Source of the DNA: Callorhinchus milii
Taxonomy: Eukaryota
Direction: 5' to 3'
NCBI RefSeq assembly: GCF_018977255.1
Contig: NW_024704752.1
Location: 14,198,001 to 14,262,000 of the forward strand
Length of the DNA: 64,000 nucleotides
Part shown: positions 1-64,000 of the stretch, piece after piece
How the letters are laid out: each line of letters starts with the position of its first letter
How positions within the stretch are numbered: position 1 is the stretch's first letter
The notes under the pieces: model-generated
What the model saw: only the letters and a program-made list of their open reading frames with translations
The model's database searches: none
What the model was told of the DNA's origin: nothing
Made by a program: the position numbers and the translations under genes

Positions 1-454
1 CATTGCATGGGGGTTACACTGGAAATTAAATATAACAGCAGTACACAAGAGAGAGATCATCCAAAATAAACCAATGCAATGATAAAACAAATGAGGTGTA
101 AATTGTGATGCATTTTTCCTTCCTTGCCTATATATGGTTATTTCACCGCAGTGTGACTGGAATGGCGAGAGGAACAAGTGACATGCGCTACTTGACTTAA
201 ACTATGAGATCATATTAACACCCAACACCATCCCTCTCTACTTAGCGCTCAGATATCAACAGATAAAACCATAAGCAACACGATTGAGCATTTTAGGAGG
301 TGTCTACATACCATCCTTTGCTCTGCAACAGAAAACAACCACAATTCCACTCCTAAATGTTTCTTAGTAGGCGTTGCTTGTGTACCACAAAAATTCTGCG
401 CTTCAGCCTACGGATGGCAATTTTTTTTTCCGATTTCATCACTGTTGCTGTTGA

Positions 455-1020
455 TTCAACAACAGAATTACATTTGTACAGCGCCTTTCACGTCCGGAGG
501 ACATCCCAAGGCGCTGGACAGTCAGAGTTTTGGACCCGAGTTGGGGATCAGGATTGGGGAGGGAGGAGGGCAGAGGGGGAAGCAGGGTGATCGAAAGCAC
601 AGTTGAAGAGGGTCTAGAGATGGGGCTTGAAGGAGGAAGGGAGGTGTGAGGCGGAGGATGGGGGTGATAGGGTCATGGAGCCTGGTGCGGAAGAGGACAA
701 GGCTGCAGAGTTCTGGATAATCTGCAGCCTTTGGAAGGAGGCATTGGAGAGGCCGACAAGCAAGGAGTTTCCATAGTCAAGCCTTGATGTAATGAATGCG
801 TGTATGAGGGTTTTGGCGGCCCTGTGTGAGACAACGGGCAGAATCAGGCGATGTTGTGGAGGTAGAGGAAGGCAGAGTAGGCCATGGCACGGCTGTGTAG
901 AAAGGATAGTTTAAGGTCAAACAAGATGCCAAGGTTTTAGACTGGCTTAGTAAGGTGGAGTGTGCATCAATGGATGGTGATGCTGTCAGCGTCTGAGGTG
1001 AGGAGGTGCTGACGGGAGCC
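455..1020 (-). mobile_element. L2 (LINE2) 3' fragment, decayed
   Basis: The minus strand encodes TLIHAFITSRLDYGNSLLVGL (L2 ORF2 C-terminal motif) and ends in the hairpin tail plus (TTG)n. Confidence 0.8.
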
Positions 1021-1889
1021 AATCAGTAGAGCCGCGGTCATTCCAAAACCAGCAGCTGTACCAAAGAAACAAACTACAGTGTGATTCTTCATTTAGGTTC
1101 ATTTATTGCCTTATTGCCCTTTTGTATTTTGCAGAACTTTTATTTATAAAAGGAAATAAATTGTGAGTTGACTATCATTCTCTGCCCAGCCCCCATCCCC
1201 ACCGCCTCTTCTCATCACTAGGCCTTGTTGTTAATGCAACCTCTGACGCGTTCTTCCAAAGTGGTTAAAGTGCATACTCCCGCACTTTATACCTTTTAAT
1301 AGCAGCAATTGGTTTGAGGTTTAGAATTTGCAGATCAAAATATGAGAAAGGGGACTCAAACCACATCAATCTCTGCCTCTTTATGTTTGGATCACGATAG
1401 GTGTACTCGATGAACTCAATGGTACTTTGTATCTTTTTTTCATCTGTACATTTTCAAATCTTTTCCCAGTGTCAAAATCAAATTCAAAAGGAGTTTGAAG
1501 CATTGACATTTCTCTTTAAACGTAGTATCGTAAGCCAAATATCGAAGAATGTTTGGCCTACAATACTGTGTACAAAGATAAATTTTCTTCTTATAAAGAC
1601 ACTGGCTCATTCTGAGTGTATAGTCATGGGTGTTGTTAATAGTCCTATTAGTCATTCTTGATTTGTGAGCCTGGACAGTGAGTGTCAGCTGGTGAGGGAA
1701 TCCTGTCTTCACTCGATGCTCACACGAAAGGACTGTTCAGCAGTCGTTGAATGGTAATCAGGAATTGAAACTATTCTGATTTTTCCCTTCATAAGCTTTG
1801 GCCCATTAAGCAGGTTGCAGCATCACAAAAGAGGCCTCAGCAGAGAACTGTTTAATACCAGGCAATGAACTGGGTTCTTTATGATGTGA

Positions 1890-2045
1890 GTGACCCTTTG
1901 TCAGAACGTTTCATCAGAATATCGTGTAGCCGAAAAATTGACTCATTTTCCTCTCTCCATAGATGCTGCCTGACCTGCTGAGTGTTCCCAGCCACTTCTA
2001 TTTTTGTTTTCAGATTTCCAGCATCTGCAGTATTTTGTGGTTTCT
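1890..2045 (+). mobile_element. Penelope terminal-repeat fragment
   Basis: CTCCATAGATGCTGCCTGACCTGCTGAG..CCCAGC is homologous to the reverse complement of 46985-47030 at the end of the Penelope element. A shorter opposite-strand piece is at about 3815-3855. Confidence 0.6.
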
Positions 2046-2955
2046 TTATGATGTGTTTGGTTCATTTCCAGAAGCTGAACCACTGATTTACCAATGAAAC
2101 CATTGGAGGAATACTGGGGACTTCCTTATGGTGTAAATGAACATCAAAATACATTGGTAATTACCCCAGGCAGAAAATGTATGGAAACTGTAAATATAAA
2201 ATTGGAAGGAATGTGGATTTTGTTGGCTTAGGAGATATAATTGTTCAAAAACGAGGTGCAGCTACGCACAGAAATTCTAACCAAAACAGAAAAAAGATCC
2301 ACATCGACAGGCTCTCTGATTCCAGCCATTAATAGAAAACATTGGTGGAATGCATTTCTCCAGCTTCTCTGATGGCCCGGTTGGTCCAGACAATACCCAT
2401 TGTGAGATCTAGTCAGACATGACATGAAGAGCCCATGTTTGATCTATGCTCTGAGTTGTATGTGAGCTGGGAAGGGAGAAAGAACTAGAGACTGTTGCAC
2501 CCAAGGTCAGTGAAGCTGCTGATACTATCACTCTTGTGACTCTTATGAAGAATTTTCACATGGATGAAGCACTCAGGGGCAATGCGAGTATACTGCACCA
2601 AAAGTCAACAGGAGATGGAAAGAAGAGGAGGTTGATTAATTTTGTTTTGCTTAAAAGTTTCCAAGACAAACTGATGTATAAATACCACTTACCCTAGGAA
2701 ACTCCAGATTCATTTAAACAGATTATGCATGCAATGGAATGTGTTCTCCTCCCCACCTTCCTCGCGCCCCCATTTAATTAATTCTAATCTCAATCAATTG
2801 CAGGCAGAGCTGCTCTTTAATCTTGCAAACCCCCCTTCCCCCCCACACACAGACACCTTCACGACACAATGATAACAAGGGGAAACTGTTCAAGATTCTC
2901 AGATGTCGCGGCATGTTGGCCACATTCCCTGAGTAGCCTTGGAAATGTATCCATT

Positions 2956-2965
2956 GGGAATTTCC
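2956..2965 (+). promoter_or_regulatory. NF-kB consensus site GGGAATTTCC, about 2.2 kb upstream of gene A
   Basis: Exact match to GGGRNWYYCC; function inferred only. Confidence 0.4.
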
Positions 2966-5170
2966 CTGCAAATTCTAGCTCCAGTTATACGATAAATATT
3001 TAATGCCGCTATTTTTTAAACATTCCAAATTATATTCCAGAAAATTGCCTTCAGAGATAGTTTTCGGGTCAACAGAAGTGAGAGTTTCGGAAAATGTCTC
3101 TCCTCCCACTCCCTCACCAAAACTGGAGGAGTGGAGCTGTTGGGGGGTGGGGGGGGGGGGGGGGGTAACAGATAAACAGATTTAAGTCTGTGATTGGACA
3201 AATAAGAACCAGATGGAATAGTATAGAATTAAAGTTTTAAATAGAAGTTCGACAGAGAGAAGGAAAAAAAATCACAAGGTGAGAATTATCATTTATAACT
3301 ATGTATTCTAATTGAAACAATTATAGAAAACTTCATCAACAAACTTTCATGGTGATTATATTTGTATACATTATGAAAATTCGAAATGTATTTATTTTTT
3401 ATGCAGTCAAACTCTTTGTGCAGTTTGTCTCCAGGCTATTGTTGTGGCATTATAAAGAGAGCTTTTTGTACAAATGATTATTTTAAGAACTTGAGGAAAT
3501 GATATGTCTAAAGCTGTGTACAAACCCTAGTAAAAGACTATGCTGGAGAAATAACTCAATGGTTGAAGAAGCTTTGTTTACTTGTGTTTTTGAGTATCGA
3601 GTAGCACAGGATTGGTATTAACTTATGGTGCTGATTGTGTTTAATTTTGAATACGGTCTCACTGCGAATGTTTAGAGATGTACAGTGTTTCCTGACCAGA
3701 TGTAGAAGCACAGAAGTTGTGGGCTCACCATGTGCAAGCCTTTAGAGTGAAGATATTATCGGTCACACTGATCACAATGTGGAGGCAACAACATGTAACA
3801 GGAGTGAAAAAAAACAAAAGGCAACATACTGCAGATGCTGGAAATATGAAATAAAATCTTAACAACAACAACCAAAATTCATTTATATAGTGCCTTTCAC
3901 GTCTGGAGGATGTCCCATAAGGCACTTATGATCCAAATAAAGAAAATTTGAAAAACACAGCCATAAAGTTAGTTTAGATTCAGCAACGTTCAGCCAGAGA
4001 ACCTCAATGCAACATAGATTTGAAGAAAATGTATGCAGTAAAACCTCATTGACCAGTGAGACATCAGTATTGTTCCTGTATTATATTCACCACAAGATAA
4101 TTAACATTCATAACAGCTAGTGATATTCTGATACTTTAGTGCGAACAGGGCTATTGGCCTAGTATACTTACAGGCTTTTTTTTGCTACTCAATACTTAAA
4201 AATACAAGTAGAAGAAGCCTTCTTCAACCATTTGTTATTTCTCCAGCATGGTCTGTTTATAGGGTTTGTACACGCTTTGACATATCACTTCCTCAAGTTC
4301 TTAAAATGATCAATTGCGCAAAAAACTCTCTTTATAACTCCCCAACAATAGCCTGGAGACAACCAGATGTCTGACACATGCAGAAACCCATCACCATGCT
4401 CAACAGTACCCAAATCAAACCGAGAATTCAATGAATCATATCTACACATGGGAATTCCAGAGGTAGATTGTTGGAATATATTGTGCTCTCTCTCTCCCTG
4501 GAGGTGGATGGGTACATAAGGGTCAGGAGGATAAATGCACCACATGGACTGGTATTCAACAATACAGACCAGACCACCCTCTTGGTAGGTCAGTGGATAA
4601 ATATATCACCTGGCGTGGGTAGTTTGGAAAGTGAGAGGTGAGCTTCTTGTTTGTACGACTCTCATCGCAACGCCCAACCCTGTCCTCACCCAGCATTCAG
4701 AATTGTGCACTTTTTTGAACAGAAGTCAATGGATAATATTAAGAATCAAGAAGAAGAATTGAGTTTTTCAAGTTTTCTTATCTCAAGGCAACGAGATCAG
4801 CTGTTCTCACATCCTCTCTCTCACCCCCCAACACCCCTGCCCCCCACCCCAACCCCAGATCATGCAACGTCCATGATCTCTAGGTGTGGCTTTGTGGAAA
4901 CAAACCGCGTTGAGTCTTTCTGTACTCCAATTAAAAAGTTCTGAGAATTGAAATGAGCTGAATTTGCGTTTTGGATTTTCGAAGATGCAAAAACTGCCCT
5001 TAGATGAAACTTAAAAGTAACACCTTTTGGTACTAGACGCTTCAGTAACCAAAGATCGCTTTCCTGTGTTTAAGAAGCTTTAAGAAAGGGGAGCTGTTCA
5101 CCACTAAGTACATCAACCAAACGAATTCAGAACTGCAGCCGTTCAGAAGAGACAAGAACAGGGCTCCACA

Positions 5171-7577
5171 ATGTTTTATCACTCCAAGAAAACTCTCCAG
5201 ATCACAGTTCTTGTCGTCCTCTTTGCCATTGTCTTGGGGTCCGGTAACTCATGTAAGTTTTATTTTTGGAATAGTTTGTAATTTCAGTACATTTGATCAG
5301 CTTGTTTTACCCTAGGTGTGTGTAAAATTTTGATTTCTAGATCGACGCCCAACCAAGGTGACCACAAACTGCTGCAAGCAAGTCTCTGGGAGGCGAATCA
5401 TGTATAATGTTACACATTATACAATTCAGAATGGAATGCCTCCTTGTGTGGAAGCTGTAATGTAAGCAACACTTTCTAATTATTTTAAATCGAGCTGATT
5501 ACAATACTGTGAGTTCAAAGACCCATCGTGCGGCTTCAACCCACAAGCGACACAGAGGCTGAGCCAGGCTGATAAAATGGTTTTGTTCCAAATATGCTAC
5601 GTAACGTAGACATTAAGCTACGGTCTCAAAAACTGGAAAGTCCATGCTGTTTAAGCAACAGCCCATGACTAAGACTGTGATGTAATCACAATGCACTGTT
5701 TCAATAGTCACATTCACAGCTAACGTGTTCCCAGTTCCCAGCAGTGACAGGAATTCTTCCATGCATAAGAGAACATTATTTAAATTATACTCTTCATTCC
5801 CCTCCACCCCCCAACACAATAATCTAGTCCTGTGTTTGCATGTACAATAACACCAGATCAGGAGCAACAAGTATATTAAAACAAAATTCAATCTAAACGA
5901 ACTGTTAATAATTCTCCATTTAGCAAAATACTGTAGTAACAAAATTGCAATGTTGTGTTTTGACTACATCAAATTTAACAGAACACAGACATTTGTTTGG
6001 ATACACTTAAGCAAGGTGAAGGATTGTTGCGTATGTTAGAAACACGGCTGACCAAAAAGAAAGCAGAAACACAGAATTATTTGGCTAAATGACTGATCAG
6101 GAGCTGGTACACTTGTCTGTTATTGAAACTGAAAGATCTGAAGCTCCAAACATTATGCTTAATTCAATTTGAATTTGGTGATAATGGAAAAAAATAATAG
6201 TTTTTTTTCTTTAATTAAATTAAGATAAGTTTATTTTGTGGCAGGAAAGTCTTGTGCTCTCTTTGAAGGTGCTCAGTGAATTACTCAGGATGTGAAGGCA
6301 TCTGTAAATACTATTGGAGATTTAAAAGTGAAACTGCACAGTGAGGGAAATCAACACTGAATCTAAAACTGATACTTCTCCAAATAAAATAAGTGCGGTG
6401 TGTGTGGCACAATGCCATCAAAGTGGCATAAATCCTGTGCGAGTTGAAAAAGATCGGGTCTATACAAAAGAAGTTGCTCAGGGGTTTGAAATGTTTTGAT
6501 CTGAGTCATTTCCTAATGGGAAGTTGACCAGAATCCGGGTTACCCAGAGTGGAATATGGCTAATGAGCTGGACCGCTTTGGCTTTTGACTCCTAATAGCA
6601 AGATCAGAGGGTCATGTAGAAATAAGCCTCAGGGTTCACCAATCCTCCTGGTATTAGGTTGTGGACAGACTGGGATAATATAGAAAAAAATAAAGCGATC
6701 TTATCTCAAAAGTGTCCAATTTTTCCAAATTGCATAACTGCTGCTTTCAGTGTAAATTACTGTTTACTAATCTACGGAGTAATGTTTCACAGGCAGTAAG
6801 TTCTCTCCACTTTTACAAGGTGTTCAGATAATGTTGACTTCACAAAAAAAATCAGCGTGAAAGTGTTTTACTGTTACTATTCATTGTTACATGCACTTCT
6901 TCACTCAGAAACAAATAAATGACTTGAACAGGTTGCCAGGAAGGATGGTTGCAGCTAGGACTTTTGTCTTGTTTAAAAGTCTGCTCGATGCTGTGATGGG
7001 AGGAGAGTATTCTGGAGGGATGAGATCTAATGGTCTACAGGGTCCTCTTCATCCGAACCAATTTGGTGAACCCGTGTTCTAAAATATAATTTGAACCCCT
7101 TTTGTCTCAAATAAAAATATACACCGCTTGTTCCTCATCTACTTTAGATTCTACACATCGGAGATAGGAGCCATTTGTTCCAATCCTACTCTACTCTGGG
7201 TGGCGAGAAAGATCAAAATGATTGAGTAAGTCAAATGTAATATGGCAAGGATTTTATCTTGATCATTTATTGCTTCAGTCACTCTCATGTTTATTCTTGG
7301 CCTTTCTATCTGTTTCATTTGTAATTGCTTGAATTGCTTGTAATTGCTTTCTGTGTTCAAAGTAATAATAATAATTCTTGCATCTGATATAGCGCCTTAT
7401 TGTCTCAGTATTTCAACTATTCATACCATTAAATTACCTAATTCACATGAATATGTTCATTTTTGTTTCTAAACAATACTATTAGTGTATTGATCACTAA
7501 ACATCATTTTCTTTTTTATTTCATTCAGAAACAAGATAGCAGCTGCCCGAGGGAATGACAGAGCGATTGCAGATTGA
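5171..7577 (+). CDS. CC chemokine, CCL34-like (gene A), 4 exons: 5171-5252, 5341-5461, 7148-7225, 7529-7577; 109 aa
   Basis: Manual splicing with GT..AG introns gives an open frame: MFYHSKKTLQITVLVVLFAIVLGSGNS-YRRPTKVTTNCCKQVSGRRIMYNVTHYTIQNGMPPCVEAVI-FYTSEIGAICSNPTLLWVARKIKMIE-NKIAAARGNDRAIAD*. It has a signal peptide, CC motif, third Cys, and a C-x-x-P...WV motif. The subfamily call is from recalled similarity to teleost CCL34 and needs a phylogeny. Confidence 0.92.
6895..7070 (+). mobile_element. Old CR1-like 3' end fragment in intron 2 of gene A
   Basis: Encodes NRLPGRMVAARTFVLFKSLLDAVM (CR1 ORF2 C-terminus-like); homologous inverted copy at about 51225-51390. Confidence 0.6.
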
Positions 7578-8761
7578 AAGGATTTTTCAGCTTATGTTTT
7601 TTCAGCTAATTCTTTTACATTTTCCTTGCAATATTAAAGTTTAAAATCTGTTAAACCTTCAATTACTAGATATTCAAGCTTTCTTTGTCATATTCTACAC
7701 GCCGTATTCAAAGTAATAATAATAGTCCTTGCATTTGATATAGAGCCTTATCATGTTGTTGAGACATCGCAAAGTGCTTCACAGTATACATGCAAAGTAC
7801 AGTTGCAGTAATGTAAAATTAAAAAAGTCTAGTTACTCTAATGCTTATCTCCCCCCCCTCTTGATCATTTGTTGCCTCAGTCTCTCTTTTGTTTGGCACT
7901 TTTTAATCTAGGATTCTGAGAATTTGACTAATCTGCCCAGTGGAATTCAGAGAAATCCATATCAAGTGCAAACACCACTGACTTTTTTTTCTCCTGTTGA
8001 TGTAGACTCAGAGGTTTTATTAAAGGATTCAAATGAAGAAAAAAAGAACGTGTGTATGTCATGATATTTTACCCCTATGCTTTGCAAATGACAACAACCA
8101 ACAACTTGCATTTATATAGCGCCCCGCACGCAGACAGCGAACCAGGGGGTAGGGGGAAGTGACTGTAGGCACAGTCGAATATCATTGTATACAATAATCA
8201 TTAAATATAGTTGCATTGTCAACATGGTTCCGTTATTTTCTATTTTATACCTGACATTGGCCTGGTTAACTGGCCTGATGAGAGGTATACTAAATGGGGA
8301 ATTCAAAACTACAAGACCTTTTCCATATTCTGTAGTGAATATCTGCCTGCACTCACTGTCGAAGCTCAGACACGAAGAATGATCATCTGGGGCTGCCAGC
8401 AGCCACTGAACCACACTCCAATATGATTCGATGCGTTCAGGGCAGGAAGGACGAAAATCAGGAGGAATGGAGAAAGGAGAAAAAGATGCAGCTGAGAAGC
8501 AATGTGGCCCATGTTGGCATCATTTCCTTCTCATAAGTTTTCTTTCTGCGAAGGATGAATAAGATTCTTCAACAACAACATCAAAAGACAAACCAGAACA
8601 GAGAGAGATCTAAGTCTAACTAATTTAATAGTACTTGCTGGTGAAAATTCAATGCCAATTTGAAGAGGGAAGTTTGAGCTCCAGTGAATATTAAGAATGA
8701 ATATAAAATTAATGTCAAATAAGACCGATTTTAACTTGACTCTTTCAAGAAGTTCCTTTGT

Positions 8762-9081
8762 GGAGTCCTGTAGCTCAGTGGTTAGAGCACTCGCTTTGCA
8801 AGTGAGAGACCTGAGTTCAATTCCAGGCAGAGGGCGAAACCTTGGGCAAGTTTCCTCACTCCACACACCTAATAATAATCCTTCCAAAAAACCAAAAACA
8901 ATAATAAAATTGGTCATTTTCAATCTACGACTGTCTGTGGGACATTGCTGTGCGCAATTGGCAGCCGCGTTCGCCCACAACTATACAGTCAATTCACTTT
9001 ACAGTGTGTTCTGTGAAGCGCTTTGGGACGTCCTCCCGACGTGAAAAGCGCTATATCAAATGCAAGGATTATTATTATTAT
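8762..9081 (+). mobile_element. Young tRNA(Ala-like)-derived Deu-type SINE with L2 tail, full length
   Basis: Head GGAGTCCTGTAGCTCAGTGGTTAGAGC (A box)..TTTGCAA..GAGTTCAATTCC (B box); core TGTGGGACATTGCTGTGCGCAATTGGC; L2-like tail and (ATT)n. Confidence 0.9.
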
Positions 9082-11142
9082 TTGTTATGCACTTAATGTT
9101 GTCATTTTGGCCCACAGAGGATCCTTATCCTCCTATGAAGGTAAATAATTTCCTAAATGGGCTCATACATAGTGCATTTTCTTGTAAGCAGCATCACAGC
9201 CTAAGGCTGTCACCCAAAAATATTTAGATGTAAGTTTTCGCAGTAAGATGTAGGCAGGTGGAAAAGGATCTTTTTGGTCAGCAGGTGAAACCCATCACCA
9301 TGCTTAAGAGTATCCAAACCAAACTGAGAGCTCCATGGACACATGGAATCCCAGAGATACTTGTTGCATGGTGGTAATGCTCTCACACATTTCAGGCTGA
9401 GCTGGGTTTCCCAATAGGAAGCTCACAGGGTGTTCTGGTACCTACTATCCACCTTGTGAGGGCTCAGACCTGTGCTTGCCGGATGTCAAATGAGCAGGTT
9501 CACACATTATGTTGTTATCAATATTACGTTATCTAATTCTCTTTCATGGTGTGTGTGGTTGTGAATCTTCAGTCTCTTTTTCTCTTGTGCTGCAAGCAGA
9601 GACATCCTCTCGATGTGAAATATGCTATGTAAATACAATTTGTTGACCTTCTTCAGGAGAGACATGGAAACAATTTAAATTTAAATCTAGCCGTCGCTTC
9701 AAAAATGTTGAGTTTCTAAACATGGTGCTGTGAAAGCAGGGTTTTCTCATAAATTAATGGCTGTATCTACTCATAGAATAGTAAATGGCTTATGCTGTAA
9801 AAAAGTACAAATTTACTCTTGCTGACCTACACTTATTGAGCTGTTCACGTTTGAGTGCATCATTGTTACCAAGGTGGTAAGAGCTTGAGTCAAGGGTCGT
9901 TGGAAACAAGAACAGATGTGGTGAGAAGCTGTTGCATTGCAGTGGAACTATATGTTGCAGGCTCACATAGTTATAGATTTTAGTAATTCAGCAAATCTAG
10001 AAGATCCAGTCTGCAATAAGTGTGAGACAGCGGGTTGAAAAATGTTATGTTTCACAACAGCTTTGACGTAACAGTTACCTCATTGAATCCTTCATGAAAT
10101 GATGAGGCTTTTCACCCCAATTATTCAATAATAATAATAATAATCGCTGCATTTGATATGAGGAAAGAGAAACTGGGGATATTGTCCTGGAATTAGATAT
10201 CGACAGAAAGGGTTGAGAAAAGATCTGAAAGAAGTTTCAAAATTATGAATGGGTTTGATAAAGTAAACAGTGAGAAATGATTTGCACTCGTCAGTGAATC
10301 AGCAACTAGGGGTGTCGCTTTAAGTTAATTGCTAAAACAATTTGGAACAATTTAAAACAGCAAAGAAAGTTAAGATTTATTTTTACAGAAAGATTCATAT
10401 GTTTCACAGCCCCAACATATAAGGCTCTTTATATGTTCAGACTATATAAAATATATGGATTATTATAATAATAGTAATAATAATCCTTGCATTTGATACG
10501 CAAGGCACCTTATCATGTCTTCGAGACGTCTCAAAGCACTTCACAGAATGTACTGTAAAATGTAGTGACTATGTATTTTGTGGGAGAAATTATATTACAG
10601 TTTAAATTACTCTGTAGAGGTAGTTTCTAAGTAGTATTCAGTGGTGGGTCAGCCAGACCAATAACACTGCCATGTTACATATGAATGGATGTTGCTTTTC
10701 TTAGTATGTTTGATCTTCCTAAAATAGCTGCAGGAGATTGATATTTTGTTCTCCAAGTATTTTGTTAAGCCATTAAAGCAAGTCTTATTAACAGTCCCAG
10801 GTGCACCGATGATCATATGTTTGTTTTATACTGCCACATGCGTCCTCATTCAATTTGTAGATCGATATATTTCTTCAACTAGTTCCTTATTACTTACGTT
10901 GCAATCACTTGGGATAGCCACACTAATAATACTACATGAACAATCTATTTATATTATTATTAGAGGGAAAAGGCAGAGGAATAGGATTTAATCGATAGCT
11001 CCTCCAGAGAGAGAGAGAGAGAGAGCACAGGCGTGATGGCCAAATAAATGGCTTCTATCTTTACTGTAAATCTCTAGGGTTTTATCAAGCTAACTATTTG
11101 TGCATCACAAGATTTCACTCTCCTGGAGATCCTGTCAAATTT

Positions 11143-12105
11143 AACATAACATAACATGTAGGAGCAGGAGTAGGCCATTCAGCCCTTCGAGCCTGCCCCA
11201 CCATTCAATCATGGCTGATCTTCTAATCTAACTCCAGCTAATAACCTAACCCTGCCTTATCCCCATATCCCTTAATCCCTTTTGCAATAAGAAATATATC
11301 GATCTCAGTCTTGAACAGCCCTTTGGGGTAGCGAGTTCCATACATTCACCACCCATTGAGTGAAGAAGCTCTTCCTCAACTCAGTGCGAAAGGGCCGGCC
11401 TCTGATTTTAAGGTTGTGACCCCTGGTTTTAGTTTCTCCAACCGGGGGAAACAATCTCCCACTATCTACTCTATCATGTCTTTTGATAATCTTATAGGTT
11501 TCTATAAGATCCCCTCTAATTCTTCTATATTGGAGAGAATATAGGCCCAAATTGGTCAGCCTATCCTCATAACTCATCCCCTTCAACCCTGGTACTAACC
11601 TAGTAAATCTACACTGCACCCCCTCCAAGGGAAGTACATCCTTTCTTAAATAAGGAGACCAAAACTGCACACAGTACTCCAGGTGTGGTCTCACCAGGAT
11701 CCTATACAGTTGCAGCAAGATTTCTCTACTCTTATACTCTAATCCTTTCATAATGAACGTTAACATACCGTTCGCTTTCCTAATTGCTCGCTGCACCTGC
11801 AGACTAACTTTCTGTGATTGGTGTACAAGGACACCCAAGTCCCTCTGGACGCTAACACATTCCAATCTCTCCCCTTCTAAAAAATAACCCGCTCTACTGT
11901 TTTTCCTACCTAGGTGGATGACTTCGCACTTCCCTACATTATACTTCATCTGCCACCTACCTGCCCAATCACCTAAGCTATCTATGTTGCGCTGCATTTT
12001 TTAAATGTCATTCTCTGTGTTGACACTTCCTCCTAGTTTTGTGTCATCCGCAAATTTAGATATGTTAACTTCGATGTCCTCATCTAGAAAGTTGACGTAG
12101 ATGGT
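11143..12105 (-). mobile_element. CR1 LINE, 5'-truncated (RT C-terminal part plus 3'UTR)
   Basis: ORF 11305-11997 contains WQMKYNVGKCEVIHLG, RDLGVLV, LYRILVRPHLEYCVQFWSP and TRGHNLK, typical of CR1 ORF2. Upstream minus strand reads ..SKFADDTKLGG. Tail is (ATGTT)n. Confidence 0.93.
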
Positions 12106-12432
12106 AAATTTTCAAAAGTATCCTTACAAACATCCTATAGTCATTCTTTAAATATCATTTGACTTGACTTTACAGGAGGTCCAAAAAGCTTTACTTATGA
12201 CATGGAATGTAACAGCACCCTCTGCCTGTTCATGATACACCATGACACTAAAATTAAACCAGAGAGGAAATGTTATGTCGAGCCAACGTGAATTTCCTCT
12301 GAAGAACAAAAACCAGAACAAAAGACAGTCTGGATAGTTAAACGACAACCGTGGAGTTTGAAAATGATTTAATTCCTTTTTAAATTAGGTACTGAGAACC
12401 TAAATACAAGTTTTTAAGTATTGCTTTTCTTC

Positions 12433-12433
<1 letters not shown>

Positions 12434-12455
<22 letters not shown>
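12434..12455. repeat. (TG)n microsatellite
   Basis: Direct reading. Confidence 0.9.
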
Positions 12456-12464
<9 letters not shown>

Positions 12465-13109
12465 CAACCCAATGTTTGTGCATTTGTAGGTCTGCTAGTA
12501 TGTGTAGGGGAGTGGCTGTCAACAGTTCAGAGTTGATATCAGCAGCAACGTACTGGAGCTGCAGCTGCAGCTGCTTGGAATTTGTACAAAGAATGATTAT
12601 TATTTAAATTTGTTATTAATTAATTTCTTTTGTTTTTAAAATATTAAATATTATTTTAGCACAGTAATGGTGACTGTGCTCATCAATGTATCCCACACAG
12701 GGAAATGGGGACAGGCTGCAATTTCCAACTTGATCTGAACCATTACAAATCGACACAGTAATAATGCATGAAAAATGATCCTGGTCTTGTAATTACCAGA
12801 ATAATGCTCCATTATTAAGATTTCAATTTGAATAATGTCCAATTGAAAATACAAATTGTCAAAGAATTGGTGTACCTTTGGGAGGCACAACTTATTGCTT
12901 CTAAATCCATTGTTAGCTACTCGTAACCTCTACGCTCTTTTAAATGAGCATTGTTAATATCTCATGTATTGCTCAAAACAGGATGTTCCTCAATGCAACT
13001 GTTCAGAACAAAGGGAAAATAGAGGGGGCTTCAGGGTGGTTTGTTGCTTTTCAGAAATATAAATGACGTGCATGAGCAAAGGCGTTTTATTCTCCATTAC
13101 TTATATAGT

Positions 13110-13910
13110 CTGGTCAGCCTGATCCAATATCTTTCTCACCTCTGATTAAGAAGTTTGTGGGTTCCAAACCCCAAGTGGCAACTTTGATGTCATAGTCCAG
13201 GTTGACACTCCGATGCCTTGCTGCAAGCGCGCTGTGTTATCAGAGGTGCCATCCTTTGGGTGAGGTATTGCAACTGTGGTCCAGCTTTCCTGTGCAAGTT
13301 AGGTGTCAGCCTGACTCATTCTCTTCTCTGAGGCAGAAGGCCATGTGTTCAATCCCCTACTTAGGACTTTGAACTCAGTGCCTTGGGACTTCCTTCCGAC
13401 GTGAAAGGTGCTATACAAATGTGATTTTGTTGTTGTTGTCGTTTGAACTCACAGTCTAGGCTGACACTCTAATACAGTGCTAGGGGTAATGGTACAGTAA
13501 CAGAGTGTCGTCCATCGAGGAAACGTTAAAATCGAGACCCAATCTGCCTGTTCAAATGGGGTATTAAAGATCCCACGACATTATTTGAAAACGAGAAAGG
13601 AGTTTCTCCTAGCATCTTGGCCTACGAACCACTAGATAAAATAAGTCATAAGCTTCATGGGCGTTTCTGTGTCACTGTTGTACAAGAATTGGCTGTCGTA
13701 TTACCCTACAAAATCTTGTGAAGTGCTTTGAGACGTATCGATGACATTATAAGGCACTATATCAAATGCAAGAATTACTGTTATTTACTATTACGTTAAA
13801 GATCCCATGGCACTATTTGAAAAGGGAAGGGAGTTTCTCCTGGTGTCCTGGCAACAATTCCCAGATAAAACATTGGTCATTGACTTCATGGCTGTTTATG
13901 AGACATTGCG
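13110..13910 (+). mobile_element. Cluster of older, diverged Deu-domain SINE copies (nested)
   Basis: Repeated AAAGATCCCATGGCACTATTTGAA..GGAGTTTCTCCTGGTGTCCTGG motifs; relatives at about 36105-36330, 52440-52610, 54960-55175 and 57880-58155. Confidence 0.65.
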
Positions 13911-13914
13911 CGAA

Positions 13915-14100
13915 AGGACGCAAGCTGCAGAGTTCTGAATTATCTGCACCCTGTGGAGGGAAGAGTTGGGAAGTTAGGGAAGCAAGGAGTTAGCATAGTC
14001 AAGCCTGGACATGATGAAAGCATGGATGAAGGTTTCGGTGGCCCGAGGGAAGAGGTAGTTGTGGAGGTGGGAGAGGGTAGAACAGGTCATGGCAGGTTGC
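13915..14100 (-). mobile_element. L2 ORF2 fragment
   Basis: The minus strand encodes FIHAFIMSRLDYANSLL. Confidence 0.7.
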
Positions 14101-14230
14101 AGGATTTATTAACAACTGGCTAACCATGCACTTATCTCAAATAAGGAAGTTCAAATCAGCCTCAGTTTTTATTATTAACATGTTTTGTTTTCTATAAATT
14201 AACCCGGTGGTATGAGTAGTTCGTTTAGAA

Positions 14231-14551
14231 ATAATAATAATAATAATAATAATAATCCTTGCATTTGATATAGCGCTTTTCACGTCGGGAGGATGTCCCA
14301 AAGCGCTTCACAGAAGACACTGTAAAGTGAATTGACTGTATATTTGTGGGCGAACGCGGCAGCCAATTGCGCACAGCAATGTCCCACAAACAGTCGTAGA
14401 TTGAAAATGACCAATTTTAATTATTGTTTTTGGTTTTTGGAGGGATTATTATTAGGCGTGTGGGTTTGCCCAAGGTTTCGCCCTGCCTGGAATTGAACTT
14501 AGGTCTCTCACTTGCAAAGCGAGTGCTCTAACCACTGAGCTACAGGACTCC
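14231..14551 (-). mobile_element. Young tRNA-derived SINE copy
   Basis: Reverse complement is nearly identical to 8762-9081, with a small internal deletion. Confidence 0.9.
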
Positions 14552-14923
14552 ACATAGCCTTTTGCTTGTCCTGATACCAATTAATGGGGGCAGCAAAATA
14601 TACCACATTAGGTGGAACAAGATAGTCAAGCCAAGACGACTTAAAATAATTAAGTACCTCTCCACAATCTCTTTGAAAAAGATCGGAAAGAGAAATGAGA
14701 TGTCACCTCAATGAGAATGAAAAAAAAATTCTCTTAAGTTTATTAAATGACCAAAAACTGTTTATACTGATATGGTGTGACACTGTCACTTCCTCCAGAC
14801 TCAAACAAAAATATCACTGTAACACCACCGACAAAAATAAACTCATGACCAGAAAAAGCCTGGACCTAAGGTTTGTTTCCTTTACATTGCTTCTACTGCT
14901 ATATTAGGTGTGGCTTGATTCTT

Positions 14924-14929
14924 TATAAG
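14924..14929 (+). promoter_or_regulatory. Probable TATA box of gene B
   Basis: TATAAG 63 bp upstream of the ATG. Confidence 0.5.
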
Positions 14930-14986
14930 TATCCGGTTTGCAAAGTTGGATTAAACTTACAAGCAACGCAAATTGGAACCTTCATC

Positions 14987-16661
14987 ATGCAATGCCTGTT
15001 GGACAGAAGATTGACTCATATCGCTTTGCTTGTGATGGTCTTTGCTTTTATTACTGTCGTTGGCGGCAATTGTAAGTTTGATATGCTTTTGGCTTTTACA
15101 ATAGTTACTTTGCCAGATGTAGAACAAAAAAAATCTTAAAAATCAAGTTTCCAAAGTCTTTTACTGACTTCGGAAACAAGTGATGTGTAGAAAAGGATGT
15201 TTCACTAAACTACTTAAAAGACATTTTCACTGATAAGGAAGTGCTGTTGACTCTTTGCTTTAACAGATCTACGGCCAAGCTCAGTTACCACAAGCTGCTG
15301 CCGCTCTGTATCCTCGAAAAAGGTTCCTTTTACTATCACCCATTATAGGATCCAGAAGGCTCTGAAACCCTGTATCGCAGCTGTCATGTAAGTAAGCTGT
15401 CTTTAAACATATTGTTTATGCCACCAGGTCAATTCAGAGATAAGAATGTTGGGTCTCAGAACACGAAAGCACCATTTTCTCATCAAAATAGAAGATTCCT
15501 TTCATATAGTCACATGCAAGTAGTGTCATGGGACCTTTGATGTCCACTTGAACAAGCACATGGGGCCTCAGTTTAATGTCTTGTTCAAAGGCTTAACAGA
15601 AACTGAGTGGAAAGAATCCTGCTCCTTAGTAACTGGTCAACTGCGTGTGGAGTACTGTCAATCTGCCTGGCTCAGGAAACAGACAGCCAAGACCACCACA
15701 AAGGATCAAGTCAATTCTGATCTTCCATTGCCAACCATATCACCTTAGAACCAACTCAGCCCCAGAGAGGCTCTGTTTTCTTCTCCCCACCCCTGCCCTC
15801 TCCACATTCCCCCACAGTAGGATAGAAGAAAATAGATCAATGACAATGAATGACAAAGTTGTATTTCAATCAAGTTATCATTAAAGTAATAACGAAAATA
15901 TCATGGGAAATCTTGATAGCCTTAAGAATAAGGGGATCAATTTTTTTTAACTGTTACCCTACAAGAGGCATTGACACTGTATATGTCAGGCACCAAGACA
16001 CCATCATTGGGACTCTGAGTGACCTTCGAGCGTGCAGTATAAATGGGACTCAACCCGCTCTAGACACCACCTGCTACAAGCAAAGGCACTTTCAGTCCAA
16101 CAGGATTAAAGAAGATAATAATAACAATGCTTTATTTTATGTTTAGATTCTACACCAAAGAGAAGGGGGCAATTTGTGCTCATCCAAAAGCATATTGGGT
16201 GAGAAAGAAGATAAGAGAAATAAAGTAAGTAAGGCACGCAATGCGATATTGTCCGATGGCCTTTCTAATACTCTTTATACTGTGCATTTGGTGCAAACGC
16301 TGGGCCAAGATTCTTGGTATACTAAAGCTACTAGTGAGGGCTGATCATATGAGCAACTGAGAGAAGCTCTTTGTGTTTTTCTTTGCCACACTAACAGTGT
16401 AATTGCCACTGACATAATGCTTGCTTTTTAACTTGCAACTCATACTTCAGTCCAACAGGATTAAAGAACGCAGATGTCTAGTCAATGTGAAGCCATCAAC
16501 TAACAAAGCTGATCAAGTACTAGACTGCATCGCGAGAATATTATTCTAACCTTGCATGGATCTCAGGCCATTCTGAGGTTTGTTAACTGCAATTTTGTGT
16601 CTAAAGCCTCTTCCTTTACCTAAACAGTTCCCCTGCTCATCATGCCAAAAAGATCAAGTAA
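14987..16661 (+). CDS. CC chemokine, CCL34-like (gene B), 4 exons: 14987-15071, 15267-15387, 16147-16224, 16628-16661; 105 aa
   Basis: MQCLLDRRLTHIALLVMVFAFITVVGGN-YLRPSSVTTSCCRSVSSKKVPFTITHYRIQKALKPCIAAVI-FYTKEKGAICAHPKAYWVRKKIREIN-SPAHHAKKIK*. All three donors are GTAAGT. Exon 2 and 3 sizes (121/78) are identical to gene A. TATAA at 14924. Exon 4 is the least certain. Confidence 0.92.
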
Positions 16662-19600
16662 GCTGCTTCGCCAAAACATGATGGAAATGAAAAGTCCAGC
16701 AAAGCGCTCTCTGCAGCAGCATCTTTCATCTGAAATTACAGATATTATTTAATATTATGTAATTGCTTCTGTAGTATGTTTAATGTAAATTATTGTAAAT
16801 TGAATATGTAACTCATGTAAAATGATTTATTTTAGTGTGTACTGAACTCTGTAATGTCAGTTTGTATGTCCGTTATTGCCATTGTATAGGGATCTGTACC
16901 AATATCAAATGGATGTCACCCTCCTGTCAAAAAAAGTAATATTGCAAAACAAACTGACATCAGTATGTCTATATACATACTGTTTACCTAGCAATAAGTA
17001 GGAACCCAGTTGTTAGTCGATTGGAGGATTGTTTTTCCGAGGTTAATAATCCTTAAAAAATAATAATTTGGTCATTCAATCCACGACTGTTTGTGGGACA
17101 TTGCTATGTGTTTCATCCACAAATATACATTTAATTCACTTTACAGTATATTCTGTGAAGCGCTTTGAGACGTCTTGAGACCTGAAAAGCGTAATATCAA
17201 ATGCAAGGATTATTATCGTTATATAAAGCTGCAGTTGTATTCAAATTTTTATTACTGATTTGATTTTGGATGTGCCTTGAGTGAATGTAAACTGTGCAAT
17301 ATTGCTGTAATTCATTCCTTCCTTCACTCTTCAGCCTTTCCTAAAACTATAAGTTTTGAACTTTTGTAAGTCTTTACTACGTCTGTTCAAGAATGCTATT
17401 TTTCTCCTTTCAACCGTTCTCGTGCAATGTATTTAATGTCCCTGCAAATAAAACAAGTTAAGTTTAATGATAATAGTGACATGTGATTGACTTTAAAGCA
17501 AGGGGTTAATGAAGAAGATATCAATAAAAAACAAAGTTTTCATTTATGCTGAACACACTACTTTAGAAACACAACAGAAAGAGTTCTCAGGAACGTTCCT
17601 CATAGAAAGAGATGCAAAAGAATCACTTCCATTTCTGGAGGTCATTGTGGTTACCACATGTGGCTTGGAACTGCTCGTCTCTTTGTGTTCGGAGCCTTGT
17701 CATTCAAAATAACATAAGATTGGTTTGGATAAAGAAGGCCATTTATCGCATCGGTTCTCATCCTTCCAGAATACCCTTAGGCTGCTTTATAAAATCACAA
17801 TTTCAGATACTATGCCTTGCAGTGTTTCCTAAACAGAGTAATATGCCTTTTGGTACAGTCTTGTGACTTGGCGTGCTGAATAGAAAGCCATATTTGCACT
17901 TCATGCATTCAATACAAGAACAATTCTTCATAATACCTTGTATTAATGGGAAATAGGGTATTTTTATCATTATTATTATTACAGCACAACCTGAAATCAT
18001 CAGCAACAATTGCATAGTATCACCACCTACACCATATGAATTATATTTTATAATTATTTTTGAATCATTTTATACTGCTGTGATATTGCATATTTCGTGG
18101 CTATTTGTTGTAAAATGTACAATATAAAAATAAGATGTGCTGCTTTCAGAATCTGTCGGGAATTAACTAAAAGTATTGTGCTGGATTTGATTTTGAGGCT
18201 CTGTGGTCATTGAAGTGTTAATTCTGTTGAGAGTATTACATTGAACCTCTGTTCTAAAATTCACCCCAAAACTTCCCTGTTTATGCTAGTTAATAATATT
18301 ACCCACTGCAGTAAAAGCAAAACAACTGTAGCTAACGACAGTACTCAAAGTTGTTAGCAAGTGGAGCTCTTGCAGCTCAGACCTATGTGTGATGTATCTT
18401 AGAACATTATTTGTTTGCAAAGCAATCTATGGAAACTTAGATAATTCCGTATCTGATTTATTATAACTGGAAATTGAAATTATATTTCCACGATCATATT
18501 AAAACATATCCCCAGGACTATTTATGAAAAGTCCTGTAGAGGGTGTACAGTTGTATTTAGCAACATTACAGTTAATGCTCATCCTTTCCACTACACTTAC
18601 CCAGCTTCCTACTCCCACCAATGCCGACAAGGAAGTTGTGGCTTCTCACTGCCCACCATTACTTCCCACATATAGAGCTCAAAAGATCCGACCTCGGTAA
18701 CATCAAACACTTATGATTATGTAGTATTTATCTTTTTGCCGCTGTGACTTTTCAGAAACTCCTAGTTACTAGATCGGAGCTTCCTTCCCATGATACAAAA
18801 CCAAGCAATTTTCCAGATACGTTTTGGATGGCAACACCCACATTGTTCAGCGGGATCAAAGATCAAAGGGAACCTTTCAGGAGATAGCCCAAGACATTCT
18901 TAGTTACCTGGAAACTCCAGCAGTACCCCAACATACACTACGGAGTCCGCAAGCCTTGGCTTTTGCCAGCCTGCAACAAATACTCTTGGAATTAGGAAAG
19001 CAGCGTATGTCTCTGCACGGAGAGAGTGCACTGCATATTCCAGACAAGGGAAAAATTTCCATTTGTTAGGTGATTTTTTTTTCACATGTATCAGAAACAC
19101 GGGTAATCCAAACAAAATTGCTGATTAAATAAAACAGCACCGCACAGTGGTGAAAGAAAATTCTACATCAGATTTGTTTGACTTTTCTGCATTTCCTTTT
19201 GATTTGGGGAAACCTCAGGAGATCCGGGTGATAAGAACTGAACTCACTTTGAAGGAGTGAGAGGAGAATTTCCTACCCCTACTGAAGCAGTTTCCTTATA
19301 AGCTGAACGCACTCCATGCAAGAGAAGAGGTTGAGTGACCTGTATTCTCTGGTTGAGAACGTACAGCTACAAGGTTTCTGGATTGTCTTTGATGCTACGC
19401 TTCTGCACCTAAGATCAAATACACACTTACCTTCTGTGATGTGCAGACGACTTTGAAATAGAGAAATAAACATTTGTCTGCAAGGCAAAGGTGTAATCAA
19501 ATCAGGTGTTAGCCTTTTCAGGAAAATAAATCAGTTTTGTTACCAGGCCATTTCTGTCTCTTGTTTTATCCAGTACAAAACAAACTGCCACTCTTATTAC

Positions 19601-19993
19601 TTTCACCTACCAAATACATAGTCATTATACTATAGAATAAATCCTGTGAAGCACTTCGAGATGACTTCCTGAAGTGAAAGGGGCTATATCAAATAATAAT
19701 AACAATAATAATAATAATAATGCAAGTATTCTAATTTAATATTGCGACTAATTTGCTAGAATGCTGCCTTTCAGCACTGTGAATCAACCTGGATATGAAT
19801 TTAGTCAAGAGGGATAGGATGCAAATCTCTCCTCTCCACTTCGTTATAACTATTCTTTCTGTGTAAAATGGCTTTGGGCAATTTCAGCTAAAAAAAATCA
19901 TTAAGTTCACAGTAGAAAACTGGGTTGTTTTCAGATTGCACCTGAAGACTTTCCACTTCAATTGTGCCTGCGGTTATCTGTACGGGTTATCAT

Positions 19994-20290
19994 AATAATA
20001 ATAATAATAATAACAATAATAATAATAACAATAATAATAATAACAATAACAATAATAATCCTTGCATTTGATGTAGCACTTTTCACATCTTCTAGACATC
20101 TCAAAGCGCTTCACAGAATATGTTGTAAAGTGAATTAACTGTATATTTGTGGGCGAAACGCGGCAGCCAATTGCGCACAGCAGTGTCCCACAAACAGCTG
20201 TGGATTGAAAATGACCAATTTATTATTGTTTTGTTTCTCGGCGAGATTATTATTAGGCGTGTGCCGTAAGGAAACTTGCCCAAGGTTTCG
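19994..20290 (-). mobile_element. SINE copy lacking the tRNA head, with long (AAT/AAC)n tail
   Basis: Homologous to the body and tail of 8762-9081. Confidence 0.8.
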
Positions 20291-20508
20291 CTTTTAATAA
20301 TTTAATAATAAAGAGTTAGACTCAAGCTACAATTAGTGTTTCAAGGCGCTACTCTGCGCAAATGCAAGTTGTTATTGTTGTAGTCGTTGTTGTAATATGA
20401 CAAAATGTTCAAAAATCTTAAGAATGTTTTATGTGAAAGTGGAAATGTCACATAAGCGAAGTAGATGGCGTTCTTCTATGGTACAGGATAAGAACATTGT
20501 TGAAACAG

Positions 20509-20564
<56 letters not shown>

Positions 20565-20871
20565 CCTTGCATTTGATATAGCGCTTTTCACGTCGGGAGG
20601 ACGTCCCAAAGCGCTTCACAGAACACACTGTAAAGTGAATTGACTGTATATTTGTGGGCGAACGCGGCAGCCAATTGCGCACAGCGATGTCCCACAAACA
20701 GTCATGGATTGAAAATGACCAATTTATTATTGTTTTTGGTTTTGGAGGGATTATTATTCGGCTCTGTGTGGAGTAAGGAAACTTGCCCAAGGTTTCGCCC
20801 TCTGCCTGGAATTGAACTTCAGATCTCTCGCTTGCAAAGCGAGTGCTCTAACCACTGAGCTACAGGACTCC
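20509..20871 (-). mobile_element. Young tRNA-derived SINE copy with long (AAT)n tail
   Basis: Full-length reverse copy. Confidence 0.9.
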
Positions 20872-20923
20872 GAGATCCCTTGGGGTGTGGCTGTGCATTA
20901 CGTGGAGCCTGAAAATGTTCAAT

Positions 20924-20940
20924 CTGCCACGAGGTGGCCA
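20924..20940 (+). promoter_or_regulatory. CTCF-like motif CTGCCACGAGGTGGCCA
   Basis: Resembles the CCASYAGRKGGCR core; motif match by eye only. Confidence 0.4.
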
Positions 20941-22108
20941 AAGTTACAATGCATTTCACTTCACCAACATCCCTGACCTGAGATGACAATCACCAAATAA
21001 TCTAAATTAAAAATAAACTTTAATACGTTTTTTAAAAAAATTAAATATATACAATAAATGTTTTACTTGCAGATTCTAACGTCATGTTGTGATTACACAA
21101 AAACACAGTGAGGTTTCACTGGGAACTATTCTTAGTTGCTTGGCAGCTGCAACTTATTAAGCCCTCTCCCATACTGTATCTTGGAATTGTTCCATTAATA
21201 GGACAGATAGTGTGTCTTGCATTGTGGTTGTGCAGATTAAGTTAAGATAATATAAAATAATTTTTGTGGCAATAATTTCACACATAATCACCAGCATAAA
21301 TTACACCCAAATGTACCAGTCAGACGTTCTTTATATTGCGAATTTGTGACATTTCACAGCAGATTCAATGTGAATGATATGTAACAAGCCGAATTTCAAT
21401 CAATAATTTTTGAATGCTTTGAGCTCTAAATCAGCCACGCAGCTCTAGGACATTATTTTGGGCTTCAGCAGCTTTGTAAAGGTCACTGTCTTTGCTTAGG
21501 CCGAACAGACAATATAGAGTAAAGTGCTGATAACTAAAGGGGCTCATTGATGAGTTATCTGGAGTGCCAAGTTAGGCACATGTATCAACACATAAATAAA
21601 TGCAGATGGGATATTGACAGCATGATGACGTAAGTCTCAAATGGTAGTGTAAGACAAGCCAGAGTCGAGTTTACTGTATATATATATNAAATAGTATTAA
21701 GTTATTTAGCATTTGAAGCCTCTTTACAGGATACTGGCTGAATTAAGATAACATTGAATCTTCAGCTGAGGAATGCCATTCTCCACATTCGGAGTGTGGA
21801 TAAGTTTGGGCCTTTGAAACATCCACCACAAGGTGTAGGGGTAATCATAATGGCTTCTGCAGCTAACAATCTCTAAATCTTAAACTCTCAGTCACAGAAC
21901 GTATAGTATGAAGTCTCCCCCACCCACCCACAATGCTTTATTTCCATCTGCAGAACTCCGAAAGCAGAGTTTTAAGACTCAAATCATTTCCGCTCGACAG
22001 GGACTGAGGGATAGGATGCCTTTGCGATGTGTTTGTTCATTTGCCTGCCCTGCTCCCAAGTATTTCTGGACAATCATCTGGACAAACAACAATCAATAAT
22101 AATATTAG

Positions 22109-22127
22109 TGGCCGCTAGGTGGCATTA
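22109..22127 (+). promoter_or_regulatory. CTCF-like motif TGGCCGCTAGGTGGCATTA
   Basis: Strong match to the CTCF core consensus, isolated in AT-rich unique sequence. Confidence 0.55.
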
Positions 22128-22248
22128 TTGTGTTATTATACATTGCAATTTGCATTCCTGAAGTCATGTTGTAAAGAGTCTAAACACAATATATTCATCA
22201 TGGCATCAATAAAACGTCCAGAAAACAGAACAGCGGCAGGTTGGGGCT

Positions 22249-22705
22249 AACAACAACAACAACAACAACAAGATTCCATTTATTGAGCGCCTTTCACGTC
22301 GGGAGGACGTCCCGAGGCGCTGTACAGTTGGGTCAGGACCCGAGCATTGGGGGGAAATGGTCAGGGTGAGGGGAGGGAAGGGAGGGAGCGAGGAGGGGGT
22401 AGAGAGTCGAGAGGGGAGCTGAAGGCACAGTCAAAGAGAAAGGTCTTGAGACCGGCCTTGAAGGAGGAAAGGGAGGAGGCGGCGAAGGCACTGGGGGATG
22501 GAGTTCCAGAGCCTCGGGGCTGAGAGGCTGAAGGCCCGGCCACCGATGGTAGGGCGGTTGGGGCGGGGGATGTGGAGCAGACCGGAGCCGGAGGAACGGA
22601 GGGTACGGGCAGGTAGGTAGGGGGATAGTAGGTCGGAGAGGTAGGAGGGAGCGAGGCCGTGAATGGCCTTGTAGGTGAGGATGAGGATCTTTGAATTCTA
22701 ACAGT
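22249..22705 (-). mobile_element. L2 3' fragment, relatively young and GC-rich
   Basis: The minus strand encodes ILILTYKAIHGLAPSYLS and SFKAGLKTFLF, then the hairpin tail and (TTG)n. Confidence 0.85.
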
Positions 22706-23494
22706 TGCAAGGACAGGAATTAGTTTTTAATTGAAAGCCGTTCAGGCTATGTCCTTGCTAAATTGTCAGCCCGTCGATGATTCTTGCAGCTGAAGTCACA
22801 TGAAATTGGGAGATCATTTTACGTTTAACCCTTCCCTAATCAGAGATTGTCTCTGCACCACCAACGTCTCAGCCAATCTCTAAATATGAATGCATTATTC
22901 AGTAACATTTGGATGTACAGTTACCAAGTAATGGCATTCAACTGCTGAGAAGCCAAGTGGAGGACACCTTGTCAAGGATAAAGGATAACTGACTATAATG
23001 GCAAACATTTTCTCAGGAAAGGGCAAATCTCAACTTGGGGATGGAGTTGATCAACGAGAGATCAGAGTCCTTTTTTCTGAAGTTGTGTATTATATTTTGG
23101 ATCTAGTGATGTTTGATGGTCTACTGACTTCATTATGTTACTAAAGGATGTCATGGAAGCAAAACGTGCAATAACAATCTGTGTTTTTCACACAAGTTGC
23201 TCTGCCGACCTGCGCATGATAACAGTGGAGGATGGGAAGTGCTTTCTGAACCAGTGGGATATCACCCTTATATACGTATAGCAGTGAAAACACAGGGTCT
23301 GTTCCGCTGCAGGTCATTAAGAGCTCCCAGCTCCCATTAAGTTAGCGCAAGAACCTTCAACTTATCATTCTGCATCATCAGCAAAGATATGGGTGTAGAA
23401 ACAACCCACTAGGTTGTTTGCTTTTATATGACTTGGATTCAGTACATAGCGTAGCAGGACATTTAAATCAGGTTTCATTCTCCACATTTCTATC

Positions 23495-23760
23495 AACAAC
23501 TTATATTTCTATAGCTCTTTTAAACATAGGAATACATCTCAAAGCGTATGGTGGAGTAGGAAGGAAATGATTGAAGGTACCGTGAAAGAGGTACCGTTTT
23601 ATAAGGGTTTTGAAAACAGAGCTCAAAATGGAGGTATTTATAGTGAGAGTTCCAGAGAGCAGGAGCAAAGCGTCTAAAGTCTCCCCTACAAATGTTTGGG
23701 CAGAGGAGGTGGGGGAATCGTGGAGAAGACCTTGGTTGGCAGAGCAAAGGGAACGGGCTA
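23495..23760 (-). mobile_element. Old L2 3' fragment
   Basis: FRRFAPALWNS and FKTLIKRYLF motifs on the minus strand. Confidence 0.55.
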
Positions 23761-25762
23761 GTTTCCAGCTAAATTGCTGGAAACAAAGCATCCTTGCTGC
23801 CAGTACTATAAACTCAACATGAAATGTTGCTCATGGTGCTTGATACATTACAAACTATTCTGTGCTCAAGTCTCCTTCACAAAGACAGAAGTTTGAGCTC
23901 TTGTCACCAAATGTCAATAGTGTGTTGGACAGAGAATAAACATGGCGAGGGATGCAGTACACAGTTATGATGGATTGGAGGGTTGACATGACACTGGAAA
24001 CTGAGAATGAAGCTCAATAATTTTAGACATCCAAAACCTCAAGAATTGCGTTAGAGACATGTACATGCTATTTCCCTTATTAGAGATTTTACTTTCCAAT
24101 ACCAACACTAATACGTATAATGACTGCCAGGTTTTGCCTTCCAGCGTTGCATTAATTGACACTGAGAGGGATTAAAGTAGTGAGTGAATGCCAGTGCACT
24201 AAATGCCCACTTCCTTTTGCTGTATCATTTCATTACTCCAATGTTTGACCAGGGTGAGCAAGCAAGAAAAGAAGGTGTTACTTGCATTCACATTTTTTTA
24301 ATGAACTAACATTGTTTTTTATTACACAGAACGCTGCATGTGTTCAGGTTTAAAATCTATTACACAATGTATGTCTGTAAGTTTATTGTTTTACACAGCT
24401 CTGAATATCACATATCCTCCAGTGGTCAGGTACTAACCATTGTGTGAACTTTGTTTCCGAACTTTCTTCATAGTTTACAGTGAAAACTATGAAAGGAAAT
24501 AAGTTGACTATTTTAGAGTCAGTCGTTGCTTCTGCAGCTCATTTTGATTGATAATATTTGATTGAGCATTATTCAATGTGGTGGATAAGATCATGCGATC
24601 ATTTTTAACAGTCAAAAATATAAGTGGTTTATGACCAAACAGTAGCACGTGGTGAAGCACCAAATACTAGGGACATCAGTGCTCAGTATAGAGCCTATGT
24701 TAAAATGATTTAAAGTGTAATTGATGTCAAGGGTACTGTTTGTGTATTTGTAGACAAACTAGAAAATTACTTCATTGTGAACACAGTCCTTAAATAAACA
24801 ATTGCTGCTTTTTAAATTGTGATCACTTCCGTCAATCACAAACATTAAAACAGTCATTAAACAATTGTGTATGAAATGAAGTAATTTTCCAAAATATGTG
24901 GCTGTTAAGATGTTTTTGTCTGCAGGGATAATTTCGTCTTGGCATATAACATTACACAGTTTAGAAAAATCCTTGAATTGATTTAAGTTGGCAGCTATTT
25001 TTTTAAGTCAGCTTGCAAATTAAGTCTGCATTTTCCAGATAACTTAGAACATTTTAAGACAGAGATAGTCTTACAGGTTAAGTCTAGATAAAATTGTCGG
25101 AACATTGAGGTCAGCTATCGTGTGTTTGATAAGAGGAAACAGGAAGTTTGAGGCAGAGAGCTTGTTCTTTATCGGTGAGTTTGAATCATGACATTCAGTT
25201 AATGGTCATTAAAATGAGAGCACCAAGTGAGAACAGTACCAAAGTTTGCTTGCTATATTATTGCCCACAGGATGTTTAGGTTTGTTGTGCTGAAAACTTT
25301 GCTTTGTTTATTCAGCATTCATCCTGCATTTGAAACATCATGCATACACTTGGTATAGAATTAACAGAACAATTGAGAGGCGAAATGTTTTATGGGGTTT
25401 CCAAGCAAGAAACTCTATGACCCTGTTGTTCACGAACGACCCATTGAATCATTTTAAAGCTGGGGTTTGACAGTTCAAGTTCACTCAGATGTTTTAATTC
25501 TGAATTGTTTTTGACATTTTCAGAAACAACTTTTTTATAAACATAAGCATGATTGTTTTTTACTCCCCCCAGCAGTGTTGAGCCAAGGGCAATATCCTTG
25601 GTTTGTCTTAAATGTACTCCTGGTGTTTGCAGACACATGGGGCCTGGAATATGCATGATACAGGACTTGCATCCAGGCAAAACTGATATGCCTCAAGTTA
25701 CTGGCAGCACAATCATTGGCTTGTGCATCAAATGCAAACTTAAGCAAATGAACAACATTTGT

Positions 25763-26095
25763 GGAGTCCTGTAGCTCAGTGGTTAGAGCACTCGCTTTGC
25801 AAGCGAGAGACCTGAGTTCAATTCCAGGCAGAGGGCGAAACCTTGGGCAAGTTTCCTTACTCCACACAGAGCCTAATAATAATCCCTCCAAAACCAAAAA
25901 AATAAATTAAAAAAAATTGGTCATTTTCAATCTACGACTGTTTGTGGGACATTGCTGTGCGCAATTGGCTGCCGCGTTCGCCCACAAATATACAGTCTAT
26001 TCACTTTACAGTATATTCTGTGAAGCGCTTTGGGACGTCCTCCTGACGTGAAAAGCGCTATATCAAATGCAAGGATTATTATTATTATTATTATT
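25763..26095 (+). mobile_element. Young tRNA-derived SINE copy
   Basis: Near-identical to 8762-9081 and 30898-31216. Confidence 0.9.
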
Positions 26096-28039
26096 AACAG
26101 CCTCTTGGTGCAATATTCTCCATAATGAACACATACCTGAGTGAACGGTGCTGGTGGTGTCTTGTGTGTGTGGGCCGGAGGCTGGTTAGCCCTCGTTCCT
26201 GATTGTGTTCCATTGATCTTTGGACCCTGGAGAATGTGATGTGTGCAGATATTGGATGAAGACAGTTGTTCAAGCTGTTAATGGTTAATCACACTAAGGA
26301 GGTAGAAATAAAGAAGCCTCTTTGGTCTATTTGACACGATGGTTTCATGGTCAAATAGCTTGCTTGCTGACTGGCACAAGTGCCTCACACAAAAAAAAAC
26401 AGTGGCTAAGATAAAGTCCTGGAGGTACTTTCAACCACTAAATCAACCACCCAGCACACATGGATGGAACCCAGCACACATGTATAAAGTTGTATTAACC
26501 ATTGTGCTGTGAGACCAATCCTTTGGAGATTATTTAATTTCATTGAATGGATCTGGAAAAGAAAATAAGATGAATGTTTGAGTCATGCCCTTTATTAGAT
26601 GTGAAATGCAAATCTATATATCAGGGGCTGATCAACCTTCTGTGGATTTGGGACACAGTGCCTTGGGACGTCATCCCGACGTGAAAGGTGCTTTACAAAT
26701 GTAATTTTGTATTTTGTATTGTATTTCCAGGGTTTTCTGCTTTCACTTCAGTTCAATTGTATAACTGGTTAATTTGCAAATAAAGGAAAGGAAGCTGTAT
26801 CTTTGTTACATTTCCTGCGCATAGTTTAGCCTAATATTCGTTTGTTCTCATTACTCACAATGAAGGCAAACATGTCACCCAGGATGGTGTTAATACAGTA
26901 TCTAAACAAATGTCTAGATCCAAGATACTCCAATTTGTCTAAACTGCAATTTCAAGTGGTTATGTGGTTTCACACCTCATTTATAGATTTAATTCTCAGC
27001 AGGTGGCTAATCCCCTACCCCACTGCCTCCACGCTTAACCTTAACATGTAATGAAATATATTATTAGAATCACTGTAAGGGTTAACTTAATTCTTGACAT
27101 TCATAAAAAGATTGAAATAAAAATAGTGGATAGTCATTGTTCTCCTTCATAAAACATTGACACAAATTTAAAATTGATTTATAATAAATGTTCTCAGCAT
27201 TCATGATAGACCAGTGTTTCCAATCTTATTTATATATCGTACATAAATAACATCCTGCAGTTCATAAATATGAATAAGACAGGAATATTAACATTTAATA
27301 GAATCCATAAATGTATATGCATATAAAATTCTAAGCAACCTATAATATTATCCAACGCAGTTATATGAAGCACAAGGCTACTGAATTAAAGATCCAGTAA
27401 TGAGGGAATTTCTCAATTAGAAAATTCAATGGAATTCAATCCATTGGTAAGACAGTTTTGTGATAATTCCTCTGCACTTCAAAAAATATTACTTAGAATT
27501 ACATAAAATGTTACTGCACAGAATCAAGTCATTTGGCCCAACTAGTCCATGGTTGTGTCGTTATTTAATGCAAACCTCCTCTACTATATCTCTCTATGCA
27601 TTGTGGAAAGAGATTGGTGGAACATGCTTTCAACCAAATAAGGTCTAAATGCATTTCCTGTACATTGTGATCTGCATCTGTGGTTATTTATACATCATGA
27701 ACAATAAGAAACTTGTTGGCGACATTGCACCTAAATGAATGCTCTTTTTTCTATTTATACCTTCTACAAATACTTGTTTTGCTACGGATAGGTAACAGCG
27801 ATTATTCGTAGCATATCCTCAGGGGATAATAGTTGGTAAATATTACCCTAATAACATGGAATGTTTTAATCAGTGAATTTGGATGTAGTACTTTACATAA
27901 TATCAGTCTGTGGTTTATGCTTTCTTGACACTATATAGAAGGCAGGGTCTGCTTTTCTCTTTGTGACCTAATTAGCACAAACAATTAAAAATCACATTTG
28001 TAAATCAATGTAATATCAACAGTGTTGAGGGAAGATGGA

Positions 28040-28156
28040 AAACAAAACAGGAAATGCTTTCTGGTTGGAACTTTTCTTACTTCTGGTTATCTTTCAGAGA
28101 ATTCCTTTTTGTGGTCAATTGGTACAGCCCACTAAGAAGTAACAAAATGTATAAAA
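28040..28156 (+). promoter_or_regulatory. Proximal promoter of gene C (ETS-like ACAGGAAAT, kB-like GGAACTTTTC, TATAAAA at 28150)
   Basis: Motifs read directly, clustered within about 200 bp of the ATG. Confidence 0.55.
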
Positions 28157-28241
28157 GACGATCTCAAACAGCAGTGAAATTAGTTTGATGCTCAGTCTGA
28201 TAATCTCCTAACAAGTAATGCTTTCAACACTGGTCAGCAAG

Positions 28242-29540
28242 ATGAACAAGACCGTCTTTGGCTGTGAGAAGCTGACTGTGGCTGTGCTGCTGGGACTGGC
28301 AGTGCTCACCGTGATTGAAAAATCCCCATTTGCAGGTGAAATGAGCAAACGTTCTACTTTTAGCTTACGTTTCGTTTGCTGAACCCAGGGCTGTTTTTTA
28401 GCAAATGTTTGAGCAAATCTTGTCCTCTTGGGTTAATAACCGCTTTTTCTTCTTCGCAGATGCTCAGATTCCAGTCGACTGTTGTCTTTCTTATGCAAGG
28501 ATCATGATACCTGTAAAATCAATTATAGGCTACATCAGACAACACTCAAATGAACTCTGCAGGATTGACGCAATCATGTGAGTACAAATGGGCTGGGGTT
28601 CATAGAAGGAAAGCAAACGCACACTCACTACACTTCACAAAGTAAAATCCCGTGAAGCACTTTGAGAAGAAGCAACAAGACACTATGATATTGTCACTAT
28701 ACCGAATGAAGGATTTTTATTATTATACTATAATTCTCTAAACTACATTTAAAGTATACAAATAATCCAATTTAATTAAACATCATTCCAAAATATTTCT
28801 TTGCAGATTTCATACCAAAAAGGGACGAAGTTTATGTGCAGATCCAAAGCAGGGGTGGGTGCAAAAGCATATTAATACTTTTCTCAGGTAAGCAAATATA
28901 TTATATATATAACTTAGCTAAGAATTATTAATTATCATACATGTCTATATAAGAAATATCTTTCGTCAAAGTCAAACTGTAGGATGTATGTTTCTGTTAT
29001 GTTTGTAAATTTCCTGTGGTTTGTAAATTCACAAGATAAATTCTTAAAAGTTTGGTTATGTTTCGGTTTGCAAATCAAGACACAAATGAAAACTTTGATA
29101 ACACATACTTGTGCGGCAGCATTCACAGGAGGGACAGTAGCCTGATATCTCCTTCTATGCACCTTCTCAAAGAGATAGGGGGAGAGAGAGATGGATGGAG
29201 AGAGAGAGAGAGAGAGAGCAAGAATTCTCCATGCTGAGAAATGGTGGACACACACTTATATTCACACTCACCAGCTCTGCAAAAGGCACAGCATAGTGGC
29301 ACAACAATCCACAACACTCTGTGGGCCTCACAGTTTTCAGCGGTGCTTATCAAGAACAAGTAGGAATTTTTGGGAGGTGAAAAATTAAAAACATTAAATG
29401 TAATTAAATTCATTTATGAAGCGGCTAAGCTAAGCTTGCGATTTATACATCTGACCATGCTCTTGAAAGAAATCGAAAGTTATTCCTTTTTAATTTTCTC
29501 TTTTAGGAAAGAACTGAAACTGAATAAACAGCACCTTTAA
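28242..29540 (+). CDS. CCL20: CC chemokine, CCL20-like (gene C), 4 exons: 28242-28335, 28460-28577, 28807-28887, 29507-29540; 108 aa (116 aa if the in-frame ATG at 28218 is used)
   Basis: MNKTVFGCEKLTVAVLLGLAVLTVIEKSPFA-DAQIPVDCCLSYARIMIPVKSIIGYIRQHSNELCRIDAII-FHTKKGRSLCADPKQGWVQKHINTFLR-KELKLNKQHL*. DCCL and Q-x-x-NE-x-C-x-I-x-AIIFHTKK match CCL20. TATAAAA at 28150 and AATAAA at about 29662 and 29772. Confidence 0.93.
29183..29218. repeat. (GA)n microsatellite in intron 3 of gene C
   Basis: Direct reading; another (GA)n is at 11006-11025. Confidence 0.85.
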
Positions 29541-30897
29541 AATGATCATCCGTTGAATTGTTTTCACATTTTGTTATTCTCTTGCATTTTATAATTGACT
29601 TGCATCTTTATCAAGAAGCTGTAAACGCATTCAGATTAAAATCATTCACAACCAACAGGTAAATAAAGCAATAGTATAGTTTTGAATTGATTGGTAGCAT
29701 GTAATATGTTGTGTATTGAATTTTGTATTTTAAATATTTGAAGAAATTAAGCCAAATGTTCTGTACAGATAAATAAAAATGTGTGTGAAACCAATATTTT
29801 CTTTTAACTTATACATTTATTTATCCGCATGGAGATTTTTTAAAAAAATGCATTGCTTATAATTTGCTCTCCAATTTATCTTTCGTCACAGTGGTTTATT
29901 GCAAGTTGCTTTGGTAGAAAACAAGTAGAAAGTTGAAAGTAACAAGTTGATTATTACTGGTATTTTATGACTTTTCATCGATAACCAGATTTAATTCAAT
30001 GTACACGTTACTTACTATTACATGTAGGATCTCAGATAGATCAGCTTACTTGAGTGTTATTAGTTATTGATGGATTCAGCCCTTAGTCAATGGTTAAGCT
30101 GCATAGGTAGGATGGAAATAGGACTTAAATTGTATGAGTGTGGCGTTACAAAGTTCCTGCCTAAAGAACTTAAGCTTAACCTTTAGGGAAAGATTTGAAA
30201 CTTGTTCCGTGAATTAAGGATGAAATGTCACAGTCAGTGCAGAACATGGCTGAAGATGAAGCTCACCAAATGTCCAACACACTAACAATTCTCCATGCTG
30301 ATCACTTAATGCAGAAATATTTTGTAGATTTTATATTGAACAGTGATTCTGGTCATCACTAAGAAATAATCTGACGTTAAGACTGGTGAACATATCTGTT
30401 TGTATTTGTTGGAGAGGGAGAAGGGCTCTGTTTTACTCAGACATTTTCACCAACTTCATGCTGCAAATAGAATGATAACAAGTAAATGATTGTCTAAATA
30501 TTGCTCGCATTTCTCTGTCATTTTTACTCCTTTGAATGAACTGTACTATAAGGTACTATGTCATTGCCATTTTGAATGACGACTTCTGCACAAGATGGCA
30601 AGGGCCAGACTAAAAGCTATTGCATGATCACAGAGGTCAGAGTGATACCAATTCAGCTAAGCTGTCACAGAATGATCATTTAGCTGAACTACTGCTACCC
30701 ACAGAACAATTCCTTAAAGTCATCTCCTTCAGGATAGGAAAGGAAATAAAGGAGAACTTCGCAGGGCAGAAATATGGATGCTCTTTGGATCAATGTGTAT
30801 TCAAAATGAAATATGTTGTGGAAGCTAGCTATTAATTAATAATAATTTACTGCAGAAAATGATCATTTCCAATCTTGTAAGAACCAATCATCATGTT

Positions 30898-31216
30898 GGA
30901 GTCCTGTAGCTCAGTGGTTAGAGCACTCGCTTTGCAAGTGAGAGACCTAAGTTCAATTCCAGGCAGAAGGCGAAACCTTGGGCAAGTTTCCTTACTCCAC
31001 ACAGAGCCTAATAATAATCCCTCCAAAACCAAAAACAATAATAAATTCGTCATTTTCAATCTACGACTGTTTGTGGGACATTGCTGTGCGTAATTGGCTG
31101 CCGCGTTCGCCCACAAATATACAGTCAATTCACTTTACAGTGTGTTCTGTGAAGCGCTTTGGGACGTCCTCCTGACGTGAAACACGCTATATCAAATGCA
31201 AGGATTATTATTATTA
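30898..31216 (+). mobile_element. Young tRNA-derived SINE copy
   Basis: Full length; flanking ATGTT on both sides is a possible TSD. Confidence 0.9.
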
Positions 31217-34200
31217 TGTTAGCAGATTCACTTTGTGGAATAAAGAGACAATTGTACAGAAATAGACATTTGTAAAACTAACTTGCATACAATTCAGGTT
31301 CACAATCCCCACTGATACCAAAGCACTCAAAACTGGTTTCTTGTGAGTGAGCATTATGCTCCTGATTGTTTCATGGTTGTCCAGCTGGAGGACATAGACA
31401 TAAAGCTATCTATTCATTTCTCTTATTATATTTTTCTATTGGTGCTATTACACTTTTGCTGATAAGAGATTTTACCACAACACCTAAAATAACTATATTT
31501 GTGACCAAATGTCATTCATTAATACCAAGATACAACTAACTTCCTGTTTTAGTTTTCTTCTTTGCGTCCTAGTGTTTCATTTTAGGTCACAAAGCTACGT
31601 GCTATCCAGCAATAAAGGACAAAAAAATCATTTTTGGGTGGGGGGCATCTAATCAACCCATCATTCTAGAAGCTAAAAGTAAAATCTACTTTTTAAAATC
31701 AGTATTAGAAGGTGATTTCTTTTAGTTTTCAAATGTTTTATGACAAATATAACATATTGGAATGGAATATAATCATTCCATTCAGTCCAGTTATAGTACA
31801 AATGCGAATTGTATTTGGGTCACGGATCACATCAAACACTGAGTCATCAGAACTCTACATAATCCACCTACCAATCTTTTATCTAAATGTTTCCTTTCTG
31901 CAATAACTATAAGGAATGAACAATGATTAAGAACACTGAGAATGACTAGAACGAGTACTTGAGAAATGAACAGTGCAGTTTTCAAACCGCGATGCATTCG
32001 TCTCTGATTATTTTCTTTCATGTTTCCATTACTTACTGGAAACATCTGTGTCCTTGTCCCATTGCAACACTGCACTATTTTGTATGAATCAATACAATGC
32101 TTCATTGTGCCTATGTACATTCATTTTCAATAACTTTATGCAATAATTTGGTCAGTTTCCATGTCCATATCTACTTCCTGGTCCTATGACAATGCAACAT
32201 TCCCCCAGTATTCATAGTCAACCTAGACTACAGTTCAAAGTCCTGATGTGGAGCCACAATTCTCTAACTCAGAAGAGAGAATGCTATTAATTGAGTCAGG
32301 CTGAGAAACCAGTTTTAAATCCAATTCAATAATTCTCTTTCAAAATGGCAGGTCTTTATTCCTGCCAATATTTTAGTGAAGGCTCCTTTCAAACACTTAA
32401 CTATTTGAAAGATGCATAATAACTACACTCATTAGCATCCTAAAAAAATGTGATTACATTTGTGAGATAGAATCTTGGTTTCCTATTGATAGGATCGAAA
32501 GATATGTCTCCATCAACACAGAGTAGAAACACTAACACTCATCATAATCATATCGACCAAAGCTGCAGATTGCTTGTGCAACTTTCCAGTCCTTTCAACA
32601 CTGTTGTTCCTATTGCATTACCATATACTTCAGGCGAAGGGAAGTCCAATCATTTCCCTCCTGCGCTTTCCTAAATAGACTCAATTTAATAACAATTTCT
32701 TTGTTGACCACTATTCCAGCGACAGACTTTGACGGATTGCTGAGAGTATTCACGTAGCAAATAAGATTTTAAAAAAAGCTTGTAACTGAATTTGAAATAT
32801 CGCACAATGTTGCTGTGCTGTAGAATCTTCCACTTTTGGTTTCACAAGATGGAGCTGGTTAACCTCTGCACTGAGCTATGTGCAATGTGTTAACCTCCAG
32901 ATCTACATCAGAAGCGTCTGTGAGAGCCAATTTATTAGAGATTACCTAATTGACATCTCACGCTCTAGGAACATTTTTCACGACCTCTATCTATGAACTA
33001 TTTGCCACTAATTTATCCGAAGATGTGATTAAGTCACAAATATCATGAATTGGGTAAACTTTATAATAATAATAATACCTTTACATTTGATATAATGCCT
33101 TTTATGTTGGGAGGACATCTCAAAGTCCTTCAGAAGATGTAATGCAATGTGTAGTGACTGAGTTTTGTAGGCAAATGTTTGCAATGTTTCATAATACCTT
33201 CCTTGTGTTAATTTATACACAGTTCATGCAAGTTATACACTGAATGGACAAGGAACGTGTTATGCAATACAGTAAATTTTACCCCACCCTTTGTAACAAC
33301 ATTATTTCTTGACAAGAAAATCAGGTTTAATTAGAAAAAATCATACATGGAATCAATCCAAAAAATTTGAGAAATGATCCATTATCACAATCATCCAAAA
33401 TGAATTTACGTCACTAAGTGCATATAAAATCAATAGGAGATGGGGCGGATGATGTGATCATCTGGATGTTTTGAAATGATGATGCATTCAAAGCCAAAGT
33501 GGGTAATGAGCTCACCAGTGCAGCTTTTTAACAAAAGTATGATAATTAGCATGAACATACATTATACTTCATTCATCCACCACCGGTCACTAGTCACAAC
33601 CATTGTGCTTCTCACATGGAATCTTAGACACAGTTCACAATCCCACACAATGCTGTAATATTAGTTAACTTCAGATTTTAATCAGAATGTATGGAGATTT
33701 TGAGAACAACAGATTGACCCCTAGGAAATTTTGTGAATTTAACCCCAGTTTGACTAATGACTATTTTGAATGACCCTCTGTGTCCGAACGTCAGACATCA
33801 GTTTGTCTCCTTTCCAAATCGCACGTGAAAGGGAAGAGTTGTTCCAGAAATATTCCACTGTTTTGCCTGACTTCAATTTGATATAGATTGAACTATTATA
33901 TAGAAAGTGTTCCTTGTTATATGAATGTTTGTCTCAAAGGTTTATTGTCTCAAAATGTAGTTTACAGGATTTTTATTTTACATTTTTGACAAAGACCATC
34001 TTATTCAGAGTTATCGAGCTTGATCACACATCAGTAAAACTTCAGTTCTTTCCTTACAATTGAGACCATTGTCCTCATAGAATTAAGATCTTTCTCCAAA
34101 GATTCTGACTTGTTAAAAGCCAATGAAGTTGGAGTCATTCGGAAAGTGGTTCCCTTTATATTATGCAGTAAGTTCTACTTAACTGCGACACTCTGCAGTG

Positions 34201-35914
34201 AGTAAATTGTTGCCAATATCCGATATTTATAATCCAGCTAACCTTGTGCATGGATGTCTTGAGGGTTTAAGCAGAACGTCACAGTGGGTGTTGTCTGTCA
34301 ACTGTTGAAATACTTGCTTTGTTTGCCTTTTAATTTTTTATTTCTCCATTTCCCTTTGCCTTGCTTTCTTTGTTTCCCTTTCACTCACTTCTCTGACCGA
34401 ACACCTTTCTCACACTTCATTTATTTCCATGGTGCTCTTTATTCCTCTAATAATGATCCTTTAATATTCTGTCTTCTGTCTTCTGCCTGTTGCAATTCTA
34501 ACAAAGAGATTCTAACTCTTATTTTAAATGGTTCCATTCTCAATTCCCTCTTCACCTATTATCTATCCTTCTTGGGAGGGTTTGCCACATAGGGTTCTCA
34601 ATGGCAAGCTGTGCTAGTTAACTCCAGCAGTAACCCAATGCGCACTCCAGAGTCCCCAAGCCTTGGCTCTCAGAAACATATAGTAATATTCTCTATCATT
34701 AGGTAAGCAGGGTGCAACCTTCCAGGGAGGGAGTATTCCTTTCAAACATAGGGAAGTTTCCATGTAGAAATAAGTATGTAGAAATCTTAGCCTGGTTTGG
34801 ACACTCTTAATCATGGTGCTGGGTTTCTACATGTGTCAGACACCCAGTGTCTTAGCAGCTCTTAACTGTCAGTTAATGTAATCCTTTGTCCTTTTTGAGA
34901 TTTCGTAAACCTCACTTCCAACCAACGCATAAACCCAGAGTGAAAATATTATCAAATGATGTTAAATTGATATAAGGTTAAAGGAAAAAAATAGGTTTGT
35001 GAAAGTTACTAGTGTGCAACTGATCAAAAAAAATGGATTCTTGTTTTGATATTGAGAGCCCTATGAGTTACACGATGCCAGTTGAGATAGTTAGTAGTAG
35101 TTGGTGCTACACTTAGCTGCAGTGCAGGGTGGGGAAACAGAAAAACACTTAGCTTATGGTAGGGTGGGGAAAGGAAAAAACAACTAATGTCCTTACTCTG
35201 ACGCAGTTTCCAGTGGCTCTTGTTAAAATGTTTGGGTGTGTGGATGGCCAATATAGTGCTTGCCCATAATGTGCTTCCCATGGTTTAATACAGTACAGTA
35301 AAATGCAATCTGTTATTCTGTCCACGTTAAAATATGAATTGTGTTCAATTACTTGTTAATAGTATATCAGTTGTTGTATAAATTAATTTTATTTAGGTCA
35401 TATAAATGGTGACATATTTCATAACTTAGTTGCTGGTTTGTGGGGTAAAACAAACCACAAGTTCTGCTTAATTTGGTGCAACAAATTTGTACACTCGTTT
35501 CATTCAGTTTCCTTGTTAACTTGATCCACTTTAATGGCTCGCAGCGAACGAGAGGGTTGACATTTGATAGATGAATTCTCATCTTTCTCATTACTGATTA
35601 ACATTTCTCACCCTTTCCTTTTAAGTCATTCGTATCTTATGCAACAGTTCACTGAGTGAGCTTTGCCCCTGGAGGCATGTGAGACAGGTGTGGAACAGAC
35701 TTACAAGTGGGTGTGATGCACCCACCAACCTTCTTAGGAAAACACCTAATAACTTCTTTTGTATTTCCATCCATTGCCCCCAGTTAAGACAGACACGGGA
35801 AATTACAGGGCCACTCTTGTTCAAACATCTGTGAACCATATACAAATGTAATTTGTTGTTGCTGTTGTGATCTGGGCATCACAGTGCAAATGTTGTGTTG
35901 AGATTGTATTGTGG

Positions 35915-36105
35915 TATGTTGTGCTTCCTCCCTTGCCTCCTTCAAATCGGTCTTAAAACCCTTCTCTTCGACTGTGCCTTTGGTCGCCCTCACCCGTACA
36001 CCACCACTCCCCCATGCTCGGGCCCCGACACCTGACTGTTCAGCGCTTTGGGACATCCTCCCGACGTGAAAGGCGCTCTATAAATGTCATTTTGTTGTTG
36101 TTGTT
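35915..36105 (+). mobile_element. L2 3' end fragment
   Basis: CCTTCAAATCGGTCTTAAAACCCTTCTCTTCGAC (homologous to the 22430-22470 minus strand), hairpin tail and (TTG)n. Confidence 0.75.
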
Positions 36106-38635
36106 GAGATGCCATTCTTCGAATGAAACATTAAACCGAGGTCCCAGGCTGCCTGTTCAGGTCCACGTTAAATATCCCATGGTACTGTTTGAAAGTGAAG
36201 GGAGTTTCTCCCGGAGTCCTGGTCAAATATCGGTCATTCACTTCATGACTTGTTTTGTAGGACACTCCTGTGTGCGAAATTCACTGCTGCATTCACCTGT
36301 AAAATGCTATACTTAAAGTACAACCTGTGATGCAGCAGAGAAATATAAACAGAGTTCATGCCAGGAAATCATTGAGTACAGTATTCATCAGGTTAATGCA
36401 TATTCGGAAATACCTTTGGTCAAGATTACTCATTAAATGATCCAAGCACAAACATCAATATTTTCTGTTGAATATACACTCAGAATTAAAAGGACTTATT
36501 TTAACAAGCTTTTTTTTCTGTAGAAAAATAAAAACGATCTCCCCCTTCCCACTCTCCAGATATTCTTACGTATGTTTTCCATGATTCTTGACCATGCTAC
36601 TTGATGGTTAAATGATGAGAGATACAGGAAGAGGAATAAATGTGGGCTGAATGAACGGTTAATTTTATCGAGGATGGAACACGATGCTCTGTTGAGGTCT
36701 TATTTTAAGTTGTTTCTTAATATAGGTCATAGAGGTAATCACAGAACTTGACCTAATAAGCAAAGGCAGAGTGGAAAACAAATGACAAAATGTCATTAAC
36801 TAGTCATATACTTACTTTTATTAAGCCTCAGCACTTTTACCCTCCAATCAGACTGAAATCTATTCCAAGTGGATATTTAACACTAAATGTTTCATTTTTT
36901 AACCAAATAAATTTTCCCTTAAATTCTCCTTTTCCTGTTGAAAATTCCAAAGTCAAAGAATTTGCAAGTTACCATTAAATCAATTACCTCCCTCAACCTC
37001 GCTTCCTCCAAAAGTCTACAGACTTTTAAAACCTAAGCTTAGCATTATCTAACACTGCTTCTTGACTTATTTGTTCACTATATTGCACTCTGAGATACTA
37101 CCCTTGTGTGAAGGTGGCTACATAATTGCAAGTTGTTGTTGTTGTTCCCTTTAATTAGCTTTTAGATGTTGTGGTACCTGAGAAGTGTTCTACGGTATAA
37201 ATTGTTACTTCTCTGCTACTCTTTGATGGAGTATCACAATGATAAAACACAGAGGGGTCAGTTAATCTGACTAAATTCCACTAAATTAATCCAAATAAAT
37301 GTACCCACCTTGCAGTGACTCCAGCGCCTTGGGACGTCCTCCCGACGTGAAAGGCGCTATAAAAATGTAATTTTGTTGTTGTTGTATTTAAACCACACAA
37401 TCGAGATGATCTGGTTGAATTTGGGTTTCTCAGTAACATTTCCCTATCAGCTTTCATCTGAGGTTTTGATTAAAAGAAATGCGAGTTCTCTGCTGATCTG
37501 TACTAGTCAAAATATTTGAGACGTCTAGAAGACGTGAAAAGTGCTATATCAAATGCAAGGATTATTATTATTATTATTATTATTATTCAAGGCCAGTATT
37601 CATCAGTGAACTTCTATTTCAGATTCAACATCAGTTTAATTTAAGTTAACAGTATGATTTTCATGACAAGACAATATCTACTTTTTTATACGATCAGTCT
37701 TAAAGTAATCCCAGGGTGAAAGACAGGAAGCTCTCGTTTGATCCTTCAAACATATGCTTTTAATTGTTAGATGCATTCAACAGGTGCTATTGGTATTGTT
37801 GAGACCTATATTTCAGTAAAGTGTCTTTCTGTACCCTCTGAAACACAATGTTAATAGAGTAAATTAACTACGTGAACAGAGTAGACTCGGCTGCAATTTC
37901 TACCCCTGTGTTGTTAGTAATGAATTACACTGTACTTTTGCTAGAGTTAATTTTGTCTTGACTCCTCTCTTCCACACCAGTATATCCTATTGTGATGAAA
38001 GCTCACTTCTCTGACAAGTTTCTTCTTCCCTACAGTTTATATCAGCATGATAACAATGCAAATATCAGCCTGATCTAACACTAGAGGGAGTATTTTGTCT
38101 CCTCTGATATTTCCAGTCACCATAGATATGGCTGTGGCAAGTAACTCATTGTGCTTGGTATCCTTTCTCCACTGTTGGGGTAAACTTCTACTTGGGTTAA
38201 GATTTACACAACAACAACACTCACTGGATAGTCCAGGATTTGCACCCAAAATGGGAGTTGGTTTAACAGGATTGGGGATGGGGGTCAAGGGTTTGGGATA
38301 CTCTATTAACATAGCATTTCAGAATATCCGGAAGTTGGCAAATTGTTCAATTGCATCTTAACTTTGAAGCTGATATTCTGTTGTTCTTCAAAGAACTTAC
38401 AGAAAACAAGCTTCAAAATGAGGGTGTATTTCTTACACTCTGAAACGCTATATTAATGGAGTAAATCTGTACCCAGGTGGCATTTCTACCCACACAATGT
38501 TAGATTTACAAGGTGTGAGTTCTGCGGCAGTGCAAATGTTACAGAATTGCTGGGTGTGATTTTGCAGAGTTAACATGACATTAATGTTTCTCATTTTACA
38601 AACCTTTGATTCTCACAATGCTAATTTGTTTTGGT

Positions 38636-38960
38636 TAGTCAGGTGTCTGACACACGTGGAAACCCATCAACACGCTTAACAGTATCCAAACCAAACTGGG
38701 TTTCCCCCAGTGACTGATCTGCCTTTCCAGGTCCTGCCGATGAGCCAGGCTGGCTGTGCTGTCATCAGCAGTGTCCTGGAATACTGCGGGCCCGCCTGGC
38801 TCACGAGCCGGACTCGAGACCGTCGCAGAGGTCTGGCTCGATTCCAACATTCCATTGCTAGTTATGTCACGGTGGAGCCAGTTCAGCTCCAAGGAGGTCC
38901 TGCTCACTGCTCCCCCAAGGAGATTACAAATGGAGATTACAAGGAACGCCCCCTCACATT
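38636..38960 (+). repeat. Unclassified interspersed repeat family (GTCTGACACA..GAAACCCATCACCATGCTTAAGAGTATCCAAACC)
   Basis: Homologous segments at about 4362-4500 (+), 9272-9380 (+), 34750-34848 (-) and 53645-54145 (-). Confidence 0.7.
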
Positions 38961-39019
38961 GATAAAATACAAAGGAGTCGGTTAATCGGACAAGACCAAC
39001 TAAACCATTCAAATAAATG

Positions 39020-39370
39020 TAACAACAACAACAACAAAATTACATTTATGTAGTGCCTTTCACGTCGAGAGGACGTCCCAAGGCGCTGGACAGATAGAGT
39101 TACGGACCCGAGCGGAGGTTTGGGGTGGGGGAGGGGGGAGGGCAGGGGGGGAAGCAGGGAGATCGAAAGCATAAAGAGGAGGGTCTTGAGGCGGCTCTTG
39201 AAGGTGACGAGGGAGGGGGTGAGATGGAGGGACTGCGGGATGGAATTCCAGAGGGTGGGTGCAGAGTGGCGGAGGGCCCGCCCGGCGATAGTGGGGCGAA
39301 CAAGGTGGGGGAACGTGAAGCAGGTCAGAGCCCGCTGGGCGTAGGGAGCGAACAGGATGGTAGGGGGTTA
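39020..39370 (-). mobile_element. L2 3' fragment
   Basis: Homologous to 22249-22705; same tail. Confidence 0.8.
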
Positions 39371-40827
39371 GGAGGTCACATGGTGACTACATTTACACCA
39401 TGCAATCAAGATGATCTCAGTTGAATACAGTTTCTCAGAATTTGCATTTCCCTACCCTCTCGTCAATCTATTGGTTCATTTTACCTCCATCTGAATGCTT
39501 ATACTATATTTTTAATTCACATTAAAGTGCAGGTAGAAATTACTACTGGACATTAATACTGTACTAAACCAATGTGAATCTTACAGCCAAATCAAGCCCC
39601 AAATTAAAAAGATGCCTCTTGATTGACAGTTGTCCCTGCTTATTGATTGATTGTAAAAATGTTAATTGTGTGACTCATATACGTTAAATTATTTCATTCC
39701 TGGATAATACTGGTTTCCAGGGAATATCTCCTGATTCAGAGTCTGCTCGCAGGAGTTCATCGGCTCCCGCTGAACAAGCCTGTCACAATGTTATAATAGT
39801 TAGTGTACAGGTGCTGAAACCATGAGTTCAAGTCTACAGTTTAAAGTCAAATCCTACATTATCGTTAGAAAGGTTCAAAAGTCTAGACTTTCACTGTTAG
39901 TTTTTGAACTCCACTACTAGCTCTAGCACTTTGCATAATGCAGGCAAAATGTCACCTTACACAAAAACAAACTAGCCCTGTCCTGCCAAATCTGTGGAAC
40001 AATATTGAAAGATTTGAATGTTCATTTGCAATCTTCCACGTGCTGTGGATACTACTTTAAATCAATGATGAAATTCACGAATGAATGTTTCCCTTTGGAA
40101 AATCTTTCCTCTACGTCACGTGTGGTGTTGGCTCTATACAGGACTGGCCTTGAATCTGAAGTAGACATTAATAATCGCTGCATTTGGTATACCGCCTTTC
40201 AAATCAAGAAAATGTCTTAAAGCTGTCCAGCACCTAGGGACGTCCTCCCAACTTAAAAGGGGCTATATGAATGTAATTTTGCATTGTATTCTATGCGCCA
40301 CACTTGTTTGGGTTTGCCCAGACAGCAAGGGGAGTATTTGTTGTGGGTGTCAAACTGAGTGATGATCACTGTAGCTTGACATCCAACAAATCACAAGCTT
40401 GTTATGTGGGTTTGTTGTGAGGTTAGAATCTAACCATATTGCATGGGTTGAGCAGTATTCAGATGACCACTGCACCAAGTTTCCATCTTCAGCATCTTGT
40501 GAAAAATATTTCATTTGTGATAGAAGTCTACAAATACCATGTTTGACAGCAATTACTTGTGAAGCACATTGAGACGCATGGACGTTACGAATGCTATATC
40601 AAATCCAAAGATTATTTATTATATGTTTTATATTATCTTTGTAGATAATAATAACAATAAACCTTGCATTTGATGTCGTGTCTTATCATGTCGTTGAGAG
40701 GTCTCAAAGCGCTTCACAGCTGTATTTATATATATGTGTGTGTGCGTTTCAGCTGGGTTCTGCAAACCGAGAGAGAGGTGGCATGGTAAGGAGAAAGAGG
40801 GAAGAGAGCCAATACTGCAGCACAAAG

Positions 40828-41070
40828 GCAACAACAACAACTTGCATTTGTATACCGCCCTTCACACGAGGTAGCATCCCTGAGCACTTGACAGTGGCGG
40901 AGTTGAATCCAAACTGGGGGAGAAGGAGACGGAGGTGTCCGTAGGCACGATCAAAAAGGAAGATCTTTAGGTGGGATTTGAAGATGGGGAGGAAGGGGGC
41001 AAGGTGGAGGAATTGAGGGAGAGAGTTCCAGAGTTTATGCGCATAGTGGTTGGAGGCACGGCCACCGCTG
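40828..41070 (-). mobile_element. L2 3' fragment
   Basis: (AAC)n tail and GAGTTCCAGAG/CCACCG motifs shared with the other L2 copies. Confidence 0.7.
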
Positions 41071-42769
41071 ATTATTTAAATTATCGAAATTATTTAAATC
41101 ATTTATTTATTTGAAGGCAACTGATACTTGCAAAAGGAGGATGAAAAGAGCTTGATGGAGCATTTGGGAAAGGACAAAGAATCTTGTGACACGTCTTCTA
41201 AAGGAAAAGTTTTTCTTGTGTGTTCTATCAAAAAATTTGTAGGACGTTCCCATGTTGTGTGGAAGATCATAAACAAGGTGTATTCAATTCCAACAGTATT
41301 GTTTTATAGGCTTGCCGGGTGAGGGAGAGTTTATTAAAATCAGATGACATTTCATCCACATTATGTAAGCAATAAACTTAGTTTACACACTGTGGGCTTT
41401 GATACAATTCAAATCTGGTGAAGAATCAACCAATTATTCTCTGCCTCTTTAGACGAAACCTAATCTTGCCAATGTTTAGTTAATATTGATGGTACAAGCA
41501 GGTTTGTTCACTGATAACCTAGATGTAACTGTTTTGCAATTTTAAAAATTACACACAATGAAATGACTTGTTTGAATATATCTTCCATGGTTAAATAGAT
41601 TGTCACAGCTTAGTTATCACGATTTAATACAAAATAATTATACTATCATAAACTTCCCCTGAAAATTATTGATACAATTGGGAATTTCTGGGGTCATGAT
41701 TTGGTACTCCTATAGACCCCTTCCTTCCTAAAATAAAGTTCTGCACTATTCAGTCACACGTTATACTTCATTAAAATAAATCCCCCCCAAAGTACTTCTG
41801 TGGTCGGAACTTCTAAATTATGTAAATGACTCTGGAGAACTTCCTCAATTCCACACTGTAACAGTCGTGTCTTGTTACAGATGTTGTGATGAAGGTCAGA
41901 AACTCCCCTGACACATGAATTCAATTAACAGTGCATTTTTTAGGGCAGCTTTACTTTTTTTTTCATTTCTTTCACTTTTACCCCAGGGCACCAGTCAATC
42001 AATTCTCAAAGTCACCTTGCAGAAATCAGTAGGGAACCCAGCCACATTTTGCTGCATTAAACAACTGTCTGAAAACCTTGGGAGATTAAGTCAGAGGTGA
42101 ATCTTTGATCATCTGTAAATGAACTGACCTTAACAGGCAAAGTGTATCTTAAAATTAAATTCATCAACGTTTGAAGAATGACCACTTTGATGTCCAACTC
42201 ATCCCCTTAATGTTGTTGATCAACTACAAGAGTGAAAAGCAAAGTCGCAGTCAAAAAGAAATACAAACTCTATATAAAAAAACTTAATCGTTCTCTGATC
42301 ATGTTATGTGATTGCATTAAAGCAGGAGATTCCAGATTCCAAGATCTTGTGTAATGTGATTGAGCAATCAATCACACTGCAACTTGTCCTCAAAATTTAG
42401 TTTCCGCTTTGTTGTAAAAATTCTATGCATTGGGTATGTCATTCATTTTCATGATTAAATAGATTTGTTTTTATAACAAATTATTTTGTAACTAATTAAT
42501 TGCATCAATAAGAACATGTTTAACATTGTAGGCAGCGATAAATTATAATGTTACATTTTGCGAGTTTGATTGAGGCAGTATATGTTTGTCTATATATAAT
42601 ATTTATAAATTTCACCTAAAATATAAACGCTAACCTGTATTTGTTTTTTTAAAAAAAACATTGTCTGAATTCACCTATAGATATAAGAAATAAAGTTAAA
42701 AAAAAACATACAGCTGTAATACCAGAGAGGAAAAAAATACAAAGAGGAAGTTAAACAAACTCTCATAGC

Positions 42770-42870
42770 TGGTGTATTTCCACTGGGTGTATTTCCTTTG
42801 TTGCACACCTTTCCATGACCTAACTTATGTCAATGGGAATTTCCTGATCAGTCAGGTACAGTATATATAC
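42770..42870 (+). promoter_or_regulatory. Proximal promoter of gene D: NF-kB GGGAATTTCC 42835-42844, TTATGTCAA (bZIP-like), TATATATA at about 42862
   Basis: Perfect kB site about 20 bp upstream of the TATA; duplicated GGTGTATTTCC at 42771 and 42786. Confidence 0.65.
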
Positions 42871-42950
42871 ACACACATATCAATGCTCAAAATCACACAA
42901 CTCCTCAGCTAAAGATTGAGAATCATTCCTGGAGAGAAAAAAGTGATACA

Positions 42951-44650
42951 ATGACTGCTCTGAGGAACCTCGCAGTGTCTCTTTTGCTCTCACTGATGAT
43001 GCTGAACATGCTCAATAGCCCAGTAACAGCATGTAAGTCTCAATCTGTTATATTCTGTTCTCAGTTATTCCGTTCATTTTTGTGAAGCATTATGTTGAAT
43101 TCTATAATGTGTGCACCTGTTCATTGTATTTACTGTAGATTTTTTTTTTCGATTGCAGCTTCCATTGTAGATTGCTGTCTTGGTTACATAAAAGGGAGGG
43201 TACCAATGAAACATATCGCTGGCTATGTGGAACAAAATTCCAATGAAATGTGTGACATTGATGCCATTATGTAAGTGCAAATTTGTACATTTGTATAAGC
43301 GCCTTTCACATCAGTAAGACATCATCTCACAGAGCTGACTGTGTACAATATAGTACAGTACAAGACTCTGAGACATCAGACAGAGCGACTGGAAAATAAT
43401 TACTTTAATAATATAATAATAATACTTGCATTTGGTATAGCGCCCAATCATGTTTTCGAGATGTTTTCACAGAATATACTGTAAAGTGAATTGACTGTAT
43501 ATGTTGTGGGCGATGTATATTGTATATTTGTGGGTGATGTTCTTTCGATAACTTATTTAAACATTGTTTCACAGACTCCAGACTTTTGGAGGACTGCAAT
43601 ACTGCACCAATCCCAAACGCACCTGGGTGAAAATTGTATTGAGACGGCTGAGGTAAACTCCAAATTCTGCCACATATTGTAAAATTGCTGTTAAGATATG
43701 CAGGATAATGGAGCAGCTTTTGATTTAAAAATTTTAAGCTTAGAAAGTCGCAATTAGTTAAAACTTATCTTATAAGAATTTCATTTTTTACACAGTTCAA
43801 AATTGATTCAAATGTTTCTAAATTCTGCATCAATATTTTACATGCCTTTTCATGCTAAGAAAGAAAGGTACTGTGATGACTTGCAGAAACTGCAGCTTAT
43901 AGCGGAAAGGAACATTTTTCTTACACTCATCTGTAGAATAACCGTTAAAAATCTATCAGGTAAAAACATAAGCCTTCTGGGGAAGGTTAGAAAAGTTCTG
44001 TCATTCTAAATGGCACAAATCGTTGAAGAAAACAGCTTCTGCTGAATGATTCCTGGGTTAAGTCCAGCACATGAAAGAGTTTGAGACAAACTAGAATTAG
44101 CAGTGCACCAAATAAATAGCACTGGATGAGCAACAGAACTTGTTTGTACATAGGAGATGAACAGCATACATAGGAACATCGAAATTAGGAGCAGGAGTAG
44201 GCCATTTGGCCCCTCGAGCCTGCCCCGCCATTCAATAAGATCATGGTTGATCTTCTAACCTATCTTCTCATTCCATCTGCCCACCTTATCCCCATATCCC
44301 TTAGTCCCTCTAACATTTAGTTGTCGATCAAATTCCTCTTCATCCAAAACTTGCTCTTTCCAGGGCTTCCTCGCCTTGATGTTGTGAAACTTTTTTTTAA
44401 CGTTCTAATGCAGACAAATGTCTAACTCTTAGCAAAAGTTATTTATAAAAAAGAAACAGATTTAAAGTCATCATATTTAACTTTAAATGTGACCGCAAGT
44501 AACTGCGAGAGAATGTTTGTGAAGGTTTAGAATACTATCAAATTAAAAGTTTTGCTTTTTGCAAGTTGAGATGATTTTAAGCTTACCCATTCTTTTTTTT
44601 TCTTTTTGTTTTACAGCAAAAGACTGAAGGAAATGTCGAATCAGAGCTAA
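42951..44650 (+). CDS. CCL20: CC chemokine, CCL20-like (gene D), 4 exons: 42951-43032, 43159-43270, 43575-43652, 44617-44650; 101 aa
   Basis: MTALRNLAVSLLLSLMMLNMLNSPVTA-SSIVDCCLGYIKGRVPMKHIAGYVEQNSNEMCDIDAII-LQTFGGLQYCTNPKRTWVKIVLRRLS-KRLKEMSNQS*. DCCLGY and the C-terminal LSKRLKEM are CCL20-like. AATAAA at 44899. Confidence 0.93.
44168..44312 (-). mobile_element. CR1 3'UTR fragment in intron 3 of gene D
   Basis: TAGGAGCAGGAGTAGGCCATT..CGAGCCTGCCCC is shared with 11159-11280. Confidence 0.8.
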
Positions 44651-45999
44651 ATTGCTTTGCCAATTTTAAACTATTTCTGTTAAGAGCTTTACTTTTAGAA
44701 AAAAAGCATCCCTGCATAGCATCTATGTAACAATGTATTGCTTAATTGCTTGAAGGCAGTATAAGCCATTAATAGTTATTCACATTGTGAATATATTGTA
44801 AATGTTCAGCTGAACATGATCGTATTGTTTTTTTACATTTGTTGATTCATAATATTGAGTTGTTTTCAATGCTTTTTCATGGTATCACTGTCTGTTACAA
44901 TAAAGCGTATGATAAGATTAATAAGTTTCGTATTATGGTGTGTTCTTTTTCAACAAACAGCACTTTGTAAATGTAATTGATGATTTTGATGTCTCTGGAT
45001 CAAGATAAAGAGCCTTGAGGGCCATGTTAATGACTAAGAAGAAAGTACTTTGACGGTAGCAGATTAACCTCCTACCTCAGTGGCATAGCTTTCCACTCCT
45101 GGAATAAACACTAGTCACAAGTCGAATGTTCTTAATCAGTTTAATGCAATCCCAAGGGGGAAAAAAAATTGGTCACTCAATCCATGATTGTTTGTGCTAC
45201 ACTGCTGTGCACAATTGGCTGCCGCGTTTCACCCACAAAATATACAGTCAATTCACTTTACAGTGTATTCCGTGAATTCTAGTTTCAAAATTTGCTCTTA
45301 TAAAGTTGATTCAAAAGCAAGCAGTTATCTTTCTCGTGGTGAAGCCTGGTATGGAATTGCCACATTTAAAACTTACAGCAACTTTCATTACTTCCAATAA
45401 CAATGTGCAATGTTGTCTCGAAGATGTGATATGGCGCTATATCAAATGCAAGGATTATTTTATTATTACTATATATAATGACAGAATCCCAGTTACAGTA
45501 ATCCTTGTTCAAGGGATTTAGCTGATACATGGGAATGGATAGTGGCCAACTTCTCCTGGGTGTGCTTTATAAATATTACTGCTCCTGCATCATTTGTAAA
45601 CTCCTAAAACATGGGAGGGAAATGGTAATTTTGTATAAACCACTGAATAGCTGAAGCCAGAAACAAGAGATTTTCATTTACAAAACATAACCATTAGGAC
45701 AGTTAGATAAACAAGCCAAAGGATAGGAAAGCTTAAAATTTGCTCCCGAAATAAAAAAATGAATTGGTGCCACCACAGTAAAGCTTTCTGCTCAGTCTCT
45801 TCAGTCCAGTAGCAGGTTTAACCAACAGTAGAAACACCAGGAAGGTTCATTGCAGAATTATTACATTCCTTTCTAGTGATATCACTCAGCCCAGCGATCC
45901 CCAAGTCAACATTGCTGCATATAAATACGTCAGAAACGACATGGCTCATCAGGAATCATTTCTGTACTGAAGAAATCACTAAAAGCAATCAATGGTATA

Positions 46000-46863
46000 A
46001 TGACTGCTCTCAGCAGCCTCAAGGTGCCTGTTTGGCTCTCACTCTTGGTGCTGACCATGCTCAACAGCCAGTGTCAGCATGTAAGTCTTAATCAGTTGAT
46101 CACTTAGTTCCGTATTATTTAGACCTCATACTAATCCACTTGAAACAATAAAGCAGCAGCTTCAAAATGTTTAACATACATTTTCCATTGCAGCACTGCG
46201 AGGAGATAGCTGTCTCAACTACGCAAAGAGGAAGTTGCCATTTAGATTAAACGCTGGCTATGTGATACAATAGTCCAATTATATCTGCGACACAGATGCA
46301 ATCGCGTAAGCCCGAGCACACAGTTACGTTATATCTTTGCAAATATTTATGCTGCAAGTGCAATGCAAACATTGCCCTTTCTGATGTTTGTGTCTGTGGC
46401 TGTAACTGAGAAAAAATAGAAAAAAATATGCAGCAGGTCTGTGATCGTTCTTTATTCACTTTTGTTATAAGTCAAATTAGTGTCTGTATGCAATCAGATT
46501 GTTTCACTGCCTTGTTTGACTTATTGCCTCCAGAGGCAGTCCTCAGGCTCATCAATTTCAATCACAGTGCAACCTTTTTATAGAGGGATATTGTCCACCT
46601 GAACAAAATAGACTTGTTTTTTTATTAGCATTATCACATTTCCAGATTTAATGTCGGTAGCAATTTGGGCTGTACATGTAACATGTTGTAGAAGAGATTA
46701 TCCATAAATTATTCAGAACAACTGGAAAGTCATTAGTTTTGATAATGTTCCTTTAAATTAGGAAATCCATATCAATGTTTCTTCAGATTCGTGCAGTTAA
46801 AGGAAATGAAATATGTGCAAATCCTAAGGCCAAATGGGTGAAAAGAAGACTGAAATACCCCTG
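46000..46863 (+). pseudogene. CCL20-like pseudogene (psi-E): exon remnants 46000-46080, 46194-46305, 46787-46863
   Basis: Exon 1 is homologous to gene D but 81 nt instead of 82 (frameshift). Exon 2 reads LRGDSCLNYAKRKLPFRLNAGYVIQ*SNYICDTDAI, with first Cys->Ser and a TAG at 46271-46273. Exon 3 (..AVKGNEICANPKAKWVKRRLKY) is 77 nt instead of 78. Exon 4 was not confidently found. Confidence 0.88.
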
Positions 46864-46949
46864 GTAAGTGCATTCATTGGTGTCACCATTAAACCATAGA
46901 AATAGAGTATGTGAATGGAAGAATAAGTCAATGGGTTTGAGTTTTCAGC

Positions 46950-49530
46950 AAAATACTGCACAGTAAATCCGAATGCAAAAACTGAGAGAGCTGGGAAAAC
47001 TCCGCAGATCAGGCAGCATCTATGGAGAAAGTAAGTCAACGTTTCGGGTCCACGACCCTTTGTCAGAACTGAGGCATGTTGGGAGGGAGAGGTTTTCAAG
47101 GACAAATTGAGAGGGGGAGACAGGACAAGTCAGACAAAGAAGCCAAAAATAAGACAAAGGAGAGAATGTGTTGGTTGATGGGCTAAAGGGGGTGGGGGGG
47201 GGGGGGGGGGGTGTAAAGCAAAAAGGTGGGGTGGGTTGAAACGAAACTGGGGAGAAGAGGTGTTAATAGTGCAGAATAAGCAACACACCAGAGAGAGAAA
47301 AAAATGAGCTGTTATGGTCTTAAGTGGCTGAAATCGATATTGAGGCCAGAGGCCTGTAGGGTCCCGAGCAGACAGATAAGATGCTGATCCTCAAGCTCTC
47401 TCTGTGGATCATTGCAACAGTGTAGGAGACCATGGATGGAGAGGTCAGACTGTGAATGGGAGTGTGAGTTAAAATGGCAGAGACCGGAAGATCAGGGTTG
47501 ACCTTGCATATAGAAAGGAGGTGTTCTGCAAATCGGTCACCCAATCTGTGCTCAGTCTCCCCAATATAGAGGAGATCAGACCGTGATCAGCGGATACAGT
47601 ATACTACATTGGTGGTTGTACGCTGTCTTACATGGAAGCTGTGTTTGGGGCCTTGGATAGTCTGGGAGGAGGTGAAAGAGCAGGTATTACATCTCCTGCA
47701 CTGGCATGGGAAGGTGCCAGAGAACGGAGAGCAGCTGGTAGTGCTGACGGTGGAATGAACTAAGGAATCCCGGAGGGAACGATCCCTTCAGAATGTAGAA
47801 AGGGGAAGGAAATATGTGTTTGGTGGTTGAGTCACACTGGAGGTGCCGGAAATGTCGGAGAATGATGTGCTGAATACTGAGGCTGGTGGGCTGGTAGGTG
47901 AGGACTAAGGGGACCCTATCACAGTTCTGGAATGGAGGGGAAGGGGTGAGGGCAGAGGTGCTGGAAATAGGGCGGACACAGTCAAGGGCCTTGGCTATTA
48001 CTGTCGATGGGAATCCTCAGTCGAGGTAAAATGAGGACATCTCGGTTGCTCTGGTGTGGAAGGTTGCATTGTCAGAGCAGATGCGGTGGAGGCAGAGGAA
48101 CTGGGAAAATGGGATGGCATCTTTGCAGGAGGCTGGGTGGGATGAGGCGTAATCAAGGTAGCTGTGAGAGTTGGTGGGCTTATAGAAAATGTCTGTGGAT
48201 AGTCTGTTACCTGACGTGGAGATAGTGAAGTCGAGGAAGGGAAGGGAAGAGTCAGTCATGGTCCATATGAATTTTATTGAGGGGTGGAAGGCGGAAGCAA
48301 AATTTATAAATGCTTCTAACTCACTGCGAAAGCAGGAAGTGGCCCGGCACAGTCATTGATGTACCCGACGAACAGGTCAGGGAGCGGACCTGAGTAGGAC
48401 TGAAACAAGGAGTGTTCCAGGTGGCCAACAAACAGGCTGGGACTCATGCGGGTTCCCATAGTGACACATTTTATTTGAAGGAAGTGGTTGGAATTGAATG
48501 TGAAGTTGTTCAATGTCAGAACAAGTTCAGCCAGGCGGGCAGAGGAACGTGGTGGTGGATGGAGACTAGTTTTGCCGTTGATCAAGGTGGAACCGGAGGG
48601 CCTGGAAGCCATCCTTGTGGAGGATGGAGGTGTAAGGGGCTGAATGTCCATTGTGAAGAGGAGACGTTCAGGACCAGGGAACCGGAAATTGTCAAAGTGG
48701 CGGAAGGCCTCCGAGGAGTCACGGATATAGGTGGGTAGGGATTGGATGAGGGGAGCAAAAATGGAGTCCAGATAAGACAAGATTAATTCGGTGGGACAGG
48801 TTCAGGCTGAGACAATGTGTCTACCAGGACAGTCCTGTTTGTAGATTTTGGGGAGGAGGTACAGGCTGGGTGGCTATGAGGTTGGATGCTGAAGGAAGGA
48901 AGGTCACCAGAGGAGATGAGGTCATTGACTACCTCGGTGATGGTGGCTTGGTGTTGAGCTGTGGGGTCATGGTCAAGGGGAAGGTAAGAGGAGTTGTCAG
49001 TGGCCTCTGCCAGGTAGAGGTCCTTTCGCCAGAGCACGGAGGCGGAGGCAGCGGAAGAAGACCTCAGCATCATGCCGGGATCGAAATTCATTGAGATAGG
49101 GGCGTAAGGGGGTAAAGCTCAGGCCTTTACTGAGGACGGATCGTTCGGGATCAGAAAGTGGGAGGTCAGAGGGGATGGTGAAGATACAGCAGGGAGTGGG
49201 ATTGGCGGGGAGGGATGGGGTCAGGAGAAGGCAAAGTGGGGGAGGGTTCAGGAGGTGGGTTGGCACCCAACAGTCACCTGGGGTTTGTGATCCTTGCCAT
49301 CTAAAAGAAAAAGGAACAGTTTTTTTTGATGAGGCGCCGAATGAGGCAATGGATGAAATAGAGTTGAGGACGAGGGCAGTTCTGAGACAAAGTGTGTCGG
49401 TGCTGCTGAAGGGAAAGGTCAAGTGTATGCATGTGACGTCACGTGCTGGAGAGAGTGGATCTCATGAGGCAATGAGAGCAGTGATCAGAAGAGCGTTGCG
49501 TTTCGCGGAGGTATCTGTGGTCCTGGGTGG
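46950..49530 (-). mobile_element. Penelope-like retroelement (RT plus GIY-YIG endonuclease), decayed by frameshifts
   Basis: Minus-strand peptides: SVLSKGLSFTP, YIRDSS, LLFTMDI, LVLTLNNFTFN..LQIKCVTMGTRMSP, LPFLD..LSTDIFYKPTNSHSYLDYASSHP..KDAIPFSQF..RICS, and LLYIGETEHRLGDRFAEH (GIY-YIG). Confidence 0.92.
47035..47070 (-). ncRNA. Degenerate minimal hammerhead ribozyme motif in the Penelope terminal repeat
   Basis: Minus strand CTGACAA-A-GGGTC-GTG-GACCC-GAAACGTTGAC. The core CUGANGA has G8->A; stem II and GAAAC are intact. Confidence 0.55.
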
Positions 49531-52500
49531 AATTGTTTTACAACCCCCCCCCCCACCCCCCTTTCGTTTTACGCCACTGTCACCTGTTTAACACATCAAC
49601 TAACCCATTCTCTGCTCTGGAATATTGATCCATTGTCCCCCAGAAGTTTGAGAGATCCCACTGTTTTCAATAGGAAGTTGCGTTTTGCTGCTCCCTCGCC
49701 CATAGATATTAATCCAAATAGTCCAACTGTTCAGAAGAGCTAACTGAGCATAAACTGGTAATCAGCATACGGCCGCATTTGTCTTTATCCACCATGTATG
49801 AGGGGAGCAGGAACCACAAATCACACTGAGCATAAATACATAAATGATACATAAGACCAAACATCATAAGGCAACCTTCCCTGAATCGTATAACAACAAC
49901 AGAAATAGTCACAAGTTTAGTCATTTTTTTTGTGTGTGAATAACTGCGGAATGGCTGCTTCACTTTTAAGCTGGTGAGATGATTCGAAACTAACCTTTTC
50001 TTCTTTTCATTTTGCATCACAGCAAAAGATTGTCCAAAATGTCTCATGAAGATTGAGCTGCTTTTGTCAGCATAATGAATGCATCTACATCCTCTCTGCC
50101 TAGCATTCATGCACCAATGTATAGATAGTGACAATATAGGCCTTAGCAATTCCCTACAATCTGCTGAATGAGTTACAACGTTCAACTGAATCTATTTGAT
50201 AGAATTATGTTAACTGTTTATAATTATGTTAACATTTATAATTTATTATACATCACAAAGTTTATTTTCTGTATATCAGTTAATGCTTTATTATGGCAAC
50301 AGCCTCTGATCCGTTAAAAGAGTAAAATCTTGTTCCTGCTCTGTTGGTCAAACCTATCCTTAATGTACATGACATGCATAATTCCTAAGTCTAATGTATA
50401 ACAATGATGTAACTATATAAAATTATGTAAATAAATATAACAATTGGCTGCCGCGTTTTGCCCACAAATATACAGTCAATTCATTTTACAATATATTCTG
50501 TGAAGCGCTTTGAGACATCTAGAAGACGTGAAAAGTGCTACATTAAATGCAAGGATTATTATTATTATAATAATAATCCTTGCATTTGAGATGTTGAGAC
50601 ATCTCAAAGTGCTTCACAGGATACACTGTAAAATTATATCACTGTGTGTGGGCGATTGCAGCAGCCAATTTGCACAAAGCTATGTCCCACAGCTGTGGAG
50701 CAAGTGACTAATTTTATTTATAGATCAGTTGTTTCAAATCAGAGGGCTGTACACCGGCCAAACTTCAAGATTTTCTTTTGAAGCAATCACATATAATGAA
50801 GAAATAAAAACTTTTCAAATGATTATAGGCGATCATACCAAATTAGATTGTTCATCTTCAGGTGTAGTTTTTTTCTGAAAGCATATCAAATTCAAATAGG
50901 AAAGTTACTGAGTCCCTTTATCTTTAAGAAAATTCAAATGGAAATGTATCACATTTCACTTCCTGCATCATATATTATTTCCCTTTTGTGGAGGTTTGCA
51001 ATTTGACTTGGGTTCAATGCTTGAAATAACCACTTTGCTCACAAAATTAACCTATTTATACCATGCATTGTAAAAGCCTCAGTTACCGAGACTGGTCCCA
51101 CCTGTCTGCAGCACGTCCTGTAGCACACTGTAACCCCTCGATGTGGTTTCTCTTTACTTAATCCTTGCTCCAACCCAATGGAATAGTGGTCCCCTGGTCT
51201 TATCCACCATTTCTCTACTAGTTTACTCACCAGATTGATTTGGATGAAGGAGCCCTTCAGCCCATCTGATCTCAACCCTCCAGAATACCCATCAAATGTC
51301 TTCTAACACAGCATCACGTTGCTTTTTAAATGAGTCCAGTGTCCTAGCCTTAACCTCCCTTCCTGGCAATCTGTTCCAGTCATTCATGTAAATGAAACCA
51401 TTTTGCTTCACTGTTTAATGTAAAAGTACAGTTTCGATCTGTGTCCAAAGCACATATTGGACTGCTGTTGATGGTATGGATTTATTATAGCATCAGAAGG
51501 GACACCAGAAAACTGCTGAGAGAGCAAGTGAACTTGTTACAGGAGAAGTAATCTGGCAATAAACTAGTAGTAGGCAAGCATGAAAATCTGATTCAATATT
51601 GAATTGAATGGCAAGACACACAACAACAACAACAACAACTTACATTTATATAGCGCCCTTCATGTGGGACAGCATCCTGGAGCTACCCCGTGTCTCACAC
51701 ACGATATTAAATGACTGGAGATATAAGCCACTCTGTTAAATGGCTGTTAAGTACAATGGGCACACTATGTATGATGTTATGCACCTGGCATTGTGCCCAG
51801 CAACTTTCCAAAGTGATCAGAGATCAGACACGGAATTGAGCTACGAGATGAGAATAAAGAGGGACGAGAAAGGAATGAGGAAAGTAAAGAGGAATCAAGG
51901 AGCTCAGCAAGACGGTCAAAGTCTGGCCCAAGGTGAATTTAAAAAAATCAGAGAGCAAATGAAAGGGTAGGAAAACCCCTTAAATTTTAGGAGGTCATAG
52001 GTGCTGTGATGTAAATAACATAAAATGCAGCGGTTGGGTAAAAAAGGAAGTATCTAATTAAAGAAGCAGGTGATCTAAATGGAAGTTTTCTGTTTCAGTC
52101 AGCCAAACATTCCGATTAGCTAATCCGATTAGCTAGTTCACAAAGTAAACAAGAGTCAAATTCTTTGAATGCACTCCTTGGGCAACGAGCAATTTGTGCA
52201 ATCGGGTCTATCCTTGTACCAATTATAGCACTGGGGTTAACTTTTAGGGGTGAGATCTTCAAATCCATATTCACACAATACAAACAATCACGTTCTTTTA
52301 TTCATTTTAACTGTTCAACATCTTTCTTTTATTTAAAAGTGCTCTTTTGTAGTGGATTTCCAGACATCTCCACGTGACCATTTCCAGATGTTTTAAATAG
52401 TAAAGTATTGGACCACCAAAAGGCTGCGGCACTCTGCTCTAGGTCGACATACAGTACTGGGGGAACTATGCATTGTTGGAATCGCTATCCTTCAGCTGAG

Positions 52501-52930
52501 CCTTTAAAATGAGGCCCTGTCTGACTGTTCAGGTAAAGATCCCATGATATAAATGCCCGTTTCAATGCAGTGTTAAAGTGCTAAATCAATTGCAAGGATT
52601 ATTATAATTATTTTTTTTTTACAGACACCACACTTCAGCATTCACTTTAATAAAGCGCCTTATATTATCACTGCAGAAACATGTGTTCTGTTTTTCTTCT
52701 TCCTTAGCAGAGATGTAGCACGTAGCAGAGGAGAGTGCCCTCGTTAAATTAAATCTCCCGCACGATAGAATGAGTTAGACATGTATGTGGTAAATTGACA
52801 GTGTAATGCAAATTCATTTAAATCTCTACTCTATAAATAACAAAGGTCCAACATTATTTTATTCATCTGAGCAATCACCAATGACTCTGTAGCAAAGAAT
52901 AGGCGATTCCGTAAAGAAAACCTGGGTTAC

Positions 52931-53644
52931 TGTGGTTAGCTTTTTAAACTGGTTCTTTCACTTGATAATCAGATAAAATGAAAGGTTATTAATAAGAGAG
53001 ACATCAGGGCATGCAAACCGGGTAACCCACAAGCGCACCCAAAACTGTGAATAAATACGTGTGTAACCATGTAAATGTACAAGATGTAAACATCCCAAAG
53101 ATCCCAAAGATGTATGTATGTCTGCCTGCCCCCTCCCATAAAAGGAGGAGTGGCAGGGAGTGAGGTAAAAGCTCACCGTCCCGTAAAATGACGGCAGAGA
53201 AGGGGCTGGCCCGCCTGTGTAACTGCTCCCTGTAGAAAAGGGGAACAGAACCCCGGCAGGAATGCCACGGTACAGGTGGGACTGGCCAGGTATATAGCGT
53301 ATGTGTATGTGCTTGTCAGGTCTCCGGGTGTGTGTTTGGGTAAACGTGTACGTACATCGGGACGCCGTCCGAAAGCGGCAAGTGCGGCTTATCAGGGCGT
53401 ACACAAGGATGTAGTGCACACAGGGGCGATTCCCGACTGTCTTAAAGGAAGCATCCCAAAGAAATGTGTGCACATCCCATAGGATGTGAACCATAGATTG
53501 CTGTGAACCTGCCCACACTCCCCACTAAGAGGGGATGGATAAGGAGGGGTGTACAAGGCCCCATTTGTAACTGCACCCGGCAAAGGGAGTGCGCAGAGGC
53601 AACTTCCCAACACCCCCCACCCCCCCACGTTTGTCATAGTAACA
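52931..53644. mobile_element. Possible solo LTR (about 714 bp) nested in an unclassified repeat
   Basis: GC/CpG-richer block beginning TGT and ending ACA, with flanks GTTAC/GTTAA. Both flanks align with a contiguous stretch of the 38636-38900 repeat. Confidence 0.45.
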
Positions 53645-55801
53645 GTTAATAGCAGTGCTGGTCCAGTTCCTGAGCCAAGAGGATCTGTAGTAAACCAAGG
53701 CACTGCTCGTGACAGACCAGCCAGCCTGGCTCAACAGCAGGACTTGGACAGGAAGACCAGTCATTAGGGATAGGGATTCTTCCCACTCGGCTCCTATTGA
53801 CTCTACGAACCCAGAGGTAGCCTGAATAGGTAGGGTGATCCTAATTGGACTCACAGTGGGAAGCTGCCAGACAGTGCAAAACAGTTTTAGCAGGTAAATT
53901 CCAGTAGTATTCAAAATACACAATCTCAGGTCCCAAGCCTGATTCTCATCAACCTGTTTCTAACGCTGTCCAGAATTAGGTGAGCAGAGTGCGTCCCTCA
54001 AGGGAGAGAGTGTACATTGCATTCGAAACACAGGTAAATTTCCATGGCTATACATACATATGTGGTACTCTCAGTCTGGTCGAGATACTCTTAAACATGG
54101 TGATAGATTTTCACAAATGTCACACACCCAGCTGACCAAAAAGAAACCAGCACAGATTGTATTGCGCTATCGTGCCTCCGCACGACATGTAAGGTGCAAT
54201 ATAAATGTAAATTGTATAATGTTCAGAAGCCTCCCTTAGGCTATTCCAAAGAAATACAACATTTTTCAGTACAGTATTTAAGAAGACTGAAGCCTTGCCA
54301 CACCAATAAATTATATTTGTAGAGCGCCTTTCACACCGGGAGGATGTCCCAAGGTGCTGCACAGTCAGGGTTTGGAGTGGAGCAGGGGGTTGGGATCAGG
54401 AGGGGTGGATTTACGATAGCTCTGAATAACTTGGAACTTGAATTGGAACTTAAACATGAATTTTATCTCCAGTTCCCAGATCAAAGCTAATGGAAGAAAA
54501 CAATAATTTCCCTGTGAGTACTCTATAGGGTATTGCAGTCAGTACACACAATCAAATTAGTGTTTTGTGTGTTTTAAGCTGATATTACAGTGCTCTACAA
54601 AATTATTTATTATTGGTTTCACCTGCAGGCAAAATAACTTTTGCAAATTCTATGTTATTACAACTTTCACCAAAGCCTTTGTTTTGAGTTTCTCTGGGGA
54701 AGAGAGATTGAGACACAAACAGGATAGCAAAGCTTTGGTTAAATGATTAAAATTCAACGGAAATCTTCTGATAATACAAACATCATTATCTTTATCATGA
54801 CATTGTATTCAGGCTACTTGCTTACTGCCCAAATACATCATGTGGGAGGAGAAAGAGAGGCGGCAGAGGGTAGATAAATGGTCAAATATCACAAGAAACA
54901 ATGTTACTTGAATCAACCAAAATCTACTAATAATTAGTTTTTTTTTAAGAAAGAGTCCATTAAGGGAGTTTCTCCTGGTGTCCTGGTCAATAAAATTGGC
55001 CCAAATAAAAGTGGCCTGAATAAAACTGGTCATTCATTCATTTCATGGCTGTTTGTAGTAAGTTGCTGTGTGCTATTGAGCTACCTACAAATACACAGTC
55101 ACTGCCCTCAATAAATCCTGTGATGTGCCTTGAGACATCCTCTCGATATGAGAAGTGCTATGAAAGGAATTATTAATAACCTTGAGGGACTTGCCCAGTT
55201 TGGAACAGTGAGTCCCATTTCTATTTGGGCTGCCTAACTCACCCCATCCCCACCCCCTCCTCCGATGAGGAACTAAGGTATAGTTTCAGAGGTGCCAACC
55301 CATCAATAGTGGGTATGTACCACCTCCTCGGTGCTGCTGGGGTGAGAAGAAAATTAGCCACAGCTCCAACTCTTGAAACCTATTCAAAGGCTGGAAAGTA
55401 CATAAGTGTGAACTTTGGATGAGGGCAAGGTGGGGTTTATCTGTGATCTGCAAAGGACATGAAGGTATCAATGAAATCATGCATGAGAAAAGTCATTTGG
55501 AGAAAATACTGGTGGGTGACCAATACCTGCGAAACAAACCCACATCAGCAAAAAATGAGGTGGTTGAAGATGCCAAGGAAATGGATGGTCGCCACTGTGA
55601 AAATAGGTGACTGACTGCAGGATGGAGATAATCAATTGTGGTAAACCATTTGTGTAATAACATCAAATTGCAGTGCAAATTCAGCAAAAATTATCGAAGA
55701 GGAAACTGGTCGCTGAGGTTCCTCCTCCTGAATATATCTACATTATATTAGAACTTCCATGATGCACTGCAACGCTAAAATGTGCTTAATTACCTTGAGT
55801 G

Positions 55802-55809
55802 TATATAAA
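55802..55809 (+). promoter_or_regulatory. TATA box of gene F
   Basis: TATATAAA 94 bp upstream of the ATG. Confidence 0.6.
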
Positions 55810-55895
55810 CCCGTCAGAAGACTCAACACATCTCAACCAAAGATCCACGGATCATTTCTGTACTGAAGAGATCACTGAAAGCAATCTGAGATACA

Positions 55896-57141
55896 ATGAC
55901 TGCCACCAGGAACCTTGCCATTATGGCTGCTTTGATCTCACTGTTTGCATTTAACATGTCAGCATGTAAGTTTTACTTTGTCACACAGGTTTCTCTATTA
56001 TTTAACCTTTAATAAAAACACACAAATAATAATGATTTGTTGATTTAAATGATTTGTAAAATACTTGTTCTCTGTTTCAGTTGCCGCAAAAGTAGACTGC
56101 TGTATCGGTCATTCGAGCAGACCGGTGCCAGTTGGAGCTATCACTGGCTATGTGCATCAAGAATCCAATGAAATGTGTGATATAGATGCCATCATGTAAG
56201 TAAAAGGAACGGACAAGTAATTTAGTGGCAAATACTTAATGCAGTATAATACTTGAATTTGATGTAGAATCCTATCATGTTGATAAACATTTAATTAAAT
56301 TAGTTACTCTCTGAAGTAATTAATCAATTAATTAATTAATTAATTGTGTGCTTCGCCCACAAAATACACAGTCAATTCACTTTACAGTATATTCTGTGAA
56401 GCGCATTGAGACGTCTCGAAGACATGATACGGTGCTATATCAAATGCAAGCATTATTAATAATTATATGACTTTTGTTAGATAGGCAGCATTATCATCAT
56501 ATGTTGTTTTGGGGGGGAGTTTGGACAAGAGCTAAGGAGAGTTTGCTTTCAGTCACAATGCTTTAAATGTCTGAATAGATCTCCCAACATTGCAACACCG
56601 TTGTTTGGGCTGATAGCCTAGATTTTGGTGTGGGTCTCAAACTCATTGCCTCTGACTGAGAATTGAAAGTGTTGCCAACTGAATCAAGCTCGTAGTTTTG
56701 AGATCCATGCCTTTAGACAGATAGAACAGTGAGCAAGAAATTAATACAGGTAACAAGAGGAGAGACTATGTAAAAAGATTAGAAAATCATAGCAAGGAGC
56801 TTGTATTTATAGCTGTAACTGTACTTATCCATAAATCATTCCGAAAGAGAGAAAAAACCTAATTAGTTTTTGATCATGCTCATTTAATTGACAAATCTAT
56901 TTTAATACTCCTACACAGATTCTACACTGTCAAACGACGAGAAATATGTGCAAACCCAAATGCTGGTTGGGTGAAACGAAACTTGAAAAATTTGAGGTAA
57001 TTGTTTTTTTTAATAAGAGATACTCACCTGTTTGCTCTCTGTAGAAATCTTTCTTTATAACAAGGCTGAGTGACTTGAAGTTTATTGTACTTCCTTTTAT
57101 GTTGCAGCAAAAGATTGGAACAAATGTCTCAAAAATATTGA
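55896..57141 (+). CDS. CCL20: CC chemokine, CCL20-like (gene F), 4 exons: 55896-55965, 56081-56195, 56919-56996, 57108-57141; 98 aa
   Basis: MTATRNLAIMAALISLFAFNMSA-FAAKVDCCIGHSSRPVPVGAITGYVHQESNEMCDIDAII-FYTVKRREICANPNAGWVKRNLKNLS-KRLEQMSQKY*. TATATAAA at 55802 and AATAAA at 57365. Confidence 0.93.
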
Positions 57142-58607
57142 GCTTCACCTCAACAAATTAAAGCAGCTGGATTTGTTTTGCTTTAGAAAAGCTTCCCTGC
57201 ATAGCATCTTCGTGTCGTTGTAGCTTATTAAGAACAAAGCACGTTTGCATTGGTAGTATTTGCTGAGTAAGCTGTTTAGTTTAATGATCCATTGGATATG
57301 AATATGAAATTTAAACACAATGTAATGTATACAATGTGAAGTGTGACATATTCTGGGGTCTATGAATAAATGAGAAAATCATTTGCATTATCTCTTCAGT
57401 GGTGTGATTTTATTCATTTTCATGGGGCTGACTTTGTGGAAAGAATATGTAAACCAGAGATGGTTTCTGTGTCAAGTCATCATTTATGGAACTTAATAGC
57501 AATTCTTGGGGCTGCCGTTTGGAGGACAGTACAGCCTTGTTATAGATAAATAAAAATGATAGATACATGATTAATATCATTATTCTAGACACAAACAATG
57601 AAAAATGTTTGTCCTAAAGTGCGCTGCCATTTGAATTGTTTGAGAAGTAAGGCGAGGAAGAGGAGCCGGATAACAACACCGGATAATAACTGAAAGGCTG
57701 ATAAAGATTCTCTTTCAACTCAGAAAGCAGCCAGCAATTTTAGAATGGTACAATGAATATTCAGCTTAATTTGACGCTGTGGTATAATGGTGACACAAAT
57801 GACCCAACTGTGACCCACGTCTCCATGCAAATATGGCATCAATCAAATCACCAAGCTATCTTGCTTAGACGATAGTCCACTGATTGTCAGAGAATGCTGT
57901 ATTGTCAGAGATGCATCAGATGAGGTCTCGTTTATCAGTAGACATTAAACGTCCTGCACCACCATTCGAAAAGAGAAGGGAGTTTCTCCCGGTGTCCAGG
58001 GAAGCAATCCTCTAGATAAATTGATGATTCATTTCATGGCTCTTTGTGGGACACTGTTGTATGTAACTTGGCTGGTGCATTCACCCACAAAGTATGTCTT
58101 TACAAAACTTCTGTGATGCAATTTGAGATATAAAGGGCGTTATCAAATGCAAAGATACGTCATTGATGAGCCAGCAGATTGCTCAGGCATCAACAAGATC
58201 TTGGATTACAGTAGATATTTGTCACACACGCATTCTTGAATGCCAAATAAATAAAAGATAAGACAAGAGAGATTGAAAGACATCTCTGGATTTCCGTTTT
58301 CGCACTCTCTGAGGTCAAATATTTTGTACATCATTTGTAACCTAGGTTTGTAAAGGATTTGTAATATTTTCGATCGTGTGTTTGAGTAATTGTGTGTGGG
58401 TACCACTAACTGGCAAGAACTCTACTCCATACATCCAAGAGAGGAGTTCCAGCAAGACATACATCCAGTTGCCACTAGGATTCAATATTTACAAATACTT
58501 TGCAGATGCAGTTTGTAAACACTGTATTTTAGACCCCCACCCACTGTGAGCATGCTCCTATTACACATACATTACAAGTTTCTGCACATAAACATATAGA
58601 GCAATGC

Positions 58608-58970
58608 TAATAATAATTCTTGTGTTTTATATAGCATCTTATCACATGTTCGAGACTTCTCAAAGTGCTTAACAGAATATACTGTAAAGTGAATTGACTG
58701 TATATTTTGTCGGCCAAACGCTACAGCCAATATCGCACAGCAGTGTCCCACAAACAGTCATGGATTGAATGACTAAGTTTTCTTTAAGGGATTATTACAC
58801 CCAGAAAAGCGATCCGCCAATCGACTAACAACCAAGTTCCTACTTACTACTAGATAAACAGAGGTGGATGGAGTAAGGAAGGTTTGCCCAAGGTTTCACC
58901 CTGCCCGAGAATCAAATCCAGGTCCTCTCGCTTGCGAGGCGAGTGTTCTAACTAATATGCCATAGGACAC
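58608..58970 (-). mobile_element. Older, longer subfamily copy of the tRNA SINE
   Basis: Diverged head plus an extra internal segment (CCTACTTACTACTAGATAAACAG; CCAATCGACTAACAAC) also seen inverted at about 16980-17220. Confidence 0.75.
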
Positions 58971-60699
58971 GATTATGCAACTAAAAGCTGTGGTTTTGGT
59001 CCAGAGTGCAACTCTTTGCCTGGACTCCCAGTTCCGTCTTGTGTGTTTTAAATATTTGACTATGGACTTTTCTTGTATTGTCAGTAGCTAACCTTTAGAC
59101 TGCAGTCAGGTTTACGGAATCTCTCATCTCAATGAGGAGACTAGTTCTCTAAAGTTTCAACTCAGATATTATCATGCTCCAGTTGAGATCACCTAACTCA
59201 ACAAACAGAATATAATGTTTATCTTTGCCATTTCTAAGCAACCCACACCTTTGACTGTGGAATTCAATTGCTGTGTAAACTAAGAGTTCAGTTTGAAACG
59301 ACTAAAATAAAGTGTGATTTGAAGAATGATTCAATCTAAAGAGTATGTTGGAGTCCTTGCTTTTGTAAGCTACTTCATTCATTCTTTATCAGAAACATTG
59401 GAGTCCAAACTGGACTCATTCCATTGTGCTGAATTAGAATGAACTATTTTCAAACAATAAAGCAATATGGTACTAGACAGTGATAAACAACAACAACTTT
59501 CATTTTGAGTATAGTGCCCTTCACGAAGAATAAAAGCAAAGTGTAGGTAAATATTGCATTTACGGAGAAAAATTACATTCCTGTTCCAATCCAGGCTTTT
59601 TTTCTTTTGTCGCCACAAACATTACGCAAAGCAATAAATTGTAGCTGAGATTTAAAATTAAATTGGATCACATTAGCCACATTAAGAAGATAATTGTTAA
59701 GTGCTGAATGTAGCACTTGGTTCTGCTTATTCTCAAAGCAAATAGAGACAATCACCCAGCAGTACAAAACATCCAGCAACTGATGGATTATTTAAGTGGC
59801 AATATCTGCACTGACTGGATTCATGCTATACAGTCACGCATCTCCCCAATGCATAGCCTGTGTCCATTTACCTCCTTCAACATCCATGACCTTCAATCTA
59901 TAATACATGAACTCTTAACAAAAATCTGACCACAATAGATATTCTTAGGTCTCATTGAGTATTAAATTGGCCACTATTTAAATACTTCCAGAAAAGTAAA
60001 CTAAAACATTCTATCGATTTGGAATTAAGCAACACAACTATTAATGTTAGGACCAGTCAATGTGGCTAAATCATTATTATATTGTGAAATAAATAAGTGT
60101 ATATCACGCTCAGTTACATCATAATAACAATAAAAATATCCTTGCATTTGATATAGCGCCATATCACGTCTCAAAGCTCTTCACAGAATCTACTGTAAAG
60201 TGAATTGACTATATATTTTGTAGGCAAAATCATGTACAAGGCTCAGGAAGCGTTGCCTATGGTGACCTAACGACCTAGAAGTCAACTATTTTCCACACTT
60301 CGTTGTATCGCAGAATCTAGGAAATTGAATCCAGAACACCACATTATATCGGATTGCTCTTTATATTCCTTTCGTTTCTTCAGTTATTATAAGGATAAAT
60401 GTCCCTCTATTATTTCGATAGAATCTCCCTCAACAGTCCATATATTGCCAAGCAAATAAATTTAATTTATATCAATTATGCTTCATGCAAGGTTCTATTT
60501 TGAACTGTTGGCTCCCACACTATTTGTTAGAGCAAACCAAGGTAAAATATTATGGTGTTAGTTAAATTGCTAACATCGTAATTTGAAAGGAAAGACTGCC
60601 TAATCTTTGAATTGTGTAATTTCCATAAGAAAGGTACTGAATTTCAAGAATAGATACATAGCATAGATTGATAATAAATACTCTGAATTACCTGGAAAG

Positions 60700-61545
60700 T
60701 AAAATACCAGAGGAAAAAGGTCAGGGAGATTCCTCCTTTACCTTATGATCTTCTCTACGTTTTCTATGATGCGCTGAAATGTTGGAAATTCCCCGAACCT
60801 GTCAGGAAACTTAACATAACTCAGTTAAAGATCGAGGAACCATTTCTGTACTGAAGAGATGACTTAAAGCAATCAGAACCTTGTTTGCGTAACGTAAGCA
60901 TCAGGTTCAATCACCAGCTGCCCTCGCTACCCTCATCTGGTCCCGACCAGCACTGTTTTCTTTTACCTCGTCAAATTTCCCACCTGTACCTCACACCCAA
61001 CACAGTCGTAAACCTCATCCATGCTTCAGTCACTTCTCGTCTTGAATATTCCAATGCCCTCCCCAGCTCCACTATCCGCAAAATCCAAATAATTAAACTC
61101 TGCCATCTGTATACTAAACTCTGTTCCCCCGTGACACCAATTCTTCTCAGGCTCCACAAGCACCTGTAACACAGAACGGATTGACTTCAAGATCCTCACA
61201 CTCATCTACAAATTCCTTCACACCCTGGCACCTCCCTATTTCTCCAATCCACCACCCGCCACTCCACTTGCCCGGCTCTAGCTTCCTGCTTGTCCCTCGA
61301 TCCCTCCGCTCCACCATCGGCGGCCTGAAACTTTGGGGCTCCCTCCCTCAATCCTCCACTTTGCCCCTTCCTGCCCCTTATTCAGATTACTCTTCGACCA
61401 TGCTTATGATCACTAGCTGGATTCATGCCACAGTCACGTGTAAAATATATATAAGTATTTTGTCACAGGCTCCACACTATTAGAGGAAGTATGTGCAGAT
61501 CCTAGGATAAATTGGTGAAAAGAACATTGGAATTGTTGCAGCACA
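60700..61545 (+). pseudogene. Heavily decayed CCL20-like relic (psi-G): promoter/5'UTR plus exon 3 remnant
   Basis: 60841-60874 CATTTCTGTACTGAAGAGATGACTTAAAGCAATC matches the 5'UTR of gene F (55852-55886) and psi-E (45957-45990), but the ATG/exon 1 position is occupied by L2 sequence. The acceptor ..gtcacag at 61468 is followed by frameshifted LHTIRG/VCADPRINW/KRTLELL. Confidence 0.75.
60895..61380 (+). mobile_element. L2 ORF2 fragment inside psi-G
   Basis: NLIHASVTSRLEYSNAL and DFKILTLIYKFLHTLAP motifs. Confidence 0.8.
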
Positions 61546-64000
61546 AGCACAAATTCTGAATCATTTGCACGGGGCTTTAAACTATTGTGAAAGGTAGATA
61601 ACAGAGTAGGTTTCCTTTTCTAATCCTCGTGGATGAGAATTATAAAAGACTGCTTGAAGTATGTAGTTTAAAATCTTAATGGCTCACAGTTTGAATGTGA
61701 AGATTTACACAGGTAGCCTGTACTCTACAAATATTCATTGGTAAAACACTGAGAGTCTTTGCTGGCTTTTTGAAGTGCAGAACAAAAGAATCTGCGTGTA
61801 TTCTGGTTTCTGAGTATCTAATAGTTACAACATTTGGCACATCCAGTAAATGCAATCAACATGACATAGTGCAGAGCAAAACATTATTGCATCTGTCAAG
61901 GCTCTTCCATTTGAAGTAAAGCGCATTCATTTAGAACTTCAATCCACGACTGCTTGTGGGACACTGCTGTGTGCAATCGGCTGCTGCGTTTCGCCAAGTC
62001 AATTCACTTTACAGTGAAGCGCTTTGAGACATCTAGAAGACATGAAAAGCTCTATATCAAATGCAAGGATTATTTATTAAATAGCATTTTTATGGTCCTC
62101 CTTTAACAGCATTAAGCTTTTGTTTTTTAATCCTCTTACCAATCAATTTCAGCTGTTGATTATCTTCTGTGCAAGAAATACTTGTCCGTCCTAAACTCAC
62201 CCTCAAAACACTGAGTATGTTCCCTCTCGCTCCTCGGCTGAACATATCTGAAACTATCATTAAGCAGAAGGGAAGTTGCATTGCTCACTTTTGTAGTAAC
62301 AATTTCACTAAGAAAAGCAAACTGACTACTTGCAAAATGTAGAATGAGGTCAGTCAGGTTTTTGCTATGTGCTGGAAAGGAAGTCTAGAACAAAGTGGAG
62401 AACTGAGAGAAAACCTGCTCAACATTTTTGATGAACACACACCCTCTACCGACAAGGCTACCATGTTATACTGTATCCACCACAGAATAGTTGGGACAAC
62501 CAACAGGAAAATGACAATTGGCAAAATTAAGGCTCATTCCCCATCTACACCCCACCTCCCTCCCCCTCCCTCCTCGTTCAAGGGCTGAATGGAATGAAGT
62601 AACTTTGACAATTTGCAATTTAATTCTAAGTACATGATGTCAAAGATATTACTTCTAACAGCAAGAGGAATTTCTCTCCCACTGTCTGTTTTATGAATAG
62701 GAATCCTGTTGACTAGTTTGACAACTAGTTAACGGGTGCTAATGTTGTCTAATGTTCAGAGACTATTGGTTAAATTGAGACTAAACAGGATTGTGACAGA
62801 ATGCTGGAGCACAGTCAATCTCAAAGGAAATGAGCTGGTTTGGCAATGAGGTGGAATAGCAACGTATTGGGTACTCTCTAGTTCTTCCATGTGGATAAGG
62901 CCCTACAGAGAAAAGGCTTTTATCGGAACCATCAAACATCAATGCCAAGCTGCACAAATGTCAGATCACCTATTTATACTGTCCTCTTAGACTTGTTTCA
63001 ATGCAGGTTTGATTTTGACTTTCCACTAAAAGTTAGGTATAAAAAAGTTTTTTAGATCATGGTGTGAATCTGATTTCACACCATGGGAGTCGATTTCAGA
63101 ATGGAACATATGCTATCAACACAAATTTTGCTACGGACAATTCCATTTGAACCATTAAGTTTAAAAAAGAATTGGTTTTAAGCAAGTTTTTAGTTGTATG
63201 TTGAGTGTCTGCTTAGTTTTTTAATGTAATAATAGGTCCAGATTTGGCATCAGATAGTTGGTCACTGCAAGTGGGCTGAGTTTCATATGCACAGATGCCT
63301 CGGCAGCCCCAAAAGTGCTGCTCAAAACCATTTCAAAATGCAGTTAAAGCAAGTGTCATTTATTGGGTAACCTCATAATGGGAGCGTTCATTTACTCAGA
63401 CAGTAATTAATTTCCTAAACATTCTGCAATACCTGTTGAACAGAAACGATTTGTTGGCAGCAGTTCACTGAGGGTAGGCAGTATTCCCAAAACAGGCTTC
63501 CACTGTGCAGCCAAATGTACATCCAATCTAGATCATGTATTCATTTATTAGGTGATGTGAGCACAGCAATGGCGTCTTTATAAATATTAATATGTTTATC
63601 CCCTGTAGTTATCGAGAAATAGGATTTAGAAATTTAGGATAGAAGTTTTGAATCAGGCAACAAAATTCATTCTGTACTCTTGGTTGACATTTTGCACTCT
63701 TCAGACAGTCAACGCTACCAAATCATAACTTTACAACTTATTTACACTAATCTTTATTATTTATGTTTTCTGATGAATTTTCATACTCATCAAGGTCAAT
63801 TACTCAATGTCAAAATTGAGCACTAGGTCAAGAATTACAACAACAACAACTTGTATCTATATAGCGCATTTCACACGTGGTAGAATCCTGGAACCAAATT
63901 CAAAGTGAAGCCCCTCATTTTGTCCTAACACCTAAGTTGTTTGCTCAAACCAAACAATCTAAATAAGCACCCCCAGAGGTCCACGTTCTTCACCAGCGAG

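What the first reader, a model, noticed from the sequence alone, without database searches (positions are those of the whole stretch)
5171..61545. Hidden tandem cluster of seven CC-chemokine loci (5 intact, 2 pseudogenes) showing birth-and-death evolution
Seen: seven co-oriented loci. The five intact genes share a 4-exon layout with phases 1/2/2, and none appears as a recognisable ORF in the track because the exons are 34-121 nt. Known: mammals have a single CCL20, the ligand of CCR6. Inference: this lineage expanded CCL20 to at least five copies (3 intact, 2 dead). Such small divergent genes are often missed or mis-modelled by annotation.
Basis: partly seen in the sequence, partly recalled or inferred. 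Interest (0 to 1): 0.8.

Follow-up and report, generated by a model that had tools for sequence, protein, structure and literature searches.

The report
Ancient chimaera chemokine gene cluster
This is a real but already annotated row of five intact and two broken immune-signal (chemokine) genes in the elephant shark; it likely preserves an old gene block also seen in frogs and zebrafish rather than a recent burst of copies, so it is fairly ordinary.

Summary
There are seven co-oriented CC-chemokine loci on the + strand: five intact four-exon genes (A, B, C, D, F; intron phases 1/2/2; exons 34-121 nt), a full four-exon pseudogene (E) and a two-piece remnant (G). Spliced contigs bridge all three introns of D and of F.

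It is not hidden. All five proteins match Callorhinchus milii database records letter for letter; only RefSeq's D model is 15 residues short. C, D and F are CCL20-type. A and B are SCYA107-type, likely CCL34.

The claimed lineage-specific CCL20 expansion is only partly right. C pairs with ray genes and D/E/F with shark genes, and one clade of C+D+F is rejected (AU p 0.002-0.018). A, B and a flanking gene each pair with a different shark gene. Only D/E/F/G may be chimaera-specific copies. Multiple CCL20 genes are already reported in frog, zebrafish and platypus.

The window is part of an 11-locus block: EPHA4 - three 3-exon CC genes - three CCL34-type - five CCL20-type - PPP2R3A. This matches the frog and zebrafish XCL/CCL32-CCL34-CCL20 clusters. 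Verdict: a new member of a known kind, low interest. The best lead is the three flanking four-cysteine genes in the XCL position.

The parts
5171..7577 (+). Gene A, intact SCYA107-type (likely CCL34-group) CC chemokine, 109 aa; exons 5171-5252, 5341-5461, 7148-7225, 7529-7577
   Evidence: Model; identical to P0044 (K4FRR7/AFK10648.1), 1 change from NP_001279442.1; Pfam IL8 37.3 bits for its cluster representative P0018; groups with shark SCYA107 99/86
14987..16661 (+). Gene B, intact SCYA107/CCL34-type CC chemokine, 105 aa; exons 14987-15071, 15267-15387, 16147-16224, 16628-16661; alternative last exon 16451-16481
   Evidence: identical to P0020 = XP_007885532.2 'eotaxin isoform X1'; isoform X2 tail located; IL8 47.0 bits
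28218..29540 (+). Gene C, intact CCL20-type chemokine of the old 'C-type' lineage, 116 aa; exons 28218-28335, 28460-28577, 28807-28887, 29507-29540
   Evidence: identical to P0021 (A0A4W3IZ75), 1 change from NP_001279562.1; best PDB hit CCL20, 75.7 bits; groups with ray genes 98/94
42951..44650 (+). Gene D, intact CCL20-type chemokine, 101 aa; exons 42951-43032, 43159-43270, 43575-43652, 44617-44650
   Evidence: identical to P0022 (A0A4W3IZ79); RefSeq XP_007885552.1 starts at Met16; one contig of run X3 spans all three introns; best PDB hit CCL20, 66.6 bits
46000..50056 (+). Pseudogene E, D/F-type CCL20 copy; exons 46000-46080 (1-nt deletion), 46194-46305 (first Cys is Ser; TAG at 46271-46273), 46787-46863 (one base short), 50023-50056; intron 3 carries retroelement-like fragments
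   Evidence: (exon 1 region 131/162 identical to D; exon-4 hit E 2.4e-7); exon 3 alone scores IL8 27.9 bits
55896..57141 (+). Gene F, intact CCL20-type chemokine, 98 aa; exons 55896-55965, 56081-56195, 56919-56996, 57108-57141
   Evidence: identical to P0004 (V9LFA9), 1 change from NP_001279587.1; contigs of runs X1 and X2 together span all three introns; best PDB hit CCL20, 68.2 bits
60762..60877 (+). Remnant G, part 1: promoter/5' leader of a D/E/F-type gene, ending before the start codon
   Evidence: 91/116 identical to the F leader; nhmmer E 6.9e-12; shuffle maximum 8.1 bits
61456..61545 (+). Remnant G, part 2: decayed exon 3 with acceptor AG at 61467-61468, indels and no donor; coding exon 1, exon 2 and exon 4 not found
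   Evidence: nhmmer E 4.9e-9; 40/48 identical to E exon 3; sequence

Best explanation
The window holds two SCYA107-type (likely CCL34-group) and three CCL20-type chemokine genes plus two broken CCL20-type copies, which are likely the right-hand part of an ancient jawed-vertebrate chemokine block rather than a fresh expansion. Shown: gene structures, splicing of D and F, family assignment, lesions, and flanking EPHA4-like and PPP2R3A genes. Inferred history: the block (three-exon XCL/CCL32-position genes, then CCL34-type, then CCL20-type) existed before chimaeras split from sharks and rays. At that point it already held three CCL34-type paralogues (A, B, Z) and at least two CCL20 lineages (C-type and D-type). 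Tandem duplication, probably by unequal crossing-over, then made D/E/F/G, possibly only in the chimaera line. E died by point lesions and G by deletion. Inferred function: each intact gene makes a secreted, basic, two-disulphide chemokine. C, D and F likely attract CCR6-bearing leukocytes, because they keep the Asp before CC and the Glu30 that contact CCR6 in the human complex; C has Arg in place of Asp33, so it would likely differ in affinity. The receptor of A and B is unknown.
For: Exon models and exact database matches. Pfam IL8 in 5 of 5. CCL20 is the top PDB hit for 3 of 3 of C/D/F. Spliced contigs for D in 4 of 4 runs and for F in 2 of 4 runs, from 2 studies. Trees: C with Hemitrygon/Hypanus/Mobula genes (98/94, 99/94); D/E/F inside a 15-row shark/ray group (95/86); Z with one Heptranchias gene (100/98), A with SCYA107 and a second, B with a third (85/86). 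AU rejects C+D+F(+E) (p 0.0016, 0.0017, 0.018), A+B+Z (0.0004, 0.0043) and A+B (0.010), but not D+E+F (0.50). Flanks: EPHA4 is the best PDB hit on the left, PPP2R3A on the right. Xenopus has xcl1, xcl2, ccl34a, ccl34b, ccl20a, ccl20b next to ppp2r3a (PMC8811506). Zebrafish chr2 has EPHA4B, minus-strand 3-exon CCL32/XCL32, plus-strand 4-exon CCL34, then CCL20. D against F gives dN 0.42, dS 1.0. CCL20 D5, E30 and D33 contacts come from PMC7295996 passages.
Against: Trees rest on about 100 columns and deep branches are open. B pairs with its shark partner at only 85/86 and not at all. In the mixture tree D and F do not form a clade, so the age of the D/F split is unresolved. No named CCL34, CCL32 or living XCL sequence was in the trees, so those labels rest on gene order, strand and exon number. 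Zebrafish CCL20ab is listed as minus strand with 3 exons, unlike the shark CCL20-type genes. No receptor binding was tested.
Confidence: 0.82

Rival explanations
1. One reading: one ancestral CCL20 was expanded to five copies within this lineage.
For: Five CCL20-type loci lie in tandem. D, E, F and G share a 5' leader at about 80% identity, and one clade of D+E+F is not rejected (p 0.50). The 2013 survey counted only one CCL20 in this species.
Against: C is 52% identical to a ray gene but 38% to D and F. One clade of C+D+F is rejected under both models. Heptranchias and Pristiophorus each have two D-type genes.
Confidence: 0.08
2. All of D, E, F (and G) are also old: each corresponds to a separate shark paralogue, and the chimaera line contributed only the two deaths.
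For: D-F synonymous distance is near saturation (dS about 1.0). Sharks have two D-type paralogues. The mixture tree puts D nearer the shark group than F (83/85).
Against: The shark paralogues group with each other apart from D/E/F (81/89; 94/82). The non-coding leaders of D/E/F/G still align. A D+E+F clade fits as well as the free tree.
Confidence: 0.25
3. A and B are what their database names say, orthologues of mammalian eotaxin/CCL24 (CCR3 ligands).
For: NCBI names are 'eotaxin' and 'CCL24-like'. Eotaxin is the best living PDB hit for A (24.7 bits).
Against: The hit is weak and barely above CCL8 and CCL20 (about 20 bits). The locus is EPHA4-PPP2R3A, not the TMEM132E or HIP1/POR neighbourhoods of CCL11 and CCL24. 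A and B form a 100/100 group with shark, sturgeon, bichir and lungfish proteins. No CCR1/3 was recorded in this species.
Confidence: 0.05

Closest known systems
Xenopus xcl1-xcl2-ccl34a-ccl34b-ccl20a-ccl20b cluster next to ppp2r3a (PMC8811506; section 10 read)
   Same: A mixed cluster with several CCL34 and several CCL20 genes, with PPP2R3A at the CCL20 end.
   Different: The shark block has 3+3+5 loci, two of them dead, and the genes in the XCL position keep four cysteines (CC).
Zebrafish chr2 EPHA4 - CCL32/XCL32 - CCL34 - CCL20 cluster (PMC3568907 Fig. S3 text; PMC2416438 table passage)
   Same: EPHA4 neighbour; minus-strand 3-exon genes followed by plus-strand 4-exon genes and then CCL20; tandem growth.
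   Different: Zebrafish has far more copies (CCL34G 21, CCL32G 11, CCL20G 5), and its CCL20ab is listed as minus strand with 3 exons.
Mammalian CCL20 (MIP-3alpha), ligand of CCR6 (PDB 1M8A, 1HA6; PMC7295996 passages)
   Same: Best solved-structure match of C, D and F; Asp before CC, Glu30 and the I(N/D)AI motif are kept.
   Different: Single copy between SLC19A3 and DAW1/WDR69 in placental mammals; shark C has Arg at the Asp33 position.
Shark SCYA107 (Scyliorhinus canicula Q802H0; P0024)
   Same: 58% identical to A and 55% to B; A groups with it 99/86.
   Different: It is one of three old paralogues; B and Z pair with other shark genes.

Membership tests
CC chemokines (Pfam IL8 PF00048) | Adjacent CC plus two further Cys, domain above cut-off | tested here: met
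   5 of 5 intact proteins, 37-73 bits; E has lost the first Cys
CC chemokines (Pfam IL8 PF00048) | N-terminal signal peptide | tested here: inconclusive
   Exon 1 of each gene encodes a hydrophobic stretch by eye; no signal-peptide predictor was run
CCL20 group (C, D, F) | Closest sequence relative is CCL20, not CCL19/21/25 | tested here: met
   Top PDB hit is CCL20 for 3 of 3, by 25-34 bits over CCL19/21; trees place them among CCL20-named proteins, apart from CCL19-like outgroups
CCL20 group (C, D, F) | Asp directly before CC and Glu30 (CCR6 contacts) | tested here: met
   DCC and Glu30 in 3 of 3 (alignments; contacts from PMC7295996)
CCL20 group (C, D, F) | Asp33 (salt bridge to CCR6 R286) | tested here: inconclusive
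   Kept in D and F, Arg in C, Ser in ray C-type proteins
CCL20 group (C, D, F) | Very short mature N terminus (5 residues before CC) | tested here: inconclusive
   Likely cut sites read by eye give 5 (C), 5 (D) and 4-6 (F) residues (print-out); no predictor was run
CCL20 group (C, D, F) | Synteny with EPHA4/PPP2R3A as in frog and fish | tested here: met
CCL20 group (C, D, F) | Binds and activates CCR6 | not testable with these tools
   Needs a receptor assay
CCL34 group (A, B) | Position between XCL/CCL32 and CCL20 genes, plus strand, 4 exons | tested here: met
CCL34 group (A, B) | Groups with named frog/fish CCL34 proteins | not tested
   No sequence named CCL34 was returned by the searches; A/B form a 100/100 group with SCYA107 and sturgeon, bichir and lungfish proteins
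XCL (lymphotactin) group, flanking genes X1-X3 | Only two cysteines (XC motif) | tested here: not met
   All three keep four cysteines
XCL (lymphotactin) group, flanking genes X1-X3 | Sequence closest to XCL1 | tested here: inconclusive
   Best PDB hit is the reconstructed XCL1 ancestor 7JH1 (52.1 bits), but C/D/F hit it at 47-61 bits too; living CCL17 (42.8) beats living lymphotactin (31.4)
Birth-and-death multigene family | Tandem paralogues of different ages, some retained, some pseudogenised, no homogenisation | tested here: met
   Paralogues 22-54% identical, several pairing with other species' genes; two pseudogenes

The most novel reading that the evidence does not exclude
The elephant-shark block is the least rearranged living copy of the ancestral XCL-CCL34-CCL20 locus. 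The three minus-strand, three-exon genes just left of the window (X1-X3, with relatives in rays) are four-cysteine pro-orthologues of lymphotactin XCL1 and the missing ligands of the three shark XCR1-type receptors. They would be natural, living stand-ins for the reconstructed pre-fold-switching XCL1 ancestor.
Probability: 0.35. Interest if true: 0.55.

Novelty: new member of a known kind. Interest (0 to 1): 0.25.

Why it matters
Modest. The genes are on record and CCL20/CCL34 clusters are known from frog and zebrafish. What this adds is placement. The 2013 survey listed one CCL20 and no CCL34, CCL32 or XCL member for elephant shark; the assembled locus shows the whole block in a cartilaginous fish, which dates it, and several of its paralogues, to early jawed vertebrates. 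It also suggests that the database names (eotaxin, CCL24-like, CCL17-like) are misleading. Three CCL20-type ligands facing one recorded CCR6 make ligand specialisation testable, with C's Asp33-to-Arg change as the first candidate. If the flanking genes are four-cysteine XCL pro-orthologues, they give natural material for asking how XCL1 lost a disulphide and gained fold switching.

Tried and rejected
Expression of E and G: no spliced piece over either was listed, but the piece table was cut (40,981 rows not shown) and the runs are contigs, so this is no evidence. The look-up of sequencing runs listed no holder on record as RNA; the four runs laid are marked 'RNA?'. Contig depth was swamped by repeat matches and was not used.

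More remnants: DNA profiles of exons 1-4 (CCL20-type) and exons 2-3 (A/B-type) over 264 kb found no further significant locus; the hit at 53428-53481 has E 0.99. Protein search of the whole genome with C gave 8 matches, 6 in this cluster and 2 weak ones at the CCL19-like loci on C1, so no separate CCL20 locus was seen (lower bound).

The XCL1-ancestor hit was rejected as specific evidence for X1-X3, because C, D and F match it as well and the quick tree puts it on the CCL20 side. The Atlas gave only generic IL8 clusters for X2 and nothing for the 723-aa PPP2R3A-like exon; that gene was identified from downstream exons instead. Pfam gave 0 of 7 hits for the retroelement-like frames, so their class names are recalled only.

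The 129-row bootstrap tree timed out and was replaced by a quick tree and three smaller careful trees of 28, 39 and 44 rows picked from the stored proteins. Multi-domain and fragmentary rows were left out. The 'Cys spacing' line was miscomputed and is not used. My first exon-1 guess for X1 was wrong and was corrected.

Literature: 8 searches found no paper describing this cluster in a cartilaginous fish; most subscription journals are not held. The paper on the XCL1 ancestor (PMC8017559) was not held and is known here only through a review passage (PMC11751857). No structure or complex prediction was run, as it would only echo the solved CCL20-CCR6 structure. Earlier scan notes showed nothing nearby.
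Full report
Observation. A six-frame motif scan and reading of the sequence gave seven chemokine-like loci, all on the + strand. Splice models give five intact genes: A 5171-7577 (109 aa), B 14987-16661 (105 aa), C 28218-29540 (116 aa), D 42951-44650 (101 aa) and F 55896-57141 (98 aa). None of the exons appears among the 41 frames of 100 aa or more. All 5 pass the Pfam IL8 cut-off.

Pseudogenes. E (46000-50056) is a complete four-exon copy. It has a 1-nt deletion in exon 1, Ser in place of the first Cys, a TAG at 46271-46273 and an exon 3 one base short. Its exon 4 was found at 50023-50056 behind a 3159-nt intron. The intron's broken frames look to me like a Penelope-type retroelement (recalled; Pfam gave 0 of 7 hits). 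G keeps a 5' leader (60762-60877, 91/116 identical to F's) and a decayed exon 3 (61456-61545). They score 42.9 and 34.3 bits against a shuffle maximum of 8.1. Its start codon, exon 2 and exon 4 were not found. E's exon 2 differs from D (dN 0.33, dS 0.68) about as D differs from F (0.29, 0.72, 33-34 codons). I infer, weakly, that E worked for much of its history.

Not hidden. Protein searches returned Callorhinchus milii records on a 20,284,933-base contig, the length of contig C11 on which the window lies. Exact matches are A = K4FRR7, B = XP_007885532.2, C = A0A4W3IZ75, D = A0A4W3IZ79 and F = V9LFA9. A, C and F also have NP_ records (that these rest on transcripts is recalled). One mis-model exists: RefSeq XP_007885552.1 for D begins at Met16. 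Reads were laid on 42800-61800 only (4 runs, 2 studies, marked 'RNA?'). One contig of run X3 spans all three introns of D, and the other three runs each span one.

Family assignment. Against solved structures, CCL20 is the top hit for C (75.7 bits), D (66.6) and F (68.2); the best CCL19/21 scores are 42.0, 32.7 and 40.9. A matches everything weakly (best living hit eotaxin, 24.7 bits). A and B instead belong to a 100/100 group with shark SCYA107 and sturgeon, bichir and lungfish proteins. I call this group CCL34 from gene order; no sequence named CCL34 was available.

Age of the copies. C is 52% identical to a stingray protein and 38% to D and F. It groups with Hemitrygon, Hypanus and Mobula proteins (98/94 and 99/94), while D/E/F lie in a shark/ray group (95/86). 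AU tests reject C+D+F as one clade (p 0.0016 under LG+G4, 0.018 under the mixture model) and C+D+E+F (0.0017), but not D+E+F (0.50). Of the other group, Z (flank) pairs with one Heptranchias gene (100/98), A with SCYA107 and a second, and B with a third (85/86, unresolved). A+B+Z is rejected (p 0.0004, 0.0043). So at least two CCL20 lineages and probably three CCL34-type lineages predate the chimaera-shark split; only D/E/F/G are candidates for lineage-specific birth. Limits: about 100 columns, open deep nodes, rows chosen from what the searches returned.

Surroundings. A genome-wide IL8 search showed more hits left of the window. Fetching 100 kb on each side gave three minus-strand three-exon CC genes (X1-X3, C11:14.157-14.173 Mb) and a plus-strand four-exon gene Z (14.194-14.196 Mb), all with database records. 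The left neighbour is an ephrin receptor whose best PDB hit is EPHA4. The right neighbour is PPP2R3A. The block thus has 11 loci over about 103 kb, 9 intact. Xenopus has xcl1, xcl2, ccl34a, ccl34b, ccl20a and ccl20b next to ppp2r3a (PMC8811506, section 10 and passages read). Zebrafish chr2 has EPHA4B, minus-strand three-exon CCL32/XCL32 genes, plus-strand four-exon CCL34 genes and CCL20 (PMC3568907, passages and supplements 6, 11, 12; PMC2416438, passages). Multi-copy CCL20 is on record for platypus (2), X. tropicalis (3), medaka (2), zebrafish (5) and Tetraodon (2).

How it likely works. Shown: intact frames, four cysteines, basic mature regions (pI 9.1-10.2), splicing of D and F. Inferred from established chemokine biology: secretion through a signal peptide in exon 1, a two-disulphide chemokine fold, glycosaminoglycan-held gradients and GPCR signalling. 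In the human complex, CCL20 D5, E30 and D33 contact CCR6 and the N terminus is five residues long (PMC7295996, passages). C, D and F keep D5 and E30, D and F keep D33, and C has Arg there. One CCR6 and three XCR1-type receptors were recorded in this species from the early draft genome. I put CCR6 agonism of C/D/F at about 75% and leave the receptor of A/B open. D against F gives dN/dS of about 0.4, consistent with purifying selection, though dS is near saturation.

Novelty. Eight literature searches found no description of this cluster in a cartilaginous fish. The 2013 survey had one CCL20 and no CCL34, CCL32 or XCL for the species. The genome paper's main text has no mention of chemokines. 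Its supplement lists three elephant-shark proteins as CCL17 orthologues expressed in gills and spleen (PMC3964593, term searches only); these may be X1-X3, which I could not check. PMC10792014 and PMC4690017 (passages only) did not discuss the locus in what I saw. The kind of system is known and the genes are annotated, so this is a new member of a known kind.

The boldest reading left open lies just outside the window. X1-X3 sit in the XCL/CCL32 position, keep four cysteines, have relatives in rays (95/96) and best match the reconstructed XCL1 ancestor. Against it, that ancestor matches C/D/F as well, and living CCL17 outscores living lymphotactin. I give it 0.35. Overall interest 0.25.

Noticed in passing
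G000:C11:14156958-14172667 (L006-L008), minus strand: Three intact three-exon CC chemokine genes (X1-X3; records named CCL17-like, lymphotactin-like, eotaxin-like, CCL20-like) that form their own clade (99/94), next to ray relatives; they sit in the XCL/CCL32 position.
   Followed up: partly
G000:C11:14193697-14196400 (L010), plus strand: Gene Z, a third SCYA107/CCL34-type gene just left of the window (NP_001279412.1), pairing with a Heptranchias gene at 100/98.
   Followed up: yes
L001:4226-4999 minus; L019:6378-8582, L041:1501-1578 plus: Flanking genes: an EPHA4-like receptor exon on the left and PPP2R3A on the right (the long first exon was named from recall, the EF-hand exons by Pfam and PDB).
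   Followed up: yes
window 16451-16481: Alternative last exon of B (RefSeq isoform X2); its start resembles a stretch near 16093-16115 in intron 2.
   Followed up: partly
protein P0049 (V9LH38): A database protein whose first 20 residues match X2 exon 1 and the rest X3, although X2 exon 1 lies downstream of X3; a chimeric record, a conversion or a hybrid allele.
   Followed up: no
window 42835-42844 and 42862: NF-kB-like GGGAATTTCC 27 bases before the TATA-like box of D; similar motifs at 60724 and 60784 before G; consensus matches only.
   Followed up: no
window 46950-49500 and 11305-12000, minus strand: Broken retroelement-like frames (Penelope-like in E intron 3, CR1-like between A and B; class names recalled, no Pfam hit).
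   Followed up: partly
window 8756-9082, 14242-14557, 20550-20871, 25758-26089, 30897-31217 and many shorter copies: A roughly 330-bp interspersed repeat, five near-full copies 91-96% alike, with an AAT/ATT tail (SINE-like; name recalled).
   Followed up: no
G000 C1, C7, C13, C14, C21, C1102 (L021-L034): Other chemokine loci: CXC clusters on C1 and C7, two CCL19-like genes at C1:138.1 Mb, a CCL25-like gene on C21, and a CC gene at the end of C14 repeated twice on small contig C1102 (labels by resemblance, recalled).
   Followed up: partly
window 21688: A single N in the assembly between B and C.
   Followed up: no
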